Shown: positions 1-64,000 of the stretch, in pieces | How positions within the stretch are numbered: position 1 is the first letter of the stretch | How the letters are laid out: every line of letters starts with the position of its first letter | From: a virus | Strand: one strand, 5' to 3' | IMG/VR virus record: IMGVR_UViG_3300044857_000313 | Span: 23,140 to 87,139 of that record | DNA length: 64,000 nt | Made by a program: the position numbers and the translations under genes | The notes under the pieces: model-generated | Told to the model about the DNA's origin: nothing | What the model saw: only the letters and a program-made list of their open reading frames with translations | Database searches by the model: none

Positions 1-55
1 AAGTCCGAAGCGTATCTAAGCGATTCTAAGCGTACCCGAAAGGAGAAGACACACA

Positions 56-1159
56 ATGCCAAGAACACGACAAAGACGAAATAAGGGTGAAGGTTCGATA
101 ACCAAGACACCCAATGGGAAGTACAAAGCCACCATCACGATTGGAGTGGGTATTGATGGCAAGCAAAAGAGGAAGTCGGTAACAAGAGACACCAAGCGAG
201 AAGTCATCGACGCCATCACGGAAATAAGACACAAATATAATATAGGTGATGTATCAAAGGGTGTGTCTAAGAGCGTCAAGGACGTTTGTGATGAGTTTTT
301 AGACACCAAGGAACAGAAACTCACTGTGTCCTCTTTCGTGTCTTACAAAATGCACATCAAGGCATTTAAAGAGGTGTTTGGAAATATGATGATGGAAAAT
401 ATAACAAAGACCATGATTGAGGATTACTTTAAGTCCCTGTCCCCTCATCATTATAAACCAACTACCTTAAAGACCAAGAAGGCTATATTGTCTATCTTCT
501 TTAGAGAAGCAAAGAAGGCAGGGTATATCAAAGAGAATATAATGGAGACAGCCAGTATCCCTATCAAGCGTGTCTTACCCAAGGCATCTACTATGATACT
601 CCCCACTCCTGAACAGTTCCATAGGATACTAGAGGAAGCGGAAAAGTATGCCCATTGGTATTATGTGCTCCTCTATTTTGCCTCTGTTACAGGAATGAGA
701 CGAGGAGAACTTTTAGGATTGAAATGGGACTGTGTGGATAAAGACACCAAGACGATCAGAATTAATAATCAAATAAACATCAAGGGTGTAGACAGTCCAT
801 TAAAGACCCCTGCGGCCTATCGGACAATTCATGTCACCCCAAAGGCTTTTGAGGAGCTAGACACACTGCCACATGAAGGAGCTTATGTTTTTTCGCGTCC
901 CAAAGCCCCTACAAGGCCTGTTACAAGAGCTATGGTGTCTTTGGCTACCAACAGGGTATTTAAGGCCGCTGAGGCCCCAAAGGGATTTACTTTTCATGAT
1001 GTAAGACATTATCACGCAACACAGCTTTTAAAGCATGGTATTAACCCAAAGGTTGTCAGTAGGAGATTAGGACACACATCGGTAGTTACTACCCTCAACA
1101 TCTACTTTAATTATCTCCCCAGTATGGACGAAGAGGCCAGTGTTGTCTTAGACACGTAA
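56..1159 (+). CDS. int: Tyrosine-type site-specific integrase
   Basis: 367-aa ORF with AAAGGAG Shine-Dalgarno upstream. Catalytic signature R (GMRRGELLGL), HxxR (HDVRHYHAT), H and Y (LGHTSVVTTLNIYFNY). Confidence 0.9.
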   Translation: MPRTRQRRNKGEGSITKTPNGKYKATITIGVGIDGKQKRKSVTRDTKREVIDAITEIRHKYNIGDVSKGVSKSVKDVCDEFLDTKEQKLTVSSFVSYKMHIKAFKEVFGNMMMENITKTMIEDYFKSLSPHHYKPTTLKTKKAILSIFFREAKKAGYIKENIMETASIPIKRVLPKASTMILPTPEQFHRILEEAEKYAHWYYVLLYFASVTGMRRGELLGLKWDCVDKDTKTIRINNQINIKGVDSPLKTPAAYRTIHVTPKAFEELDTLPHEGAYVFSRPKAPTRPVTRAMVSLATNRVFKAAEAPKGFTFHDVRHYHATQLLKHGINPKVVSRRLGHTSVVTTLNIYFNYLPSMDEEASVVLDT

Positions 1160-1324
1160 GTGCTTATAAGGTGCTTATATGAGAAATAGACACGAGTACA
1201 TGAAATTATAAATGGCTAAAAATAGCGGTTTTCCTCTGTTCTTAGCTATTTATAATTTTATTCCATATTCTATCAAGAATAAGACAACCATGCTGTTTAT
1301 AAGATATGTGAGTGCTTATAGGTG

Positions 1325-1567
1325 CTAAAGGGTAATACTTGTGTCTATCGAGTGGCGCAAGAACTCGTATAGACCTTTGCGGTGTATTCTCCAATGAGTA
1401 CCTATCTTAAATGCTTTCAAGGATTCATTATAGCACAAGGCGTAAACAGTAGACAAGGGAACTCCTAGCATCTCTGAAACTTCTTTAGGAGAGAAGGTAA
1501 GGCGAGTGTCCCATTTATGAGAAGGAGTTGAGGTGAAACCATCAACATCAATACTTAAATAGGCCAT
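1325..1567 (-). CDS. xis: Excisionase-like helix-turn-helix DNA-binding protein
   Basis: 80-aa ORF next to int. The segment FSPKEVSEMLGVPLSTVYALCYNESLKAFKIGTHWRI resembles Xis/AlpA-type winged HTH. Confidence 0.55.
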   Translation of the reverse strand: MAYLSIDVDGFTSTPSHKWDTRLTFSPKEVSEMLGVPLSTVYALCYNESLKAFKIGTHWRIHRKGLYEFLRHSIDTSITL

Positions 1568-1720
1568 AAGGCTCCTTTCGTAGACTAAAGGAAATCTTAG
1601 TAGACTTGAGATATGAAAAAATAGTAAGAAGCTTTAAGAATCTCTTTCTTTGATTTATCATCATCATCAACAATCATCATTAAAGAATCTCTAGTCCCAT
1701 ATCTGTCATAATAATAAAAT

Positions 1721-1754
1721 ATGAGGTTCTAGTCAGAACCGACTAGAACCTCAT
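1721..1754 (-). terminator. Hairpin terminator downstream of terL
   Basis: Perfect 14-bp stem atgaggttctagtc/gactagaacctcat with a 6-nt loop, followed on the minus strand by AUUUUAUUAUUAU. Copy B keeps the hairpin with a compensatory tc..ga to cc..gg change. Confidence 0.55.
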
Positions 1755-1792
1755 AGATTCTATTAGATACTATATATACTTTTCGTCTCTTT

Positions 1793-1815
1793 TCTTCGGT
1801 TGGTGCCACAATTAA
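1793..1815 (-). promoter_or_regulatory. Degenerate phage-RNAP promoter-like element (after terL)
   Basis: Minus strand TTAATTGTGGCACCAACCGAAGA versus family consensus TTAATTGTGCCACGTAGTGAAGA. Confidence 0.35.
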
Positions 1816-1819
1816 TTTT

Positions 1820-1842
1820 TTGTTTAATGGTGCCACAATTAA
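1820..1842 (-). promoter_or_regulatory. Degenerate phage-RNAP promoter-like element (after terL)
   Basis: Minus strand TTAATTGTGGCACCATTAAACA shares the upstream half of the promoter consensus. Confidence 0.3.
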
Positions 1843-1849
1843 TTTCTGT

Positions 1850-2464
1850 CTAATTATCATGTAGCTCTCTAATAGCTTTTATACATCTATTATTATGCGA
1901 ACTATTTGTATAATTAGGCAATACGGATTCATTCAGCCAATCCTCAAGCTGTTCAGCTGTCAGCTCTGTAAGTTGACTATCTTCATCCACATCCATGCGC
2001 TCCATAAAATAAGACACCCCAATAGTCAGGGCATCCAATCTATCATCATGACTTAGGGCGTTCTTATCACGACATAAGCGTGTCATTTGATAAATCAGGG
2101 AATAATGATAGTCCTGTTGGAAGACCTTAAAATCCTGTTCTACTACTGGACGATTCACAATTAGCTTATGCCGCATCATAACCGGCTCTAGGGTGTCTAT
2201 CATACGCAATTCCTTTTGCCCTCTATTGGTAACAGGTTCAATGCCGCAAGGGTGGATTTTATTGAAGATAGGTGTCATCAACTTAGTGAACATGCCATCC
2301 CCAAAGTTATCTTCGGGAACTACAACATCCACATCCCAGAACTTAGCACGATTTGCCATCTGAGTCAGCGTCAAGTCCGAATATCCCTCTTTAAAGCCCC
2401 CTACATCCATAAGGAACAAATAGCCATTCAGGTACTTTAAGATTGCATAGACTGTTTCGTCCTT
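1850..2464 (-). CDS. terL: Terminase large subunit, exon 2 (C-terminal nuclease part)
   Basis: Collinear with residues ~362-565 of intact copy-B TerL (45244..46941). Exon 1 plus exon 2 total 1698 nt, exactly the length of the copy-B gene. Confidence 0.85.
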   Translation of the reverse strand, partial: KDETVYAILKYLNGYLFLMDVGGFKEGYSDLTLTQMANRAKFWDVDVVVPEDNFGDGMFTKLMTPIFNKIHPCGIEPVTNRGQKELRMIDTLEPVMMRHKLIVNRPVVEQDFKVFQQDYHYSLIYQMTRLCRDKNALSHDDRLDALTIGVSYFMERMDVDEDSQLTELTAEQLEDWLNESVLPNYTNSSHNNRCIKAIRELHDN

Positions 2465-3275
2465 CAATCAGCCTATGCGTTCTGCTTTCCAACCCTTTGA
2501 GTGATGTCGGTTTCCTTTAGCCACTTGACGTAGATTTTGGGGTGAAAGATTATGCTCTCTGCAAAAAGCAGTAAAAGAAAAAGGCTCATACATCGTACCA
2601 TCAGGTGCAATAAGCCTGAATCTTTCACCCTGTCCATAATTATGAGGAACATGCCCTTTTTGAAGAGTAGTAGGGAGACAGTCAGCACATACTGTCCCTG
2701 ACTTGCGTTTTTGTAAATATTTACCACAAATAGGACAACGAACTGTTTTTCTGTCTCCCCCTGCTCTTACATTCCACCCCATATGCATTTTAGGACGTAG
2801 ATTATATTCTATTGTTAATGCTTCTTCTTTTGGTAACATAGCAATTAAATCAATTTGAATATTATCCTTACCCAGTTGTCTTAGAATTGTGCCAACAGGT
2901 CTCTTGCTACACATATGCTGACTAAGACGATAGGAAAGACTACGGCGAGTAACACCCACATAACCTTCCTGTATATTTCTGTTTCCTACTTCATGGATAT
3001 GGTACACTTTATATAATCTTGTTTTTTCTCTAAACAATAACATCACTCTCTTTTCTTTTTAGTGTTACGGTACATCGTTAGGGTACCTCACTATATTGCT
3101 ATAGTGTTCAGACTATATCTTCTATCAAAAGATAGTGCGCTGTTTCCACCGAACCATTGCGGTGTACTAATAGTCGTTGAACGTTTCCTTATAAAAGGAC
3201 TTCGCTGCTGATTGTCTTAGAAAGAGTTTCCAGCAATTAAGCGCATTTTTTAACGTAGGAGCAAGGACGTATTTT
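2465..3275 (-). mobile_element. Group I intron (811 nt) interrupting terL
   Basis: Insertion relative to copy B. The 5' exon ends in U (..UAGGGGU) and can pair with intron GCUCCUA (P1, U.G at the splice site). The adjacent GUCCUU pairs perfectly with 3' exon AAGGAC (P10). The last intron nt is G. The region upstream of the HE ORF has many short hairpins. Confidence 0.75.
2468..3043 (-). CDS. GIY-YIG homing endonuclease (intron-encoded)
   Basis: YKVYHI..(11 aa)..GYVGVTRRSLSYRLSQH motif, later E and N residues, CPICG..CADC zinc finger and a C-terminal HTH-like tail, as in I-TevI-type enzymes. Confidence 0.8.
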   Translation of the reverse strand: MLLFREKTRLYKVYHIHEVGNRNIQEGYVGVTRRSLSYRLSQHMCSKRPVGTILRQLGKDNIQIDLIAMLPKEEALTIEYNLRPKMHMGWNVRAGGDRKTVRCPICGKYLQKRKSGTVCADCLPTTLQKGHVPHNYGQGERFRLIAPDGTMYEPFSFTAFCREHNLSPQNLRQVAKGNRHHSKGWKAERIG

Positions 3276-4358
3276 ACCCCTACCCGATGGGTCTATAGCC
3301 ATCACTGTTGTCTGATAGGGCATCGTTTCGGGACTACGGGACAGCTCACTGTAGTAATAGTCCCCTGCCATGGCTGTACAGGGAATATCAGACAAGAGCT
3401 GTTCCCTGCCTTTTGCCCATGCCCATTTGAGGCTACTTTCCTTCATATCAAGGTTAGTGATAATCAAATCAGACACCTTCAACGGATACTTTTCAGCATC
3501 CGACAACCGAGTATTGAGCATATACTGGAGAGCAAACCCTGCTTTCCCATAAGACAAGGAACGCTTCGCAATTTCTTCCTCATTGAATCGCAAGGGGTCT
3601 GTAGGCTTCCCTTCAAGACTAGGGTCAGCTTTCAGTTTGTTCCAAATAGAGGGAGCAAGGGAATCACCATAATTATCTTCTACCCTTGATAATTGAGGAT
3701 ACAAGACAGGCCAGATACGCGCAATATATCCACGGTCTTGTAAGGTGTTGTACAGACTTGATTCAGTCTGTGGTGTACCGAGATATATGATCTGGCCGTT
3801 CGGTTTCAAGATAGCATCAAATTCCTTTACGGCCTCTGAGAGCTTATCACGCTGTTGCTGTGTTGCTGAGTTTTTCGGGACTTCTACGTCATCGGCAATT
3901 AGAATGTCTGCACGTGTCCCTGTAATCTGCCCAGTGATACCAATGGACTTTACAGAGGGGGAAATATCAGGAACGACACCCCCAACATCAAAGATATTCT
4001 GTGTGTCTAACTGCCCCTTGTCTGCAATCATGTCAGACAAGAAAGGGAGTGTCTGTATGATACGCTTGATAAAGCGAGCGTTCGCATCCGCTCTGTCCCC
4101 AGAGGCAGACACAATCAAAATCTTTAGCTGTCTTTCCTTCCACAATCTCCACACTACATAAGCACATGTCAAGAAGGACTTAGCGACACCACGGAACCCC
4201 TCAAGAATGATACGGTCTTTAGGGGGGTTCTGGAGATAGTTTGCAATGTCAATTTGAATGGGTGTCGGCTGTGGAAGGTCAATAGACCGCCATACAATAT
4301 AGACAAAGGCCCAGAAGTGTTCACGTGCCTTCTGGACATCCGCTTCACTCCATTTCAA
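3276..4358 (-). CDS. terL: Terminase large subunit, exon 1 (ATPase part)
   Basis: Nearly identical to residues 1-361 of copy-B TerL. The unspliced reading frame runs into the intron and stops at 3237. Confidence 0.85.
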
Positions 4359-4362
4359 TCTA

Positions 4363-4602
4363 TCAACCTTCTTTCACAAGTTCCATGAAGTCAGGAATCT
4401 TAGAGGCTTCCTGTTTTACTTCTTTGACACCTTCAATCTCAACAGTGGTGTTGAAATCGTTGTCTTTCAAGAACTGCCGTACCTTTGCGAGGAAGGCAGG
4501 ATTTTTACGTTGTTCTTCATCCTCAAGCCCTTCTAAGAGAGCCTGCACTTCTTCGGTTGCCAAGCGGTCAATCAATTCCTGTGGAATATTAAAATTAGCC
4601 AT
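4363..4602 (-). CDS. Small acidic protein, possible small terminase (T7 gp18 position)
   Basis: 79-aa ORF immediately upstream of terL. Assigned on position and size only; conserved in copy B. Confidence 0.35.
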   Translation of the reverse strand: MANFNIPQELIDRLATEEVQALLEGLEDEEQRKNPAFLAKVRQFLKDNDFNTTVEIEGVKEVKQEASKIPDFMELVKEG

Positions 4603-4608
4603 TTATCA

Positions 4609-5063
4609 TCATCCTCTCTCCATACTACATACTTTTAAATCTTTGTGTGTCTTCCCAAATATAATGATTGCACTAGGGAAAGGCGCACTATTCTTACTGT
4701 TTCCAAATTTCAAACATCCTTTGATGAAACGAATCTCTGAGGCTTGCATGGCGTACTCATGCCACCACTTTGTGTCTGTTCGTGAAGGTACGAGGCAGAC
4801 AACGATTGTCTCTGCTTCCATTGCTTTCTTCATCCAAGCTCCTATTTTTTTTTTCCATAGGGTGGATTCATCCAACAGACACCCTGCCAGTCTTGAGCTA
4901 GACCGTCATCAAGGGGTGAAAAGAACTTAGAGCATTTTGCATTTTCAGAGGTAGCACATACATCTATATCAAAATGAAATTCATCATTCAATCTATTAAA
5001 TAACTCTTGTGGTGTCTCCCACACTTCATTTTCACTACTATATAAAACCTTATTTATCGCCAC
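4609..5063 (-). pseudogene. Phage Dam-family DNA N6-adenine methyltransferase, frameshifted in an A10 tract
   Basis: ORFs 4842..5063 and 4609..4875 together are collinear with the intact copy-B gene. Motifs WETPQELF, DVCAT.ENAKC, NPPYG, SRTDTKWWH. Coding-strand A10 (4845..4854) versus A8 in copy B. Confidence 0.8.
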
Positions 5064-5144
5064 TATAAGCCTCCTACGTAAAAATAAAATTCCCCATAGG
5101 TAAATACACCTACAGGGAGTTACATAACTTCTATTCTCAAGATA

Positions 5145-5357
5145 TTAAGGGATAGACACAATTTTAACCTTATCTCCATATCTCCTGATAGCAGAATCAG
5201 GGCTACAACCAAATCTGTATGGAAATAAAGGACATTTCAATAATTCACATTTACGTACTTCTGCATCGTTTCCTGCACAACAGTCCATGCATTTTTCGCG
5301 GATTGCACGTTTAAAGGAAGTCTTAGTGACCTTCATCATTAAAACCTTATTACTCAT
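5145..5357 (-). CDS. Small Cys-rich protein, unknown function
   Basis: Start taken at MSNKV (GGGGGTG SD; ATGA overlap with the upstream ORF stop). CMDCC..C..C motif; conserved in copy B. Confidence 0.5.
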   Translation of the reverse strand: MSNKVLMMKVTKTSFKRAIREKCMDCCAGNDAEVRKCELLKCPLFPYRFGCSPDSAIRRYGDKVKIVSIP

Positions 5358-5788
5358 CGTGTACACCCCCAAATCAACAAGCCACCTGCAACGACCCAAG
5401 CCAAATCACGCTGTCGCTCCATCCGCTTTACCGACTTATTCAGAGAGTCCGTTTGCTTTTGCAATGTCGTCAAATTCTGCTTGTAATCGGTCAAGTACAC
5501 TTGCGCTTTCGTCAGCTCTTTCTGAGATTCTGTTAGCTGTGTCTTGAGCTTCTGTGAGTCCTGTTTCTGCGCTGTTGACTGCTTCTGTAGCTCTGTCACC
5601 ATCTGTCGTAAGCTGTTGAATTGTTCGATTGACATTTCGACTTTCTGCGGACTCTGTGCGTGAACTGTAGAAGTAGACACAGAGGGAAAGACACAAAAGC
5701 ATACCAACAGTGAAAGACACAAGCACCATCTTTGCAGAATATTTTTTGTTGTTGTCTTCATCCATTTACAACTCCTCATACCATTCAT
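5354..5788 (-). CDS. Lysis-cassette membrane/coiled-coil protein, frame 1 (unimolecular-spanin-like architecture)
   Basis: N-terminal Cys-containing signal-like segment LCLSLLVCFCVFPSVS, Q/K/E-rich coiled coil, C-terminal TM LAWVVAGGLLIWG. Stop overlaps the next start as ATGA. The true start is probably internal. Confidence 0.5.
   Translation of the reverse strand: MNGMRSCKWMKTTTKNILQRWCLCLSLLVCFCVFPSVSTSTVHAQSPQKVEMSIEQFNSLRQMVTELQKQSTAQKQDSQKLKTQLTESQKELTKAQVYLTDYKQNLTTLQKQTDSLNKSVKRMERQRDLAWVVAGGLLIWGCTR
5436..5765 (-). CDS. Overlapping alternative-frame ORF: N-terminal TM plus coiled coil (i-spanin-like)
   Basis: 109-aa ORF in another frame of the same DNA. ATG lies 6 nt after GAGGAG and directly after the endolysin stop. 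Open in both phage copies. Confidence 0.4.
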   Translation of the reverse strand: MDEDNNKKYSAKMVLVSFTVGMLLCLSLCVYFYSSRTESAESRNVNRTIQQLTTDGDRATEAVNSAETGLTEAQDTANRISERADESASVLDRLQAEFDDIAKANGLSE

Positions 5789-6359
5789 TCATATCTACCT
5801 CTGTGTCTCCAATATATTCATGTGCGCTCCACTGCCAACCTGCTACATGCTTATCAGGGTAGTCCTGCAAAAACCCATTGTATCCACGGTAATCTGCAAT
5901 CCAATACGGTACATAGTCAGCAAGTAAGTTAGGCCGAATGGAGTTTGTCATGTAATCTGTACATTTCAGCGTTGACGTATAAATCCCTGCTCTGTGTCCT
6001 GCTTCATTGCAAGCGACAATAAAAGCAGAGCAAAGGGCTGTGGTGTCTACACCTTCTGCAAAACATACATCAGCTTCACAATCGTACCAAATGCCCATAG
6101 GCGGCACATCATCACCAAGGAGTTCCAAGATTGTCTGAGCTTCTTCCCTTGCTCTTTCTGGTGTCTGAGCATGAGAGAAACAGTAGACACCCCAAGGGAT
6201 ACCCCTAGATTTACATTCTTCTGCGTGTCTTACCCATGTGTCTTCTTCGGAACACCCTTCGGAAATTTTGATAATGACACCTTGAACCCCTGCGGCCTCT
6301 ACAGCATCATAATCAATATTGCGCTGATAATAGGAAACGTCAATTACTTTATTTGTCAT
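5766..6359 (-). CDS. Endolysin, glycoside hydrolase family 25 muramidase (no cell-wall-binding domain)
   Basis: IDVSYYQ, IIKISEG, GVYCFSHA and WYDCEAD motifs typical of GH25 lysozymes. Confidence 0.85.
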   Translation of the reverse strand: MTNKVIDVSYYQRNIDYDAVEAAGVQGVIIKISEGCSEEDTWVRHAEECKSRGIPWGVYCFSHAQTPERAREEAQTILELLGDDVPPMGIWYDCEADVCFAEGVDTTALCSAFIVACNEAGHRAGIYTSTLKCTDYMTNSIRPNLLADYVPYWIADYRGYNGFLQDYPDKHVAGWQWSAHEYIGDTEVDMNEWYEEL

Positions 6360-6819
6360 CTAATCTGTCCACCTTCTTCTCTTTTGCAATCTGAGCAAGC
6401 GCACCCCTGATAAAGCTAGGGATGTACTGCCCATAACCAACACGATCAATATTTTCAACAATACTAAGGGCCTCTACCACTGCAAAGGCTCCAATGAATA
6501 ACGTCCGTACCATGTGAGTGTGCATTGCTGAATCCAATAGAACACCTAGACCAATGATAAGGAACATAGCGGCCTTCTTATATAAGCCATGTGTCGCAAT
6601 CGAACTTGCAAAGGCATGGAGTTTGAAGGAAGCCCAAAGGCCTGTGAGAATGTCACAAGCCACAAGGACAACCAAAGCATTAATCTGCTCATCCACCCCG
6701 CCCACAAGCTGATTGAAACACAACCAAGCAATAGAAAAAAGACAGCCAATCTTTACCTCGGTGGCTGTCCATAAGTTCCATAATGTGTTAATCATCTTAT
6801 GTAGTGTACCTCGTTTCAT
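6349..6819 (-). CDS. Holin (LL-H / Phage_holin_4 type)
   Basis: Multi-TM 156-aa protein with LVACDILTG..K....S....G.YKK and EALSIVEN motifs; overlaps the endolysin start. Confidence 0.8.
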   Translation of the reverse strand: MKRGTLHKMINTLWNLWTATEVKIGCLFSIAWLCFNQLVGGVDEQINALVVLVACDILTGLWASFKLHAFASSIATHGLYKKAAMFLIIGLGVLLDSAMHTHMVRTLFIGAFAVVEALSIVENIDRVGYGQYIPSFIRGALAQIAKEKKVDRLDDK

Positions 6820-7034
6820 TTTTCATCTTCCTTTTGTTCCTTTAAGATGGCATGGGAAATGCGAGCGTCAAGAATTTCAATATAAGCATCCATCACATCT
6901 GACTGCCGTCGCAATAAATAGCGTTCTGTATCGTCTATAATCTTAGAGTTATCACTTCTAAACCCCATCAACTTACACATTTTCTCTGCTAAAGCACGAC
7001 GTTCATCCATCATGCGATAAATATAATCTTTCAC
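6816..7034 (-). CDS. Hypothetical protein (copy-A specific)
   Basis: 72-aa ORF tightly packed between holin and the next ORF. No counterpart in copy B. Confidence 0.4.
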   Translation of the reverse strand: MKDYIYRMMDERRALAEKMCKLMGFRSDNSKIIDDTERYLLRRQSDVMDAYIEILDARISHAILKEQKEDEK

Positions 7035-7037
7035 CTT

Positions 7038-7271
7038 CTATGCCCCCTTTCGCCTTAAAATATCTGATAGTAACTTAGCTACTTTATGTTTATTTACATA
7101 CCCGTGCAATAGCTTATACAGCACACCCTTTCTCTTTTGCTTCTTTAGCTCCTTTTCCCTTAACACAAATGGACATTCATTATATGCTATATATACTGAG
7201 CATTGAAAACAATGCTTTTGCATACTACAATATTCTTCTATTTCTTTCTTAGATATGATATTTCGTTTCAT
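7038..7271 (-). CDS. Hypothetical Cys-containing basic protein (copy-A specific)
   Basis: 77-aa ORF downstream of the tail fibre gene. No counterpart in copy B. Confidence 0.4.
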   Translation of the reverse strand: MKRNIISKKEIEEYCSMQKHCFQCSVYIAYNECPFVLREKELKKQKRKGVLYKLLHGYVNKHKVAKLLSDILRRKGA

Positions 7272-7316
7272 TATTCAGACACCTTCTTCCCTACACAGTC
7301 CTATTCATTGTTATAC

Positions 7317-9278
7317 TTAATATTTGATACCATAGATAGCTACAATACCAGAGTTCTCCTTGTTGCAACACCAAACAGTATCCGTTGATAAAGTATAATC
7401 TGTAGCTGTACCTTGATAAGTATCCCCATAAATAAACCAATATAAACTCGACCAACCTAAAATACAAAATCTGTAACTATTAGCAAATGCAAAAGCAAGT
7501 TCCCAAACGTCCCACATTTTATATACTAATACATCACCATAGTCATTACATGCTTTGATAAGTATTTTGTCAAAGTCTTTGTAGCTCTGAGTTAACTTAA
7601 TGGTACCGGCAGGGTAACTGTTCTGCATACCAAGACCACCATTATACGCATAGATACCGAATGAGTCATTCCAAATATTTTGTATGGAATTTCTAGCTTT
7701 GTTAATATTTGCTTTTTCTGATGCTTTATCTGAATCACTCATAGCTGACAGGTCAATAGTACCTGCTCTGTCAAATATATCTGTAATGACTGGCGTATGG
7801 TTTCCCCTTAAACGCTCTAATACACTGCTAACTTCATCTGTAGTAGCAACAGCTTTAAATTTTGTATCATTTACAGGATGGTCGGCATTACCCCCTCTAT
7901 AGTAAAGACGCCCTATATTTTGTTCTATCCACAACTGTGTACTTTCGTCGTTTTTATCAGCTGAAATATTAATAAGCTGTCCATATTGTGTTGGTTGGTT
8001 ATCTATGGTGCTTTGCGTATAATATATGCTACAAAATCCTAACTTATTCCACCCTTTATTAGATGTATCAGAAGGAGCATAGTTATTCCCATAAGAATGA
8101 ATGGTGTCCCATAGCGTATTAGGTGTTACTTTAGGGATGTCGCTCCATGTACCGTCCGCCTTTAGATACCTCCCCTGCTGTCCTGCTAAAGGTTTTGGAA
8201 CTTTACCACCCATACCATCTGCGGACGCTGTGGCCCCCTGAAAGTCCTGAAAGACACCTGCGGATTCTGCGGCCTGTTTAGCACTGTTAGCGGCGGCCAG
8301 CTCTGAATTATGCGCATTAGCGGCACTCGTAGCAGACGCACTAGCACTAGACGCACTGGCAGAGGCACTTGCACTCGCATTAGTTTCCGATGTTTTTGCA
8401 TTGGTTTCTGAGGTCTTTGCCCTCGTTTCGGATGACTTCGCATTGGTTTCCGAGGTTTTCGCATTGGTTTCAGAGGTCTTTGCGTTTGTCTCAGAATGCT
8501 TAGCGTTCGTTGCGGACGTTGCCGCTTCCTGTGCCTTCGTTTTGCTATACAAAGCCCACTCTTTAGAACTCTGTGTCTTCCCTGTGGTACTATCCGTATC
8601 CACTTCACCATCTGGAGAATCCGTAGCTTCTGCCCACTTCTTCGCCTTTTGATGAGAGATTTCTGAATTGGTTTCCGAAGTTTTTGCATTTGTCTCCGAG
8701 GTCTTAGCGGCTTCCTGCGAAGACTTTGCGGCGGACGCTTGCTTCGTTGCTTCCTGTACCAAAATTGTATTGGCCGCTACAAAACCACCCTGAACAGTTT
8801 CCATGTAATTTTTCGTTACTGCGTCTTGAGGGTCTTTGGGGTCACTTACGTTAATGACACGATGATTCAATGCATCCCAAAGGACTTCTTTATCACTCGT
8901 TACTTTCGTAGAAATAGCATGAGCCATAATATAGTCCTGCTGTTCTTCCTGCAAGTGGAGCATCTGAGCATCTTCTGTGTTCATGTCCCGTGCCAACAAG
9001 ATAGAGCCATCATTCCACGTAACAATCTTATCTGTACTTGTCTGTCGATAAATAATGATATGTTCTCCAACCTGTGCAGGGGTGGTCAAAGACACAGATA
9101 AATCATTTACTGTGTAGTCTACCCCATACTCCAATGCTGTTTCCGAAGCATCGGAGTGAAGGATAGACACCATGACAAACTCCTTGCGGAGATATGAAAA
9201 GGGGAACGTATACGTCTTTTGTGTCCCATCGGTAACTTCATATTCCACACGAGCTTTAAAGCCTGTTGTGTTTGCCAC
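7317..9278 (-). CDS. Tail fibre protein (T7 gp17-like N-terminus)
   Basis: N-terminus MANTTGFKARVEYEV..TFPFSYLRKEFVMVSIL..NDGSILLARDMN..AQMLHLQEE parallels T7 gp17. SETNAKT heptad repeats and a distinct C-terminal tip. Confidence 0.9.
   Translation of the reverse strand: MANTTGFKARVEYEVTDGTQKTYTFPFSYLRKEFVMVSILHSDASETALEYGVDYTVNDLSVSLTTPAQVGEHIIIYRQTSTDKIVTWNDGSILLARDMNTEDAQMLHLQEEQQDYIMAHAISTKVTSDKEVLWDALNHRVINVSDPKDPQDAVTKNYMETVQGGFVAANTILVQEATKQASAAKSSQEAAKTSETNAKTSETNSEISHQKAKKWAEATDSPDGEVDTDSTTGKTQSSKEWALYSKTKAQEAATSATNAKHSETNAKTSETNAKTSETNAKSSETRAKTSETNAKTSETNASASASASASSASASATSAANAHNSELAAANSAKQAAESAGVFQDFQGATASADGMGGKVPKPLAGQQGRYLKADGTWSDIPKVTPNTLWDTIHSYGNNYAPSDTSNKGWNKLGFCSIYYTQSTIDNQPTQYGQLINISADKNDESTQLWIEQNIGRLYYRGGNADHPVNDTKFKAVATTDEVSSVLERLRGNHTPVITDIFDRAGTIDLSAMSDSDKASEKANINKARNSIQNIWNDSFGIYAYNGGLGMQNSYPAGTIKLTQSYKDFDKILIKACNDYGDVLVYKMWDVWELAFAFANSYRFCILGWSSLYWFIYGDTYQGTATDYTLSTDTVWCCNKENSGIVAIYGIKY
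8386..8512. repeat. 21-bp tandem repeats encoding (T/S)SETNAK heptads in fibre shaft
   Basis: Repeated gcattggtttc[ct]gaggt[ct]tt units; about six units here plus a short block near 8655..8700. Confidence 0.8.
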
Positions 9279-9296
9279 TATCTATCACTCTCCTTT

Positions 9297-12200
9297 TTAT
9301 TTAGCTTTCAAACTATTTAATTTTGCCAGTGTGTCTATAGCCTGTGTATAGGGGATAAAATCAGGAATAGGCGCCAAGTTTAATAACGTCCTCAAATCCT
9401 TTTGTGTCCCCTTGCTGGTAGCTAGTCGATAGGCACTGCGAATTGGTTTCCATGTCATATCCGACAAGGTATCCACAGCAGGTAACTGTTGGACACTATT
9501 GCCCACAAAGTCCCCAAAGTCTTTAGGGGGATTATTCCGATACTGTGATACTGTTGTTCTGATTGTAGGAGAACCGTACATAGCTTCCCATCCATCATTT
9601 ACAACACCCATAGGCGACAAGAAACCTGTTCGGAAAAATGCGGCCTTTGCTAGGGCCTTGTCATTCAGATAGTTTTCCTTGAGGTAGTTAGCGGCGTCTG
9701 TCTGTCCCAGCGCATACAGAGTGGCCATCTTAGCGCCATTACGAGCGGCAAAAGCGGCTGTGTTGGTCATAAGAGAAAGAGCAAATGCCATGGCATCCTG
9801 AGCTTCATGCTGTTGAATCATTCGCATAAACTGAGCATTGTTTGAGCGCATATTGAAGTCTTTAAACATCATGACAAGACGCATTAAAGAGTTTGTGTCT
9901 TTCAGCATATTTCTGTTGCCTTCGGACGAACTCAATAAGACACTCTTTTCCACCTGATTCTGCATCAGATCATACCAAGCCCAGAAGGTATCAGGACTTT
10001 CTTTTCTCCATGCATCTACATCAAAACCATCTGCAACAGTTCCTTTCTTGCCCTCCCACTTCACATAGGTACGCAAGTCTTTTTTCATCTGTGCAAGGTC
10101 TACGTGTCTGCCAAGAGCCTTGATATTTGCCTTGCTGAATGGATTACGTAACGCATTGAAGGTTTCTCCATGCGCCCAACGAATCGAATCTGTAATGGCC
10201 GCACTACGAGCAGAGCGCACCATTGTGTCTGTCATATGCCCAAGCATGTTAATCTGTGAAGTGAACTTGCCCAGATTGTGTGTCATATCAGCCGCACTAA
10301 TCAATAGGTTGTCCACCCCAAAACCACGTTTAGACAAGGCATTACGGGTCTGTTTGTCTCCCCAATTCCCACGGAAAATGTAGCGTTCTACAGGTTCCCC
10401 AAAGACATGCCACGAGAGGTCTTCAACCATCTTAGAATTAGCTTTCCCAAGACGAACATCCTGTACGAATTTACGCAAGGGATTGAAGACACCAAATACC
10501 TGTTTTAGACCACCATAGGCAATAGCACCCCCTAAGTCGCCTAACTGGTTCCATCCCATCGAGCCACCACGCTTGAAGTATGCAAAGTTGTTGAGAATCT
10601 TTGTGACTGCTGAACCCTCATCATAGATGTTTCGTTCGTAGTGGTCACGCATCCCACGGAGCCGTGCAATGTTGTCTAAGAACCACCGCTTATTTTTTTC
10701 GGCTGTGGAACTGTTGATACGCCCATCATTCCCCATGGAAGCAAGTCGCAATTCATGGAGTACCTTCTTCACGAAAGCACCATATTCATTAGCAGAACCA
10801 AGGACGTTACGGACTGCCACCTCTCCTGCAAAACGTCTATTCGTTCTGTTCAGGGTGTGTTCGAGGTCATAGTATCTAAGGTCATTATCAAATGAGAAGG
10901 CTTTAACAACATTACCTTCTGCATCTTTAATATCCATGACAACACCTGTGTCCATCGGAAGACGCCCACGGAAGAAGTTCAAGTCCCCAAGTTTAGAGGA
11001 AGCACCATCGGTGTCTAAGCCATCCAATTTATCCTCAAGAGGTTGCATGATGTTGTCTGCCCATTCCTTACACTTTTCATCCCTGAAATCATCAATTTCT
11101 TTATCTGTGGTGTCTTTGATAGTGATAGCACGTTTTTGTTCAAGTTCTTCTTTGACACGTTTAACTTTGGCATGGTTAATCTTTTCTGGATCTTTAAGTG
11201 CTTCTTTTTTTAAAAAGGTCTCTGCATCCTTAATTTCACGCTGTAGTCTCAGTTCTTTTTCACGTTTAATCATCTCCCCAATCAACTTACGAGACGTAGG
11301 CATATTGGAAGCGACTTGTGCATACTTCTCCATAAAAGCTCTCGCTCCCTTATCACCTGTGGTGGTGAAGTTAGACACAAACTCCCTATAAGCATCAGGG
11401 TCAACTAAGCGATGAAATTCATCGTCGACTGAATACCATCCATCCTCAATCAAGTTTCGTTCCATAGAACCTCCAAAAATAGAGGATGAATTTTTGCCAA
11501 GGTCAATACGGGTATCATAAAGACCCTGCAAAGACTTGACGGCCTTCATGACATTCTGGTCTACCATCGCATCATCAATGTTAATGTGTGTCTGCTGTTT
11601 AGACAAACTGTTGAACTTATCAATGACAAGCTTATCAAATTCTTGTCTATGGGCATCCCCCTTGCGGAAAGGATTAATGACACCCATTGTCCCATAGTGG
11701 TCACGTATCCACTCTTTACGAGCATCAAGAATATCGCCTTTGTACTTATCAAGCTGTCCCATGAGATAGCCCTTCATTCGTTCAGCAGATGGCATATTGG
11801 AACCATTACGAGATGTACCACGACGCTGTGCATCTTCCCATAATTCAGAGGCTTTCTTCGCAAGCGTCATAGACGGAGAATGATAAGCGGCCCCATATGG
11901 AGTACGAGTCAGCAATGTATTGTCCATCCACCCCGATAAGGTATTGACGGTCTTTTCAAAGGCTGTCTTTCCTTTTCGTTCCTGCGCCAATTCATCTGCA
12001 CTCTTTTCATAGTCGAGAAGACTTTCAGGAGCAAGCATGTTGTCTTTCGAGAAATGGACACCATTCTGAATAATGCTCCCATCGGGATTAACAATGATAC
12101 CCTGCTTTTTCAAGCTCTGATAGCGAACCGCTGTATTGACCATGTCGAGAATCTCGTTGTTGGTGAATTTTGATTTATCACCAAACCCCATTTCCTTTAG

Positions 12201-14411
12201 GCCTTCTCTAAAGCTAGACACCAAGGAATGACTCGATTTACGACTCAACATATCATGCTGAATGGCGTAACCAAGAATCTCTTCGGGGTCTGTGCTGTTG
12301 GCAAGTCTTGCGGCCTGAGCAAATTTAGATGTTGTGTCTTTTGATTGAGTAGACACAAAATCCATCAAGGACTGATAGCGGTCAGTACCTATGGTGTCTT
12401 TCAGAGATTGATGGACACCAATTTCATGAGCTAAGACACCATCTAATTCTTTCGCTCCCTTGATGTTGTCTTTGACTACTACGGTATAATCACCATGAGG
12501 AACAAAGAAACCTTTCGTGTTATCCGACACTTTGATACCCATGGAAGCTCCAAGTTTCTTTGCGTCTTTCAGCGACAATGCAAATACATCATCACGATCC
12601 GCTACGGAACTTGCAATCTTACCTTCCTGCTTCGTGAAGTATTCTACATCATGAAGTTTGGAAGCGGCTTCCTTTGTATCCATAATGGTGTAGGGTGTCT
12701 TGAGTCCTACGGCATCACGAGCGGCACTCGTTTCAATCCTATCTGCTGTACGAGCCAGATTAGCTATAGCAGGGTCTTTATGGAACAAGTTCTTTCCTGC
12801 CATGCCGAGAGTGCGTAAGACACCCCCTGAAATCCCTGCAATCATAGCGGCCCCTGCGATACTGTCATCTGTACCATTACCAAGGTTAGCGGCATGTTGC
12901 TGTAAAGCCCCCAGAGCGGCCATGTTTAATGTTGTGTCCCCAATTCTTTTAGCGCCCCCTGCACTGAGAATCTTTTCAGCAGAGGCCTTAGCGGCACTAT
13001 CAATAATACGTGTGTCTTTCACCACACCCCCGAGTGTCTTCATAATCTTCCCTGCCTGTAAGACCTTCAATTCAGGAAGTGCGTTCAAGGGGTCTAAGAC
13101 AGCCCCTAAGACAGTACCAAGGGTATGTGCGCCTACCGAATTATAGTAAGCGGCATACTTTGTGTCCTCTGCCATCTCATCGGACTTCTTTTGTAATAGG
13201 TAATACAACTGTGTGGGGTCTTTTGCATTATCAATAATCCATTGTGCCTCTGCTTCATTACCACTCCCCATAGCGGCCTTAATGTAGTTACGGTCTGCAT
13301 CGGTAATCTTATCACGACCAAATGCATCAAGGTCACTGTGGAATAGGTCAGTGTACAGTGCATCAACAAACTCATACGCAAAGTTCCCACTGCGCTTGAA
13401 GTCATGCCAAATGCCCTCAAGGATAGAAGGCTTTTCTTTCAGGGAGTCTTCATAGGCTTTCTGCATCTGTAGTTTTGCATCTGCAAGTGCCTGTATTTCA
13501 GGACTCACCATGTTCTGCATCTTAGGAGTAAAGACACCCTCACCAAAAGTGGTTGTGTCCTGTTTAGGCCCTAATATAGCATTGACTTCCTTTGATAAAT
13601 CAGGATTAGCTACATGAAGGTGGGGGCCTGTACCATGAGGGTCACTAATAACTTCCTGAAAGCCTAATGAACGTGCATAGTCCGCAAGAGTAGATAAGGT
13701 GTCATCTCCCCACTGCAAACCATCCCATGCAATATCAGCTCCAAGACCTTTATAATGCCAGCTTGTTTCTGTGTGTGAATCATCATTAGCCCCTGCTGTC
13801 AGAATAGGAGAGACACCCAATTCCTGTGCCTTTTTGAACAGCATCCCTAAACGCTGATACATGCTACCGTCAATACCCTTCATGTCATCAGGAAGATAGG
13901 AAGTGTAGTCTTCCGTGTCTGAACCACCACTGCTGGAATCACTAGAACCTGTAGCAGACGCATCATAGCTTTCACCGCCATAAAGGTTTGAATAGACCTC
14001 ACCTGCTACCTGTTGTCTTTGGTCAAGTGCCTGTCCTTGACAACGTTCATAGTAATCCGCAATAGCGGCGGCGGCACTTTCAGCGCTCGACAAGTCCGAG
14101 TTGGAAATATCTTTCAAGGCTTGCGCTTCTGTATTATGAAGCTCCCAATCAACGAACTCTAACTGTGCATAAATATCATTGGAATCATATCCATGCTCAT
14201 CCATGAAGTTTTTGAAACTCGTCTGTCTGCTTTCATCAAGCCATTGTGCAATCCCGTACGCACCATTAGGGGACGTACTGTCAGGATTAATGTCCTCACC
14301 GCCCCCTGTTTCAACTGCAAAGTTAGCGGCGAATCCTGCGGCCAGTGTTGGTGAATATCCATGCTGGACAAACCAATTATAGACAAGGGCCATGTTATTT
14401 GAAACTGCCAT
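9297..14411 (-). CDS. Internal virion protein (gp16 position) with N-terminal lysozyme-like and LAS/M15-type peptidase domains
   Basis: 1704 aa. FAVETGGG..YGIAQW tail-lysozyme-like N-terminus, then SWHYKGLGADI..HGTGPHLHV metallopeptidase-like motif. Position matches T7 gp16. Confidence 0.75.
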   Translation of the reverse strand: MAVSNNMALVYNWFVQHGYSPTLAAGFAANFAVETGGGEDINPDSTSPNGAYGIAQWLDESRQTSFKNFMDEHGYDSNDIYAQLEFVDWELHNTEAQALKDISNSDLSSAESAAAAIADYYERCQGQALDQRQQVAGEVYSNLYGGESYDASATGSSDSSSGGSDTEDYTSYLPDDMKGIDGSMYQRLGMLFKKAQELGVSPILTAGANDDSHTETSWHYKGLGADIAWDGLQWGDDTLSTLADYARSLGFQEVISDPHGTGPHLHVANPDLSKEVNAILGPKQDTTTFGEGVFTPKMQNMVSPEIQALADAKLQMQKAYEDSLKEKPSILEGIWHDFKRSGNFAYEFVDALYTDLFHSDLDAFGRDKITDADRNYIKAAMGSGNEAEAQWIIDNAKDPTQLYYLLQKKSDEMAEDTKYAAYYNSVGAHTLGTVLGAVLDPLNALPELKVLQAGKIMKTLGGVVKDTRIIDSAAKASAEKILSAGGAKRIGDTTLNMAALGALQQHAANLGNGTDDSIAGAAMIAGISGGVLRTLGMAGKNLFHKDPAIANLARTADRIETSAARDAVGLKTPYTIMDTKEAASKLHDVEYFTKQEGKIASSVADRDDVFALSLKDAKKLGASMGIKVSDNTKGFFVPHGDYTVVVKDNIKGAKELDGVLAHEIGVHQSLKDTIGTDRYQSLMDFVSTQSKDTTSKFAQAARLANSTDPEEILGYAIQHDMLSRKSSHSLVSSFREGLKEMGFGDKSKFTNNEILDMVNTAVRYQSLKKQGIIVNPDGSIIQNGVHFSKDNMLAPESLLDYEKSADELAQERKGKTAFEKTVNTLSGWMDNTLLTRTPYGAAYHSPSMTLAKKASELWEDAQRRGTSRNGSNMPSAERMKGYLMGQLDKYKGDILDARKEWIRDHYGTMGVINPFRKGDAHRQEFDKLVIDKFNSLSKQQTHINIDDAMVDQNVMKAVKSLQGLYDTRIDLGKNSSSIFGGSMERNLIEDGWYSVDDEFHRLVDPDAYREFVSNFTTTGDKGARAFMEKYAQVASNMPTSRKLIGEMIKREKELRLQREIKDAETFLKKEALKDPEKINHAKVKRVKEELEQKRAITIKDTTDKEIDDFRDEKCKEWADNIMQPLEDKLDGLDTDGASSKLGDLNFFRGRLPMDTGVVMDIKDAEGNVVKAFSFDNDLRYYDLEHTLNRTNRRFAGEVAVRNVLGSANEYGAFVKKVLHELRLASMGNDGRINSSTAEKNKRWFLDNIARLRGMRDHYERNIYDEGSAVTKILNNFAYFKRGGSMGWNQLGDLGGAIAYGGLKQVFGVFNPLRKFVQDVRLGKANSKMVEDLSWHVFGEPVERYIFRGNWGDKQTRNALSKRGFGVDNLLISAADMTHNLGKFTSQINMLGHMTDTMVRSARSAAITDSIRWAHGETFNALRNPFSKANIKALGRHVDLAQMKKDLRTYVKWEGKKGTVADGFDVDAWRKESPDTFWAWYDLMQNQVEKSVLLSSSEGNRNMLKDTNSLMRLVMMFKDFNMRSNNAQFMRMIQQHEAQDAMAFALSLMTNTAAFAARNGAKMATLYALGQTDAANYLKENYLNDKALAKAAFFRTGFLSPMGVVNDGWEAMYGSPTIRTTVSQYRNNPPKDFGDFVGNSVQQLPAVDTLSDMTWKPIRSAYRLATSKGTQKDLRTLLNLAPIPDFIPYTQAIDTLAKLNSLKAK

Positions 14412-14432
14412 TGTGTCTTATCTCCTTTCTAT

Positions 14433-16793
14433 TTAATCCCCATACACCCATTTCTTTACACGAGCTACTGCACTGCTTGCCTGTTCAGCGATAACATCTG
14501 CTACAGAGCCAGAGTGTTCAGCAACACCCCTAGCTTGTTCTTCTGTTACACCGCTATCCCCTACATAGGTAGCTTTGTAATCTGTTGTATCAGAAGAAGA
14601 GGCACTGCTACTAGAAGGCGGAACAGAGGTGGCTACATACTGAATTTCATTAGCCATATCAGAGCCGGAAAGCTGTGTATAGTTTCCATTTGAACTCTCT
14701 GAGAAAGACCACGTATTAGATGCTTCATCGTATGATACGTTAATATCTTCTGGGGACACTCCCCAATTACTTGCATATTGATAGCAAAGAGCATCAAGAG
14801 ATTGTTTTGCGAAGGCATTTTCTGTAGAGGGAGACAAACCACTATTGAAGCAGTTTTTAGGAAAGACTGCCCCATGATAGTAAGCATAAGCATCCCTGAT
14901 GTCGTTGCAAGCGGAATCTAAAGCGGCTTGGGGGTCATGATACGCTAAGTTATACATCAAAGCTCTATCCTTCACGGTTTCTGCAATCTGTGGATTGTCC
15001 CAAGAAATATCAGGAGCCGTACTACCTTCACTATTCCAGCTTTCCATACCACCAATAGACCAACCACCTGCGGCAATGCTTCTAATCTGTGCCATGTAAT
15101 TCTGTTTATCCTGTTCGCTAGTGTCTTTAATACGACAATAGTTGGCGTATCCTCGAACAAGTGCATTGTCTGCGTCTTCTTCACCCGACGCATGGGAGAA
15201 GTTTACAACCGCTCCGATAGCGGCGTCTACCTTACTGCCGAAAGCACCTGCAAACTGTCCATGATTAATGTTACGAGCCTTTACAAGATAAATGATGGAG
15301 TTAGGTACACCATTCGCTTCTACACTGTCTGCTGTGGCGCTGTTAATGGTCTGTAAGACACTATTTACTAACTGTTCTTTTACGTTACTCACACCAGAAT
15401 AGGTGTAGAGCTTCATAAGCTTCTGTGCCTTTGTGTCTTCATCAGCATCGCTATTAATAATCTGATTTTCGTAATCCTGAAAAGAACTAAGTATCGTACC
15501 TGAATCAACTGCCTTACCACCTACTAAAGGTTTCCCAATGGAACTGCCATAACCATCTTTTACAGGATTATCATCTTCCATGAACGCCCTAATGTTTTCC
15601 ATAGCTGAAGCAGAACTGGCCTGTGATTTCGCGGCTGTCTTAACACCTTTAGCCGCCACCTTAGCCATACGAGCCTGCGTGGCCTTATTCTGGTTTTGAA
15701 GACTCTCAATTTCAGGCAACATCCCTGTAAGAATTTCAGCATTATCACGATCTGAACGATTGCCAGACTGACCCATTTTAATGACATCGGTATAGACACG
15801 ATTCATATCTTTGTCTTTACCATACTTCTTAATTAAATCCATCTTTGATTTTTCCATATGGGCTTTACGATAGGCAAGATTTAGGGTGTCTAATTCCATG
15901 GTGTCTACCAAGTCCCCCATCGTCTGTGTCGTACCATCTAAGCGTGTCTGTACAGGAATACGGTCAAGGATAGTAGCTTTAAAGTTCTTAAAGTCCTTGA
16001 TTGTCCCTGTGGTAATAATTTCTTTGGTAAAATTATCAACAAGTGTCTGTCGCTGTGAAGGATTCAGCCCCATCAAGCGACTCTGATTGAAAATCTCCGT
16101 TAGCTTCTGTACTTGTTCATCACGAGTCATAGTAGGAGCATCATAAATAAGATTCCCCAATTCAGACTTAATGTTATTGAAGGTTTCAGAGATTCTGTCT
16201 TCAATATCACGCTGAACATGATTACTCATCAACGTTTGCTGATTTTCAATATTCTTGTCACTGAAGCCCTGCTCAAAAGACACATTATTATCAATGAGTC
16301 CTTTATCAGTGAAACGCTGTCGATACTTCTGTACAAAGTCGTCATACCGCTTCACTTCCTCATCGGGAGTACGCGCAGGACTATCACCAAATTCTTCTGT
16401 GTATGCAAGTTTTGCGGAGTCGCCTAAAGCCTGTCCACGCAATTTGTCACTATATGCGATAAAATAAGGATTATCTAAATTATTCCCATAGCCATATGTC
16501 AAGGCCATGTCAAGTGTATTAAGTTTCTGTCTGTCTTCCTCTGTGGTCGACGAAATGAGTCTGTTGGCTTCTGTAAGGCCCTCTTCATTCATGCGTTTCT
16601 CACGGTCTGTAATGAAAGACAACCAACTACTATTAAGATTATTAGCCGCGCTTGCAAACATGGAAGCGGACGAGGACGAGGGATTAGTACCTCTAACACC
16701 CTGTACCTCTGTCAAACGCTCTTGATATGTTGCATCTGGTTGCGGCATAAATTGCATTTCTGTGCCTACAGCACTAGCAATCCGTTTCGCCAT
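14433..16793 (-). CDS. Internal virion protein (gp15 position)
   Basis: 786-aa ORF. Assigned on synteny and size. Confidence 0.6.
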   Translation of the reverse strand: MAKRIASAVGTEMQFMPQPDATYQERLTEVQGVRGTNPSSSSASMFASAANNLNSSWLSFITDREKRMNEEGLTEANRLISSTTEEDRQKLNTLDMALTYGYGNNLDNPYFIAYSDKLRGQALGDSAKLAYTEEFGDSPARTPDEEVKRYDDFVQKYRQRFTDKGLIDNNVSFEQGFSDKNIENQQTLMSNHVQRDIEDRISETFNNIKSELGNLIYDAPTMTRDEQVQKLTEIFNQSRLMGLNPSQRQTLVDNFTKEIITTGTIKDFKNFKATILDRIPVQTRLDGTTQTMGDLVDTMELDTLNLAYRKAHMEKSKMDLIKKYGKDKDMNRVYTDVIKMGQSGNRSDRDNAEILTGMLPEIESLQNQNKATQARMAKVAAKGVKTAAKSQASSASAMENIRAFMEDDNPVKDGYGSSIGKPLVGGKAVDSGTILSSFQDYENQIINSDADEDTKAQKLMKLYTYSGVSNVKEQLVNSVLQTINSATADSVEANGVPNSIIYLVKARNINHGQFAGAFGSKVDAAIGAVVNFSHASGEEDADNALVRGYANYCRIKDTSEQDKQNYMAQIRSIAAGGWSIGGMESWNSEGSTAPDISWDNPQIAETVKDRALMYNLAYHDPQAALDSACNDIRDAYAYYHGAVFPKNCFNSGLSPSTENAFAKQSLDALCYQYASNWGVSPEDINVSYDEASNTWSFSESSNGNYTQLSGSDMANEIQYVATSVPPSSSSASSSDTTDYKATYVGDSGVTEEQARGVAEHSGSVADVIAEQASSAVARVKKWVYGD

Positions 16794-17608
16794 GTAGCAC
16801 CTCTCCTTGAAATACCCCCATTAGACCAATCATAAGACAAGCCACTACTCATGTCACCACTAAAGTAACCATTGATAGCATTACTTGCAAAAAGGCCGTG
16901 AGGATTGAATAAATTCATACTGTCATATTTTGCAGACGCTTCATCGAGGTCTACAATTCGTGTCCCAATCTCTGTATTGTGAATGTCTTCACTGTGGATA
17001 TAGGGGTCAAGATTTACAGGTTTAACGTCCCCTGTATGTCTATCAAGTGTCTTTCCCTGTCCGCCTTCAACACCTGCTTTCTTTCTCATGCTCTTAATAC
17101 CCTGTAAGGTATTATAGGTCTGCATGAAATCAGAAAACATTTCCATACCCTGTGTAAGATAAGATGGTGTCTCAACGGACGAAATACTATTGATAGCATT
17201 ACGTGTAGAGATAAGCGCCGCTTCCTTATTGAGGTCAATTTCATTCATTTTATTTTGATAATTAGCCTGCGCCTGCGAAGCAACACGGGATTCATCTGCA
17301 CGAACACTACGATTAATCAAGTTAGCTGTTCTGCCACCTCCTGCCAACTCTTCGTTGACAGCGGCCTTAACAGACGCTTCCTGTCTATGAGCGTTCATCC
17401 TGTCTTTCGTCATTGCATCAATCTGAGCGGCGAAAGCGGCCCTACGCTGTGTCTCATAGTTTTGAAAGGTATAGTTCATAGACTGGAGCAATCCCCTTGC
17501 GGTCTGATTGTTGGCATCAATCTGATTCTGAATTTCAGCCCTACTTGCTTTCTGCTTAGACAAAGAGCTGAGAGCTGAAATACCATAACTAAGTGCTACG
17601 GTACACAT
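16766..17608 (-). CDS. Internal virion protein (gp14 position)
   Basis: 280-aa ORF. Assigned on synteny. Confidence 0.55.
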   Translation of the reverse strand: MCTVALSYGISALSSLSKQKASRAEIQNQIDANNQTARGLLQSMNYTFQNYETQRRAAFAAQIDAMTKDRMNAHRQEASVKAAVNEELAGGGRTANLINRSVRADESRVASQAQANYQNKMNEIDLNKEAALISTRNAINSISSVETPSYLTQGMEMFSDFMQTYNTLQGIKSMRKKAGVEGGQGKTLDRHTGDVKPVNLDPYIHSEDIHNTEIGTRIVDLDEASAKYDSMNLFNPHGLFASNAINGYFSGDMSSGLSYDWSNGGISRRGATWRNGLLVL

Positions 17609-17611
17609 TCG

Positions 17612-19954
17612 CTATACCCCCTTTGTTCGTGTCGTATATAGACAATCCCAATTCAGCCCTACAATAGAGAGGGGAACTGGCATGTCTGATTCAACTGCAA
17701 TCGTAACTGATTCATTCTTTGCATGAATAGGAACATCAAACTTTCCTGTTTCATTTTGCTTCTTCCCCAAGCGAGCTGAAGAAGTACCAAGAATCTTACC
17801 GGTCATCCGATATATATACTCTTTGCTCCCAAGGTAAGACACCCTGCAAGCCAAGAAACCTGTATGATCATAATTGATATGGATGTTCTTGATTTGTGTC
17901 CTGCCTTCTGCATAGGAGCTAATGTTTCCATTGTCGTTCTTCTTAAGATAGAATGTGGTGAAGACAGCCTTAAACAAATAAGGTTCCCCCACTACTAATT
18001 TCTTTCCTGCAAAATTTCCATCAAGATAAATACAGCCTGCATCATCTGCTTTTAGATTTTCGTGCAAGACACCATCATGAGTGACTACACAAAGACTCTG
18101 CAAAGGTGTGGTGTCTGTGTAGGCATAAAGTGCCTTGAGGTCAAACTTTGTCTGTTCGGATACCTCATCATAAACACCATTATCCATCACTTTCTTCTGG
18201 TCGAGATAGACACGATATACTTCGGTATCATCGAACTCTTTGATGTTTACAGAGAAGTCCAATTGCTCCATGGTAATCTGTGTCCCTCTACGCATGAGAA
18301 GATACAAATAACTGCCAATGAAACCTGCACCATAAATCTCACCATCAAAGACCCATTTAGACCACGAGGACTGAATACGTTCTTCATTGGCAAATAGATA
18401 CTTGTAAAGGTAAATGGTGTCTGTTGCCTTATTTGTCAGACAGAACAGCACATTTTCAGCCGTCGATGCAATAATGTCATAGACACCTGATTCAATATAG
18501 TTCGGGATGTGAGATGTAATGTCCTGTGCATTTTTCATCTGTGAAATATCCTGAACCGTATAGTATTCCCGTATCGTAGAGAAATCTCCATGTTCAGAAG
18601 GGAAATATAAGTTCTTACCTGCTACCTTTGGTTGACAGTCAGGAGAACTATTGAACTGCGTAATTTCTGTAGGTGACGCTGTTTTCGGTGTCAAGGTGGA
18701 ATCAGCACGAATAATAAACTGTGTATCATTCGAGAAAGCGTAAAGGTCTTCTGAAAAGACAACACAATAATTAATCAGGTTTGCTTTTGTGGATGTAATA
18801 GGGACATCAATCCCATCTGTGTCTAACAGGTCATTGGCTGTTGTCATCCACCAATTAAAGTATTCTCCTGATTCAGACATGATTATATTTTCACGGGAAG
18901 CAACACCTAAACGATTGCGATAAAAGAAGATACTGGACAGGGTATATCCTACAAAAGACGGAGACGGATTACTATCATCATCCCCCACCTTTCGTTCATC
19001 CCAATCAAGAGCCTTAAATGTGAAAGTGTCATCTGCATTATGGATGATGGCATGGGGCATGGTTGTCTTATCAAACTCAATGTTGATATTTGGACAAGCA
19101 CATTCTTCCCACACATTACTGTCTTTGGAATACTTTACGTAATAACTACCTTCACTTGCTCCATTCGGGTCGCCCTTGACTTTGACACAATAGTTATCAG
19201 GCGCCGTAGCAGGAAGCAAGCTGAAACGCTGAATTGACTTTTTGAAGTTAATAAGAGCCTGATGGTTGAATCCATCTGCTGTCTGTACAAGACCATCACC
19301 CTGAATACGAATCCAATTATCTTGATGTTCCGTAGACACACCATTATTGTTGAGCTGTTCATTAATACGGTCTGCGATATAGTTGGTGTCTATCTGCTTC
19401 GTCTGGTTAGCGGCATCCCCATTTGGGCTTGTCCATGCGCATTTAGACACACCATCAATCCAAACCTGATAGGTACGACCATACTGCCCTTGACGCACAT
19501 AAAGCATACTGCCCTGATTACTAAAGTAGTCTGGTGACTTCTTGCTGGACAACTGCACTGTTTTTGTATTATTCAGTACAAAAGTGTAGTCAGCTACCGT
19601 CATAACTCGTAAGTTATCCCTAGGAGTATTTGTAGCTAAATAAGCATCGTCTTCAATGTTGACAGTCTTTTCGTTGCCTTTCATGTCGTAAATCTTGATA
19701 GTGTTATTTGCAAAGACAACCATGTATTTCTGTTGTTTATCCCTGTCAATGAAATGAACAAGAGGTTTACTGCCTGTGGTAAGGTTCAAGTCTGTGAGTG
19801 TCTTTAGATGGACTGTAGGGACACGATTCTGGAGCCCTGAAACCTCTGTCGAGAAACCATTAATCTGCTCCTCAAGCTGTTCAGGGAACCGTAAGAGTGG
19901 TGGCTGTTGAGACACACCCTGTACAAAGTTCTTAATGCTCTGTGAGTATAACAT
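17612..19954 (-). CDS. Tail tubular protein B (gp12-like)
   Basis: 780 aa; size and synteny match T7 gp12. Confidence 0.75.
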   Translation of the reverse strand: MLYSQSIKNFVQGVSQQPPLLRFPEQLEEQINGFSTEVSGLQNRVPTVHLKTLTDLNLTTGSKPLVHFIDRDKQQKYMVVFANNTIKIYDMKGNEKTVNIEDDAYLATNTPRDNLRVMTVADYTFVLNNTKTVQLSSKKSPDYFSNQGSMLYVRQGQYGRTYQVWIDGVSKCAWTSPNGDAANQTKQIDTNYIADRINEQLNNNGVSTEHQDNWIRIQGDGLVQTADGFNHQALINFKKSIQRFSLLPATAPDNYCVKVKGDPNGASEGSYYVKYSKDSNVWEECACPNINIEFDKTTMPHAIIHNADDTFTFKALDWDERKVGDDDSNPSPSFVGYTLSSIFFYRNRLGVASRENIIMSESGEYFNWWMTTANDLLDTDGIDVPITSTKANLINYCVVFSEDLYAFSNDTQFIIRADSTLTPKTASPTEITQFNSSPDCQPKVAGKNLYFPSEHGDFSTIREYYTVQDISQMKNAQDITSHIPNYIESGVYDIIASTAENVLFCLTNKATDTIYLYKYLFANEERIQSSWSKWVFDGEIYGAGFIGSYLYLLMRRGTQITMEQLDFSVNIKEFDDTEVYRVYLDQKKVMDNGVYDEVSEQTKFDLKALYAYTDTTPLQSLCVVTHDGVLHENLKADDAGCIYLDGNFAGKKLVVGEPYLFKAVFTTFYLKKNDNGNISSYAEGRTQIKNIHINYDHTGFLACRVSYLGSKEYIYRMTGKILGTSSARLGKKQNETGKFDVPIHAKNESVTIAVESDMPVPLSIVGLNWDCLYTTRTKGV

Positions 19955-19960
19955 GGTGTC

Positions 19961-20527
19961 TTATCTCCTTTCCAATGCACTCTGCATCCCTGTGGTCTGA
20001 AACATGTTGGAACCTGTGTCTATACAATACTGGACAATATCGGCATAAGCTCTTGATTCTTCAATCCGTAACTCCTGAGATACATTTTCGTCACCAAGGT
20101 AACGTTCCTGAAAGAAAATAGCCGCTTCTGCTGTAATGAATGTTTTGAACTCATCAGGCAAGTCCTCAAAGTCAACGGCTTCAATGATGGTAAGTTGCAC
20201 CTCTTCATTGAAGGTATCTGTCTTCTCTGTAAGATTGTATAGAAAATCCCCACGTTTTACATAGACCTCACCATTCGTCGCTGTAATCTTTATCCATGAT
20301 GGATTGTATCGAATCTTTTTGCTGTTGGTGTCTGGCATAATAGTTACATTGGTCATGGTGTTGAACTGCCAGCCTTGACGCTGGATATTTCGAGACACCG
20401 TAGCTAGTAGGCTTCGTGCATTATCAACATCAATAGATTCACTCTCTGTTAAGCTATTGACAGGAGCTTCCCCAATGCCTGAAAGAATCAGATTGATTGC
20501 GTCTAACTCTGTGGATACAAATAGCAT
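19961..20527 (-). CDS. Tail tubular protein A (gp11-like)
   Basis: 188 aa; size and synteny match T7 gp11. Confidence 0.75.
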   Translation of the reverse strand: MLFVSTELDAINLILSGIGEAPVNSLTESESIDVDNARSLLATVSRNIQRQGWQFNTMTNVTIMPDTNSKKIRYNPSWIKITATNGEVYVKRGDFLYNLTEKTDTFNEEVQLTIIEAVDFEDLPDEFKTFITAEAAIFFQERYLGDENVSQELRIEESRAYADIVQYCIDTGSNMFQTTGMQSALERR

Positions 20528-20542
20528 CTTTTCACTCCCTTT

Positions 20543-20575
20543 AAAAGAATAAAAAGGGGAGCATTACACTCCCCT
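20543..20575 (-). terminator. Intrinsic terminator after major capsid gene (T-phi position)
   Basis: Minus strand GGGGAG-UGUAAUG-CUCCCC followed by UUUUUAUUCUUUU. Confidence 0.65.
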
Positions 20576-20593
20576 ACACCTATCAACAATCTA

Positions 20594-21607
20594 TTAAGCA
20601 GGATTGCTAATAACACCCATAAAGGTAGATTCAGGACGAAGACCACCAATACCAATAGCATACTTAGCAATAAGCTGGTCTGCCTGATATTCAGCGCGAC
20701 GTGCTGTTTCGAAGCTAATGTCTTTCAAGGACAAGACACCAACAGAAGATTTGTGACAAATCAGAAGAGGAGACTTGCTTGCATAAGCCGTCGGGAAGGC
20801 ATGACCATCACCCTGAATGGTATTCGTCGGGTCATCGCCACCCTGTGTCAGATGAGGACATTCGATAATCTGGAAACCATCCATGCTGATAATATTGGAG
20901 TTAGTCAGCGTAGCGGCGGCACCATAATTACTGTTCAAGAAATCAAGGTTCGTTGCCAGTGCGGCGTGAATTTCAGGAGTAACAAAGCAATAACGGTCAC
21001 CCTGCGGAACGTAGTTAGCGGCCATTTTAGCTTTGACCTCTAACAGAATGTCACGGACTGCGATACCTGTTTCTTTGTTAATGCCAAGTGTGGAACCCGT
21101 TGCGAGTGTCTTTGCAACGACGCCACCTTTACCAAGGCCAGCGACATTTTCAGTGTTGTTCAACGCTTCCTTAGCGACCTCTGCGAGAATAGAAGCATCC
21201 ATGGAGATTGCCAGTGCTTCGCCAAGCTGGGTAGCATACGGAGAACGGAAATCATAATGTGCGATAAATTCGTCAAGGTCAAATACCAAGCAGTCCGTCG
21301 TCAACAGACCATCAATAACAATGGTACGTTCACCCTGCTGAATGTTTTCCCGAAGGTCGTCAAGGCTCTTACCACTTTTCAGATAATGCGCTTTAGTACG
21401 ACCAAATACAGGGAACTGAGCGGATTTACCACTCTGAATAGTACGTTTGATAAATTTACCATTCGTTACAGAGGCACGTGCAAATGCCGTGAGAGTTTCG
21501 CCACTAAATACTTTAAGGGCGAGGGCGAGTTTGTCGGCATCTGTGGTTGCCTGCGTACCAATCGCCATAGGAGTTGCAATTTTAATATCTGCCATAATTA
21601 ATATCAT
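20594..21607 (-). CDS. Major capsid protein (T7 gp10-like)
   Basis: DKLALALKVFSGETLTAFARASVT..SGKSAQFPVFGRT matches the T7 gp10 N-terminal region. The likely true start is MADIK at 21595. Confidence 0.95.
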   Translation of the reverse strand: MILIMADIKIATPMAIGTQATTDADKLALALKVFSGETLTAFARASVTNGKFIKRTIQSGKSAQFPVFGRTKAHYLKSGKSLDDLRENIQQGERTIVIDGLLTTDCLVFDLDEFIAHYDFRSPYATQLGEALAISMDASILAEVAKEALNNTENVAGLGKGGVVAKTLATGSTLGINKETGIAVRDILLEVKAKMAANYVPQGDRYCFVTPEIHAALATNLDFLNSNYGAAATLTNSNIISMDGFQIIECPHLTQGGDDPTNTIQGDGHAFPTAYASKSPLLICHKSSVGVLSLKDISFETARRAEYQADQLIAKYAIGIGGLRPESTFMGVISNPA

Positions 21608-21683
21608 CCACCTTTCAAAATAGAAAATTATATAGAGAAAGACACCAAATAATTAGTGTGTCTTAATCACCGAATTGTACTGG

Positions 21684-22484
21684 CTAGAACAATTTAGAAT
21701 ATTTAACTTTTCGATATACTTCTCGTGTAAACTTAGTGTCTTTCTGATACCGAGGGTCAGACATGTCCTTAATCATCTCATCCGTAGATTCATAACCACT
21801 ACGGTCTACAGACGGAGCGGCATTACCGACGATAGAAGGACGCTGAGTACCATACTGTTTCACCATCTGACCTTTAATACCTTCAAGGGTCATGCGAATC
21901 TGCATGAGGTTTTCGCTGTCCAGAGTAGCATTAAAGGCATTAATGACATCCTGATTCTGGGAAGACACAAACTGCTGAATACGTGCAAATTCTTCCTGAC
22001 CGCCTGCCAATGAATATACATCATTGACAAAGCGAGTGGAAGCGGCTTCCCAACCAGCCAACATACCATCAACAACGGCTTTCGGGTAACCTGCTTTCTC
22101 AAGAGTTTCATAAGACTGTTGACTGAGTCCACCATTGTTCATGTATTCATTTTCAAGACCTGCAAAGTCAACACCCTTACTTACTAAATCTTTTTCAGCA
22201 CTATCAAGGGCCTTGTGGGCTGTAGTCAACTGCTGTTCGGAAGGCTGTTCACTTTTTGGGGCTTCTTCCTTTGTGTCTGTCTGCCCCTCTGTAGGCTGTG
22301 TTTCTGTTGCCTGCTGATTATCCTCATTAACAACATCGTCTAACACATTATCCACATTCTCTGCTGTGTCTTTCACCGAAAGCTGTGTATTAGAAGATGT
22401 CGTTACAGTTACATTATCAACCGTCTGTTCAGGCTGTGTGTCTGTCTGCTGAGCATCAACTACTTTGTTTTCGTTTTCATCCAT
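21684..22484 (-). CDS. Scaffolding protein (gp9 position)
   Basis: Acidic 266-aa ORF between portal and capsid. Confidence 0.7.
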   Translation of the reverse strand: MDENENKVVDAQQTDTQPEQTVDNVTVTTSSNTQLSVKDTAENVDNVLDDVVNEDNQQATETQPTEGQTDTKEEAPKSEQPSEQQLTTAHKALDSAEKDLVSKGVDFAGLENEYMNNGGLSQQSYETLEKAGYPKAVVDGMLAGWEAASTRFVNDVYSLAGGQEEFARIQQFVSSQNQDVINAFNATLDSENLMQIRMTLEGIKGQMVKQYGTQRPSIVGNAAPSVDRSGYESTDEMIKDMSDPRYQKDTKFTREVYRKVKYSKLF

Positions 22485-22499
22485 TATTTATCAATCTCC

Positions 22500-24053
22500 T
22501 TATTGTTGATTATTGTTCACCATTCCTTGCGCAATAGGTGACGCCATCTGCTGTGCCATCTGTGCTTGCATCATTTGAGCCTGCATGGCCTGATATTCCT
22601 CATCACTCATGACGAGGGAATCTGTATCAAGACCAAGTGATGTACCAATCTGAGAAATAACATTGCCTGTCTTTAAACGCTGTTGGAAGTCAGGAAGTAT
22701 CGAACATGTCTGTAAGAACTGTTCAATCTTTGTCAGATCATGCCCACGTCCTAATGCTTCCATACCTGTGACAATGTGTGTCTGGACACCATCACTGCCC
22801 TGTGGAATATCAGGGAGCGCACCCTGCGCCATGAGCTGAGCCATAAGACACTGAACAAGTGGTAACTGCAATTCCAAAGACAGCAAAGAATAAATGTTAC
22901 CTACGCTATCCTCAAGCTCATTAGCCACATAACGAATCTCTTCCGCTGTGACACGTTCAGCATCACGCTGTACGGAGCTGTTCAGCAGGAAAGCGAACGA
23001 CAGGTTGCTCTGTAATTCCTGCTTGTGCTGATAGGCTACCTGTAAATCACTTACCTTGTTCAGCTGGAAAGCTGTAATGTCACCTTCTTTTCCTTTGAAG
23101 AAATCACCACTCTGTGCGTCTTTCAATTTATCAACACGGAGCTGTGAAGAAGGATTCACAAGGAATAAAGCAAAGGCAGACAACGTAGCCATTTCTGCGA
23201 TAGATTTACTGATAGAGTTCAGGGACTTCAAATCACCATAGTATTCATCTACATAGGAACGGCCATAGGCTTCTCCATCCATCTTACGGAGCCGCAAGGG
23301 AATCCAAGGAACCTTATCCCTAGGAAATTCCTGTTCACTACCTTTGATAATCTGTCCTTCAATCTCTTGATACATTTCAAAGGTTTCACCGTCTGCAAGA
23401 TATACATGAGTGTAAAGCTCTACATTCTTGTCAGGTGAAACGTCTGTACCCTCTACGCAAGCCTGTGCTTCTGGGGGTAAGGCGGCATAACTAATGCTGT
23501 CTTTCGCAATCAGTTCAATCCAATTACCTGTACCATCACGCACCACAACATAGTTATTCAGCCGATATAATTTGATACCACCTGTCTGAGGGGGCAAATA
23601 CAATAAACAGTTACCTGCTACGATTAGCTGTAAGACACCCTCGCTGATAGTGATACGACACCGATTAGTTTCCATGTAGTCCATGAGCTGGCGTTCAATG
23701 GCCCCCATGAGCTTGTCAATCTTTGTCATTGCTGAGGTGTCCCCCTGCTGTGCTACCTTCTGTTTAGCCGTATCACCAAGCTCCAATTTAAAAAATGGTT
23801 CATTAGGGGGGAAGAGAGCCAGCATAATTTTAGCCGCTAAGTTATTAACGCCCCTAGCCCCAATGCTCTGATATGGTGTCTCATACTCTGTGGTAGAAGT
23901 AGCATTTTCATCAGGGAATAGCATAGGAATCGTAATCTTTGCGTTCTTTACCGCTCTGTCTACGTACACCTTTCTATCGGACACCAATTTATCATAACGA
24001 GATTTTGCGGTATCTGTCCGATAAAATGTATTGGTGTCTACGCCGCTACTCAT
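22500..24053 (-). CDS. Portal (head-tail connector, gp8 position)
   Basis: 517 aa; size and synteny. Confidence 0.8.
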   Translation of the reverse strand: MSSGVDTNTFYRTDTAKSRYDKLVSDRKVYVDRAVKNAKITIPMLFPDENATSTTEYETPYQSIGARGVNNLAAKIMLALFPPNEPFFKLELGDTAKQKVAQQGDTSAMTKIDKLMGAIERQLMDYMETNRCRITISEGVLQLIVAGNCLLYLPPQTGGIKLYRLNNYVVVRDGTGNWIELIAKDSISYAALPPEAQACVEGTDVSPDKNVELYTHVYLADGETFEMYQEIEGQIIKGSEQEFPRDKVPWIPLRLRKMDGEAYGRSYVDEYYGDLKSLNSISKSIAEMATLSAFALFLVNPSSQLRVDKLKDAQSGDFFKGKEGDITAFQLNKVSDLQVAYQHKQELQSNLSFAFLLNSSVQRDAERVTAEEIRYVANELEDSVGNIYSLLSLELQLPLVQCLMAQLMAQGALPDIPQGSDGVQTHIVTGMEALGRGHDLTKIEQFLQTCSILPDFQQRLKTGNVISQIGTSLGLDTDSLVMSDEEYQAMQAQMMQAQMAQQMASPIAQGMVNNNQQ

Positions 24054-24349
24054 AAGTTAATACCTGAACCACCGCCACTGGAACCTGCGGACGAGGAAAC
24101 ATAGAGCGAGTTTTTACCACGCTTCTTTTTCTGGTTCTGCACTGCGGCATCATATTCAGCCTGTTCCGTTTCTGTGGGAGCAGGTGCGGCACTAGGAGTA
24201 ACTACAATCGGCTGTTCACTCCCTGCTACACTATTCTGATAACCACCTAAAATACCACCTGTTACAGCATTTACGGTGTTCTTTACGGCCCCTGTAATAC
24301 CATGCCATGCGTTAGACACCGTGTGTCCTAACCAACCGCCACTAGACAT
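24050..24349 (-). CDS. Small Gly/Ser-rich protein, paralog 1 (MSSGGWLG family)
   Basis: 99 aa. Shares the MSSGGWLG N-terminus and KKKRGKNSLYVSS motif with the adjacent ORF. Sits in the T7 gp6.7/7.3 position. Confidence 0.55.
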   Translation of the reverse strand: MSSGGWLGHTVSNAWHGITGAVKNTVNAVTGGILGGYQNSVAGSEQPIVVTPSAAPAPTETEQAEYDAAVQNQKKKRGKNSLYVSSSAGSSGGGSGINL

Positions 24350-24645
24350 TAAAGACCACTCCTTCCTGTGTAATCACCTGTGGAACCTGTACCACTCGTA
24401 TCGCTATTTACATACAAGCTAGACAGTCCACGTTTATTTCTTTTCTTCTGAGAGTATGTTGTATCATCACCCATTATAGGCGCATCTGGTGTCTGCGCTG
24501 TTGTACTAGACACCAAGTCAGATGCCTTTACTGTCGGACTATAATTATCCGATGCACTATAGGTATTACTTCCTGCTCCTGTGATACTGGAGATAATCTT
24601 CATGGGAAGACTCAGCAAACTTCCCAACCAACCACCACTAGACAT
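24349..24645 (-). CDS. Small Gly/Ser-rich protein, paralog 2 (MSSGGWLG family)
   Basis: 98 aa; tandem paralog of 24050..24349. Confidence 0.55.
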   Translation of the reverse strand: MSSGGWLGSLLSLPMKIISSITGAGSNTYSASDNYSPTVKASDLVSSTTAQTPDAPIMGDDTTYSQKKRNKRGLSSLYVNSDTSGTGSTGDYTGRSGL

Positions 24646-24647
24646 AA

Positions 24648-24830
24648 TCAGTCCTTCCTTTCTGCGAGATTATGAAGAACGGAAATAATTTCTGTACATC
24701 CCTGCATGTAACCCATACGAATATCATTGTTGTCTACATCTGCATTAATGAAAAAATCAGGCGTATAAATGGCCTTTAGATAATCAACAACATCACGAGG
24801 AACAAAAGGTAATTCATCATGCATAATCAT
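24648..24830 (-). CDS. Hypothetical protein
   Basis: 60-aa ORF tightly packed in the operon. Confidence 0.4.
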   Translation of the reverse strand: MIMHDELPFVPRDVVDYLKAIYTPDFFINADVDNNDIRMGYMQGCTEIISVLHNLAERKD

Positions 24831-25301
24831 CTAAGCCATCTCCTTCAAATATGATTCACCAAAGACAACAAACCCATGTTTCTTGTACATATTCCGTACA
24901 ATCGGTGTGTCTTTAACCATGCTACTACCTGAGCAAATCATTACACATTCATTATCACGCGCAATGTCTTCCAAGAGCTGAACTGCAAATCTCCCAAAGC
25001 CATTCGGTTTTGTGTCAATGGAAGCCACTAAATCTTCCACCAATACAGGGCCGTCAATCCACCAAAGCTCAACCACATTACAAGCTAAGACACCTGCATA
25101 TTTCCCCTGTTCATCTGCAAAGACAGCCAGTGTACCAAGCTTCTGCATTTTCCACATCTGCTGTGCTAAATCCTGAATGGACTTTCTGTGCCTGAACAAA
25201 GGTGTTGGATTCTTGTCGGCTTTATGTGTAATGGCCGTTACAATAATTTCCATATCATCAAGTGTTACATCATTTACGAGTGTAAATTTTGGGGTGTCCA
25301 T
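24831..25301 (-). CDS. GNAT-family acetyltransferase-like protein
   Basis: 156 aa with an FGRFAVQLLEDIA..YKKHGF acetyl-CoA-binding-like core. Confidence 0.5.
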   Translation of the reverse strand: MDTPKFTLVNDVTLDDMEIIVTAITHKADKNPTPLFRHRKSIQDLAQQMWKMQKLGTLAVFADEQGKYAGVLACNVVELWWIDGPVLVEDLVASIDTKPNGFGRFAVQLLEDIARDNECVMICSGSSMVKDTPIVRNMYKKHGFVVFGESYLKEMA

Positions 25302-26053
25302 AATTTTACCTTTCCTTTCTCATAATCTCCATCCTGTAATATGTGTGCCACACGGGCCTGTAAGAGTGCATCATCTTCTGTAAGATTAGCTTTCTTGAAA
25401 CAATCAACTACAGCTTCCCATGTGGGACTATCATCTAAAATACGTTCTGCTCTCACCTTGCCAATTTTTGGACAACCTGTGTAGTTATCCGCTGTGTCCC
25501 CTACAAGAGTCTGATAGAGCAGTTTATAATCCGCTTCTTCCTGTGTCACCTCTACCAAGGTGTCTGTCAGGAAGTTATAAATCTTTGTTGGTATCGTCTG
25601 CATGTCTTTATCAGCAGAGATAATGATGTTGTTTCCTTTGTACTTCCCTGTAGCCAACAGGCCAATAACATCGTCCGCTTCTAGTGTGTCTAATTGTTCA
25701 GACACCCAATTATCACGCACCCATTGTTTGAGTGCATGATAGGCAACAGGCTTTCTTTTCCCCACACGATTCAGCTTATAGGTAGGCAAGAGTTTCTTTC
25801 TAAAGTTATTGGCATCATCCGAAAAAGCATAGACAACATTTACATTTCCTGAATACTGGTCAAGTTCCAAGGCCCTCTGAATCCAATCATCCATATGGTC
25901 TTGTAAGTATGCAAGTGCTTCATTGAAATCTACATGAAGTGTCCATATATCATTACCCCAATCAATCTCACATTCACATGAAGAACACGCACGGTATACA
26001 GCCATATCGGCATCCACAAGGATTGTGATAGGTTTCTTCATCGGCTTATACAT
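25274..26053 (-). CDS. 5'-3' exonuclease (T7 gp6-like, FEN family)
   Basis: ILVDADMAVYRA, YKLNRVGKRKPVAY, LEADDVIG, ISADKDMQTIP and GDTADNYTGCPKIG parallel T7 gp6. Start set at MYKPMKK (ATG overlapping the upstream stop). Confidence 0.85.
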   Translation of the reverse strand: MYKPMKKPITILVDADMAVYRACSSCECEIDWGNDIWTLHVDFNEALAYLQDHMDDWIQRALELDQYSGNVNVVYAFSDDANNFRKKLLPTYKLNRVGKRKPVAYHALKQWVRDNWVSEQLDTLEADDVIGLLATGKYKGNNIIISADKDMQTIPTKIYNFLTDTLVEVTQEEADYKLLYQTLVGDTADNYTGCPKIGKVRAERILDDSPTWEAVVDCFKKANLTEDDALLQARVAHILQDGDYEKGKVKLWTPQNLHS

Positions 26054-26297
26054 CTTCGTCTTCCTCTTCATCCGTAGCAGGGACATAAAGACCACAACGG
26101 CAGGTACTGTATTTACGCATGTACTTACAAGGGCAAATGGTGTCTTTCGTCTTGCTAGGCTGGCAGGGACAATAACCTTCATTCAAGGCTAAACGGCCAC
26201 GAATGGTGTCATAGACAGTATGGTTACGTGTCACCTGCATGTGACGTTCCTTGAGGAATTTACTGTTGTCTCCATAAATGGTATACATCGCTGTCAT
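26046..26297 (-). CDS. Ferredoxin:thioredoxin reductase catalytic-subunit-like protein
   Basis: CPC-x9-CPC-x8-CRC (EGYCPCQPSKTKDTICPCKYMRKYSTCRCGLYV) matches the FTR-B CPC/CPC/CHC arrangement. Start set at MTAMYT (TAATG overlap). Confidence 0.5.
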   Translation of the reverse strand: MTAMYTIYGDNSKFLKERHMQVTRNHTVYDTIRGRLALNEGYCPCQPSKTKDTICPCKYMRKYSTCRCGLYVPATDEEEDEDV

Positions 26298-26887
26298 TAG
26301 ACCACCCCCAACTCTTTTGCTTTCGGCAATGAAGCAATCCAATCACAGACAACTTTCCATTCAGGTAATCTGTGTGTCTTTCGCTGTGCATAGATGTTTT
26401 TGAGCTGTAAGTAGTTCGTTGTCATTCGAGCTGTCAGCAACAGGCCGCTAGGATAGCTGTATATCATACGCCGCCAATTTTCTTCACTAGGATTCTGATT
26501 GTAGTCCCGAACAATATCAAGGAACAAATCAATGATTTTACGGTCTGTATAAGAGATGAAGCGGACATCCATCTTTGCCAACATATGCATAGCGGACATG
26601 GAAGACACAAAGTCTAAGAAATGATAACGCTGTGCTTCTGGCCATGCCTGTTTAGTAAGGGTCAAATCAAACTGGACAATGATACCTTTAAGGTAACAAT
26701 CATGACCACTGCCAGCAGGTGCTTTACCAAGACGTACAGCACGTTTCATATCACCATTGGTAGCACCCCGTGTTTCTAAATTACACGGATTGATTTTATC
26801 CGCCATAGGGTAGCCAGACGCTACGATAGATTCATCAAGACCATAGACGTATGTGTTATCAATGATGTTATAATCATGCTTTTTCAT
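26297..26887 (-). CDS. Hypothetical protein, possibly divergent ThyX (Thy1)-like fold
   Basis: Weak resemblance by eye to ThyX blocks (QAWPEAQRYHFLDFVSSMS; TTNYLQLKNIYAQR), but the RHRxxS motif is not conserved. Confidence 0.3.
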   Translation of the reverse strand: MKKHDYNIIDNTYVYGLDESIVASGYPMADKINPCNLETRGATNGDMKRAVRLGKAPAGSGHDCYLKGIIVQFDLTLTKQAWPEAQRYHFLDFVSSMSAMHMLAKMDVRFISYTDRKIIDLFLDIVRDYNQNPSEENWRRMIYSYPSGLLLTARMTTNYLQLKNIYAQRKTHRLPEWKVVCDWIASLPKAKELGVV

Positions 26888-27050
26888 ATTTATTGTGTCT
26901 CCTTTCATTCTTAGACAATTCTTTTTTCATCTCTGCGGACTGCGGATAGGTAACATAACCACACGAACATGTAATTTCTTCTACATTCTTTGCACAACCT
27001 GTGACCAAGGTACGACCACATTTTTTACAACGGATACGTTTTGCGTACAT
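26874..27050 (-). CDS. Small zinc-ribbon protein
   Basis: CKKCG..(x17)..CSCG. Start set at MYAKR with a GGGGG SD. Confidence 0.45.
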   Translation of the reverse strand: MYAKRIRCKKCGRTLVTGCAKNVEEITCSCGYVTYPQSAEMKKELSKNERRHNKYEKA

Positions 27051-27060
27051 AAAATACCCC

Positions 27061-28980
27061 CTAATGACAATCAAACCAATTATGTCCAATGATACCTTCT
27101 GTATCTAATTGAATATGAAAATGAAAATATTCTTGTGTGTCTCTCATCGCCTGCTGGGCTTCTTCACACACAATCTTTGCAATTTCTTCTGTTCTACACG
27201 CAATCTGTTGCTCATCGTGTATCCACGCCATGAGTGCAAAATCGCCATCCCATCCATGTCTTAATCCTCTCGCCAATAATCGCTCCTCTGTCGTGACAAT
27301 CCACTTCTTGCATATCAAAGCACCTGCTGATTGCAAGAGCAGATTTAAGGCACTGTGAGGACTTCTTACATGTAGTTTGCGTCTGTCAAGACCATAGAGG
27401 AAATGGCGTTTCCATGTAACCTTAGGTTTCCCATGGCACTGTTTATAATCAATAGGGTAGACAAGTGCATTTTCTACAGCCTGTCTGAGCTTCGCAATAG
27501 CAGGAATGGCCTTATTGAATTTCTTCTTAATCTGCTTTCCCTGTCCTGCTGAACCCCCTATGATTTTACCAATCTTTGCGTCTCCTGCTCCATACAAATA
27601 AGCGTAGATAAACGTCTTCGCCTGATTGCGTGTTGGCAATCCTGCGGCTTTCTGATTCATAGTATGAATATCACCATTCAGAATCGTATGGGCATATTGG
27701 CCCCCATCATACTTATACATGAAGTGGGCAAGACAACGGAGTTCAAGACCACAAGCGTCTATCCCTGCTTGCCACCATCCGTCAGGTACTCTAAAGAGTT
27801 CTCGACATTCCTTGCCGTACGGACTACCTACATGGGGTACTTGTGCGACGTTCGGTCTGGAATGAGTAGCACGACCACTAACAGCCCCATTAGGGATAAC
27901 AGAACCATGGATATTACCATCCTTTCCAATCATAGACAACCAAGCATTTTTACCGTCTGCGAGTTGTCCTAGACGCTTTTTGAGCATCAAGGACTCCTCA
28001 AGTACAGACACAACAGACTTCACTTCATCAGGAGCTTGAGGGTCTTCCTTCATAAATCCCATGCTTTCATCATCAATCTTCAATCGACACTGTGACAAGT
28101 CAACATCATCCGCATCCGTGTCTTCCACATCATAGCAATCAATGTTTGAGGGTGAATAACCGTAATGTGTTCGTAATAGCCATTCAATCTGTTGTCTGCT
28201 ATTTGGATTAAAGTCTTTATACTTCTGAATGGGAACCCCCGCTTTATAGCCAAGGCGTTTGTTGTCTCTTTTCGGTACGAAAATCTTATCAGGTACACGA
28301 GGTACAAGCTGAATTAATTTTGCTGTCAAGACACCTGCTCTGGCACGTAAGGTAGCTTCTAGTTCTTTTGCTTTTTCAAGGTCAAAGGGAAATCCATTCT
28401 TTTCCTGTTTAGACATCAACCATGCTACTTCATGCTCAAGCTTTATGGCTTTTGGTGCATAATCGTATGAAGCCAGCTTTTCATAGAGCTTCACCGTTAC
28501 AACTACGTCCTGCTTATTGTAAGCAAGCATTTCAGGATTGTAACAAGCCCACGCATCTTCTTCCTCTCCATATGTACCCTTTAGTTCACCTAAACGATAC
28601 CCCCAAGCCTTTAGGCTATGGGATTTATACAGCTTAGAGGGGAGCTGTTTCTTTCGGATAAGTCCTGCGTCCATGTCTTCGACATGAGAATAGATGAGCC
28701 GCGACAAAACAAGGGTGTCTACTACATCCTTATGCATATCATGCGTAATCTCAAACCACGGAAAAAGTTTTGCCAAGGTGGGAAGGTCATAATTAATAAC
28801 ATTGTGTCCACAAAGACACACCCCTCTTTTCCATGCGTCATATAACTCATGAACACCTTGCTCTGCGTGTACATCATCGTATTGCTTCATCTGCTGTGTG
28901 TCTGTATCATAGACACTCAAGCAAAAAAGCTTCGTAACGTCGGCATATAAGCCGTTCGTTTCAATATCAAAGACTAACAT
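27061..28980 (-). CDS. DNA polymerase, family A (T7 gp5-like) with 3'-5' exonuclease
   Basis: MLVFDIETNGL exo I motif, GHNVINYDL, and pol motifs RNQAKTFIYAYLYGAG and HDEQQI. Confidence 0.9.
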   Translation of the reverse strand: MLVFDIETNGLYADVTKLFCLSVYDTDTQQMKQYDDVHAEQGVHELYDAWKRGVCLCGHNVINYDLPTLAKLFPWFEITHDMHKDVVDTLVLSRLIYSHVEDMDAGLIRKKQLPSKLYKSHSLKAWGYRLGELKGTYGEEEDAWACYNPEMLAYNKQDVVVTVKLYEKLASYDYAPKAIKLEHEVAWLMSKQEKNGFPFDLEKAKELEATLRARAGVLTAKLIQLVPRVPDKIFVPKRDNKRLGYKAGVPIQKYKDFNPNSRQQIEWLLRTHYGYSPSNIDCYDVEDTDADDVDLSQCRLKIDDESMGFMKEDPQAPDEVKSVVSVLEESLMLKKRLGQLADGKNAWLSMIGKDGNIHGSVIPNGAVSGRATHSRPNVAQVPHVGSPYGKECRELFRVPDGWWQAGIDACGLELRCLAHFMYKYDGGQYAHTILNGDIHTMNQKAAGLPTRNQAKTFIYAYLYGAGDAKIGKIIGGSAGQGKQIKKKFNKAIPAIAKLRQAVENALVYPIDYKQCHGKPKVTWKRHFLYGLDRRKLHVRSPHSALNLLLQSAGALICKKWIVTTEERLLARGLRHGWDGDFALMAWIHDEQQIACRTEEIAKIVCEEAQQAMRDTQEYFHFHIQLDTEGIIGHNWFDCH

Positions 28981-28993
28981 AGAACCATCCTTT

Positions 28994-29030
28994 CTATCGT
29001 AACTTTTCTAAATCTTCTGCTTCCGTATCA
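28994..29030. repeat. 37-bp direct repeat, right copy (bounds antirepressor island)
   Basis: ctatcgtaacttttctaaatcttctgcttccgtatca, identical to 30284..30320. Confidence 0.9.
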
Positions 29031-30238
29031 TCACGTTCAATCATGGGAATAATACCGTGCTTCTTAAGTAGCTGATATAAGAACAAGCGTCCTTTTTGTG
29101 TCCATTCAGTCTGCATTTTACAAGCAGTGCGTCCACTGGATAAAGTTAAATGGAAGGTCTTACTATGAGTATAACCTTTATTCTGGTACTTAGCATACAG
29201 TAACCACTGTTCTCTGAGCTTATAAATAACATGTAGTGCATGAAGCATTTCATTGAATACCTTAGCACTCATCCCATAGTCTTTTGCAATTACTGTTATT
29301 GGGACAGTATTATTGCTAGACAAGATAAGGTCGGTGTAAGCGGCTTTTGGTTTTAATTCGCCGATTACCTGTTTTGCACTGGCCGCTTCCAGTTCGGCAC
29401 ACTTTCTTGCTTCTCGTTCAGCTTTCAGTTCCGTAGCCAATTTAATGAGGGTATCTGGATTTAGCAGAACTTCTTCAATTTTCTCGGGTGTTAAGTACGC
29501 CCCATGTTTACGGATTGCTGGGAGAACTTCATCAGCCAGAACAGCCTGGAACTTCTGTGCCGCTTCATTGCTGGCCTTGAATCCCAGCCGGTACACCATG
29601 TTTTCCGGAAGAAAATCATCTTTCCCCACAAGTGGGGAAAATCCAAATTCATGAAGATACTGGTTGACTCTGTCCCATCGGATGTATTCAACACCGTTCT
29701 TTTCTTGCGTAAATCCAAATCCTCGCGCCACGTCTTCGGCATTCAGATAGGCCGTACCATTTTCCTTATCCAAGTATCCGCGGACGTTATTGATATTTAT
29801 AATTTCATGCGTGCTTCTGCTCCTTTCAAACGAGTCTGTATCCTCGCATTGGAGTGCGTCTTCATTCGTCATTGTTTCGGCGTTAGCGGTGTCCCCGCCG
29901 GTCTTTCTGATTGCCGGAAGAACCTCGCTTGTTACCCAGCGTTTAAACTTTTTGGCTGTCGGAAGCTTTGACCACATTACTAAGCTGTATAAGCCCGATT
30001 CGTTGATGAAACTTGGATACTGGTTACGACCAAGAGAGTCTTTGATGGATAGGGTAGCATTTCGTGCCCCCATCTTTTTGTCTTCATCATCCACACGGTT
30101 ACGAAGTGCTTGGTTGTGATTTGTATAACCAAGAGCTGTAGCCACATCTTTACCAACAAACCAAGGTTCGCCATTAATTAATATTGTACGTACCTTACCA
30201 AATGCCTTATTTTCAAAGATTATTAATTCGTTACTCAT
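28994..30238 (-). CDS. Bro-N / KilAC (ANT) domain antirepressor-like protein
   Basis: The N-terminal segment FENKAFGKVRTILINGEPWFVGKDVATALGY looks like a Bro-N domain. A second Bro-like repeat and an ANT-like C-terminus follow. The last 11 codons duplicate the end of ORF 30284..30469. Confidence 0.75.
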   Translation of the reverse strand: MSNELIIFENKAFGKVRTILINGEPWFVGKDVATALGYTNHNQALRNRVDDEDKKMGARNATLSIKDSLGRNQYPSFINESGLYSLVMWSKLPTAKKFKRWVTSEVLPAIRKTGGDTANAETMTNEDALQCEDTDSFERSRSTHEIININNVRGYLDKENGTAYLNAEDVARGFGFTQEKNGVEYIRWDRVNQYLHEFGFSPLVGKDDFLPENMVYRLGFKASNEAAQKFQAVLADEVLPAIRKHGAYLTPEKIEEVLLNPDTLIKLATELKAEREARKCAELEAASAKQVIGELKPKAAYTDLILSSNNTVPITVIAKDYGMSAKVFNEMLHALHVIYKLREQWLLYAKYQNKGYTHSKTFHLTLSSGRTACKMQTEWTQKGRLFLYQLLKKHGIIPMIERDDTEAEDLEKLR

Positions 30239-30283
30239 ATTAAGTTCTCCTTCCAACTATAAATATTTAGACGCACTAATTGC

Positions 30284-30320
30284 CTATCGTAACTTTTCTA
30301 AATCTTCTGCTTCCGTATCA
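30284..30320. repeat. 37-bp direct repeat, left copy
   Basis: Identical to 28994..29030. Confidence 0.9.
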
Positions 30321-30469
30321 AGATTGAAAGCTTCATTACGTAGTTTACTCGCAAGCTCTCTCTCTTTATCAGCAAGCAAACTAATTTTCTTCTGTCGCTG
30401 TGCCTGTACCTTAAGGCTCCACTGATACAGTTTTCGCCACAAGGCATCATAGAATTTAATGAGCCACAT
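30284..30469 (-). CDS. Hypothetical coiled-coil protein
   Basis: 61-aa ORF whose 3' end is duplicated at the end of the antirepressor gene. Confidence 0.45.
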   Translation of the reverse strand: MWLIKFYDALWRKLYQWSLKVQAQRQKKISLLADKERELASKLRNEAFNLDTEAEDLEKLR

Positions 30470-30482
30470 TAAGACACCCCCC

Positions 30483-32267
30483 TTACTTCTTCAAATGATG
30501 ATAAAAGCGTTTCCCTGCTTCCTTCTGTCTTGCTTCGGAGAAGTTGCTAATGCGTTTCAGATATCCGATAACACGAGTACCATAATCTACATCATTACTC
30601 CCACATTTCACACAATGATTTTCTGTGTCTGTGTTGATATAGCCACAATCATTGCAAATCGTACATAAGACATTGGTTGTCCAATACTGTACGCCATAGT
30701 CGGCACACAGCCTATACAAAAGGACAAACTGTTCTGCACTCAACATCTGTTCAAGATTCAGATGTAGAGCCGAGCCACCATCAAGGTACTGCACAATATC
30801 CTTTGAATACAGTTTGATTTTATCGAGTACGTTCACCTTCGTGTCTTCTACAGGGTAGAAATAACTATTGTAGCAACCACGAGGTACATAAAGACCTGCT
30901 TCCTTGTCCCATTTAGCATTTTTAACGCCGAGATTTTCGGCAGGGACAAACTCAGTATTAAAGCGGACGCCGTACTCAGACAGAGCGGCCTTATTGGACA
31001 TCGTAAGGAAAGACAACAAGGACTGTAAGTAATTCGGATATTCCTTATCTGTCACTGCACCTTTCTTGTCTCTCAGGTACTCAAAGTATTCCAAGACACC
31101 ATTGACACCAAGGGTCAAGAACTGTTTATCAATGTCCATAAATCCCTGTGTGTAAGCAGGGAGCAAACCTGCATCAATGTAACCTTTCAGCACTTCACGA
31201 TGAGCCAACAGGTACTTATGTACTCTGTCCACTACTTCGTCAAGCTTAATCCCACACTGACCGATGCGGTTGATGTTCAAGCTAATGACACGAGCAGAAC
31301 CCGTAACAACACCACCTGCGCCCAAAGTGTAGCTGAACGTGTTATCAGCTAATTCATTGCGCAAGCGGCAACAAGACGCAAGACTATCTACCTTATCAGA
31401 CATATAGACAAAGAAGGAAAGACCCCGTGCCTGTTCATCTGCCAGTGTATACATAAAAGTATTATCTTTGAAATCACCTTTGCCATCGGTCAAGAGTGCG
31501 GCGGTGACAACAGGGAACGTCAACAATTCTTTTTTTCGTTCTTGTCTGAACCATTGCAAGAAATATCTCTGCAAACTATAGGTGCTTTCAATGTCTACCT
31601 GTGTACCGTCTGGATAGTAGAAACCCCCAAACATTTCTTTCAGGTAATCATGGTCAAACACACTAATGTTCCAAAATACCGACTGGTCACCTCTTGCGCT
31701 AGCTGGCTGATTCAGTGCGTAGACAACACCCTGAAATTCCTGAGCGACTTCTTCAAAATGCTTCTTGAGGTAATCTTTGCCCCACTGTTTGCGTGCAAAG
31801 TAATCAAACATATGGAGAAACTCAACGGTAGCAATAGCACCACTAAAATTACTTGCAATCTGATAAACAAGATTGACAAATGAGCCGCAAAAACTCTGCA
31901 AGTTCTTGGGTGCTTTAGACACACCACCTAAACACTTCGTACCTTCCAACAAGAAGGGATACAAAGTGATACTGGCACAATAAGGCTTCAAAGATGTTTC
32001 ATCATGTGTATAGATATAATGATTTGCAAGGTCATCTTCATACGCCTTTGCCATATCTTCACCAAACATCTGAGTCAGTTTGTCTTTAACCAACTTACGA
32101 TTAATCTGGATAGTGTCTGGTTTAAATAATTCAGCTTCCAAGCCTGCAATCGTCTTCTGAGTAACATTACTGTTCGCATCTACCTTAGATGCCGTAGCGG
32201 CATTGGGAGACACCATATAATCATGGATGTACTTAATCTTTTCTTTTAAATCAACCTTTGGTAACAT
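30483..32267 (-). CDS. nrdD: Anaerobic ribonucleoside-triphosphate reductase (class III)
   Basis: C-terminal CNDCG..CVKCG zinc site followed by the glycyl-radical motif TRVIGYL. Start set at MLPKV with a GAAGGTGGAG SD. Confidence 0.85.
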   Translation of the reverse strand: MLPKVDLKEKIKYIHDYMVSPNAATASKVDANSNVTQKTIAGLEAELFKPDTIQINRKLVKDKLTQMFGEDMAKAYEDDLANHYIYTHDETSLKPYCASITLYPFLLEGTKCLGGVSKAPKNLQSFCGSFVNLVYQIASNFSGAIATVEFLHMFDYFARKQWGKDYLKKHFEEVAQEFQGVVYALNQPASARGDQSVFWNISVFDHDYLKEMFGGFYYPDGTQVDIESTYSLQRYFLQWFRQERKKELLTFPVVTAALLTDGKGDFKDNTFMYTLADEQARGLSFFVYMSDKVDSLASCCRLRNELADNTFSYTLGAGGVVTGSARVISLNINRIGQCGIKLDEVVDRVHKYLLAHREVLKGYIDAGLLPAYTQGFMDIDKQFLTLGVNGVLEYFEYLRDKKGAVTDKEYPNYLQSLLSFLTMSNKAALSEYGVRFNTEFVPAENLGVKNAKWDKEAGLYVPRGCYNSYFYPVEDTKVNVLDKIKLYSKDIVQYLDGGSALHLNLEQMLSAEQFVLLYRLCADYGVQYWTTNVLCTICNDCGYINTDTENHCVKCGSNDVDYGTRVIGYLKRISNFSEARQKEAGKRFYHHLKK

Positions 32268-32808
32268 TCTCCACCTTCTTCCAAAATTTGTGTGTCTCAT
32301 CCAAAAAGCAAGGCTGAACAAACACCACATTGTCATTTTTATCTAAACGGTAAGACTGCGAGATGTAGTAAAAGCGTTGATTTGTCCGAGGACTTTCAAG
32401 GCCACCTAAAGTCTCAACATAGGGGCCTGTCTTCAGCCAAGTACAATGCCCTTCAACTGCAATCATCTTGTCATGTTCTTCATCATCACTCCCACTATAC
32501 AGCCCTGTAGGAGCAATAAAGGACAAATCACTGAGGAGAGCGATTAAAGATTCATCTGTGATATGCTTATTATTTGTACCACCCATTACAACAATAGCGT
32601 TTGCCCCTGCATCAATGGCGTCCTGTGCTTCTTCTAAAACATCAATAAGGGGCGTTAAGGGTACATCTTCTTTCTGTAATTCTGGACTGTGACAGCCAAC
32701 ACAATGCTGTTTGCAAGCCCCTAATTCAATCGCATAGGCCAGTTTATCAGGCAATTCGTTGAATGTAATATCTGTATTAACAACAGGGTACTTTAAAACT
32801 CTTGACAT
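32251..32808 (-). CDS. nrdG: Anaerobic RNR activating enzyme (radical SAM)
   Basis: CKQHCVGC (CxxxCxxC) cluster motif; adjacent to and overlapping nrdD. Confidence 0.75.
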   Translation of the reverse strand: MSRVLKYPVVNTDITFNELPDKLAYAIELGACKQHCVGCHSPELQKEDVPLTPLIDVLEEAQDAIDAGANAIVVMGGTNNKHITDESLIALLSDLSFIAPTGLYSGSDDEEHDKMIAVEGHCTWLKTGPYVETLGGLESPRTNQRFYYISQSYRLDKNDNVVFVQPCFLDETHKFWKKVENVTKG

Positions 32809-34385
32809 GATTCATCTTCCTCTCCAAGTAATCTGTGTCTGTCCTTATCCCAATGGAGATAGCCTGCAAGCCCTGTTGAACCTGCAAAGCGATTCTTTAA
32901 GACACGAATTTTAATCAAGTTTCTTTCAGATTCATCCTCTGCCTGTTGATTGCGTTCAAGGGCCAATACTTCATCAGGTAACTGCTTCAATGTACCACTA
33001 CCCCGCAAGTCATCCAGAGAGATGATTCCACCTTCTTCAAAGGATTTTTCACCACTTGTCTTTTTCAAATGGGATATAACAATCATTCCGACACCCGTTT
33101 CTTCAACGAGTGACCTTAATTGCGTCATCAACTTATCAATGGTCTTTCGCTCATCTCCACCCTCATCCATGCCAGACACGGCAATAGATATATGGTCAAA
33201 GATAATAAAATCACACTGTTCCGCCACGGCTAAATAGCGGATACGCGACAACAGGTTCCCGCTCTCAACAGAACCAAAATGGTCATAGAGGACAAATCGT
33301 TTATCGCTGAACAGCTCTTCATAGGCTGTCTTTAACTTATCCTTGTCTACACTACCCCACATAATAGATAGAGGTTTTTCAACATGGATAGACAACAACT
33401 CGCGGAGTGTCTTCTTCGGATTTTCTTCAAGAAAGACAAGCCCAATTTTCAGTCCATCCTTCACCTTGAGTTTGTAGGCAATCTCACGAGCCGCTGTAGA
33501 CTTCCCAATGCCTGTGCCTGCTGTCAGCATCACCAATTCCCCTTTACGGAGTCCCTTCGTGATACTTTTCAGCCCCTTGCACCAAGGGTAGTCATAACAC
33601 TGAGCTTCTGTGTCATCACTAAAAAATTCATCTTCAATGTCAGCGGCGTTGATAATCCCATCTGGCCTATATTCCTTCGCGGTGAATATAGCCTGTATGA
33701 TTGCATCTCCCTTACCTGCTACAAGACATGCATTAGCATCTTTTTCTGGTAAGTCTGCAATCTTTAGTTTGTGTGGGGACAACATCCCCTGCACATCCTC
33801 AACAGCCTTTCGTCCCTGAGCGTCCATGTCAAACATGACAATGACTTCATCAAAAGACTCTAGCCATTCGAGGTTTTCTTTAAAGGTACGTTTAGCCGAC
33901 GTACACCCATGAGGTAAAGACACAACAGGCCACTTGTTACCACCCATCTGTGACACAGTCAGACAATCAATCTCTCCCTCTGTAATGACAAGCTTCTTGC
34001 CACTATGGAAAAGATTCTGTCCAAAAAATCTGTAAGCAGAAGTACCGTTCAGATAGAACTTCTTGTCCTTTGTTCGTAACTTCTGAAAAAGAACAGAACC
34101 GTCCTCATCACAATACTCTGCGACTTGAACGGTTCCTAGCTGTGTCTTTGTAACATAATAGCCATAACGCTCACATGTTTCAGCAGACAAACCTCTCGCG
34201 CGGAGTGTCTTAAACTCCATGTCCTCATGGGGAATAATGGCATGTTTAGTCACCTCTATACCTTCTTTCGGAAACTCTGTATGATGACAACTGAAACAGT
34301 ATGTGTGTCCATCGTCATACAACGTAGCGGCATCATGACTTCCGCAATAAGGACACGGAATATGTGCCTGTACAATTTCCGACAT
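32793..34385 (-). CDS. Primase-helicase (T7 gp4-like)
   Basis: N-terminal CPYCG..CFSC zinc finger, Toprim region, Walker A GTGIGKST, and an acidic C-terminus ending in F. Confidence 0.9.
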   Translation of the reverse strand: MSEIVQAHIPCPYCGSHDAATLYDDGHTYCFSCHHTEFPKEGIEVTKHAIIPHEDMEFKTLRARGLSAETCERYGYYVTKTQLGTVQVAEYCDEDGSVLFQKLRTKDKKFYLNGTSAYRFFGQNLFHSGKKLVITEGEIDCLTVSQMGGNKWPVVSLPHGCTSAKRTFKENLEWLESFDEVIVMFDMDAQGRKAVEDVQGMLSPHKLKIADLPEKDANACLVAGKGDAIIQAIFTAKEYRPDGIINAADIEDEFFSDDTEAQCYDYPWCKGLKSITKGLRKGELVMLTAGTGIGKSTAAREIAYKLKVKDGLKIGLVFLEENPKKTLRELLSIHVEKPLSIMWGSVDKDKLKTAYEELFSDKRFVLYDHFGSVESGNLLSRIRYLAVAEQCDFIIFDHISIAVSGMDEGGDERKTIDKLMTQLRSLVEETGVGMIVISHLKKTSGEKSFEEGGIISLDDLRGSGTLKQLPDEVLALERNQQAEDESERNLIKIRVLKNRFAGSTGLAGYLHWDKDRHRLLGEEDESCQEF

Positions 34386-34387
34386 GG

Positions 34388-34720
34388 TTAGTCGTCCCCA
34401 TAGTGTACAGCAAGTGTGTATTTGTTCTTAATGTCCCTCATGGTTTTGCGCTGTGCATCGGACATGTCCTTTTCATTAGCACAACCAACCAACAGCACAT
34501 AGACGGAATCTTCCGCATGAGCGAGTCTATAGTCACCATAAGCAAGGAAGGGAATCCCTTCTTTTACTTCACCGTTCGGCATCACAATCAAATGATACCC
34601 GATATTGAACAGCCCTTCTCGTCGCTGTTCTACATAAATTTCCCGAACGGTCTTCACCTTCGGTTCAAATAAGACACGCACCATGTTAGTTTCCTCTCTT
34701 TCTTTGTACTTTAAATTCAT
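34388..34720 (-). CDS. Truncated T7 lysozyme (gp3.5)-like protein lacking amidase zinc ligands
   Basis: MVRVLFEP and GLFNIGYHLIVMPNGEV parallel T7 gp3.5 (MARVQFKQ; WLDVGYHFIIKRDGTV). The HCSAT and HHEVAPKACP segments are absent. The alternative start is at 34684. Confidence 0.55.
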   Translation of the reverse strand: MNLKYKEREETNMVRVLFEPKVKTVREIYVEQRREGLFNIGYHLIVMPNGEVKEGIPFLAYGDYRLAHAEDSVYVLLVGCANEKDMSDAQRKTMRDIKNKYTLAVHYGDD

Positions 34721-34735
34721 TTTCTCACCCCAATA

Positions 34736-35089
34736 TTATTTTTTATTTTTGGGGATAAGACCTTTTGTAGACTTCTTCTTTTCTCTAAACCATGCGTCGG
34801 GAATCTGTCTAGTGGAGTATTTAAATCCATTTTTCTCCGCCCAATCCGCATAGGTTGTCTTACTGCCTTTATACAACTTCAACTTAGGATTCTGGAAGAC
34901 AAACCGAATATCCAAATCAGGATACTGCATCTTGATAAGCAAGTGCTTCTGTCTGTCTTCCCTCTCAAAAATCCCTTTTGCTTCTATAATGATTCCATTT
35001 GGCAACACAAAGTCTGGAGTATACTTATGCTGTGTAGCAGGTTTTTCATAATTGATGTAGTACATCTCATACTTTTCCTGCTTCTTCAA
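34736..35089 (-). CDS. Endonuclease I (T7 gp3-like Holliday-junction resolvase); N-terminus out of frame
   Basis: YTPDFVLPNGIIIEAKG..DRQKHLLI..LDIRFVF..KLYKGS matches T7 gp3. The homologous N-terminal coding continues in frame upstream, but its ATG (35166..35164) is offset by one base at a G5 run. Confidence 0.85.
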   Translation of the reverse strand: MKKQEKYEMYYINYEKPATQHKYTPDFVLPNGIIIEAKGIFEREDRQKHLLIKMQYPDLDIRFVFQNPKLKLYKGSKTTYADWAEKNGFKYSTRQIPDAWFREKKKSTKGLIPKNKK

Positions 35090-35201
35090 CTCTTGAATCT
35101 GTGCGCTAATTGTGTCTTCAAAATGGCTTCTCTTTTTAGGTGGTCTGTATGTATACGCACCCCCATTACAAAAACTTCTTCTCAGGTCTTATCACCACAC
35201 T

Positions 35202-35834
35202 TTAGAAATCTTCACCGTCATCCGAACCATCCGTGAACGGTACGTCTACATCCGAACGTGTGTCTTCTTCATCGTCCTCAATGACAGACGTAGAATCAAA
35301 GGCGTCTTCATGCTTCTTAAAGCCAAAAGAGCTTGCATCCTGCCCATTACCATACGGAACGTACTTCAACAACTGAACCGCCTGCAAGCGGAAAGACACA
35401 CCAAAGTTTTTCGATGTATTGTAATACGGAAAGAGCTGATAGGCTACAGCAACAACACTACCATTCCCAATAGAACTCTTGATTTTTCGAGTGACAGGGC
35501 GTTCAGCACCATCAAAGACAGGAACAACCTTGTCAATTTCTTTGCCAGCTTTCGTTACAATGTGAGCATTGGTAACAAATTTGACGCTTGCGTCACCATT
35601 ATCATCTTCACGGTACGAACCCATGTTAGGCTCAGCGGCAAACTTTTTGTTCTTGAGTGTTTCTTTAAATTCTTCCCAAATCGTCTGGGCTTCCTGCATC
35701 AAGTTATTCATGTCTTCAACAGACGGAACAAGTGTAATGCTATATTTATTTGTGTCTGTGCCATTAAAGGTTTCTGTGTCTGCTAAATGACACCACATAG
35801 CCTTCCCTGTAATTACACCATCATTCATGTTCAT
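35202..35834 (-). CDS. ssDNA-binding protein (T7 gp2.5-like)
   Basis: 210 aa in the gp2.5 position, with an acidic C-terminal tail ending in Phe (DGSDDGEDF). Confidence 0.7.
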   Translation of the reverse strand: MNMNDGVITGKAMWCHLADTETFNGTDTNKYSITLVPSVEDMNNLMQEAQTIWEEFKETLKNKKFAAEPNMGSYREDDNGDASVKFVTNAHIVTKAGKEIDKVVPVFDGAERPVTRKIKSSIGNGSVVAVAYQLFPYYNTSKNFGVSFRLQAVQLLKYVPYGNGQDASSFGFKKHEDAFDSTSVIEDDEEDTRSDVDVPFTDGSDDGEDF

Positions 35835-35849
35835 GTTTCATTCTCCTTT

Positions 35850-36083
35850 TTATAATAAGCTTGCACGAGTAACTAAAATCATGCCGTCGGCATTTTCGAG
35901 TAGTAAATCTGCTATGGCTGTCTTAATGCCATCATCAAGCTTTACATGCTTCCTGCGGGACTTAGCGGCAATTACGCCTAAAAGACACAAGGTATCATTG
36001 TCATAAGTTCCCCCATATAAAAATCGCAGGAGCTTGTTTGCATAGACAGTATAAGGTTTGTTCATTGTTTCCTTCATGTTCAT
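35850..36083 (-). CDS. Hypothetical protein
   Basis: 77-aa ORF with an AAAGGAGA SD. Confidence 0.45.
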   Translation of the reverse strand: MNMKETMNKPYTVYANKLLRFLYGGTYDNDTLCLLGVIAAKSRRKHVKLDDGIKTAIADLLLENADGMILVTRASLL

Positions 36084-36104
36084 TTCTCCTTTTTGTAATG
36101 GTTA

Positions 36105-36797
36105 TTACAATACGATACGTTCCCCGTTCTTGATTGTATCTAACCACATTTCATAGACACAAAGTTTATCATAATCAGCTTTCATATCTTCCTCAGTACC
36201 TTTATGCCCCATACGGAGCCGATATTTAAGGATGTTACCTTTCAGGAATCCAATAAGTTCTTCATGACTAAAGAAAGCTTGCATCACAAGAATAGGCTCT
36301 ACAACTGCATTACGGTAATGTTTATCATGCAGGATGTCTTCCTGTGTGTCTTCTTCTTCACAGATAGGAAAAACACGCTCTTCATTAACCATGATTACTT
36401 CATCACTGCCACGGAACCGTACATCGTATATTACTGGGCAAGTTTCAGGAAATACCGATATGTGTAGACCAACAACTACTGCATAACCACTTTCGTGTGG
36501 TGGCATAGCCGCCCAATCCGACATGTCTACCCATACAATATCAAAGATATTAATTTTTCTCATGGTTAATCTAGTCCTTTCCTGTGTGTCTTCTTCTTCA
36601 CAGATAGGAGTAATACACCGTTCATCAACGGTGATTACCTTATGACTTCCACGAAACTGTACACAATACATTACTGCGTCGCTTCCAGAGATAACACGTA
36701 TGTCAATAACTACTGCATAACCACTATCATGTGGTGGTGTGAACGAACAGTTAGACATATCAACCCACACGGTATCGTCAATATTAATTTCTCTCAT
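36105..36797 (-). CDS. Protein with duplicated N-terminal domain and DUF3310-like C-terminus
   Basis: Two ~77-aa repeats (MREINIDDTVWVDM.. / MRKINIFDIVWVDM..), then a NILKYRLRMGHKG..DYDKL..Y..WL motif. Confidence 0.6.
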   Translation of the reverse strand: MREINIDDTVWVDMSNCSFTPPHDSGYAVVIDIRVISGSDAVMYCVQFRGSHKVITVDERCITPICEEEDTQERTRLTMRKINIFDIVWVDMSDWAAMPPHESGYAVVVGLHISVFPETCPVIYDVRFRGSDEVIMVNEERVFPICEEEDTQEDILHDKHYRNAVVEPILVMQAFFSHEELIGFLKGNILKYRLRMGHKGTEEDMKADYDKLCVYEMWLDTIKNGERIVL

Positions 36798-36804
36798 GGT
36801 TCAT

Positions 36805-37296
36805 CTAGTCCTTTCCTGTGCTTCCAAATCCTTTGTGTGTCCCTTCTTTTGCAAGGGAATCCACTTCTACTAATTCATTCGGAACGTTCTCTACAAGCAT
36901 AATCTGTGCAATACGTTCCCCTTTATTGATTCTTGTAACACTACTACCGATATTTTCAACAAGCAAAAACAATTCATCAACATAGTCACTATCAACAATC
37001 CCTGTGCCATTGGCTAGTCTCAGTTTTGTTTTGAAACCTGTAGAAGAACGGACATAAACTTCTAAATGGTATCCTTCGGGAATCTCAAAAGCTACACCCG
37101 TCGGAATCTTATATGCTTTATCTTGCCCCCTTTGAGGGTATAAAGTCACTGTGTCATTTGCGAATACATCATAGCAAGCGGCAGACGCTGTAGCCTTGTA
37201 AGGTGCTTTCGCATCTGGCGTTACACGCTTGAATTTTAAAGACACACTAGATTTAGATGTTGCCTTTCGTCGCTTACGTACTGTTGCTTCTGTCAT
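36805..37296 (-). CDS. dut: dUTP diphosphatase
   Basis: VRSSTGFK and GTGIVDSDY motifs of trimeric dUTPases. Confidence 0.8.
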   Translation of the reverse strand: MTEATVRKRRKATSKSSVSLKFKRVTPDAKAPYKATASAACYDVFANDTVTLYPQRGQDKAYKIPTGVAFEIPEGYHLEVYVRSSTGFKTKLRLANGTGIVDSDYVDELFLLVENIGSSVTRINKGERIAQIMLVENVPNELVEVDSLAKEGTHKGFGSTGKD

Positions 37297-37339
37297 GTTT
37301 TATGCTCCTTTCAAAAACTGAATACTTGAATACTTTCTT

Positions 37340-37362
37340 TCTTCACTACGTGGCACAATTAA
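37340..37362 (-). promoter_or_regulatory. Phage-RNAP promoter (consensus copy 1 of 3 tandem)
   Basis: Minus strand TTAATTGTGCCACGTAGTGAAGA. Same length and layout as the T7 promoter (TAAT..N13..G start). Confidence 0.65.
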
Positions 37363-37388
37363 AAAAGACACCACTTGAAGACTTTCTT

Positions 37389-37411
37389 TCTTCACTACGT
37401 GGCACAATTAA
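37389..37411 (-). promoter_or_regulatory. Phage-RNAP promoter (tandem copy 2)
   Basis: Identical 23-mer. Confidence 0.65.
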
Positions 37412-37440
37412 AAAAGACACCATGGAAGATTGTTTTTCTT

Positions 37441-37463
37441 TCTTCACTACGTGGCACAATTAA
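37441..37463 (-). promoter_or_regulatory. Phage-RNAP promoter (tandem copy 3)
   Basis: Identical 23-mer. Confidence 0.65.
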
Positions 37464-37479
37464 ATGTTTGTGTCTTATC

Positions 37480-37699
37480 CTTCGATAAAGAGAAAAAGAC
37501 ACACAAAAAGAGAAATATTTAAATTATTTATATTAATTATTAATTATCATCAATAATAAATAATAAAAGAGAAATATTTAAATTATTTATATTAATTATT
37601 AATTATCATCAATAATAAATAATAAAAGAACTATAAGTATCTTAAAGTATTTTTAAGTATATATAGTTACTTTAAGTATCTTATAGTTCTTTTCTCTTC
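37480..37699. other. AT-rich origin-of-replication-like region
   Basis: Very AT-rich, with 2 x 59-bp tandem repeats and an imperfect inverted repeat. Lies just downstream of the RNAP gene and is flanked by phage promoters, like the T7 primary origin. Confidence 0.45.
37506..37623. repeat. 59-bp AT-rich tandem repeat (2 copies plus partial third)
   Basis: aaaagagaaatatttaaattatttatattaattattaattatcatcaataataaataat repeated exactly. Confidence 0.9.
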
Positions 37700-37722
37700 T
37701 CTTCACTACGTGGCACAATTAC
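37700..37722 (-). promoter_or_regulatory. Phage-RNAP promoter immediately downstream of RNAP gene
   Basis: Minus strand GTAATTGTGCCACGTAGTGAAGA (one mismatch). Confidence 0.6.
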
Positions 37723-37736
37723 AAATCATGTTATAT

Positions 37737-40346
37737 TTATGCAAAACAATACTTACTATTGACTACATCATCAAGATTTAGGTTCCCCTTCGAGGGAATT
37801 TTAGGTATTTCTTTTCCTTCGGGTAACATATATTCAACATCCTTTAACCACTCCTCTAAGTAATTGTGGTCTTTGTACATCTTGACTAATTCAGTACGAA
37901 TAGCCCTGAATAAGTCCCCTGCATGTTCAATATCTGTGCCAAAGCTATCATGAATCATGAAAAAGTTGATATTTCCTTTTTCAGATTGATTCATGATTAC
38001 CCTTTGCATGTGACACGCATCCATTGAATGAATAAAGTTAGGGGCGATTGCTTGTGCTTGACCCCTTGTGTCTATATCGGTGCTGTCTTGGGGTACATAG
38101 ATGCGAATGAAACCGCCATTAAAGCGCATACGGCACGTTTCCATGTTAGGTACAAATTTATTCTGTTGGATAGGTAAGCCATTAGGGCTTGTCCATGCTA
38201 CAGCTTCCCCATTCTTGCCAATCATCCCTGCAATCTTTTTCAGCCATTCCATGCCCTCTACGGCCTTTACAACCGTGGTGGTTACAGCGTCCCAAATGAG
38301 ACCTGCCATGTAGTTTGCGGCCTGTGAGCGACTCAAGAAGATAGGATTGTCTTTATGTTCATCCAACCATGGTTTGATAATGTCTGATTTGAGATTTTCG
38401 GAGAAGCCATAAGTTCTCGACCCATACGCAAGGGTCATGACAGAACGCTTGCACACTTTGCGCTTGATACCGTCCGAACCGAATTTTTCGCGGCCATACA
38501 TCAGCCATTCAGACGCAAGCTCTTTTGTGCCATATGCAATGCACTTTTTGCCCTTGTTGTCAAGTACAAAATCGCCTGTTTTCTTATCTTTTTTGAAGTC
38601 ATCTGCTGTCCCTTCTAATGCGTCTTTATGTAAGACAACATTTACTTTATCGGCCACAACTTGATAAATGTCATGTACGGTTTCGTCGGGAATTAGATTG
38701 ACGTTCTTACCCCCTATTTCATCCGCAAGAAGCATAGAGAAGTGCTGTAGACCTGAGCATGTACCATCAAAGCTAATAGGAAGACCTGATTTGAATCCAA
38801 CAGCAGACCCGTCATGCTCAGCTTGATAGACACGGAGTCTTTCAAACTCAAAGCAGAAGGCCAGAAATTCCATGGGACTTTCATCACCTGCCACTTCGTC
38901 CCACCATGTGTACGTTAAAGGGGAAGCGGCACTCTGTAAAATGTTGTCTTCATTGTCAAGTACCCATTTGATACGGTCATCAAAGGGAATCTTGTCAAGA
39001 CCTGCGAATCCTGCGCCTGCGATGTAGAACCATTTTAATGATTCTTCATTTGTCAAGGGTGTTGGCTCTGCAAATAGCAAAAGAGCTTTTTGTGTGTCGT
39101 CGCCTTGCGGATTCAAGGCAGGACACATTGGGTAGATACGGCCACGATAGTCTAAGTTCCATGGGAAGTAGATTTTTTCATACTTGCTATACTTTTTAGC
39201 ACAACCTAACGTGGTATTTGTTCTAAGAACCTTGGATACTCTGGCCCGTTCGTGCTTGTAATACACAACAAGCCGTTTCTTGTGCGCTTCTAACTCCTCG
39301 GGTGTCGGGTCAATCAAATGTGGAATTTTGGGCGTTTCGTCCGTTCTGGGAAGGCCCCCTAAGCCCCCATGGTTCTCCATGATAGACACCATGGTATCAA
39401 GTACACGCTGATTGATTATGAATGGAGTGGCTTGCAGGGCATTTACACATTTAAAAAGCCATGCCAAGTCAAGCTGTTCGCATTTTCGGAGATATTGAGT
39501 CATAAATACATTTTTTTGGTTAAAATTAGCACGGATGAAATGTGCAAAGGGGGCATTAGCTCCGTAATAAGCACCTTCCCATACTGTTGTCCATGGTTTG
39601 GGTGGGATGACACAAGGACTAAATTTATAGCTATTCAACGCCATAATATCAATACTTTTCGCCCATGTCTGTACAAGCCAATCATTCGCTTTAAGTAGCT
39701 TTTGATTCCCTTCTGCTTTATAGTCAAAGTAGCCACTCCCTTTTATGACTGCTTCTAGGATAACAGTCATTAGCTTATAAAGACCTTCTTTATCCATAGT
39801 TTGGGGCGCAAAGTTCATAATTTTATATGCTTTTTGTGCATATCGCACTTTAAATGTCATTTGCATACGATGTTTCAGGCCATCTTCAAAAAAAGCTCCA
39901 TCTTGTCGTGTTGCCTGCTTTAAGTAGTCGTAGCTAATGACTTCTTCAGTGAAAGAAGACACCAGTTCATGTAAGTTATTGTTAAAGTCTACATATGTAT
40001 CCTCAGAGGTATGCATGACAAAACCAATCAAAGTATTTAGAGTAGAGGTTATGCATGTCTTAATAAGTGTGTCTTCATCCCCTTCATATAAGCTTTTAAG
40101 TTGGTTCACAACACCTTGATATTTAGGCACTACGCCACGCTTTTTCTGGGGAAATAAAACGTTTTTAACGTTCGTATAGCAGTCTGAAAAGACATGCTCC
40201 ATCAGCTTACTGCCCACTTTTGTTTCCCCTGCTGTGCCTTTTAAAGCCGCTTGTTCATAGGTAGCACGTAGCACCTTTTCTGCAAAGTCTTTTGATTCTT
40301 GTTCAAGTGCTAATTGTTCCTGTAAAGTACCTTTGATTTTTTCCAT
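37737..40346 (-). CDS. Single-subunit DNA-directed RNA polymerase (T7 gp1-like)
   Basis: DGTCSGLQHFSML, KRSVMTLAYGS, IHDSFGT and C-terminal FCFA match T7 RNAP motifs. Start set at MEKIKG with a GAAAGGAAGG SD. Confidence 0.95.
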   Translation of the reverse strand: MEKIKGTLQEQLALEQESKDFAEKVLRATYEQAALKGTAGETKVGSKLMEHVFSDCYTNVKNVLFPQKKRGVVPKYQGVVNQLKSLYEGDEDTLIKTCITSTLNTLIGFVMHTSEDTYVDFNNNLHELVSSFTEEVISYDYLKQATRQDGAFFEDGLKHRMQMTFKVRYAQKAYKIMNFAPQTMDKEGLYKLMTVILEAVIKGSGYFDYKAEGNQKLLKANDWLVQTWAKSIDIMALNSYKFSPCVIPPKPWTTVWEGAYYGANAPFAHFIRANFNQKNVFMTQYLRKCEQLDLAWLFKCVNALQATPFIINQRVLDTMVSIMENHGGLGGLPRTDETPKIPHLIDPTPEELEAHKKRLVVYYKHERARVSKVLRTNTTLGCAKKYSKYEKIYFPWNLDYRGRIYPMCPALNPQGDDTQKALLLFAEPTPLTNEESLKWFYIAGAGFAGLDKIPFDDRIKWVLDNEDNILQSAASPLTYTWWDEVAGDESPMEFLAFCFEFERLRVYQAEHDGSAVGFKSGLPISFDGTCSGLQHFSMLLADEIGGKNVNLIPDETVHDIYQVVADKVNVVLHKDALEGTADDFKKDKKTGDFVLDNKGKKCIAYGTKELASEWLMYGREKFGSDGIKRKVCKRSVMTLAYGSRTYGFSENLKSDIIKPWLDEHKDNPIFLSRSQAANYMAGLIWDAVTTTVVKAVEGMEWLKKIAGMIGKNGEAVAWTSPNGLPIQQNKFVPNMETCRMRFNGGFIRIYVPQDSTDIDTRGQAQAIAPNFIHSMDACHMQRVIMNQSEKGNINFFMIHDSFGTDIEHAGDLFRAIRTELVKMYKDHNYLEEWLKDVEYMLPEGKEIPKIPSKGNLNLDDVVNSKYCFA

Positions 40347-40386
40347 GGTATTACCTTCCTTTCTAGTAGGCGGAACTATTAATATT

Positions 40387-40409
40387 TCTTCAATACGTGG
40401 CACAATTAA
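40387..40409 (-). promoter_or_regulatory. Phage-RNAP promoter upstream of the RNAP gene
   Basis: Minus strand TTAATTGTGCCACGTATTGAAGA (one mismatch), ~45 nt upstream of the RNAP ATG. Confidence 0.55.
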
Positions 40410-40510
40410 TTTCATAAAAGCAAACTAATGTTTGGTACTTAGGTATAAAATTGGCTTGTCCCTGCCGTGTTGGTAAAGACACGCCTAGATTAGAACAGTT
40501 GTTCGTATTG

Positions 40511-40777
40511 CTAGTATGCATCCTTTCTTAAGACAACATTCAAGCCATCCAAATAATAATTATCAACTACTTTGAAATTTTTACCCATTACCTTTTCAAC
40601 AACTCGACGTGTTACGGGTGCGGCGACGTAATTCATCCCATTAAATTCATTTTCATCTACCCATTTGTCACGTTCCTTTTTTGTTGGGAAGGCATAAAAA
40701 TCATAAGCGTTTCCACCCATACTTGCATAGGAAACATTAATTCCATAGCTACAATATTCAGCGTAATACATAAGCAC
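40511..40777 (-). CDS. Hypothetical early protein
   Basis: 88-aa ORF. Confidence 0.45.
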   Translation of the reverse strand: MLMYYAEYCSYGINVSYASMGGNAYDFYAFPTKKERDKWVDENEFNGMNYVAAPVTRRVVEKVMGKNFKVVDNYYLDGLNVVLRKDAY

Positions 40778-40864
40778 TCATCCTTTCCTTGCTACCTTGT
40801 AAGACTCTAATGGCCTTAATCAGACATGCAAACTAGTTAAGTGTGCTTGCGTGTCTTGTTAAAG

Positions 40865-41077
40865 TCACAGGAGAAAACAGCGTACTCGTTCATGCTCCCC
40901 GCATGACAAGAAGTCGTATCCAATAAGATGCTCTGTAAAATCATCATTTGGGAGAACTAACTCGCCCCCGATTTCTACAGAAATTTCATCTTTTTCGTTA
41001 TAGGTGTCTCCCAATAAAATAATTGCTAATCCGTTTTCATGCACTTTTCTCGCTTCATCAATGCTTACTTGTTTCAT
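40865..41077 (-). CDS. Hypothetical early protein
   Basis: 70-aa ORF. Confidence 0.4.
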   Translation of the reverse strand: MKQVSIDEARKVHENGLAIILLGDTYNEKDEISVEIGGELVLPNDDFTEHLIGYDFLSCGEHERVRCFLL

Positions 41078-41261
41078 CGTGGTTCTACCCCCTATAAATG
41101 TTCAATATAATTGGCTAGACAACAAAGGCCAATAAGGAAGGCGATGTAGACAAGGCCGTCTATCTTGTGCCATATTTTCAACATGGTTATTTCTCCGTTT
41201 CTGCCAGTGTCGCAAGGGACTTTTTACAGCCCCCTGCTTTTTGTACTGGCCACTACAATTT

Positions 41262-41948
41262 CTATCTGTCACGACCCGTCTTGACTAGCATTTTTTCCAT
41301 GCAGTCGCCGCAAATTACGTTTGTGTCTTCCTTGCCCTTTACGGTCGCACCGCATTTAGGGCAAAAGTACGTTACGTTTTTGGGAGTTGATTTCTTTATT
41401 TTCTTCTTCTTTTCACCTTGCATGCGGAAAAGCGTATGACAAGGAATTAGAAGTTCATTTGGCATATCCTGAAATGCCTTGTCAAATGGCCCACCTTCTA
41501 CGATGTAATGGGTGACGTGTTGCCCTGTCCGCTTTCCGAGGGGCGTCCCATCAGAAGATGTGATAAGACCAACACGTTCCATCTTTTCTGCGAAGTCCTT
41601 GTTATGATAGCATCTACGAGGTGCAGAGCCATCATATTCCTGCCATAAGTGACACATTTCATGGACAAGAGTGCTATATACGTCCTCGTCCGTGCGCTCC
41701 CCATCCTTGAGGATGTAATCAGGATTGAGAGCAATTTCACCCCATTTTCCCGCTTCTTTTTCATCTGGCCATTTCTGATTCGTCCAGATGGATGGGATGA
41801 AATAGCCGAACGTGTTACGCTCACGATTCAATGTAAGCATAACTTGCGGCAGGCTGTCTTTAAATAACGCTTTATTGAAATAATCAAAGGCTTGCTGTAA
41901 TACAGTGTACTGCTTTTCTGTTGGTTTTACTAAAATTTTAGATTCCAT
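41262..41948 (-). CDS. SprT-like zinc metalloprotease domain protein with C-terminal zinc ribbon
   Basis: HEMCHLWQ (HExxH) in an SprT-like context; CPKCG..CGDC ribbon. Confidence 0.65.
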   Translation of the reverse strand: MESKILVKPTEKQYTVLQQAFDYFNKALFKDSLPQVMLTLNRERNTFGYFIPSIWTNQKWPDEKEAGKWGEIALNPDYILKDGERTDEDVYSTLVHEMCHLWQEYDGSAPRRCYHNKDFAEKMERVGLITSSDGTPLGKRTGQHVTHYIVEGGPFDKAFQDMPNELLIPCHTLFRMQGEKKKKIKKSTPKNVTYFCPKCGATVKGKEDTNVICGDCMEKMLVKTGRDR

Positions 41949-42054
41949 AATAATTTACCTTCCTTTCATTGAATACCTAAGGGTAACTAATGCCCTTATT
42001 CAAGGCCATAGGCTTTCACTTATGGCCTTTGATAAAGACACAAGCTAACGTGCT

Positions 42055-42432
42055 TTATTCATCGTCATCATCATCATCATCAATTTCAAAGTCGTAATTT
42101 TCATATCGTTCATCCTCAATTAGCCAGTCTGCTAATTCACTGAGGGAAACAATACTATTCGTGTCACTAATAAGGCTGTACACACTTTGAATATTGGCAT
42201 ATCCGTTAAAGTAGAAATAAGGGTCATTAAAGGTGTAATCCCCATAGTAAATAGCACGGATAGCGTCACTAGGACGACTAAACAGTTCATTGAGTACGTC
42301 CTCATCGTTTTCATAGATAACGTCATCGGGGCGGCAGTCATACGCGTAGTCATTCCAGATATAAAGAACGTCCTCTTCATCCATTTCATCCATCTGATTA
42401 ATAAGCATTTCTTTCAATTTTTCGTCTGTCAT
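42055..42432 (-). CDS. Highly acidic early protein with poly-Asp tail
   Basis: Start set at MTDEKL (AGGGAGA SD). D/E/Y-rich and ends EIDDDDDDDE. Confidence 0.5.
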   Translation of the reverse strand: MTDEKLKEMLINQMDEMDEEDVLYIWNDYAYDCRPDDVIYENDEDVLNELFSRPSDAIRAIYYGDYTFNDPYFYFNGYANIQSVYSLISDTNSIVSLSELADWLIEDERYENYDFEIDDDDDDDE

Positions 42433-42456
42433 GGTAATTTCTCCCTTCTTGAAAAT

Positions 42457-42526
42457 GGCTTGTCTCATCGGTAGGACGGTAGCCACCCGTTCCTAGACAC
42501 GAGGATTAGACCCCGTGTTTCGACAC
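42457..42526 (-). promoter_or_regulatory. 70-nt structured intergenic repeat, copy 1
   Basis: ggcttgtctcatcggtaggacggtagcc..cctagacacgaggattagaccccgtgtttcgacac, with two hairpins on the transcript. Confidence 0.6.
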
Positions 42527-42556
42527 TTAATCAAGAACTTGAATCCAATTTCTACG

Positions 42557-42805
42557 TTAGTCATTGTTTTGCACCATTTTCTTATGAATTTTATCACTTA
42601 CTAGACATAAATTAGATATGCCGAAAATTTCCGCTTCTACGGTCTGTAATGTCCCTCTTGATATATCTATCCAAGAGGTGTCATCCATATACTGAATGAC
42701 ATAACACTGCGCCTGTTTTTTAATACGTAAGGTAATATTTAAATATCTTTTAATGTATTCGCATGTATTTTCTATGCGTGTTACTATTTCTCTTTCATTT
42801 GTCAT
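42557..42805 (-). CDS. Hypothetical early protein
   Basis: Start set at MTNERE downstream of repeat copy 2. Confidence 0.45.
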   Translation of the reverse strand: MTNEREIVTRIENTCEYIKRYLNITLRIKKQAQCYVIQYMDDTSWIDISRGTLQTVEAEIFGISNLCLVSDKIHKKMVQNND

Positions 42806-42832
42806 AATAAAGTACCTTCCTTTCAATTCCTT

Positions 42833-42902
42833 GGCTTGTCTCATCGGTAGGACGGTAGCCAGCCGTTCCTAGACAAGGGATTTTTAGTCCCTTGTTTCGA
42901 CT
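42833..42902 (-). promoter_or_regulatory. 70-nt structured intergenic repeat, copy 2
   Basis: Same 5' half. The second hairpin is replaced by a different perfect stem, caaggga/tcccttg. Confidence 0.6.
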
Positions 42903-43153
42903 TCTTCTATGTATTTACGCCATTCTCTGTCTAATATCCCATCACGGATATAATCGACAACTACGTTACGCTCTTCCCTGTTAGGGATTTGAAGCGAGAG
43001 TAAAATGCGTAAAATGTTCAGTTGGTCAAAATAATCGTCCCTAGCGGCATCTATTCTATCGAGGTTTGTTTCTCGATAAACATAGGCTTGAATTAGACCT
43101 AATTCAGAAATTGTGTCTAAAATCTTTTCTTGCAGTCTTGTCATTGTTGTCAT
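42884..43153 (-). CDS. Hypothetical early protein
   Basis: 89-aa ORF. Confidence 0.45.
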   Translation of the reverse strand: MTTMTRLQEKILDTISELGLIQAYVYRETNLDRIDAARDDYFDQLNILRILLSLQIPNREERNVVVDYIRDGILDREWRKYIEEVETRD

Positions 43154-43177
43154 AATACAGTACCTTCCTTTCTAAAA

Positions 43178-43247
43178 GGCTTGTCTCATCAGTAGGACGG
43201 TAGCCAGCCGTTCCTAGACACGAGGATTAGACCCCGTGTTTCGACAC
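43178..43247 (-). promoter_or_regulatory. 70-nt structured intergenic repeat, copy 3
   Basis: Nearly identical to copy 1. Confidence 0.6.
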
Positions 43248-43504
43248 TAGTCATGATAGATACGAATGTACCTGTCACCATTCCCATGGATGAGGATATA
43301 TTCCCCTTTATCCTCGATAATGTCACCTTTATGGAGATAGCAAGTCGTTGACGCATATTCCATCCGTTCTAATGGTTCAAAATGAGTTACCGTGAAGCAC
43401 ATTCGCCCACTTTTAAAAATGCCTACATCCTTGAAAAGACGAGACTTTTCCATACAAGCCACTCTCTTTCCATTCAGTCTCTTGTACAATTCACTTCTTT
43501 TCAT
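43247..43504 (-). CDS. Hypothetical early protein
   Basis: 85-aa ORF. Confidence 0.45.
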   Translation of the reverse strand: MKRSELYKRLNGKRVACMEKSRLFKDVGIFKSGRMCFTVTHFEPLERMEYASTTCYLHKGDIIEDKGEYILIHGNGDRYIRIYHD

Positions 43505-43516
43505 GGTGATTACCCC

Positions 43517-43804
43517 CTACATATCGCGCATCAGTAAGACATAGCGGCGTACATTTGTATAGCCATCATCGCCGACTTCCCAGACTTCGAGCCAGTCTGG
43601 ATAATAATATGCTTCCCCGCTGGCAATGGCATCGTCATAGTCGGCAGTTTCCATTTTCCGAGCGGCGACAACCGCCCTGAAAAGGTTCGGGGCTTCGACG
43701 GTACGAGAGCCGTTTGTCCTTGTTGCTTCACTATATTCATCATAATTATTGATGTTTTCGATGATTCTTTCTTGAATTACGCGGCTGATTTCATACTTTT
43801 TCAT
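43517..43804 (-). CDS. First early protein, unknown function
   Basis: 95-aa ORF with an AAGGGGG SD; first gene downstream of the tandem early promoters. Confidence 0.5.
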   Translation of the reverse strand: MKKYEISRVIQERIIENINNYDEYSEATRTNGSRTVEAPNLFRAVVAARKMETADYDDAIASGEAYYYPDWLEVWEVGDDGYTNVRRYVLLMRDM

Positions 43805-43852
43805 AATATAACCCCCTTGATATTGAATAAAATGTTCTTAATCGTTGACTAC

Positions 43853-43881
43853 ATGTTATCATGTTCATCAACGTTTGTCAA
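43853..43881 (-). promoter_or_regulatory. Sigma70-type early promoter P1
   Basis: Minus strand TTGACA, 17 nt spacer, TGATAACAT (extended -10). Embedded in the palindrome CGTTGA..N..TCAACG. Confidence 0.65.
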
Positions 43882-43926
43882 GCACCTTTTTAATTTCTTT
43901 TTGGTGCTTTCCTTTTCGTTGATTAC

Positions 43927-43955
43927 ATGTTACCATGTTCATCAACGTTTGTCAA
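43927..43955 (-). promoter_or_regulatory. Sigma70-type early promoter P2
   Basis: Minus strand TTGACA, 17 nt spacer, TGGTAACAT. A near-duplicate of P1, 74 bp upstream. Confidence 0.65.
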
Positions 43956-44102
43956 GCATTTTTCAAAAATATTTTAAAAGACACGCAAAACAGCATAGCT
44001 AAGTCATTTATTATAGACACGCAATAAAGATATATAATAATTATAATATATTTCCGTATGTCATTGTGTCTGCGCGTCGCATCTAATAGATACTATACAG
44101 TT

Positions 44103-44122
44103 ATTGTAGCGGCCAATACAAT
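44103..44122. repeat. 20-bp near-palindrome, left inverted-repeat partner
   Basis: attgtagcggccaatacaat. Its reverse complement matches 44523..44542 at 19 of 20 positions. Confidence 0.8.
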
Positions 44123-44140
44123 GGTGCTTCTCAAGGATGC

Positions 44141-44188
44141 TAAGAGAGTCTAAGAGAGTCTAAGAGAGTCTAAGAGAGTCTAAGAGAT
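44141..44188. repeat. 10-bp tandem repeat (TAAGAGAGTC x4 plus partial)
   Basis: Four perfect units and one 8/10 unit. Confidence 0.95.
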
Positions 44189-44248
44189 ACTGGCGAATAC
44201 CAACAGATGGCAGAACACATGTAAAACCACGACTGAACAAAATTTCAA

Positions 44249-44394
44249 AAAACATATGAACAACCATTCATATATAAAATAAAACAGATAACAGTTGATC
44301 CAGTCAACTATCTAAAAAATAAACATATGAACAACTATTCATATATAAAACAAAACAGATAGTCAACTAGTTGATTCAGTCAACTATCTAAAAA
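44249..44394. repeat. Two ~72-bp direct repeats rich in palindromes (ATATGAA-N6-TTCATAT; AGTTGA-N5-TCAACT)
   Basis: aaacatatgaacaac[ct]attcatatataaaa..cagata..gttga..tcaactatctaaaaa occurs twice. Confidence 0.85.
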
Positions 44395-44453
44395 TAAACA
44401 TACAAATCCTACACGGTTCCGTGTGTACCATATAAAAAATATATGAAATACAC

Positions 44454-44482
44454 TTGACAAACACTTGATAAGCACGTATAAT
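44454..44482 (+). promoter_or_regulatory. Perfect consensus sigma70 promoter facing right (toward int position)
   Basis: TTGACA, exactly 17 nt spacer, TATAAT. Confidence 0.7.
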
Positions 44483-44522
44483 AATGGCAGAGCTTGAGAG
44501 GAAGTGATGTAGAATATGATAG

Positions 44523-44542
44523 ATTGTATTGGCCGATACAAT
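44523..44542. repeat. 20-bp near-palindrome, right inverted-repeat partner
   Basis: attgtattggccgatacaat. Confidence 0.8.
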
Positions 44543-44756
44543 AAGGGCTGGCTAGTTGCTAGGTTGACATGGTGTACAATCAGAACGGAAATGAATTAAA
44601 ATGTATTATAGGTACTGTAAAAGTACGGAGCGGCCAAAACGAGGGCCATACGGGGGAAAACGGAAGCGGAAGCCCGACACGTAAGGCCTTACAGATTTTT
44701 TAGATTTTTCAAAGTCCGAAGCGTATCTAAGCGTACCTGAAAGGAGAAGACACACA

Positions 44757-44895
44757 ATGACAAGAGCAAGACAAAGCCGTTCTTGAGCTAAGACACAAAT
44801 ATAATATAGATGATGCGTCAAGTGGTGTGTCTAAGAGCGTCTAGGACGTTTGTGATGAGTTGTAGACACCAAGGAATAGAAACTCACTGTGTCCT
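44757..44895 (+). pseudogene. int: Integrase remnant (copy B)
   Basis: Aligns to copy-A int start and codons ~55-95, with an internal deletion and in-frame stops. Homology then jumps to the copy-A xis 5' end (deletion of roughly 1.2 kb). Confidence 0.85.
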
Positions 44896-44950
44896 ATTTA
44901 TGATAAGGAGTTGAGGTGAAATCATCAACATCATTATTTAAATGGGTTCT
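44896..44950 (-). pseudogene. xis: Excisionase remnant (copy B)
   Basis: Matches only the first ~18 codons of copy-A xis; the start codon is lost. Confidence 0.7.
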
Positions 44951-45114
44951 AAGGATTCTTTCGTAGACTAAAGGAAATCTTAGTAGACTTGAGATAGTAA
45001 AGAATAGTAAAGAATCTTTAAGAATCTCTTTCTTTGATTTATAATCATCATCAACAATCATCATTAAAGAATTATTAAAGAATCTCTAGTCCCATATCTG
45101 TCATAATAATAAAT

Positions 45115-45148
45115 ATGAGGTACTAGCCATCATCGGCTAGAACCTCAT
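45115..45148 (-). terminator. Hairpin terminator downstream of terL (copy B)
   Basis: atgaggtactagcc/ggctagaacctcat with a compensatory change relative to copy A. Confidence 0.5.
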
Positions 45149-45186
45149 AGATTCTATTAGATACTATATATACTTTTCGTCTCTTT

Positions 45187-45209
45187 TCTTCAGTACGCGG
45201 CACAATTCT
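45187..45209 (-). promoter_or_regulatory. Degenerate phage-RNAP promoter-like element
   Basis: Minus strand AGAATTGTGCCGCGTACTGAAGA. Confidence 0.35.
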
Positions 45210-45212
45210 TTT

Positions 45213-45235
45213 TTTGTTAATATGTGGCACAATTA
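45213..45235 (-). promoter_or_regulatory. Degenerate phage-RNAP promoter-like element
   Basis: Minus strand TTAATTGTGCCACATATTAAC (upstream half conserved). Confidence 0.35.
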
Positions 45236-45243
45236 ATTTTTGT

Positions 45244-46941
45244 CTAATTACTACGTAGCTCTCTGATAGCTTTTATACATCTATTATTATGCGAACTATT
45301 TGTATAATTAGGCAATACAGATTCATTCAGCCAATCCTCAAGCTGTTCAGCTGTCAGCTCTGTAAGTTGACTGTCTTCATCCACATCCATGCGTTCCATA
45401 AAATAAGACACACCAATAGTCAAGGCATCCAACCTATCATCATGACTCAAGGCGTTCTTATCCCTACACAAACGTGTCATTTGATAAATCAACGAATAAT
45501 GATAGTCTTGTTGGAAGACCTTAAAGTCCTGTTCGACTACTGGACGATTCACAATGAGCTTATGCCGCATCATAACAGGCTCTAGGGTGTCTATCATACG
45601 TAATTCCTTTTGCCCTCTATTGGTGACAGGCTCAATGCCACAAGGATGTATTTTATTGAAGATAGGTGTCATAAGTTTTGTGAACATACCATCCCCAAAG
45701 TTATCTTCTGGTACTACAACATCAACGTCCCAGAATTTAGCACGATTTGCCATCTGAGTGAGTGTTAAGTCTGAGTAACCTTCTTTAAAGCCCCCTACAT
45801 CCATAAGGAACAAATAGCCATTAAGGTACTTTAAGATTGCATAGACTGTTTCGTCCGTCCCACGACCCGATGGGTCTATAGCCATCAATGTTGTCTGATA
45901 AGGCATTGTTTCGGGGCTTCTGGACAGCTCACTGTAGTAATAGTCCCCTGCCATGGCTGTACAGGGAATATCAGACAATAGCTGTTCCCTACCTTTTGCC
46001 CACGCCCATTTAAGGCTACTTTCCTTCATATCAAGGTTTGTGATAATCAAGTCAGATACCTTTAACGGATACTTTTCCGCATCAGACAACCGAGTATTGA
46101 GCATGTACTGGAGAGCAAACCCTGCTTTCCCATAGGACAAGGAACGCTTCGCAATTTCTTCCTCATTGAAACGCAAGGGGTCTGTAGGCTTCCCTTCAAG
46201 ACTAGGGTCAGCTTTCAGTTTGTTCCAAATAGAGGGAGCAAGGGAGTCACCATAATTATCTTCTACCCTAGATAATTGAGGATACAAGACAGGCCAGATA
46301 CGGGCAATATATCCACGGTCTTGTAAGGTGTTGTACAAACTAGATTCTGTCTGTGGTGTCCCTAGATATATGATTTGACCATTTGGCTTTAGGATTGCGT
46401 CAAATTCCTTTACGGCTTCTGAAAGCTTATCACGCTGTTGTTGTGTTGCTGAGTTCTTAGGGACTTCCACGTCATCGGCAATCAGAATGTCCGCACGTGT
46501 CCCTGTAATCTGCCCTGTGATACCTATAGACTTTACAGACGGAGAAATATCAGGAACGACACCCCCTACATCAAAAATGTTCTGTGTGTCTAACTGCCCC
46601 TTGTCCGCTATCATATCAGACAGGAAAGGGAGTGTCTGTATGATACGCTTGATAAAGCGAGCGTTCGCATCCGCTCTGTCCCCTGATGCAGACACAATCA
46701 AAATCTTTAGTTGTCTTTCCTTCCACAATCTCCACACCACATAAGCACATGTCAAGAAGGACTTTGCAACACCACGGAACCCCTCAAGAATAATACGGTC
46801 TTTAGGGGGATTCTGTAGATAGTTTGCAATGTCAATCTGAATAGGGGTAGGCTGTGGAAGGTCAATAGACCGCCAGACAATATAGACAAATGCCCAGAAG
46901 TGTTCACGTGCCTTCTGGACATCCGCTTCATTCCACTTCAA
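45244..46941 (-). CDS. terL: Terminase large subunit, intact and intronless
   Basis: 565 aa, collinear with the two copy-A exons. Confidence 0.9.
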   Translation of the reverse strand: MKWNEADVQKAREHFWAFVYIVWRSIDLPQPTPIQIDIANYLQNPPKDRIILEGFRGVAKSFLTCAYVVWRLWKERQLKILIVSASGDRADANARFIKRIIQTLPFLSDMIADKGQLDTQNIFDVGGVVPDISPSVKSIGITGQITGTRADILIADDVEVPKNSATQQQRDKLSEAVKEFDAILKPNGQIIYLGTPQTESSLYNTLQDRGYIARIWPVLYPQLSRVEDNYGDSLAPSIWNKLKADPSLEGKPTDPLRFNEEEIAKRSLSYGKAGFALQYMLNTRLSDAEKYPLKVSDLIITNLDMKESSLKWAWAKGREQLLSDIPCTAMAGDYYYSELSRSPETMPYQTTLMAIDPSGRGTDETVYAILKYLNGYLFLMDVGGFKEGYSDLTLTQMANRAKFWDVDVVVPEDNFGDGMFTKLMTPIFNKIHPCGIEPVTNRGQKELRMIDTLEPVMMRHKLIVNRPVVEQDFKVFQQDYHYSLIYQMTRLCRDKNALSHDDRLDALTIGVSYFMERMDVDEDSQLTELTAEQLEDWLNESVLPNYTNSSHNNRCIKAIRELRSN

Positions 46942-46945
46942 TCTA

Positions 46946-47185
46946 TCAACCTTCTTTCACAAGTTCCATGAAGTCAGGAATCTTAGATGCTTCCTGTTTT
47001 ACTTCTTTGACACCTTCAATCTCAACTGTGGTGTTGAAATCGTTGTCTTTCAAGAACTGTCGTACCTTTGCGAGAAAGGCAGGATTTTTACGCTGTTCAT
47101 CATCCCCAAGCCCTTCTAAGAGGGCCTGTACTTCTTCTGTTGCTAAACGGTCAATCAATTCCTGTGGAATGTTAAAATTAGCCAT
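46946..47185 (-). CDS. Small acidic protein, possible small terminase
   Basis: Ortholog of 4363..4602. Confidence 0.35.
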   Translation of the reverse strand: MANFNIPQELIDRLATEEVQALLEGLGDDEQRKNPAFLAKVRQFLKDNDFNTTVEIEGVKEVKQEASKIPDFMELVKEG

Positions 47186-47191
47186 ATATCA

Positions 47192-47644
47192 TCATCCTCT
47201 CTCCATACTGCATACTTTTAAATCTTTGTGTGTCTTCCCAAATACAATAATTGCACTAGGGAAAGGCGCACTATTCTTACTGTTTCCAAACTTCAAACGT
47301 CCTTTGATAAAACGAATTTCATTCGCTTTCATTGCGTAGTCATGCCACCATTTTGTGTCTGTGCGTGAAGGTACAAGACAGACAACTGTTGTCTTTGCTT
47401 CCATAGCCTTCTTCATCCATGCCCCTATTTTTTTTCCGTATGGAGGGTTCATCCAACAGACACCCTGCCAATCATGTGATAAACCATCATCAAGGGGAGA
47501 AAAGAACTTAGAGCATTTCGCATTTTCAGGGGTGGCACATACATCTATATCAAAATGAAATTCATCATTCAAGCTATTAAATAAATCCTGTGGCGTCTCC
47601 CACACTTCATTTTCACTGCTATATAAAACCTTATTAATAGCCAT
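47192..47644 (-). CDS. Phage Dam-family DNA N6-adenine methyltransferase (intact)
   Basis: NPPYGKKIGAWMKKA is continuous here. A8 run at 47428..47435. Confidence 0.85.
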   Translation of the reverse strand: MAINKVLYSSENEVWETPQDLFNSLNDEFHFDIDVCATPENAKCSKFFSPLDDGLSHDWQGVCWMNPPYGKKIGAWMKKAMEAKTTVVCLVPSRTDTKWWHDYAMKANEIRFIKGRLKFGNSKNSAPFPSAIIVFGKTHKDLKVCSMERG

Positions 47645-47725
47645 TATGCTTCTCCTCACGAAAAATAAAACTCCCCATAGGTAAATACACCTAAAGGGAG
47701 TTACATAACTTCTACCCCCAAGATA

Positions 47726-47938
47726 TTAAGGGATAGACACAATTTTAACATCATCTCCGTATCTCCTGATAGCAGAATCAGGGCTACAACCAAATCTGTA
47801 TGGGAACAAAGGACACTTCACTAATTCACATTTACGTACTTCCGCATCATTACCTGCACAACAGTCCATGCATTTATCACGGATTGCACGTGTATAGGAA
47901 GTATTAGTGACCTTCCTCATTAAAATCTTATTACTCAT
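47726..47938 (-). CDS. Small Cys-rich protein
   Basis: Ortholog of 5145..5357. Confidence 0.5.
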   Translation of the reverse strand: MSNKILMRKVTNTSYTRAIRDKCMDCCAGNDAEVRKCELVKCPLFPYRFGCSPDSAIRRYGDDVKIVSIP

Positions 47939-48330
47939 CGTGTACACCCCCAAACTAATAAGCCACCTGCAACAACCCATGCTAAATCACGCTGTCGCTC
48001 CATCCGCTTTACCGACTTATTCAGAGAGTCCGTTTGCTTTTGCAATTCCGTCAAGTTCTGCTTGTAATCTGTCAAGTACACTTGCGCTTTCGTCAGCTCT
48101 TTCTGCGATTCTGTCAGCTGTTCCTTGAGCTTCTGAGAGTCCTGCTGTTGCGCTGTCGACTGCTTCTGTAGCTCTGTCGTCATCTGTCGTAAGCTGTTGA
48201 ATTGTTCTATTGACATTTCCACTTTCTGCGGATTCTGTGCGTGAACTGTAGAAGTAGACACAGAGGGAAAGACACAGAAGCACACCAACAGTGAAAGACA
48301 CAAGCAGAGCTTTTTTATTCTGTTGGTCAT
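47935..48330 (-). CDS. Spanin-like membrane/coiled-coil protein, frame 1
   Basis: Ortholog of 5354..5788. Confidence 0.5.
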   Translation of the reverse strand: MTNRIKKLCLCLSLLVCFCVFPSVSTSTVHAQNPQKVEMSIEQFNSLRQMTTELQKQSTAQQQDSQKLKEQLTESQKELTKAQVYLTDYKQNLTELQKQTDSLNKSVKRMERQRDLAWVVAGGLLVWGCTR

Positions 48331-48340
48331 TAATCACCAT
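48017..48340 (-). CDS. Overlapping alternative-frame TM/coiled-coil ORF
   Basis: Ortholog of 5436..5765; AAGGGGG just upstream of the ATG. Confidence 0.4.
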   Translation of the reverse strand: MVINDQQNKKALLVSFTVGVLLCLSLCVYFYSSRTESAESGNVNRTIQQLTTDDDRATEAVDSATAGLSEAQGTADRIAERADESASVLDRLQAELDGIAKANGLSE

Positions 48341-48518
48341 ACACCCCCTTTAAGTCTTCTTCCCATTCATCCAAATGCTCATGATCTTCCATAGACAAAG
48401 GACTATTCAAATACCCTTCGTCTTCTGCATATAATAAAGCCTGTGCTAACTGTCCTAATTCATTATCATCTGCGTTCATAATTTTATTACATAAATGTTT
48501 TCTAATATTTTCATACAT
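48330..48518 (-). CDS. Small acidic protein (copy-B specific)
   Basis: 62-aa ORF between endolysin and the spanin-like genes; absent from copy A. Confidence 0.4.
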   Translation of the reverse strand: MYENIRKHLCNKIMNADDNELGQLAQALLYAEDEGYLNSPLSMEDHEHLDEWEEDLKGVYGD

Positions 48519-48520
48519 AT

Positions 48521-49117
48521 CTAATTCAGCTCCTCATACCATTCATTCATATCTACATTGGTGTCTCCAATACACTCGCTATCACTGTACTGCCAGCCCG
48601 CTACATGTTTATCTGGATAATCCTGTGCAAAGCCATTGTATCCACGGTAGTCCGCAATCCAATACGGTACATAGTCAGCAAGCAAGTCAGGCCGAATGGA
48701 GTTTGTCATATCGGCAGTGCATTTCAAAGTAGAGGTATAAATCCCTGCTCTGTGTCCTGCCCCATTGCAAGCAACAATAAAGGCTGAACAAAGGGCTGTG
48801 GTGTCTACACCCTCGGCAAAACATTCATCAGCTTCACAGTCAAACCAAATGCCCATAGGTGGCACATCAGCACCGAGCAAGTCCAAAACCGTCTGCGCTT
48901 CTCCCTTTGCTCTTTCGGGTGTCTGAGCATGTGAGAAGCAATATACACCCCAAGGGATACCACGTGTCTTACATTCATTTACGTGTCTAATCCATGTATT
49001 TTCTTCTGTACAACCTTCCGATATTTTAACAATGACACCTTGTACGCCAGCGACTTCCACTGCGTCATAATCAATATCTTTCTGATAATAGGAAACATCA
49101 ATTACTTTACTAATCAT
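48521..49117 (-). CDS. GH25 endolysin
   Basis: Ortholog of 5766..6359. Confidence 0.85.
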   Translation of the reverse strand: MISKVIDVSYYQKDIDYDAVEVAGVQGVIVKISEGCTEENTWIRHVNECKTRGIPWGVYCFSHAQTPERAKGEAQTVLDLLGADVPPMGIWFDCEADECFAEGVDTTALCSAFIVACNGAGHRAGIYTSTLKCTADMTNSIRPDLLADYVPYWIADYRGYNGFAQDYPDKHVAGWQYSDSECIGDTNVDMNEWYEELN

Positions 49118-49294
49118 CTAAATAACACCACCTTGTTTAATAACAGTATAAAATAAACTAAGGATAATACATTCTAACCAAATAAAACAAAGAATAATTG
49201 TACAGGCGTGTTTGTCATCTAATCGTGCATGAAGGATAGTAGCGACAACAAAACAAAGAAAGCAAATGTTAAATATAACAGAAAGATTAATCAT
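49118..49294 (-). CDS. 58-aa two-TM membrane protein (copy-B specific; holin/antiholin-like)
   Basis: Translated by hand: MINLSVIFNICFLCFVVATILHARLDDKHACTIILCFIWLECIILSLFYTVIKQGGVI. The ATG overlaps the holin stop (ATGATTAA) and the stop abuts the endolysin ATG. Confidence 0.5.
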   Translation of the reverse strand: MINLSVIFNICFLCFVVATILHARLDDKHACTIILCFIWLECIILSLFYTVIKQGGVI

Positions 49295-49754
49295 CTAACT
49301 TGTCCACCTTCTTTTCATGTGCAATCTGTGCTAAAGCCCCTCGAATAAAATTAGGAATATACTGACCATAACCCATACGGTCAATATTTTCCACAATACT
49401 TAAAGCTTCCACGATTGCGAAAGCTCCAATAAAAAGTGTCCTTACCATATGGGTATTCATCGCTAAATCAAGCAAGACACCCATACCAATGATAAGGAAC
49501 ATAGTGGCCTTCTTGTATAGGCCATGTGTGGCAATCGAACTTGCGAAAGCATGGAGTTTAAAGGAAGCCCAAAGGCCTGTGAAGATATCACAAGCCACAA
49601 GTGCAACCAAGGCATTAATTTGCTCATCCACGCCACCAACAAGCTGATTGAAGCACAACCAAGCAATAGAAAAAAGACAGCCAATCTTTACCTCTGTGGC
49701 TGTCCATAAATTCCATACTGTGTTAATCATTTTGTGTAGTGTACCTCGTTTCAT
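49287..49754 (-). CDS. Holin (LL-H / Phage_holin_4 type)
   Basis: Ortholog of 6349..6819. Confidence 0.8.
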   Translation of the reverse strand: MKRGTLHKMINTVWNLWTATEVKIGCLFSIAWLCFNQLVGGVDEQINALVALVACDIFTGLWASFKLHAFASSIATHGLYKKATMFLIIGMGVLLDLAMNTHMVRTLFIGAFAIVEALSIVENIDRMGYGQYIPNFIRGALAQIAHEKKVDKLDD

Positions 49755-49922
49755 TTTTTCATCTTCCTTTAGTCCTCTTTCTTCCCTACGCAGTTCCCTT
49801 CGGTGTCAATCATCCACCCCATATCATCAAGTACCTTGTCAATATCTTCTTTGTACTTAGGGAACCTTGCGATAACGTTGTTATACATAAGTTTATGTAA
49901 GATAATCTGATATGCTAAGTAT

Positions 49923-50207
49923 TTAGCCATTCGTAGTCGCTCCTTCCATTAAGGTGTTGAGAGCATCCTCAAGAACTGCAATGCGTTCATCTAAAGAAGG
50001 TGCCTGTTCCTTTGTGTCTTCTTTTTTTGTGAACACAAAGCCCTTTTCATTATCAAAAGTAACTACATCTCCAACTTCGCATTCTTTGTCTGTCACATCT
50101 ACCCAGTATGTCTTAGGGCTGAAAATGGTTGACAACTGTTCCATAGGCATTTCTGTTTCAAATATGTACAAAACTTCTCCATATAAAAGCTGTGCAAATC
50201 TATTCAT
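49923..50207 (-). CDS. Hypothetical protein (copy-B specific; possible fibre accessory)
   Basis: 94-aa ORF downstream of the glycine-rich protein gene. Confidence 0.4.
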   Translation of the reverse strand: MNRFAQLLYGEVLYIFETEMPMEQLSTIFSPKTYWVDVTDKECEVGDVVTFDNEKGFVFTKKEDTKEQAPSLDERIAVLEDALNTLMEGATTNG

Positions 50208-50209
50208 TT

Positions 50210-50926
50210 TTAAATATCACCACCATATTCTACATAAACCCAACCTGTGTTTCCTGCGTTCGCTCCAACGTCCCATGCTGTACCCCCAGAAGCACCCCCA
50301 CTGTATGACACGCCATTGGTAGCTACGTTCGAGCCATTATAAGTTAAAGAAGCACCGCCACCCCCTCTTGCAGATACAGAAGTATTAAACATAGATACTC
50401 CTCCATTTCCTGCATACGAAGGATATGGAGGTTTGCTAGCGGTATTAAAAACCCATGGGTCTCCTCCTTTTCCTACTACTATTGTATATGAAGTATTGGG
50501 AGTAACGTCTATAATGCTCGTAGTCAGTTCCCCAGTACCACCTGAGGCATGCGCTGTTCTCCAATCGGCCGCAGGGTATTTGGTACGCACTGCTAAACCC
50601 CCACCGCCACCCCCTGCACAAGTAACTTTAGCCTTTGTAACACCAACAGGGCATGTCCATGTATATGTACCTGGGCTTGTATAGGAATCTTTGTGATAAG
50701 GGGGCTTTCCACTTGCTAGGATTGCAAATTGATTACCTGTGTGTTCCTTTACTCTCCCCATGGTGGCTCTACCATCATTTTCAGCTCCTAAAGGAATGTA
50801 GGCTTCCACACCATCAACTTTAATGTACGAATAAGCATCTCCTGCTTCTGCCTGAGTGGTATAGAGTTTAACGGTTTGTTCTGTAGAGCCTTTTCTAATA
50901 TGTATTGTTTTATTTAATTCTGCCAT
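50210..50926 (-). CDS. Glycine-rich tail-fibre-associated protein (copy-B specific)
   Basis: Start set at MAELNK. CAGGGGGG, GKGGDP, ARGGGGAS and GGASGG glycine-rich blocks typical of phage fibre-tip proteins. Confidence 0.55.
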   Translation of the reverse strand: MAELNKTIHIRKGSTEQTVKLYTTQAEAGDAYSYIKVDGVEAYIPLGAENDGRATMGRVKEHTGNQFAILASGKPPYHKDSYTSPGTYTWTCPVGVTKAKVTCAGGGGGGLAVRTKYPAADWRTAHASGGTGELTTSIIDVTPNTSYTIVVGKGGDPWVFNTASKPPYPSYAGNGGVSMFNTSVSARGGGGASLTYNGSNVATNGVSYSGGASGGTAWDVGANAGNTGWVYVEYGGDI

Positions 50927-50927
50927 A

Positions 50928-52757
50928 TTAATCCACCCACAATTCAGCACCATTAGGAAATACTAAATGTCCATCTGCATTAATAATAGAAGACATCATA
51001 GATGCTGTATTTTGCTTAACATCATCTACTGTAGCATACGCTTCAAATGGTGTATTATCTATACTCTTACTCAGATTACCACCACGCGAAAAGATACGGC
51101 CCTCGCTTTGACTCACCCATAATTGTGCGATTTCATCATATCCCTTTATTGGTATGTTAATAAGTTGTCCATACCATGTAGGCTGGTTATTTATTATATC
51201 CTTTCCACCATAAAAAATACTACAAAGCCCTAATTTAATCCATCCGGAATTAGACAAATCAGGAGGGACATAGTTGAATGGATAGTATTGGATACCTTCC
51301 AAAAGTGTCTTAGGCGTAACACCATCACCCCATGTGCCGTCTGCTTTTAATACTTTATTCTGTTGGCCTGCTAATGGTTTTGGAACTTTACCCCCATTAC
51401 CATCAGTGTTCGCCGTAGCCCCTTTAAAATCCTGAAAGACACCAGCTGATTCTGCGGCCTGTTTAGCACTGTTGGCGGCGTTTGTCTCCGAGGTCTTCGC
51501 ATTAGTTTCAGAAGCCTTAGCGTTCGTTTCAGAAGTCTTAGCGTTCGTTTCAGAAGTCTTAGCGTTCGTTTCAGAAGTCTTTGCATTGGTTTCAGAAACC
51601 TTAGCGTTCTGTTCCGACTCAAGAGCTTTTGTTTCAGAAGAGCTAGCGTTCGTTTCAGAAGTCTTTGCATTGGTTTCAGAAGTCTTTGCGTTCTGTTCAG
51701 ATGTAAGAGCTTTTGTTTCAGAATCCTTAGCGTGCGTTTCAGAAGTCTTAGCATTCGTTTCAGACGTAAGAGCTTTTGTTTCAGAAGCCTTTGCGTTCGT
51801 TTCAGAAGTCTTAGCGTTCGTTTCAGAAGTCTTAGCGTTCGTTTCAGAAGTCTTTGCGTTCTGTTCAGATGTAAGAGCTTTTGTTTCAGAAGCCTTTGCG
51901 TTCTGTTCAGATGTAAGAGCTTTTGTTTCAGAAGCCTTTGCGTTCGTTTCAGAAGTCTTAGCGTTCGTTTCAGAAGTCTTAGCATTGGTTTCAGAAGATT
52001 TAGCGTTCGTTTCAGAAGCCTTAGCATGTGCTTCTGATGTAGCGGCTTCCTGTGCTTTACCAATACCATACAAAGCCCAGCTTCGAGAACTCTGTGTCTT
52101 CCCTGTGCTACTCTGCGTATCCTCTGCATTGTCTGGCGATTCTGTAGATGTAGCCCAAGCCTTAGAGAGTGTCTCATTTGTCTGAGCTTTACTCTGTGTC
52201 TGCTGTGTAGCACTCAAGGTAGCTTTTGTATCGTTAAGTATTTTTGTATTGTCCGCTACAAATCCACCTTGCACATTTTCCATGTAGTGCTTCGTTACGA
52301 CATCTTGAGGGTCTTTAGGGTCGCTTACATTAACGACACGATGATTCAATGCATCCCAAAGGACTTCTTTATCACTCGTTACTTTTGTAGAGATAGCATT
52401 AGCTGTAATATAGTCCTGTTGTTCTTCCTGCAAATGAAGCATCTGAGCATCTTCTGTGTTCATATCACGTGCAAGTAGAATAGAACCATCATTCCACGTA
52501 ACAATCTTATCTGTACTTGTCTGTCGATAAATAATGATATGTTCTCCAACCTGTGCAGGTGTGGTCAAAGACACGGATAAATCATTGACTGTGTAGTCTA
52601 CCCCATACTCCAATGCTGTCTCCGTAGCATCGGAGTGAAGGATAGACACCATGACAAACTGCTTGCGGAGATATGAAAAAGGGAACGTATAAGTCGTTTG
52701 TGTCCCATCGGTAACTTCATATTCCACACGAGCTTTAAAGCCTGTTGTGTTTGCCAC
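50928..52757 (-). CDS. Tail fibre protein (T7 gp17-like N-terminus, expanded heptad shaft, different tip)
   Basis: N-terminal ~190 aa nearly identical to copy A. Contains tens of SETNAKT-type heptads and a shorter, divergent C-terminus. Confidence 0.9.
   Translation of the reverse strand: MANTTGFKARVEYEVTDGTQTTYTFPFSYLRKQFVMVSILHSDATETALEYGVDYTVNDLSVSLTTPAQVGEHIIIYRQTSTDKIVTWNDGSILLARDMNTEDAQMLHLQEEQQDYITANAISTKVTSDKEVLWDALNHRVVNVSDPKDPQDVVTKHYMENVQGGFVADNTKILNDTKATLSATQQTQSKAQTNETLSKAWATSTESPDNAEDTQSSTGKTQSSRSWALYGIGKAQEAATSEAHAKASETNAKSSETNAKTSETNAKTSETNAKASETKALTSEQNAKASETKALTSEQNAKTSETNAKTSETNAKTSETNAKASETKALTSETNAKTSETHAKDSETKALTSEQNAKTSETNAKTSETNASSSETKALESEQNAKVSETNAKTSETNAKTSETNAKTSETNAKASETNAKTSETNAANSAKQAAESAGVFQDFKGATANTDGNGGKVPKPLAGQQNKVLKADGTWGDGVTPKTLLEGIQYYPFNYVPPDLSNSGWIKLGLCSIFYGGKDIINNQPTWYGQLINIPIKGYDEIAQLWVSQSEGRIFSRGGNLSKSIDNTPFEAYATVDDVKQNTASMMSSIINADGHLVFPNGAELWVD
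51474..52040. repeat. 21-bp tandem repeat array (heptad-coding)
   Basis: gcgttcgtttcagaagtctta-type units repeated over ~570 bp. Confidence 0.9.
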
Positions 52758-52775
52758 TATCTATCACTCTCCTTT

Positions 52776-55700
52776 TTATTTAGCTTTCAAACTGTTTAAT
52801 TTAGATAATGTGTCTATAGCCTGCGTGTAGGGGATAAAATCAGGAACAGGAGCCAGATTTAACAGCGTCCGTAAATCCTTTTGTGTCCCCTTGCTGGTAG
52901 CCAGACGATAAGCACTGCGAATTGGCTTCCATGTCAAATCAGATAAAGTGTCAACGGCAGGTAACTGCTGTACACTATTCCCTACAAAGTCCCCAAAGTC
53001 TTTAGGGGGATTATTTCGGTATTGAGATACTGTCGTTCTGATTGTGGGCGCACCTGTGCCAGCTTCCCAGAAGTCATTAGCGACACCCATGGGAGACAAG
53101 AAACCTGTTCGGAAAAATGCGGCCTTCGCAAGAGCCTTATCATTCAAATAGTTTTCCTTGATGTAGTTAGCGGCATCTGTCTGTCCCAGCGCATACAGAG
53201 CGGCCATCTTAGCTCCGTTACGCGCGGCAAAAGCGGCTGTATTGGTCATAAGGGATAATGCAAAAGCCATGGCATCCTGTGCTTCATGCTGTTGAAGCAT
53301 CCGCATAAACTGCGCATTGTTTGAGCGCATATTGAAGTCTTTAAACATCATGATAAGGCGCATTAAAGAGTTGGTGTCTTTCAGCATATTTCGGTTGCCT
53401 TCGGACGCACTCAATAAGACACTCTTTTCCACCTGATTCTGCATCAGATCATACCAAGCCCAGAAGGTATCAGGTTTTTCCTTTCTCCATGCATCTACAT
53501 CAAAACCATCTGCAACAGTCCCTTTTTTACCATCCCACTTCACATAGGTACGCAAGTCTTTTTTCATCTGTGCAAGGTCTACAGGTCTGCCAAGGGCCTT
53601 GATATTCGCCTTGCTGAATGGATTACGTAAAGCATTGAAGGTTTCACCATGCGCCCAACGAATCGAGTCTGTAATGGCCGCACTACGAGCAGAGCGAACC
53701 ATTGTGTCTGTCATATGTCCAAGCATGTTAATCTGTGAAGTGAACTTTCCTAGATTGTGTGTCATATCAGCCGCACTAATCAATAGGTTATCCACACCAA
53801 ATCCACGTTTAGATAAGGCATTACGGGTCTGTGTGTCTCCCCAGTTACCACGGAAAATGTAACGTTCTATAGGTTCCCCAAAGACATGCCATGAGAGGTC
53901 TTCAACCATCTTAGAATTAGCTTTCCCAAGACGAACATCCTGTACGAATTTTCGCAAAGGATTGAAGACACCAAATACCTGTTTCAGACCACCATAAGCG
54001 ATAGCACCCCCTAAGTCACCTAACTGGTTCCATCCCATCGAGCCACCACGCTTGAAGTATGCAAAGTTGTTAAGAATCTTTGTGACTGCTGAACCTTCAT
54101 CATAGATGTTTCGTTCGTAGTGGTCACGCATCCCGCGGAGTCGTGCAATGTTGTCTAAGAACCACCGTTTATTTTTTTCAGCTGTGGAACTGTTTATACG
54201 CCCATCATTCCCCATGGAAGCAAGACGCGATTCATGGAGTACCTTCTTTACGAAAGCTCCATATTCATTAGCAGAACCAAGGATGTTGCGGACTGCCACT
54301 TCTCCTGCAAAACGTCTATTCGTTCTGTTCAGTGTGTGTTCAAGGTCATAGTATCTAAGGTCATTATCAAAGGAGAAGGGCTTTACTACATTTCCCTCTG
54401 CATCTTTAATATCCATGACGATACCTGTGTCCATCGGGAGACGACCACGGAAGAAATTCAAGTCCCCAAGTTTAGAGGAAGCACCATTGGTGTCTAAACC
54501 ATCCAATTTATCCTCAAGTGGTTGCATGATGTTGTCTGCCCACTCTTTGCATTTTGTCTTGCGGAACTCATCAATTTCTTCATCTGTGGTGTCTTTCACC
54601 ACATGCGAACGTTTCTGTTCTAGGTCTTCTTTAACCTGTTTTACCTTTTCAGAACTCTTACGTCCTTCTTTGTTTAGATAAGTTTCAGCGTCATGTATTT
54701 CACGCTGTAACTTCAATTCCTTTTCTCGTTTAATCATATCCCCTATGAGCTTACGAGAAGTCGGTGTATTGGAAGCGGCTAATGCATATTGCTCCATAAA
54801 AGCTCTTGCTCCCTTATCACCTGTGGTGGTGAAGTTAGACACAAACTCTCTGTAAGCATCAGGGTCAACCAAGCGATGAAATTCATCATCAACGGAGTAC
54901 CAGCCATCCTCAATCAAGTTACGTTCAGTAGAACCCCCAAAGAGAGAGGATGAATTTTTACCAAGGTCAATGCGCGTATCATAAAGACCCTGCAAGGACT
55001 TGACGGCCTTCATGACATTCTGGTCAACCAAGTTATCATCAATGTTAATGTGTGTCTGCTGTTTAGACAGGCTGTTGAATTTATCAATTACAAGCTTATC
55101 AAATTCCTGTCTATGCGCATCCCCTTTACGAAAAGGATTAATGACACCCATTGTGCCATAATGGTCGCGTATCCATTCTTTACGAGCATCAAGAATATCA
55201 CCTTTGTACTTATCAAGTTGTCCCATGATATAGTCCTTCATACGTTCGGCAGAGGGCATATTGGAACCATTACGAGATGTACCACGCCGCTGTGCATCTT
55301 CCCATAATTCAGAAGCTTTCTTAGCAAGCGTCACGGACGGAGAATGATAAGCGGCCCCATACGGAGTACGAGTTATCGCTGTGTTATCCATCAATCCTGA
55401 TAAGGTATTGACGGTCTTTTCAAAGGCTGTTTTGCCTTTGCGTTCCTGTGCCAGTTCATCTGCACTCTTTTCATAGTCAAGAAGACTTTCAGGTGCAAGC
55501 ATGTTGTCTTTTGAGAAATGGACACCATTTTGGATAATACTCCCATCAGGATTGACAAGGATACCCTGCTTTTTCAAGCTCTGATAGCGAACCGCTGTAT
55601 TGACCATGTCGAGAATCTCGTTGTTGGTGAATCTTGATTTATCACCAAAACCCATTTCCTTTAAACCATCTCTAAAGCTAGACACCAAGGAATGACTAGA

Positions 55701-57875
55701 CTTACGACTCAACATATCATGCTGAATGGCATAACCAAGAATCTCTTCGGGGTCTGTGCTGTTGGCGAGTCTTGCGGCCTGTGCAAACTTTGATGTTGTG
55801 TCTTTTGCTTGTGTAGACACAAAATCCATCAAGGACTGATAACGGTCAGTACCTATGGTGTCTTGCAAAGACTGATGGACACCAATTTCATGTGCTAAGA
55901 CACCATCTAAGTCTTTTGCTCCATTGATGTTATCTTTGACTACTACGGTATAATTACCATGAGGAACAAAGAATCCTTTCGTATTATCAGACACTTTGAT
56001 ACCCATGGAAGCTCCAAGTTTCTTTGCATCTGCCAGCGACAGTGCAAATACATCATCACGCTCTGCTACAGAACTTGCAATATTCCCTTCCTGCTTCGTG
56101 AAGTATTCCGCATCATGTAGTTTTGAAGCGGCTTCCTTTGTATCCATAATGGTGTAGGGTGTCTTGAGTCCTACGGCATCACGAGCGGCACTTTCTTCAA
56201 TCCTATCAGCTGTTCGGGCCAGATTAGCTATAGCAGGGTCTTTATGGAACAAGTTCTTTCCTGCCATGCCAAGGGTACGTAATACACCCCCTGAAAGCCC
56301 TGCAATCATAGCGGCCCCTGCGATACTGTCATCTGTACCATTACCAAGATTAGCGGCGTGTTGCTGAATAGCTCCCAAAGCGGCCATATTTAATGCTGTG
56401 TCCCCAATTCTTTCAGCACCCCCTGCACTGAGAATCTTTTCAGCAGATGCTTTAGCGGCACTATCAATGATACGTGTATCTTTCACCACGCCCCCAAGTG
56501 TCTTCATAATCTTCCCTGCCTGTAAGACCTTTAATTCAGGAAGTGCGTTCAGGGGGTCTAAGACAGCCCCTAAGATAGTGCCAAGAGTATGTGCGCCTAC
56601 CGAATTATAGTAAGCGGCGTACTTTGTGTCTTCGGCCATCTCATCGGACTTCTTTTGTAATAGGTAATACAACTGGGTGGGGTCTTTCGCATTATCAATA
56701 ATCCACTGTGCTTCTGCTTCATTACCACTCCCCATAGCGGCCCTGATGTAGTTACGGTCTGCATCAGTAATCTTATCACGGCCAAATGCATCAAGGTCGC
56801 TGTGGAATAGGTCAGTATAAAGGGCATCAACGAACTCATAAGCAAAGTTCCCACTACGCTTGAAGTCATGCCAAATGCCCTCAAGGATAGAAGGCTTTTC
56901 TTTCAGGGAGTCTTCATAGGCTTTCTGCATCTGTAGTTTTGCATCTGCAAGAGCCTGTATTTCAGGACTCACCATGTTCTGCATTTTAGGAGTAAAGACA
57001 CCCTCACCAAAAGTGGTTGTGTCCTGCTTAGGCCCTAAGATAGCATTGACTTCCTTTGATAAATCAGGATTAGCTACATGAAGGTGTGGGCCTGTGCCAT
57101 GAGGGTCACTAATAACTTCCTGAAAGCCTAATGAACGTGCATAGTCCGCAAGAGCAGATAAGGTGTCATCCCCCCACTGCAAGCCCTCCCATGCAATATC
57201 AGCACCAAGGCCCTTATAATGCCAACTATTTTCTGTATGTGAATCATCATTAGCCCCTGCTGTCAGAATAGGAGAGACACCCAATTCCTGTGCCTTCTTG
57301 AACAGCATCCCTAAACGCTGATACATACTACCGTCGATACCCTTCATGTCCTCAGGAAGATAGGAAGTGTAGTCTTCTGTGTCTGAACCACCACTACTGG
57401 ACTCACTAGAACCTGTAGCAGACGCATCATAGCTTTCGCCCCCATAAAGGTTTGAATAGACTTCACCTGCTACCTGTTGTCTTTGGTCTAGTGCCTGTCC
57501 TTGACAACGTTCATAGTAATCCGCAATAGCGGCGGATGCACTTTCAGCACTCGACAAGTCCGAGTTGGAAATTTCTTCCAAGGCTTGTGATTCTGTATTA
57601 TGAAGTTCCCAATCAACGAACTCTAACTGTGCATAAATGTCATTTGAATCATATCCATGTTCATCCATGAAGTTTCTGAAATTCGTCTGTCTACTTTCAT
57701 CAAGCCATTGCGCAACACCATATGCACCATTAGGGGACGTAATATCAGGATTGATGTCCTCACCGCCGCCCGTTTCAACTGCAAAGTTAGCGGCGAACCC
57801 TGCGGCCAATGTTGGTGAATATCCATGCTGGACAAACCAATTATAGACAAGGGCCATGTTATTTGAAACTGCCAT
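52776..57875 (-). CDS. Internal virion protein (gp16 position) with lysozyme-like and M15-like domains
   Basis: Ortholog of 9297..14411. Confidence 0.75.
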   Translation of the reverse strand: MAVSNNMALVYNWFVQHGYSPTLAAGFAANFAVETGGGEDINPDITSPNGAYGVAQWLDESRQTNFRNFMDEHGYDSNDIYAQLEFVDWELHNTESQALEEISNSDLSSAESASAAIADYYERCQGQALDQRQQVAGEVYSNLYGGESYDASATGSSESSSGGSDTEDYTSYLPEDMKGIDGSMYQRLGMLFKKAQELGVSPILTAGANDDSHTENSWHYKGLGADIAWEGLQWGDDTLSALADYARSLGFQEVISDPHGTGPHLHVANPDLSKEVNAILGPKQDTTTFGEGVFTPKMQNMVSPEIQALADAKLQMQKAYEDSLKEKPSILEGIWHDFKRSGNFAYEFVDALYTDLFHSDLDAFGRDKITDADRNYIRAAMGSGNEAEAQWIIDNAKDPTQLYYLLQKKSDEMAEDTKYAAYYNSVGAHTLGTILGAVLDPLNALPELKVLQAGKIMKTLGGVVKDTRIIDSAAKASAEKILSAGGAERIGDTALNMAALGAIQQHAANLGNGTDDSIAGAAMIAGLSGGVLRTLGMAGKNLFHKDPAIANLARTADRIEESAARDAVGLKTPYTIMDTKEAASKLHDAEYFTKQEGNIASSVAERDDVFALSLADAKKLGASMGIKVSDNTKGFFVPHGNYTVVVKDNINGAKDLDGVLAHEIGVHQSLQDTIGTDRYQSLMDFVSTQAKDTTSKFAQAARLANSTDPEEILGYAIQHDMLSRKSSHSLVSSFRDGLKEMGFGDKSRFTNNEILDMVNTAVRYQSLKKQGILVNPDGSIIQNGVHFSKDNMLAPESLLDYEKSADELAQERKGKTAFEKTVNTLSGLMDNTAITRTPYGAAYHSPSVTLAKKASELWEDAQRRGTSRNGSNMPSAERMKDYIMGQLDKYKGDILDARKEWIRDHYGTMGVINPFRKGDAHRQEFDKLVIDKFNSLSKQQTHINIDDNLVDQNVMKAVKSLQGLYDTRIDLGKNSSSLFGGSTERNLIEDGWYSVDDEFHRLVDPDAYREFVSNFTTTGDKGARAFMEQYALAASNTPTSRKLIGDMIKREKELKLQREIHDAETYLNKEGRKSSEKVKQVKEDLEQKRSHVVKDTTDEEIDEFRKTKCKEWADNIMQPLEDKLDGLDTNGASSKLGDLNFFRGRLPMDTGIVMDIKDAEGNVVKPFSFDNDLRYYDLEHTLNRTNRRFAGEVAVRNILGSANEYGAFVKKVLHESRLASMGNDGRINSSTAEKNKRWFLDNIARLRGMRDHYERNIYDEGSAVTKILNNFAYFKRGGSMGWNQLGDLGGAIAYGGLKQVFGVFNPLRKFVQDVRLGKANSKMVEDLSWHVFGEPIERYIFRGNWGDTQTRNALSKRGFGVDNLLISAADMTHNLGKFTSQINMLGHMTDTMVRSARSAAITDSIRWAHGETFNALRNPFSKANIKALGRPVDLAQMKKDLRTYVKWDGKKGTVADGFDVDAWRKEKPDTFWAWYDLMQNQVEKSVLLSASEGNRNMLKDTNSLMRLIMMFKDFNMRSNNAQFMRMLQQHEAQDAMAFALSLMTNTAAFAARNGAKMAALYALGQTDAANYIKENYLNDKALAKAAFFRTGFLSPMGVANDFWEAGTGAPTIRTTVSQYRNNPPKDFGDFVGNSVQQLPAVDTLSDLTWKPIRSAYRLATSKGTQKDLRTLLNLAPVPDFIPYTQAIDTLSKLNSLKAK

Positions 57876-57892
57876 TGTGTCTTATCTCCTTT

Positions 57893-60250
57893 CTATTTTC
57901 CTGTAATCCAATGCCATGCGCTCCGTGCCTGTTCTTTGATTACATCTGCAACAGAATCTGAATGTTCAGCTACATCTTGTGCCTGTTCTTCTGTTACACC
58001 ATTAGAACCTACAGCAGTAGAAACATATTCTGTTGTATCAGAACCACCATCGCTTGTACTAGTCGTCGGTGCAGGCGGAACATAAGTAGCTACATACTGA
58101 ATTTCATTAGCCATATCAGAGCCAGAAAGCTGTGTATAGTTTCCGTTTGCGCTCTCTGAGAAAGACCACGTATTAGATGCTTCATCGTAGGATACATTAA
58201 TATCCTCAGGGGACACTCCCCAATTATTTGCATATTGATAGCAAAGAGCATCAAGAGATTGTTTTGCAAATGCATTTTCTGTAGAGGGAGACAAACCACT
58301 ATTGAAACAGTTCTTAGGAAAGACTGCCCCATGATAGTAAGCGTAAGCATCCCTAATGTCATTGCAAGCGGAATCTAAAGCGGCTTGGGGGTCATGATAA
58401 GCTAAGTTATACATCAAAGCTCTATCCTTCACTGTTTCTGCAATCTGTGGATTGTCCCAAGAAATATCAGGAGCCGTACTCCCTTCACTATTCCAGCTTT
58501 CCATACCACCAATAGACCAACCACCTGCGGCGATACCTTTAATCTGCGCCATGTAGTTCTGTTTATCCTGTTCACTGGTGTCTTTAATACGACAATAGTT
58601 GGCGTACCCTCGAACGAGTGCATTGTCTGCATCTTCTTCACCTGACGTATGGGAGAAGTTCACAATCGCTCCAATAGCGGCGTCAACCTTACTACCAAAA
58701 GCACCTGCAAACTGACCGTGATTGATGTTACGTGCCTTTACAAGATAGATGATGGAGTTAGGGACGCCATTCGATTCTACACTGTCTGCTGTAGCACTAT
58801 TGATGGTCTGTAAAACGCTATTCACAAGTTGCTCTTTTACGTTACTTACACCTGAATAAGTGTAGAGCTTCATAAGTTTCTGTGCCTTTGTGTCTTCATC
58901 CGCATCACTATTGATAATCTGATTTTCGTACCCCTGAAAAGCACTGAGAATCGTACCTGAATCAACTGCCTTGCCACCAACTAAAGGTTTCCCAATGGAA
59001 CTACCATAACCATCTTTTACAGGATTGTCATCTTCCATGAACGCTCGAATGTTTTCCATAGCCGAAGCAGAACTAGCCTGTGATTTAGCGGCTGTAGTAA
59101 CACCTTTAGCCCCAACCTTAGCCATACGAGCCTGAGCGGCCTTATGCTGATTTTGAAGACTCTCAATTTCAGGCAACATCCCTGTAAGAATTTCAGCATT
59201 ATCACGATCTGAACGGTTACCAGACTGTCCCATTTTAATGACATCGGTATAGACACGATTCATGTCTTTGTCTTTACCATATTTTTTGGTGAAGTCCATC
59301 TTTGATTTTTCCATGTGGGCTTTACGATAGGCAAGATTCAGGGTGTCTAATTCCATGGTGTCTACCAAATCACCCATAGTCTGTGTTGTGCCGTCCAAAC
59401 GTGTCTGGACATCAACACCATCGAGAATGGTAGCTTTAAAGTTCTTAAAGTCTTTGACTGTTCCTGTTGTGATAATCTGCTTTACAGTGTTGTCTACAAG
59501 CGTCTGTCGCTGAGAAGGATTCAATCCCATCAAGCGACTCTGATTGAAAATATCCTGTAACTTCTGTACTTGTGTAGCTCTATCCATCGTTGGCATATCA
59601 TAGACAAACTGTCCTAACTCAGACTTAATGTTATTGAAGGTTTCAGAGATTCTATCTTCAATATCCCTCTGAACATGATTGCTCATTAAGGTTTGCTGAT
59701 TTTCAATATTCTTGTCATTGAAGCCCTGCTCAAAAGACACATTATTGTCAATGAGTCCTTTGTCTATAAAACGCTGGCGATACTTCTGCACAAAGTCATC
59801 ATATCGCTTCACTTCCTCATCGGGAGTACGTGCAGGACTATCCCCAAATTCTTCTGTGTATGCAAGTTTCGCGGAGTCACCTAAAGCCTGTCCACGCAAC
59901 TTGTCACTATATGCAATAAAATAAGGATTATCTAAATTATTCCCATAGCCATATGTTAAGGCCATGTCAAGTGTATTAAGTTTCTGTCTGTCTTCCTCTG
60001 TGGTTGACGCAATGAGTCTGTTGGCTTCTGTAAGGCCCTCTTCATTCATGCGTTTTTCACGGTCTGTGATGGAAGACAACCAACTACTATTGAGATTATC
60101 AGCCGCACTTGCAAACATGGAAGCGGACGAGGACGAGGGGTTAGTACCTCTAACACCCTGTACCTCTGTCAAACGTTCTTGATATGTTGCATCAGGTTGC
60201 GGCATAAATTGCATTTCTGTGCCTACAGCACTAGCAATCCGTTTCGCCAT
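57893..60250 (-). CDS. Internal virion protein (gp15 position)
   Basis: Ortholog of 14433..16793; the C-terminal ~60 aa diverge. Confidence 0.6.
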   Translation of the reverse strand: MAKRIASAVGTEMQFMPQPDATYQERLTEVQGVRGTNPSSSSASMFASAADNLNSSWLSSITDREKRMNEEGLTEANRLIASTTEEDRQKLNTLDMALTYGYGNNLDNPYFIAYSDKLRGQALGDSAKLAYTEEFGDSPARTPDEEVKRYDDFVQKYRQRFIDKGLIDNNVSFEQGFNDKNIENQQTLMSNHVQRDIEDRISETFNNIKSELGQFVYDMPTMDRATQVQKLQDIFNQSRLMGLNPSQRQTLVDNTVKQIITTGTVKDFKNFKATILDGVDVQTRLDGTTQTMGDLVDTMELDTLNLAYRKAHMEKSKMDFTKKYGKDKDMNRVYTDVIKMGQSGNRSDRDNAEILTGMLPEIESLQNQHKAAQARMAKVGAKGVTTAAKSQASSASAMENIRAFMEDDNPVKDGYGSSIGKPLVGGKAVDSGTILSAFQGYENQIINSDADEDTKAQKLMKLYTYSGVSNVKEQLVNSVLQTINSATADSVESNGVPNSIIYLVKARNINHGQFAGAFGSKVDAAIGAIVNFSHTSGEEDADNALVRGYANYCRIKDTSEQDKQNYMAQIKGIAAGGWSIGGMESWNSEGSTAPDISWDNPQIAETVKDRALMYNLAYHDPQAALDSACNDIRDAYAYYHGAVFPKNCFNSGLSPSTENAFAKQSLDALCYQYANNWGVSPEDINVSYDEASNTWSFSESANGNYTQLSGSDMANEIQYVATYVPPAPTTSTSDGGSDTTEYVSTAVGSNGVTEEQAQDVAEHSDSVADVIKEQARSAWHWITGK

Positions 60251-61065
60251 GTAGCACCTCTCCTTGAAATACCCCCATTAGACCAATCATAAGACAAGTC
60301 ACTACTCATGTCACCGCTAAAGTAACCATTGATAGCATTGCTTGCAAAAAGGCCATGAGGATTGAATAAATTCATACTGTCATACTTTGCAGACGCTTCG
60401 TCAAGGTCTACAATTCGTGTCCCAATCCCTGTATTGTGAATGTCTTCACTGTGTATATAGGGGTCGAGATTTACAGGTGTGATGTCACCTGTATTTCTAT
60501 CAAGTGTCTTTCCATGTCCGCCTTCGACACCTGCTTTCTTTCTCATGCTCTTAATATCCTGTAAGGTATTATAGGTCTGCATGAAATCAGAAAACATTTC
60601 CATACCTTGTGTAAGATATGATGGTGTCTCAACCGACGGAATACTATTGATAGCATTACGTGTAGAGATAAGTGCCGCTTCTTTATTGAGGTCAATTTCA
60701 TTCATTTGTGTTTGATAATTAGCCTGCGCCTGCGAAGCATCACGGGATTCATCTGCACGAATACTACGATTAATCAAATTAGCTGTTCTGCCACCCCCTG
60801 CCAACTCTTCGTTGACAGCGGCCTTAACAGACGCTTCCTGTCTATGAGCGTTCATCCTGTCTTTCGTCATTGCATCAATCTGAGCGGCGAAAGCGGCCCT
60901 ACGCTGTGTTTCATAATTTTGAAAGGTATAGTTCATAGACTGGAGCAATCCCCTTGCGGTCTGATTGTTGGCATCAATCTGATTCTGAATCTCAGCCCTA
61001 CTTGCTTTCTGCTTAGACAAAGAGCTAAGAGCTGAAATACCATAACTAAGTGCTACGGTACACAT
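60223..61065 (-). CDS. Internal virion protein (gp14 position)
   Basis: Ortholog of 16766..17608. Confidence 0.55.
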   Translation of the reverse strand: MCTVALSYGISALSSLSKQKASRAEIQNQIDANNQTARGLLQSMNYTFQNYETQRRAAFAAQIDAMTKDRMNAHRQEASVKAAVNEELAGGGRTANLINRSIRADESRDASQAQANYQTQMNEIDLNKEAALISTRNAINSIPSVETPSYLTQGMEMFSDFMQTYNTLQDIKSMRKKAGVEGGHGKTLDRNTGDITPVNLDPYIHSEDIHNTGIGTRIVDLDEASAKYDSMNLFNPHGLFASNAINGYFSGDMSSDLSYDWSNGGISRRGATWRNGLLVL

Positions 61066-61068
61066 TCG

Positions 61069-63411
61069 CTATACCCCCTTTGTTCGTGTCATGTATAGAC
61101 AATCCCAATTCAGCCCTACAATAGAGAGGGGAACTGGCATGTCTGATTCAACTGCAATCGTAACGGATTCATTATTTGCATGAATAGGAACATCAAACTT
61201 TCCTGTTTCATTTTGCTTCTTCCCCAAGAGAGCTGAAGAAGTACCAAGAATCTTACTGGTCATCCGATATATATACTCTTTGCCCCCAAGGTAAGACACC
61301 CTGCAAGCCAAGAAACCTGTATGGTCATAGTTGATATGAATGTTCTTGATTTGTGTCCTTCCTTCTGCATAGGAGCTAATGTTTCCATTGTCGTTCTTTT
61401 TAAGGTAGAAGGTTGTGAAGACAGCCTTAAACAAATAAGGTTCCCCAACTACCAATTTCTTTCCTGCAAAGTTACCATCAAGATAGATACAGCCAGCATC
61501 ATCTGCTTTTAGATTTTCATGCAAGACACCATCATGAGTGACTACACAAAGACTCTGCAATGGTGTGGTGTCTGTGTAGGCATAAAGTGCCTTGAGGTCA
61601 AACTTTGTTCTTTCAGCTACATCATCATAGACACCATTGTCCATAACTCTCTTCTGGTCTAAATAGACACGATAAACTTCCGTATCGTCAAACTCTTTGA
61701 TATTTACGGAGAAGTCCATTTGCTCCATGGTAATCTGTGTTCCTCTGCGCATAAGCAGATATAAATAACTGCCGATGAAACCTGCACCATAAATCTCACC
61801 ATCAAAGACCCATTTAGACCACGAGGACTGAATACGTTCTTCATCGGCAAATAGATACTTGTAAAGGTAAATGGTGTCTGTCGCCCTGTTTGTCAGACAG
61901 AACAGCACATTTTCAGCCGTCGAGGTAATAATGTCATAGACACCTGCTTCAATATAGTTTGGGATGTGAGATGTAATGTCCTGTGCATTTTTCATCTGTG
62001 AAATATCCTGAACAGTATAGTATTCCCGAATTGTAGAGAAATCACCATGTTCAGAAGGGAAATATAAGTTCTTCCCTGCTACCTTTGGTTGACAGTCAGG
62101 AGAACTATTGAACTGCGTAATTTCTGTTGGGGACGCTGTTTTCGGTGTCAAGGTGGAATCAGCACGAATAATAAACTGTGTGTCGTTCGAGAAAGCGTAA
62201 AGGTCTTCTGAAAAGATAACACAATAATTAATCAGGTTCGCTTTTGTGGATGTAATCGGGACATCAATCCCATCTGTGTCTAACAGGTCATTGGCTGTTG
62301 TCATCCACCAATTAAAGTATTCCCCTGATTCAGACATGATGATGTTTTCACGAGAGGTAACACCTAGGCGATTACGATAAAAGAAGATACTGGACAAGGT
62401 ATAATTTACAAAAGATGGAGCAGGGTTACTCTCATCATCACCAACTTTTCGTTCATCCCAATCAAGAGCCTTAAATGTGAAAGTGTCATCTGCATTATGG
62501 ATGATGGCATGGGGCATGGTTGTCTTATCAAACTCAATGTTGATGTTGGGGCAAGCACACTCTTCCCACACATTACTGTCTTTTGAATACTTTACGTAAT
62601 AACTACCTTCACTTGCCCCATTCGGGTCACCTTTTACTTTGACACAATAGTTATCAGGAGCCGTAGCAGGAAGCAAGCTGAAACGCTGAATCGACTTTTT
62701 GAAGTTAATAAGTGCCTGATGGTTGAACCCATCGGCTGTCTGAACAAGACCATCACTCCGAATACGAATCCAATTATCTTGATGTTCTGTAGACACCCCA
62801 TTATTATTTAGCTGTTCATTGATGCGGTCTGCAATATAGTTGGTGTCTATCTGCTTCGTCTGTTCAGCGGCATCCCCATTCGGGCTTGTCCATGCGCATT
62901 TAGACACACCATCAATCCAAACCTGATAGGTACGGCCATACTGCCCTTGACGAACATAAAGCATACTACCCTGATTACTAAAGTAGTCTGGTGACTTCTT
63001 GCTGGACAACTGCACTGTTTTTGTATTGTTCAGTACAAAAGTGTAGTCAGCTACTGTCATAACTCGTAAGTTATCACGAGGAGTGTTAGTAGCTAAATAA
63101 GCATCATCTTCAATGTTGACAGTCTTTTCGTTCCCCTTCATGTCGTAAATCTTGACAGTGTTATTTGCAAAGACAACCATGTATTTCTGTTGCTTATCCC
63201 TATCAATGAAATGAACAAGAGGTTTACTGCCTTTGGTAAGGTTCAATCCTGTTAATGTTTTTAGATGGACTGTAGGGACACGTTTCTGTAGCCCTGAAAC
63301 CTCTGTCGAGAAACCGTTAATCTGTTCCTCAAGCTGTTCAGGGAAGCGTAAGAGGGGTGGCTGTTGAGACACACCTTGTACAAAGTTCTTAATGCTCTGT
63401 GAGTATAACAT
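61069..63411 (-). CDS. Tail tubular protein B (gp12-like)
   Basis: Ortholog of 17612..19954. Confidence 0.75.
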   Translation of the reverse strand: MLYSQSIKNFVQGVSQQPPLLRFPEQLEEQINGFSTEVSGLQKRVPTVHLKTLTGLNLTKGSKPLVHFIDRDKQQKYMVVFANNTVKIYDMKGNEKTVNIEDDAYLATNTPRDNLRVMTVADYTFVLNNTKTVQLSSKKSPDYFSNQGSMLYVRQGQYGRTYQVWIDGVSKCAWTSPNGDAAEQTKQIDTNYIADRINEQLNNNGVSTEHQDNWIRIRSDGLVQTADGFNHQALINFKKSIQRFSLLPATAPDNYCVKVKGDPNGASEGSYYVKYSKDSNVWEECACPNINIEFDKTTMPHAIIHNADDTFTFKALDWDERKVGDDESNPAPSFVNYTLSSIFFYRNRLGVTSRENIIMSESGEYFNWWMTTANDLLDTDGIDVPITSTKANLINYCVIFSEDLYAFSNDTQFIIRADSTLTPKTASPTEITQFNSSPDCQPKVAGKNLYFPSEHGDFSTIREYYTVQDISQMKNAQDITSHIPNYIEAGVYDIITSTAENVLFCLTNRATDTIYLYKYLFADEERIQSSWSKWVFDGEIYGAGFIGSYLYLLMRRGTQITMEQMDFSVNIKEFDDTEVYRVYLDQKRVMDNGVYDDVAERTKFDLKALYAYTDTTPLQSLCVVTHDGVLHENLKADDAGCIYLDGNFAGKKLVVGEPYLFKAVFTTFYLKKNDNGNISSYAEGRTQIKNIHINYDHTGFLACRVSYLGGKEYIYRMTSKILGTSSALLGKKQNETGKFDVPIHANNESVTIAVESDMPVPLSIVGLNWDCLYMTRTKGV

Positions 63412-63417
63412 GGTGTC

Positions 63418-63984
63418 TTATCTCCTTTCCAATGCACTCTGCATCCCTATGGTCTGAAACATGTTGGAACCTGTATCTATACAATACTGGACAATATCTG
63501 CATAAGCTCTTGATTCTTCAATCCGTAACTCCTGAGATACATTTTCGTCACCAAGGTAACGTTCCTGAAATAAAATAGCCGCTTCTGCTGTGATGAATGT
63601 TTTGAACTCATCAGGCAAATCCTCAAAGTCAACGGCTTCAATGATGGTAAGATGCACCTCTTCATTGAAGGTGTCTGTCTTCTCTGTAAGGTTGTACAGA
63701 AAATCCCCACGTTTTACATAAACTGCACCATTCGTCGCTGTAATCTTTATCCATGAGGGATTATATCGAATCTTTTTGCTGTTGGTGTCTGGCATAATAG
63801 TTACATTGGTCAAGGTGTTGAACTGCCATCCTTGACGCTGAATGTTTCGAGACACCGTAGCAAGTAGACTTCTTGCATTATCAACATCAATAGATTCACT
63901 CTCTGTTAAGCTATTGACAGGAGCTTCCCCAATGCCTGAAAGAATCAGATTGATTGCGTCTAACTCTGTGGATACAAATAGCAT
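63418..63984 (-). CDS. Tail tubular protein A (gp11-like)
   Basis: Ortholog of 19961..20527. Confidence 0.75.
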   Translation of the reverse strand: MLFVSTELDAINLILSGIGEAPVNSLTESESIDVDNARSLLATVSRNIQRQGWQFNTLTNVTIMPDTNSKKIRYNPSWIKITATNGAVYVKRGDFLYNLTEKTDTFNEEVHLTIIEAVDFEDLPDEFKTFITAEAAILFQERYLGDENVSQELRIEESRAYADIVQYCIDTGSNMFQTIGMQSALERR

Positions 63985-64000
63985 CTTTTCACTCCCTTTA

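Follow-up and report, generated by a model that had tools for sequence, protein, structure and literature searches.

Clade-wide enrichment of the hexamer AGACAC in T7-like temperate phages of Veillonellaceae, a possible primase site

Background

The gene 4 primase of phage T7 uses sites of the form 5'-(G/T)2GTC-3', GTGTC included, and makes the primers ACCC, ACCA, ACAC, and ACAA (PMC12839067), while G/T-rich template flanks increase its binding and the primer length (PMC6136900). Chi (E. coli GCTGGTGG, B. subtilis AGCGG) and KOPS are short, asymmetric words strongly over-represented inside coding sequence, and both are features of host genomes with a strong orientation bias. The Neisseria DUS, Pasteurellaceae USS, and cyanobacterial HIP1 are words of 8-12 bases over-represented across the whole genome, on either strand and both inside and outside genes; being host-genome words, they belong to all phages of the host. 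The stoperators of mycobacteriophage L5, about 30 in number, are asymmetric repressor sites of 13 bp that are scattered over the genome and oriented with transcription.

We analyzed a 64,000-base stretch of viral DNA, here called the window, in which the word AGACAC (complement GTGTCT) is enriched. This word resembles the T7 primase sites in its GTC core, in containing GTGTC, itself a T7 site, in an A/C-only extension in the primer sense, in the type of primase-helicase that the phage encodes, and in its presence on both strands and in an origin-like region; T7's own sites are also weakly enriched in the T7 genome. It differs from them in having 6 to 8 specified bases instead of 3 to 5, with an extra required T 3' of the cryptic C, and in an enrichment of 8.5-fold against 1.4-1.7-fold. 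Unlike Chi and KOPS, AGACAC has no orientation bias and is not enriched in host flanks, and unlike DUS, USS, and HIP1, it has a 6-base core, is limited to 1 phage clade, and is missing from host flanks and co-resident phages. As with the L5 stoperators, many dispersed asymmetric sites in a temperate phage could serve 1 phage protein, but there are 171 6-base sites per genome rather than tens, in both orientations and mostly in genes. The features of the window are listed in Table 1.

Table 1. Features of the window discussed in the text
Feature	Position	Strand	Evidence or remark
AGACAC/GTGTCT, dispersed copies	1..64000	both	n=249
Tyrosine integrase	56..1159	+	Pfam Phage_integrase; motif-rich
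Group I intron in large terminase gene	2463..3281	-	Rfam RF00028, 78.7 bits; no motif copies
Dam-like N6-adenine DNA methyltransferase, phage 1	4609..5063	-	Frameshift at A-run; two overlapping ORFs, one with NPPY
AAGGAGATAAGACAC directly upstream of start codon	14413..14427	-	Same sequence at 19956-19970, 57877-57891, 63413-63427
T7-type DNA polymerase	27061..28980	-	8 motif copies
Bro-N/KilAC antirepressor island	29031..30283	-	Pfam Bro-N and ANT; no motif copies
T7 gp4-type primase-helicase, 530 aa, candidate motif reader	32793..34385	-	Pfam domains, T7 identity
Origin-like region just downstream of RNA polymerase gene	37300..37723	-	Promoters and AT-rich repeats
Single-subunit T7-type RNA polymerase	37737..40415	-	892-aa ORF; PF00940 at same position in relatives
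Intact copy of Dam-like methyltransferase, phage 2	47192..47659	-	PF05869, E=4.5e-31

Motif enrichment in the window

AGACAC/GTGTCT was identified at 249 positions (114 on the plus and 135 on the minus strand), where base composition predicts 28-29 copies. This excess of 8.5-8.6-fold makes it the top over-represented of all hexamers in the window by a wide margin (z ~41), bearing out the roughly 10-fold excess of the original prediction, whose hand counts were all exact (16 copies in 1..2200, 8 in 27061..28980, 8 in 30470..32336, and 5 in 9297..10380). The assumption of a single phage genome did not hold, as the window contains 2 T7-like temperate phages that are 92% identical (phage 1 and phage 2). 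Orthologous duplication between them accounts for approximately a quarter of the copies, and phage 1 alone has 171 copies against 20 expected, at the same 8.5-fold enrichment.

Every single-base variant of AGACAC is far less enriched (0.4-2.9x), so it is a true 6-base motif. The consensus H-AGACAC-M-M was common to sense, antisense, and non-coding copies, the 2 bases 3' of the core being A or C in about 80% of copies in each of these groups. G is disfavored before the core; the proposed A or T at this position held for 15 of the 16 copies in 1..2200, but across the window it is a tendency (73%) and no rule. Copies have a mean gap of 257 bp, about 1 per 500 nt on each strand, with roughly exponential gap lengths (CV 0.99), and no preferred pair spacing or orientation was seen among the copies in the window. 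The sequence AAGGAGATAAGACAC stands before 2 start codons in each phage.

The copies lie mostly in frames encoding common dipeptides (e.g., DT, VS, KT, and GV), which, together with the duplicated copies, would fit an excess that follows from the usage of codons, the content of dipeptides, or duplication within the window. This explanation retains next to no probability, being refuted by the enrichment of phage 1 alone and by shuffling: 75±6.5 copies remained after a synonymous shuffle keeping each protein and 51±5 after a codon-order shuffle, against the 249 observed, which upholds the earlier claim that no codon artefact is involved. The motif is also denser in non-coding (5.3/kb) than in coding DNA (3.8/kb).

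Distribution among relatives and conservation of sites

The DNA polymerase was used as the query for gathering relatives, which were prophages in Megasphaera and Veillonella, and the clade consists of T7-like phages of Veillonellaceae from the gut and the mouth. Enrichment is clade-wide (4-9x), extending to about 55% DNA polymerase identity, with AGACAA, AGACCC, and AAGACA enriched as variants. The words enriched in related subclades consist of AGAC followed by AC, AA, CC, or CA, and in a Veillonella prophage lineage, A or C makes up 75-78% at the first 4 positions beyond AGAC and 68% at the one that follows. AGACAC was not enriched in T7-like phages with at most 40% polymerase identity (O/E ~1), in the host DNA next to related prophages (17 kb, 5 copies vs 8.3 expected, O/E 0.6), or in 16 unrelated phages sharing the antirepressor gene (O/E 0.0-1.2). 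The hosts span genera of 39-55% GC, and the motif tracks the phage lineage; the enrichment belongs to the phage clade and not to the host.

This distribution makes it very unlikely that AGACAC is a Chi-like or nuclease-protective signal for host AddAB/RecBCD, as had been suggested, or a host DNA uptake sequence, since neither the host DNA beside related prophages nor other phages exchanging genes with the window phage are enriched, and the word follows phages across hosts of differing GC. The lack of orientation bias also speaks against it, although a linear phage genome could gain from protective sites facing both ends, so that equal strand numbers alone do not exclude a Chi-like role.

AGACAC sites are 82-90% conserved in comparisons of phages in which generic 6-mers reach 59-63%. 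Against L065, a relative that prefers the same word, 41% of sites are conserved (generic 15%), and against L006, which prefers AGACAA, 22% (generic 18%). The sites are thus under purifying selection between close relatives, with turnover at greater distance.

Motif-free insertions and a possible mutational bias

The largest motif gap in the window (28911 to 30472) spans the antirepressor island, and the second-largest (2193 to 3471) spans the intron; the position lists agree with the earlier report of zero copies in each. At the density of the remaining phage 1, about 8.4 copies would be expected in the two together (P(0) ~2e-4). The intron, which carries a homing-endonuclease-like ORF at 2468-3046 with a weak NUMOD-like match, is missing from the orthologous terminase gene of phage 2. 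The island, a recent insertion, is missing from all close relatives, in which its flanks are contiguous. These absences support the proposal that the motif marks the native backbone, of which the integrase, being motif-rich, is part; in prophages L083 and L087, the integrase adjoins early genes and the host junction.

Recently inserted DNA without the motif, not converted yet, would equally be expected if AGACAC accumulated with no selected function by biased mutation, repair, or gene conversion of the phage replication machinery, as would a strand-symmetric, genome-wide enrichment with mildly enriched near variants (AGACAA, AGACAG, and GGACAC). We consider this improbable: an 8.5-fold excess with 6 sharply set positions far exceeds known repair-driven biases, site conservation above background in close relatives indicates purifying selection, and no Vsr-like or nicking-repair gene was found among the phage genes.

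Candidate readers of the motif

The primase-helicase is 40% identical to T7 gp4 and has the Pfam domains Zn_Ribbon_Prim (weak), Helic-prim_T7_N, Toprim_2, and DnaB_C. Its CxxC...CxxC zinc finger is conserved, with equivalents of T7 D31-G-H33, residues whose role in T7 was reportedly established in work by Kusakabe and Richardson. On its GTGTCT strand, the motif consists of the known T7 primase site GTGTC and an added T, and the subclade words (AGAC plus AC, AA, CC, or CA) match the 4 T7 primers. GAC with 2 A/C bases after it occurs in only about 1.6% of hexamers, so a chance match to the T7 rule is unlikely.

We therefore put forward tentatively, as the best-supported reading but with somewhat less than even confidence, that the clade's own gp4-type primase-helicase recognizes this site and starts primers there, AGACAC being its primer-sense strand; we infer both the primase as reader and priming density as the selected trait. 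The site on the single-stranded template would be 5'-KKGTGTCT-3'. The zinc-finger and RNA-polymerase domains would bind GTC with its cryptic C and, in the window clade, would also read the T 3' of that C, the enzyme initiating the primer pppACAC and extending it preferably with A or C. T7 primase needs 3 to 5 bases; because the window enzyme seems to need 6 to 8, only about 1 site in every 4-5 kb of each strand would arise by chance. If many sites each bring a weak advantage, selection could have raised this to about 1 per 500 nt on both strands, working through the choice of synonymous codons, to some extent that of dipeptides, and non-coding DNA. The benefit may be frequent lagging-strand priming, perhaps with helicase loading as well, at any fork or D-loop, and recently arrived DNA such as the intron and the island would have had no time yet to gain sites. 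If so, a replication enzyme may have shaped the sequence of a whole genome.

The origin-like region has the order phage promoter, two 59-bp AT-rich repeats, and 3 tandem phage promoters, and the T7 primary origin has a similar layout, with promoters phi1.1A/B and an AT-rich stretch containing AGACCC. Motif copies cluster here, which favors the primase reading, with 5 within about 260 bp (37240, 37366, 37415, 37470, and 37497), 2 of which are not independent because they are part of a 49-bp tandem promoter unit. No strand bias relative to the predicted origin was found, which counts against the primase proposal: phage 1 has 80 copies on the plus and 91 on the minus strand, strand preference does not switch at the origin-like region, and in the late region the predicted leading-strand template strand carries slightly more copies. 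In 9 of 10 lineages, the fold enrichment relative to the codon null is greater for GTGTCT on the coding strand; since the excess in absolute numbers does not differ, a strand bias cannot be rescued in this way.

For T7, about 12-40 active primase sites are considered enough, and the size of Okazaki fragments reportedly does not depend on how many primase sites there are (PMC12839067), so a need for about 170 sites is not obvious. No tie between motif shifts and primase changes was found, as divergence runs in parallel across all genes, and lineages preferring AGACAC have the same zinc finger as those preferring AGACAA. To our knowledge, a required T 3' of the cryptic C is without citable T7 precedent.

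A serious rival, which we nevertheless regard as unlikely, is that AGACAC is the monomer site of another phage-encoded sequence-specific DNA-binding protein, for example a genome-wide prophage silencer, a protective coat, or a tag distinguishing phage from host DNA. It would suit an enrichment that is strand-symmetric, even across coding and non-coding DNA, and specific to the phage clade rather than to the host or co-resident phages, with sites conserved only between lineages preferring the same word. The phages are temperate, a T7-like prophage would need tight silencing, and no function is known for several of the conserved early proteins, one of them a SprT-like zinc-ribbon protein (41262-41948). 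However, no candidate protein was found, the sites show no dimeric or phased arrangement, and proteins that bind duplex DNA do not usually have a 6-base monomer site extended by A and C only, whereas a T7-type primase predicts one; the match to the T7 primer set would also become a coincidence.

The modification target proposed earlier is weakened to a slim prospect. Adenine occurs only in the AGACAC strand, which makes N6-adenine methylation by the phage's Dam-like enzyme a candidate; asymmetric words of 5-6 bases are typical methyltransferase targets, and dense modification could be useful. The PF05869 methyltransferase adjoins the terminase genes and is unlikely to serve GATC, because GATC is almost absent (0.06x). 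Yet enrichment is equal in phage 1, where this sole methyltransferase gene is frameshifted and split the same way as in the close relative L080, and in phage 2, where it is intact. The enrichment persists in the close relatives L160, L157, and L161 and also in the 61%-identity subclade, although no homologue was detected in any of them, and it is not usual for phages to carry an excess of their own methylation targets.

Primase-site words in control phages

Returning to the primase reading, we ranked words in control phages against synonymous-shuffle nulls. In T7, GGTCA ranks 4th and GACCA 7th of 512 pentamers. The SP6 primase recognizes GCA (PMC2034472), and GTGCA ranks 4th in the SP6 genome. 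The class KK+GTC ranks 6/64 in T7 and 20/64 in SP6, whereas KK+GCA ranks 4/64 in SP6 and 48/64 in T7. Enrichment of their own primase sites is weak in these 2 phages (1.4-1.7x), and none was seen in most other T7-like outgroups. In L194, an independent T7-like prophage lineage, GGTCA is the top pentamer, with 127 copies against 34 expected (3.7x) on both strands.

Genome-wide over-representation of AGACAC

In a k-mer enrichment analysis, AGACAC (complement GTGTCT) was the most over-represented hexamer of the window by a wide margin, with 114 copies on the + strand and 135 on the - strand, a total of 249 against the 28-29 predicted by base composition. Maximal-order Markov z-scores collapsed above k=6, so the hexamer itself explains AGACA, GACAC, and the 7- and 8-mer extensions. 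The original prediction had reported the excess from counts in several regions, all of which were exact on recount, together with an A or T before the word in 15 of the 16 copies of 1..2200, which was also correct. Its further claim, that codon usage does not account for the excess, was borne out by codon-preserving nulls built on 68 greedy ORF calls (93.5% of the window): synonymous-codon shuffling within each gene gave 75+-6.5 copies and codon-order shuffling 51+-5, both far below the number observed. A codon artefact was thus excluded. In phage 1 alone, AGACAC reached 8.5x, with every single-base variant at 0.4-2.9x, the best being AGACAA (2.9x), AGACAG (2.4x), GGACAC (2.3x), and ACACAC (2.1x).

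The word occurred at 3.8 copies per kb in coding and 5.3 per kb in non-coding DNA. The in-gene frames were those encoding the common dipeptides xDT, VS, (K/Q/E)T, and (G/R)V, and frames needing RH or xCL were avoided; the word is therefore placed wherever the protein permits. Unlike stoperators, which number in the tens and are oriented with transcription, AGACAC was present in 171 copies per genome, 91% of them inside coding sequence, with 128 sense and 101 antisense copies within genes of the window. The gaps between copies indicated a roughly random scatter (CV 0.99), and we found no preferred spacing or pairing in the window that would be a sign of a dimeric binder. A role as promoter component was rejected, with the phage promoter consensus AATTGTGCCACGTAGTGAAGA lacking the word.

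The base preceding AGACAC was rarely G, and the 2 bases 3' of it (+6, +7) were A or C in ~80% of copies. This A/C preference was present separately in sense, antisense, and non-coding copies and is therefore a preference at the DNA level. The resulting consensus is H-AGACAC-M-M, which on the opposite strand reads 5'-K-K-G-T-G-T-C-T-D-3'.

The 2 phages and their insertions

Self-comparison identified 2 related genomes in the window, with 92% identity over ~17 kb. No integrase was present where phage 2 starts at its junction with phage 1, so the 2 are probably separate contigs joined end to end. The T7-like gene set included a single-subunit RNA polymerase, SSB, endonuclease I, amidase, a gp4-type primase-helicase, NrdD/NrdG, DNA polymerase, a 5'-3' exonuclease, structural genes, and the large terminase, with the integrase being the only gene not encoded on the - strand. 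The group I intron of phage 1 carries a 192-aa ORF with a weak NUMOD/I-HmuI-like match and is absent from phage 2, whose large terminase is uninterrupted (45244-46941). The antirepressor island was identified as an insertion because the sequences on its 2 sides adjoin each other in all close relatives.

Features of the 2 genomes in the window
Feature	Position	Strand	Basis or remark
Phage 1	1 to ~44.4 kb		Self-comparison
Phage 2, beginning only	From ~44.4-44.9 kb		Self-comparison
Group I intron, phage 1 large terminase	2463-3281	-	Rfam RF00028, 78.7 bits
Bro-N/KilAC island, 1,253 bp	29031..30283		Flanks contiguous in relatives
Dam-like N6-adenine methyltransferase PF05869, split	Phage 1, 4609-5063	-	Frameshift at A-run (…NPPYGKKK / KKKIGAW…)
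Dam-like N6-adenine methyltransferase PF05869, intact	Phage 2, 47192-47659	-	

The 2 longest AGACAC-free gaps were the island and the intron, which together contained 0 copies where the density elsewhere in the genome predicts ~8.4 (P(0) ~2e-4), in agreement with the original prediction that the insertions lack the word.

Several repeats were also identified. Tail-fibre-like genes contained runs of 21-nt (7-aa) tandem repeats (8379-8760 and 51478-52041) that are motif-poor and among the least conserved parts between phages 1 and 2. The early region had three 75-nt repeats, 72-96% identical (42453-42527, 42829-42903, and 43174-43248), each 5' of a successive small early gene and with an apparent GC-rich inverted repeat; these may be early promoters, terminators, or RNA elements. 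Near the junction of the 2 phages (44129-44187 and 44247-44361), we found a 10-bp tandem repeat in 5 copies, TCTAAGAGAG, and two 44-nt repeats, each followed by the inverted repeat GTTGATCCAGTCAAC, which may be genome-end or attachment-site features.

Distribution of the word among relatives

A search of GenBank phages for near-identical DNA returned no close relative (best ~49% amino-acid identity), and many relatives were identified in IMG/VR. Prophage relatives in the genome collection came from Megasphaera hexanoica (85% polymerase identity) and 2 Veillonella isolates (56-57%). In the integrated relatives L083, L087, and L088, the integrase occupied the prophage end that carries the early genes, with the host junction within ~170-270 bp of its stop codon; host genes adjoining L087 and L088 were radC, maf, and one for a class I aminoacyl-tRNA synthetase (Pfam tRNA-synt_1c). 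GC content of the host sequence at these 2 loci was 54-55%, against 41% in the phage. In 9 close relatives (L005, L010, L011, L014, L020, L021, L036, L037, and L039), the polymerase match spanned 2.4-2.8 kb rather than 1.9 kb, which suggests that introns or inteins interrupt the gene.

Every contig of ~97% identity had AGACAC as its leading hexamer (7-9x), and the word was still enriched 4-8x down to ~55% polymerase identity. AGACAA was the top word in the group at 82-85% and in one at 57%, AGACCC equaled AGACAC in 2 contigs (L029 and L051), and AAGACA was the top word in 3 (L047-L049). These variants share the core AGAC (template GTCT), with AC, AA, CC, and CA as favored extensions. In the Veillonella prophage lineage, A or C made up 75-78% at the 4 bases after AGAC and 68% at the fifth.

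T7-like contigs with polymerase identity of 43% or lower had AGACAC at ~1x. The host flank beside 2 related prophages (~17 kb) contained 5 copies against 8.3 expected (0.6x), in a small sample from the host of a relative, and 16 unrelated phage contigs with an antirepressor homologue (up to 79% identity), from hosts that were not identified, ranged from 0.0 to 1.2x. The word therefore belongs to the phage lineage and not to its hosts or niche: a host-wide motif was rejected from the flank, and a trait of phages sharing the niche from the antirepressor carriers. A Chi-like or uptake-sequence word, the former proposed in the original prediction, is hard to credit at all, failing on this host flank, on the low values in the antirepressor carriers, and on the absence of a strong orientation bias among the 249 copies.

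Conservation of sites and candidate readers

Between phages 1 and 2, 82-90% of AGACAC copies were conserved, compared with 63% for generic 6-mers in the alignment, and against a 97% relative the values were 90% and 59%. Conservation against the more distant L065, in which AGACAC is likewise the preferred word, was 41% (generic 15%), and against L006, which prefers AGACAA, only 22% (generic 18%). At greater distance, the density was kept and the positions turned over. Such a pattern is expected if many individually weak sites serve a trans-acting reader with a preference that drifts from lineage to lineage. A mutational or conversion drive is improbable, being hard to square with the sharp six-base specificity and with purifying selection.

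The original prediction had also listed a modification target. The only methyltransferase identified was the PF05869 enzyme, which was frameshifted in phage 1 and in the relative L080 and undetected in L157, L160, and L161, although these 3 contigs were enriched 5.4-7.4x. The frameshift could be phase variation or decay. With the methyltransferase not intact wherever the enrichment occurs, the proposal was weakened, and methylation as the function of AGACAC appears very improbable.

A site for another phage DNA-binding protein fits a word that is specific to the clade and symmetric between strands; no candidate protein was found, and the A/C-only extension is left unexplained, so that we consider this reading unlikely, if a serious contender. 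More doubtful still is a clade-specific self-tag, read on duplex DNA by a putative phage protein such as a conserved early protein. Such a tag would tell the phage's own genome from host DNA and foreign phages, possibly so that the nucleases with which the phage degrades host DNA leave it intact, or so that the whole prophage is silenced. In that case, the tag would resemble T7 primase sites by coincidence or would derive from primase sites by co-option. There is also a modest chance that AGACAC is something else entirely than any known kind of site.

Primase initiation as the favored reading

The reading that we favor, tentatively and by analogy with T7, is that AGACAC may mark the initiation site of the phage's gp4-type primase-helicase (32793..34385). 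This protein matched Pfam PF08273 (weak), PF21268, PF13155, and PF03796 and combines in one polypeptide an N-terminal Cys4 zinc ribbon, a T7-type alpha+beta fold, TOPRIM, and a DnaB-like SF4 helicase. It shares 40% identity with T7 gp4 across 530 aa, with CxxC...CxxC aligning to that of T7. The D-G-H triplet of the zinc finger, with the equivalents of T7 D31 and H33, is kept in the window phage and most of the clade; both residues have been implicated in recognition of GTC by the T7 enzyme.

Initiation by T7 primase takes place at 5'-GTC-3', in which the C is cryptic, and its productive sites, 5'-(G/T)2GTC-3', give the primers ACCC, ACCA, ACAC, and ACAA (PMC12839067). G or T 5' of GTC on the template thus means a primer of A and C only, and G/T-rich flanks increase binding by T7 primase and primer length (PMC6136900). 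GTGTCT contains this GTC, consists of GTGTC with a further T, and has 2 G/T bases in front, and the variant words of the clade reproduce all 4 T7 primers. The putative template on single-stranded DNA would be 5'-K-K-G-T-G-T-C-T-3'. A requirement for 6 to 8 bases would otherwise leave only ~1 site per 4-5 kb per strand, a possible reason for the extreme enrichment.

T7 (L089) and SP6 (L234), whose primase site is 5'-GCA-3' (PMC2034472), served as positive controls under the synonymous-shuffle null. Among 512 pentamers, GGTCA ranked 4 and GACCA 7 in T7, and GTGCA ranked 4 in SP6. The KK+GTC class stood at 6/64 in T7 and 20/64 in SP6, and the KK+GCA class at 4/64 in SP6 and 48/64 in T7. Phages with known primase biochemistry thus seem to be weakly enriched in their own site, and the reciprocal pattern in the 2 phages hints at a general effect. 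Further, L194, from an independent T7-like prophage lineage (terminase 52% identical to T7; closest relatives Rhizobium and Limnohabitans phages), had GGTCA as its top pentamer, with 127 copies against 34 expected (3.7x) on both strands and a next base favoring A/C. Enrichment of primase sites may be a general, unreported feature, with the clade of the window as its extreme.

The RNA polymerase gene is followed immediately downstream by an origin-like region with a promoter, AT-rich repeats, and 3 tandem promoters, which contained 5 AGACAC copies in ~260 bp, 2 of them within a duplicated 49-bp unit. AGACCC is present in the AT-rich stretch of the T7 origin. We looked for a strand bias, or a switch in orientation, relative to this region at ~37.5 kb and found neither in phage 1, with 80 copies on the + strand and 91 on the - strand. 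T7's own primase sites likewise had no clear strand bias, so a lagging-strand excess may not define primase sites. GTGTCT on the coding strand had a higher fold over the synonymous null, but the absolute excess was equal, and the comparison is ambiguous. Of the primase proposal in the original prediction, the GTGTC core and the gp4-like enzyme stood, joined by the A/C extension; use of the site by the enzyme is what we infer.

Other observations weigh against primase initiation. Estimates for T7 are of only ~12-40 sites used per round, and Okazaki fragments reportedly do not change in size with the number of sites (PMC12839067). Most outgroups, in which the GAC+MM class was also scored, lacked primase-class enrichment. 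A general presence of GTC in the leading pentamer of T7-like genomes was not established, with 7 of ~36 outgroup loci having it against 9% by chance, with several of these 7 being high-GC codon effects. We also sought a correspondence between motif shift and primase replacement across subclades and rejected it: there were no mosaic pairs, and since all genes diverge in parallel, the shifts cannot be tied specifically to the primase. The zinc finger was identical between AGACAC- and AGACAA-preferring lineages.

Novelty and implications

Primase recognition sites are well known. In the literature searched, we found no 8-9-fold genome-wide enrichment of such a site, nor of any other hexamer that is restricted to one clade of phages, and nothing relevant on T7-like phages of Veillonella or Megasphaera. 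If AGACAC is a primase site, this would be the clearest case known to us of the template specificity of a phage replication enzyme reshaping a whole genome, by way of codon choice, of dipeptide content, and also of non-coding DNA. Primase specificity of uncultured T7-like phages could then be read from genome sequence and recently acquired DNA recognized by its missing sites, and the question would be why sites are so much denser than chance when T7 is estimated to use only about a dozen. If it is not, a word of 6-8 bases with ~170 copies in 44 kb under purifying selection would point to a new phage DNA-recognition system.

Other compositional features

Restriction-type words were extremely avoided in phage 1 (1-44400), with GATC at 0.06x and CCGG at 0.09x, and GGACC, CCAGG, and GCAGC found in 0, 1, and 1 copies, respectively, against ~50 expected. 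The 6-bp palindromes missing from phage 1 included, among many, AGATCT, AGTACT, ATCGAT, GAATTC, TCTAGA, and CTGCAG.

A second word, GCCGCT, was strand-specific: phage 1 has 42 copies on its coding strand, where 4.3 are expected, and only 12 in reverse orientation. Its complement, AGCGGC, which includes the Bacillus subtilis Chi word AGCGG, occurred 67 times on the + strand and 15 times on the - strand of the whole window, mainly at 8-22 kb and 52-63 kb. The excess was limited to the closest subclades, being absent from L065, L033, and L047. GCCGC was observed 66 times against 19 under the synonymous-shuffle null, and many GCCGCT copies were at multiple-of-three spacings, a pattern that suggests in-frame GCC-GCT.

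What the first reader, a model, noticed from the sequence alone, without database searches (positions are those of the whole stretch)
2465..3275. Group I intron with GIY-YIG homing endonuclease in terL of copy A; intronless allele 43 kb away in copy B
Copy-A terL is split by an 811-nt insert that is absent from copy B.

**Evidence read directly from the sequence:**
- The 5' exon ends ..UAGGGGU. It can pair with intron nt 14-20, GCUCCUA (7-bp P1 with the canonical U.G at the splice site).
- The immediately preceding intron nt 8-13, GUCCUU, are perfectly complementary to the first six 3' exon nt, AAGGAC (P10).
- The last intron nt is G.
- Exon 1 (1083 nt) plus exon 2 (615 nt) total 1698 nt, exactly the length of the copy-B gene. 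This gives GRG-K-DET where copy B has GRG-T-DET.
- The 230 nt upstream of the HE ORF are rich in short hairpins.

The codons flanking the insertion site differ synonymously between copies (AGG GGT versus CGT GGG ACG). That could make the copy-B site resistant to the endonuclease, which would explain how intron-plus and intron-minus alleles coexist in one molecule.
Basis: seen in the sequence. Interest (0 to 1): 0.65.

Follow-up and report, generated by a model that had tools for sequence, protein, structure and literature searches.

The report
Mobile group I intron in terL
The 811-base insert in this phage's DNA-packaging (large terminase) gene is a real self-splicing group I intron carrying its own homing nuclease, a well-known kind of selfish element in phage core genes; it is a clean new example, not a new mechanism.

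Summary
Copy-A terL (minus strand) is interrupted by exactly 811 nt (3275..2465). Exons of 1083 and 615 nt add up to the 1698-nt uninterrupted copy-B gene.

**Intron.** The insert starts with a group I ribozyme: Rfam RF00028 scores 78.7 bits, E 2.5e-18. On 16 homologous introns my hand-drawn P1 and P3-P9.1 structure has 94.6% of cells paired, and 40 of 60 pairs show compensatory changes. P1, P10 and a 2-bp P9.0 covary with the exons, which fixes both splice sites.

**Endonuclease.** The 192-aa ORF (3046..2468) has three parts: a divergent GIY-YIG domain, a zinc ribbon and an I-HmuI-type DNA-binding tail. The GIY-YIG call is supported at family level only.

**Mobility.**
- All 41 full-length relatives of the ORF sit in an intron at the same terL codon, in TerL proteins 99% to 29% identical.
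- One divergent host gene (L004) carries a 95.6%-identical intron. Its exons match over only about 30 nt next to the splice site, which is a co-conversion footprint.

**Not supported.**
- No spliced RNA junction was found.
- The "resistant copy-B site" idea has no support.
- Read depths suggest the two copies are separate co-occurring phage strains, possibly joined by the assembler.

Verdict: a new member of a known kind, of modest interest.

The parts
3276..4358 (-). terL exon 1 (1083 nt, TerL aa 1-361: ATPase domain and the first residues of the RNase-H-like nuclease domain, ending ...AIDPSGRG).
   Evidence: ORF list, DNA alignment with copy B and PHROG/Pfam terminase hits.
2465..3275 (-). 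Group I intron, 811 nt. The 5' splice site follows U3276 and the terminal G (omegaG) is 2465.
   Evidence: The insert is absent from copy B. Rfam RF00028 scores 78.7 bits. Both splice sites are fixed by P1, P10 and P9.0 covariation.
3276..3283 (-). P1, 5' strand: last 8 nt of exon 1, GUAGGGGU.
   Evidence: It pairs with intron nt 14-21, with U.G at the splice site. Three of the 8 P1 pairs show compensatory changes in 16 homologues.
3255..3262 (-). Internal guide sequence (P1 3' strand), intron nt 14-21, GCUCCUAC.
3263..3269 (-). P10 strand of the guide, intron nt 7-13, CGUCCUU. It is complementary to exon-2 nt 1-7 (2464..2458, AAGGACG).
   Evidence: In homologues P10 is 5-12 bp and changes with the exon. 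When exons were permuted among 15 introns, none of 10,000 permutations reached the observed pairing.
3069..3245 (-). Ribozyme core. P3 3245-3240/3141-3136; P4 3235-3230/3211-3206; P5 3225-3215; P6 3205-3203/3183-3181 (3 bp, GCG/CGU); P6a hairpin 3199-3186. P7 3175-3170/3116-3111 forms the pseudoknot and G-binding helix. One extra hairpin lies between P7 and P3' (3164-3147). P8 3135-3122; P9 with a GCAA loop 3106-3089; P9.1 3087-3069. There is no P2.
   Evidence: Hand-drawn structure counted on alignment A4: 94.6% of cells paired, 40/60 pairs with changes on both sides, 0/500 shuffles as high, slid controls 33-47%. The MFE fold reproduces every helix except the pseudoknot.
2468..3046 (-). Intron-encoded homing endonuclease ORF, 192 aa (GTG 3046, ATG 3043; stop TGA 2470..2468, 3 nt before omegaG). 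Residues about 10-97 form the GIY-YIG-like domain, 103-123 a CxxC...CxxC zinc ribbon, and 143-188 an I-HmuI-type DNA-binding domain.
1850..2464 (-). terL exon 2 (615 nt, TerL aa 362-565, the rest of the nuclease domain).
45244..46941 (-). Intronless terL allele (copy B, 565 aa). The empty site lies between 45859 and 45858 (CGTGGG|ACGGAC).

Best explanation
The insert 3275..2465 (minus strand) is a mobile, self-splicing group I intron in the large terminase gene of a temperate phage with a T7-type terminase.

**Splicing (inferred from structure).**
- The pre-mRNA folds into the P3-P9.1 core.
- The guide sequence at intron nt 14-21 pairs with the last 8 exon-1 nt. This puts the U.G wobble at the 5' splice site.
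- A free guanosine bound in P7 attacks there.
- Intron nt 7-13 then pair with the first 7 nt of exon 2 (P10).
- The two U before the terminal G pair with AA of J7/9 (P9.0). This brings G2465 into the G-site across the 580-nt ORF.
- The exons are ligated to give a 565-aa TerL reading ...DPSGRG-K-DET...

**Mobility (inferred).** The ORF lies downstream of P9.1 and encodes a GIY-YIG nuclease joined to a zinc ribbon and an I-HmuI-type DNA-binding domain. In mixed infections or lysogens it would cut intronless terL alleles near this codon. Repair from the intron-plus allele would copy in the intron plus a few tens of nt of flanking exon (homing with co-conversion).

**Shown here:** the insertion, the ribozyme structure and its covariation, the splice-site pairings, the strictly conserved insertion site, the intact conserved ORF, and a co-conversion footprint.

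**Inferred, not shown:** catalysis, splicing in vivo, and nuclease activity and specificity.
For: **Ribozyme.**
- Rfam RF00028 scores 78.7 bits, E 2.5e-18, and is the only family hit in the 64 kb.
- On 16 homologues, 94.6% of cells are paired and 40/60 pairs are compensatory. None of 500 shuffles reached this, and slid controls gave 33-47%.
- The MFE fold recovers the helices, z = -2.79.

**Splice sites.**
- 40/40 homologous introns have T at -1 and end in G. Intronless alleles have T36/C18/A13/G12 at -1.
- P1 and P10 complementarity tracks each intron's own exons: 0 of 10,000 permutations did as well.
- P9.0 covaries as AA/UU, AC/GU and GA/UC.

**Site specificity.** Every full-length relative of the ORF lies in an intron between TerL aa 361 and 363. 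That covers 40 IMG/VR loci and 1 Veillonella MAG, with TerL identity from 99% down to 29%.

**Mobility footprint.** The L004 intron is 95.6% identical to the window's. L004's exons are about 60% identical, except for the 30 nt upstream of the 5' splice site (97%). All four presence/absence combinations of this intron and a second terL intron occur in terL genes about 88-99% identical.

**Endonuclease.**
- 58 homologues were found, with invariant Y12, Y15, Y29, G31, R40, H44, E80 and N92.
- 22/39 hit PF01541 and 29/39 hit PF22083.
- The C-terminal domain matches I-HmuI 1u3e.
- The N-domain model's best PDB matches are I-TevI 1ln0 and Slx1.

**Known kind.** Group I introns with homing endonucleases in phage terminase genes are documented (PMC3984707, PMC11878797).
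Against: - No spliced exon junction (GGU|AAG) was found in any RNA-labelled run. Every joint seen had G or C at -1, so they are intronless DNA alleles. One true transcriptome (X34) shows only an unspliced contig. These are assembler contigs that drop rare forms, so the result is uninformative rather than negative.
- The window's own ORF does not reach Pfam GIY-YIG at E<=0.01, and NCBIfam finds nothing.
- The fold match to I-TevI is weak (E 0.24, TM 0.46).
- The intron has no P2 and only one hairpin between P7 and P3'.
- A wobble-rich alternative P1 register exists (intron nt 8-17).
Confidence: 0.87

Rival explanations
1. The intron is a decaying relic. The ribozyme and/or endonuclease no longer work, and copy-A terL is a pseudogene in a defective prophage.
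For: No spliced RNA was seen. A neighbouring Dam-like methyltransferase gene in copy A is split by a frameshift at an A-run (4842..5063 and 4609..4875), while it is intact in copy B. The window's ORF scores worse against Pfam GIY-YIG than many of its relatives.
Against: Every core helix, the U.G pair, omegaG, P10 and P9.0 are intact in the window. The ORF is full length and keeps all family-invariant residues. Near-identical introns (98-99%) sit in at least three independent phage contigs of 38-46 kb (L001-L003), with intact exons. The intron-plus allele reaches a depth of about 224 in run X1, comparable to the intronless strain. That fits a replicating phage.
Confidence: 0.06
2. The gene is genuinely split. 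Two TerL polypeptides (ATPase plus a short tail, and the nuclease domain started at TTG 2467) are made and assemble without RNA splicing.
For: The ORF finder reports exon 2 as an ORF starting at TTG 2467..2465. Exon 1 reads 13 codons into the intron before a stop.
Against: The break lies inside the conserved DPSGRG|xDE motif, 7 residues into the RNase-H-like domain. The TTG is the last three intron nt and is not conserved: other introns end GTG, TCG, CCG or AAG. The exon-tracking P1, P10 and P9.0 pairings have no role in a split-gene model.
Confidence: 0.03
3. The intron splices, but the ORF product is not, or is no longer, a site-specific homing nuclease. It could be a nickase, a regulator or a splicing helper, with the intron now inherited only vertically.
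For: The GIY-YIG assignment is indirect for the window protein. No cleavage data exist. Intron-plus and intron-minus alleles persist side by side in the same samples.
Against: L004 shows a co-conversion footprint. The same site is occupied in TerL proteins as little as 29% identical, while the ORF stays 49-98% identical. The catalytic-type residues R40, H44, E80 and N92 are invariant. Presence or absence of two introns is patchy among terL genes about 88-99% identical.
Confidence: 0.1

Closest known systems
Phage T4 td / nrdB / nrdD(sunY) group I introns with GIY-YIG endonucleases (I-TevI, I-TevII)
   Same: Both are self-splicing group I introns in an essential, highly conserved phage gene. 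Both have an extra hairpin between P7 and P3' (subgroup IA-like). Both endonucleases have a GIY-YIG catalytic domain, then a zinc-binding linker, then a C-terminal DNA-binding domain. As in nrdD/sunY, the ORF lies at the 3' side of the core, so P9.0 and P10 must select a distant 3' splice site. That comparison comes from my own knowledge of these introns.
   Different: The host gene is terL, not a nucleotide-metabolism gene. There is no P2 and only one P7.1-type hairpin. The DNA-binding tail is of the I-HmuI type (PF22083), not the I-TevI type. The GIY-YIG domain is too divergent for Pfam to detect in the window protein.
Group I introns in terminase large-subunit genes of other phages (Bastillevirinae such as SIOphi, PMC11878797; terminases listed as typical targets in PMC3984707)
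   Same: The gene class is the same, and a single terL can hold several introns. Splicing has been shown experimentally for some of these. The endonucleases carry PF22083/NUMOD-type DNA-binding modules.
   Different: Those are large virulent Bacillus myoviruses with a different terminase family (phrog_675). Their terL intron ORFs were reported as VSR-like or HNH. Here the terminase is T7-type (PF22530, phrog_38), the phage is about 43 kb and carries an integrase, and the nuclease is GIY-YIG.
I-HmuI (SPO1 DNA polymerase intron HNH endonuclease, PDB 1u3e)
   Same: The C-terminal DNA-binding domain (residues about 130-188 here) aligns with I-HmuI residues 111-168: profile E 0.002, Foldseek E 2.4e-4, rmsd 1.3 A.
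   Different: There is no HNH catalytic domain. The PHROG label 'HNH endonuclease' (phrog_2081) rests only on this shared tail.

Membership tests
Group I intron (Rfam RF00028) | Covariance-model score at or above the curated gathering score. | tested here: met
   78.7 bits against a gathering score of 50, E 2.5e-18. 26 further hits occur in related loci.
Group I intron (Rfam RF00028) | P1 formed by the 5' exon and an internal guide, with U.G at the 5' splice site. | tested here: met
   An 8-bp P1 with U3276.G (intron nt 14). T at -1 in 40/40 homologues, against 36/79 intronless alleles. Compensatory changes occur at 3 of 8 pairs.
Group I intron (Rfam RF00028) | Terminal G (omegaG), and P10/P9.0 defining the 3' splice site. 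| tested here: met
   G2465, and G in 40/40 homologues. P10 is 7 bp here and 5-12 bp in homologues, tracking each exon (0 of 10,000 permutations as good). P9.0 covaries as AA/UU, AC/GU and GA/UC.
Group I intron (Rfam RF00028) | Conserved core P3-P8 with the P3/P7 pseudoknot (G-binding helix P7). | tested here: met
   All helices are present in the window. P3 and P4 are 100% paired with 5 and 4 compensatory pairs. P7 is 97.9% paired and nearly invariant.
Group I intron (Rfam RF00028) | Guanosine-dependent self-splicing, with ligated exons in RNA. | tested here: inconclusive
   Contigs from seven RNA-labelled runs were laid on the gene. Only unspliced or intronless-DNA-type forms were seen. Contigs drop rare forms.
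Subgroup IA group I introns | Extra pairings P7.1/P7.2 between P7 and P3' (definition from my own knowledge, Michel & Westhof classification). | tested here: inconclusive
   One well-supported hairpin at that position (3164..3147), 100% paired with 4 compensatory pairs. There is no second hairpin and no P2. No subgroup-specific model was available.
GIY-YIG homing endonucleases (Pfam PF01541) | Significant match to the GIY-YIG domain profile. | tested here: inconclusive
   The window protein has no hit at E<=0.01, or even E<=10. 22 of 39 homologues (48-93% identical) hit PF01541, best E 1e-7. NCBIfam finds nothing.
GIY-YIG homing endonucleases (Pfam PF01541) | Motif residues: GIY-type and YIG-type tyrosines about 10-15 residues apart, then a conserved Arg, Glu and Asn. 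| tested here: met
   YKVYHI (Y12, Y15), GYVGxT (Y29, G31), R40, H44, E80 and N92 are invariant in 39 sequences. The alignment to the UvrC GIY-YIG domain is in register, but its E is 1.4.
GIY-YIG homing endonucleases (Pfam PF01541) | GIY-YIG alpha/beta fold. | tested here: inconclusive
   The AF2 N-domain model has pLDDT 81.7 and topology b-b-a-a-b-a. Its top three PDB matches are I-TevI 1ln0_B (E 0.24, prob 0.84, TM 0.46-0.48) and Slx1 6seh/6sei. None is below E 0.001.
GIY-YIG homing endonucleases (Pfam PF01541) | Site-specific cleavage of the intronless allele and intron homing. | not testable with these tools
   Only indirect evidence is available: strict site conservation in 41 loci and a co-conversion tract of about 30 nt in L004.
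HNH homing endonucleases (label of phrog_2081) | HNH / beta-beta-alpha-metal catalytic motif. | tested here: not met
   The PHROG match covers only residues 143-188. There is no HNH Pfam family even at E<=10. The match to I-HmuI is limited to its C-terminal DNA-binding domain.

The most novel reading that the evidence does not exclude
The most novel reading not excluded comes from the intron family, not the window copy. More than half of its members (L005-L024, L025, L028) lack the P8 hairpin altogether, yet they sit in terL genes whose exons read through intact, several on contigs of about 40-43 kb. If these splice, they would be natural group I ribozymes working without P8. The window intron (5-bp P8) and its P8-less sisters at the same site would then form a ready-made natural series for asking what P8 contributes. 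A second, weaker possibility is that intron-plus and intron-minus phages really are tandem lysogens in one chromosome. That would imply the copy-B site (G at -1, ACG codon) is immune to the endonuclease.
Probability: 0.2. Interest if true: 0.6.

Novelty: new member of a known kind. Interest (0 to 1): 0.3.

Why it matters
**Annotation.** Gene callers will report a truncated terL, an "HNH endonuclease" and a second terL fragment here. The correct product is one 565-aa TerL, and the ORF is a GIY-YIG-type homing nuclease.

**Biology.** This adds a well-populated intron/endonuclease family to the list of mobile introns in phage packaging genes. It spans more than 40 loci in gut and wastewater phages, with one hint of a Veillonella host. 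All members target one codon of the nuclease active-site motif of T7-type terminases.

**Use as a model system.** Several features make it a convenient natural system for studying homing, co-conversion and ribozyme minimisation:
- co-occurring intron-plus and intron-minus strains;
- a visible co-conversion tract;
- a second, independently assorting terL intron;
- sister introns without P8.

It does not reveal a new mechanism.

Tried and rejected
- **RNA evidence.** I laid contigs from seven RNA-labelled runs (X6, X9, X11, X17, X19, X25, X26) and one true transcriptome (X34) on the gene. Every skip across the intron carried CGTGGG or GGC-type letters, so they are intronless DNA alleles and not the GGU|AAG product. 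X34 and X9 show the unspliced form. This is inconclusive.
- **Megablast of the gene against 50,697 GenBank phages.** No match. By protein, the nearest cultured relatives are Ralstonia and Delftia T7-like phages at 54-57%.
- **Exact look-up of the ORF product.** Not on record.
- **NCBIfam on the ORF family.** Nothing relevant.
- **Profile searches against PDB sequences for the N-domain.** No hit. The full-length profile found only the I-HmuI tail.
- **Full-length fold search.** It was dominated by the C-terminal domain, so I modelled the N-domain separately.
- **Target-site diversification.** I looked for excess diversity at the insertion site among intronless 99%-identical alleles as a sign of endonuclease escape. 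There is none: pi is 0.087 at the site against 0.062 overall, and other windows reach 0.13.
- **Unconstrained P1 search.** My first automatic search picked a 10-bp, wobble-rich alternative register in the window (intron nt 8-17). I rejected it as the family P1 because the homologues anchor the guide at GC[CU][UC]C.
- **Intein.** Ruled out: the insert is not an in-frame continuation of terL.
- **tRNA or att evidence for integration.** No tRNA genes were found.
Full report
**1. The observation**

The terL gene of copy A lies on the minus strand. The ORF list shows a 373-aa ORF (4358..3237) and a 205-aa ORF (2467..1850), separated by a 192-aa ORF (3046..2468). Copy B has one uninterrupted 565-aa ORF (46941..45244).

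A DNA alignment of the two genes places a single 811-nt gap in copy B, opposite 3275..2465. Exon 1 (4358..3276) is 1083 nt and exon 2 (2464..1850) is 615 nt. Together they make 1698 nt, exactly the copy-B length. Joining them gives ...DPSGRG-K-DET..., where copy B has ...DPSGRG-T-DET...

- P1 is 8 bp: exon GUAGGGGU with intron nt 14-21 GCUCCUAC, with U.G at the splice site.
- P10 is 7 bp: intron nt 7-13 CGUCCUU with exon-2 AAGGACG.
- The last intron nucleotide is G2465.

**2. Is it a group I intron?**

Rfam's Intron_gpI model is the only family that reaches its gathering score anywhere in the 64-kb window. It scores 78.7 bits against 50, E 2.5e-18, at 3326..3089 on the minus strand. The printed alignment matches P3 through P9 well. 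It forces P1 into exon 1, so its start coordinate is not the splice site.

By hand, the core reads as follows (coordinates):

| Element | Window coordinates | Note |
|---|---|---|
| P3 | 3245-3240 / 3141-3136 | UGCGCU / AGCGCA |
| P4 | 3235-3230 / 3211-3206 | |
| P5 | 3225-3215 | short |
| P6 | 3205-3203 / 3183-3181 | 3 bp, GCG / CGU |
| P6a | 3199-3186 | hairpin |
| P7 | 3175-3170 / 3116-3111 | GACUAU / AUAGUC, the pseudoknot |
| Extra hairpin | 3164-3147 | between P7 and P3' |
| P8 | 3135-3122 | |
| P9 | 3106-3089 | GCAA tetraloop |
| P9.1 | 3087-3069 | |

There is no P2. The 239-nt 5' part folds at -59.4 kcal/mol, better than all 200 shuffles (z = -2.79). The MFE structure contains every one of these helices except the pseudoknot.

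**3. Comparative evidence**

A database search with the ORF product found 58 homologues. A scan of IMG/VR with their alignment returned 40 loci that encode full-length relatives, 49-98% identical. In the 20 of these I scanned, an Rfam group I core ends about 45 nt upstream of the ORF.

A tblastn search with the copy-B TerL shows that in all 40 loci the insert lies between TerL residues 361 and 363. The host TerL ranges from 99% down to 29% identity to the window's. The only hit among 185,579 species genomes has the same arrangement: a contig of an uncultured Veillonella MAG.

I aligned 16 non-redundant introns (A4) and counted my hand-drawn structure on them:
- 94.6% of 901 cells form standard pairs.
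- 40 of 60 pairs have changes on both sides.
- The covariation score is 0.571, against 0.187 ± 0.011 in shuffles; none of 500 shuffles reached it.
- Sliding the 3' partners by 1-3 columns drops pairing to 33-47%.

The structure was drawn on the window sequence, which favours register 0. Even so, the number of compensatory pairs (40 against 12-20 in the slid versions) is not explained by that bias.

**4. The splice sites**

All 40 homologous introns follow a T and end in G. Among 79 intronless homologues, the same Gly codon ends in T 36 times, C 18, A 13 and G 12. So U at -1 is tied to the presence of the intron, as the U.G pair requires.

The guide sequences follow their own exons. Some P10 examples:

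| 3' exon | Intron strand |
|---|---|
| AAGGAC | GUCCUU |
| GCAGAU | AUCUGC |
| exon nt 2-11 AAGAUGAAAC | GUUUCAUUUU |
| GGUGAUGAAGUUU | AAACUUCUUUACU (12 of 13 pairs) |

When exons were permuted among 15 introns, none of 10,000 permutations reached the observed summed P1 or P10 pairing.

The two nucleotides before the terminal G pair with J7/9 nucleotides 3-4. This P9.0 pairing covaries as AA/UU, AC/GU and GA/UC, and is fully paired in 13 of 16 introns. It explains how a 3' splice site about 600 nt downstream of the core can be selected.

**5. The ORF**

Pfam does not detect a GIY-YIG domain in the window protein, even at E<=10. It reports only a sub-threshold I-HmuI NUMOD-like match at residues 146-186, plus zinc-ribbon hints. 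PHROGs calls the protein an "HNH endonuclease", but that match covers only residues 143-188.

Family-level evidence for GIY-YIG:
- Of 39 aligned family members, 22 individually hit PF01541 (best E 1e-7) and 29 hit PF22083.
- Invariant residues fit the GIY-YIG pattern: Y12 and Y15 in YKVYHI, Y29 and G31 in GYVGxT, then R40, H44, E80 and N92.
- The best PDB sequence match of the single protein is the UvrC GIY-YIG domain. It is in register but not significant, E 1.4.

Structure models:
- An AlphaFold model of the whole protein has pLDDT 82.7. Its C-terminal domain superposes on I-HmuI (1u3e, E 2.4e-4, rmsd 1.3 A).
- A separate model of residues 1-100 has pLDDT 81.7 and topology b-b-a-a-b-a. Its three best PDB matches are the I-TevI catalytic domain (1ln0_B, E 0.24, prob 0.84, TM 0.46-0.48) and two Slx1 chains, all GIY-YIG nucleases. 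None is statistically strong.

I conclude that the ORF has three parts: a divergent GIY-YIG nuclease, a CxxC...CxxC zinc ribbon (residues 103-123, absent from four family members), and an I-HmuI-type DNA-binding tail. This layout parallels I-TevI but uses a different DNA-binding module. The HNH label is not supported.

**6. Mobility**

L004 carries an intron 95.6% identical to the window's, in a terL only about 60% identical. Exon identity to the window is 97% in the 30 nt next to the 5' splice site, with the first 11 nt of exon 2 identical. It falls to about 60% further out. That is the expected footprint of homing with a short co-conversion tract.

Close relatives of the window's terL show every combination of this intron and a second one at codon 157/158:

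| Loci | Site 157/158 | Site 361/362 |
|---|---|---|
| Copy B, L072-L075 | absent | absent |
| Copy A | absent | present |
| L001-L003 | present | present |
| L079, L080 | present | absent |

. Further introns occur at codons 177/178 and about 416 in more distant relatives.

The insertion point is seven residues into the Pfam Terminase-T7 RNaseH-like domain, in the motif DPSGRG|xDE. The motif is conserved from the window's clade out to TerLs about 44% identical. From general knowledge of terminase nucleases, this strand probably carries a catalytic Asp. That last point is an inference.

**7.

*Resistant copy-B site.* Copies A and B differ at four of the twelve positions around the site (AGGGGT|AAGGAC against CGTGGG|ACGGAC). 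The A-type flank AGGGGU is matched by A's own guide (GCUCCUAC, against GCCUCGAC in CGUGGU-type hosts). It also travels with the intron into L004. So the cluster of differences is what co-conversion plus splicing constraints predict.

Among five intronless 99%-identical alleles, nucleotide diversity at the site is 0.087, against 0.062 gene-wide. Other 30-nt windows reach 0.13, so there is no sign of site-specific escape. Resistance of the copy-B site remains untested.

*Coexistence in one molecule.* The window's two copies are about 90% identical over 1506-20543 and 44889-64000. The read depths argue against obligatory linkage:
- In run X1, A-type and B-type segments have similar depth: about 224-294 and about 167-186.
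- In run X3, the A-type integrase and intron have depth 5.5-6.9, and 3.6-20.3 kb has depth 0-25.
- In the same run X3, 20.3-23.6 kb has depth 55-67 and 43.6-45.6 kb has depth 51-107.
- The switch at about 20.3-20.4 kb lies within about 250 nt of 20543, the base exactly one repeat period before the window's last base.

The simplest reading is that 20.5-64.0 kb is one complete B-type genome and 1-20.4 kb is the A-type version of the same region. The two would have been joined either by an assembler walking through two co-occurring strains or, less likely, in a real tandem lysogen. I put the assembly explanation at roughly two in three. Either way, intron-plus and intron-minus phages do co-occur in the same samples.

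**8. RNA evidence**

No run gave the ligated-exon junction. Skips across the intron in wastewater "RNA-Seq" libraries all carry G or C at -1, with letters identical to intronless DNA alleles. A gut metatranscriptome (X9) and a single-organism transcriptome (X34, 2713-nt contig, depth 203) contain the unspliced form. These are assembler contigs, may include DNA, and drop minor forms. The test is inconclusive.

**9. Comparison with what is known, and novelty**

Mobile group I introns with GIY-YIG, HNH and other endonucleases are a classic feature of phage core genes, and terminases are named among the usual targets (PMC3984707). Multi-intron terL genes with experimentally shown splicing were described in Bastillevirinae (PMC11878797).

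The present element works like the T4 td and nrdD introns with I-TevI-type enzymes. It differs in four ways:
- the host gene family is a T7-type terminase;
- it lacks P2;
- its DNA-binding module is of the I-HmuI type;
- its GIY-YIG domain is divergent enough to go unrecognised, and the only source annotation any full-length family member carries is "hypothetical protein".

I found no paper on this family, but the library is incomplete. It is a new member of a known kind. Interest is 0.3: solid and tidy, useful for annotation and as a natural homing system, but not surprising.

**10. Most unusual by-product**

More than half of the sister introns have no P8 hairpin. P3' runs directly into the J8/7 sequence AAGAUAUAGUC. 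Yet their terL exons read through intact at every locus, and several lie on contigs of about 40-43 kb. I did not follow this up beyond the alignment.

Noticed in passing
window 1..20400 versus 20500..64000 (junctions near 20.3-20.4 kb and 44.7 kb): Read depths in run X3 are 0-25 over 1-20.3 kb, but 55-67 from 20.3 kb on and 51-107 at 43.6-45.6 kb. The switch lies about 150-250 nt from 20543, one repeat period before the window end. The 'two copies in one molecule' may therefore be one full B-type phage genome plus the A-type variant of 20 kb, joined by the assembler.
   Followed up: partly
L001-L003, L007-L010, L013, L014, L019-L023, L035-L039, L079, L080 (terL codons 157/158, 177/178, about 416): Relatives carry one or two further group I introns in terL. 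Some are ORF-less (257 nt in L001, L003, L079) and some are about 790 nt (L002, L080). All four presence/absence combinations of the codon-157 and codon-361 introns exist among terL genes about 88-99% identical. The window has neither extra intron.
   Followed up: partly
L005-L024, L025, L028 (alignment A4 columns 169-188): These sister introns at the same terL site lack the P8 hairpin entirely: P3' is followed directly by J8/7 AAGAUAUAGUC. Their terL exons still read through intact, and several lie on contigs of about 40-43 kb. Their Rfam scores are correspondingly lower (52-67 bits).
   Followed up: no
window 3259..3268 with 3276..3285: There is an alternative, wobble-rich 10-bp pairing of the G-rich exon-1 end with intron nt 8-17 (GUCCUUGCUC). 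It competes with the family-consistent P1 and would occupy the P10 strand. It uses the same 5' splice site.
   Followed up: no
window 4609..5063 (-) versus 47192..47659 (-): A Dam-like DNA methyltransferase (NPPY motif) is one 155-aa ORF in copy B. In copy A it is split into 73-aa and 88-aa ORFs at a run of A (…NPPYGKKK*). This is a frameshift, a sequencing error or slippage.
   Followed up: no
window 56..1159 (+) and 44719..44899: Copy A has a complete tyrosine integrase (Pfam Phage_integrase, E 5e-25) next to the 3' end of terL. Copy B keeps only two short remnants (61 and 112 nt, 88-91% identical) of its start. No tRNA gene is present in the window.
   Followed up: no
L071 (NZ_URAR01000007.1, uncultured Veillonella sp. 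UMGS823): This is the only hit of the endonuclease family in 185,579 species genomes. It has the same intron at the same terL codon, on a 107.6-kb MAG contig (38.8% GC over the 8.6-kb locus fetched). It hints that the hosts are Veillonella-like. Runs holding the window sequence come from sludge, wastewater and dog or human gut.
   Followed up: partly
window 3098..3280 in runs X6, X11, X25, X26, X34: The ribozyme core has several-fold higher contig depth than the flanking exons, and many contigs diverge at 3170, 3200 and 3239/3240. Closely related cores therefore sit in other sequence contexts in the same samples.
   Followed up: no
window 51478..52040 and 8374..8519: Internal tandem or direct repeats (units around 40-100 nt, 72-90% identical) lie inside a gene of the structural region. 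They are much more expanded in copy B than in copy A.
   Followed up: no
window 2468..3046 (-): PHROGs assigns the ORF to phrog_2081 'HNH endonuclease' solely through the shared I-HmuI-type C-terminal domain. Automated annotation would mislabel this GIY-YIG-type protein.
   Followed up: yes
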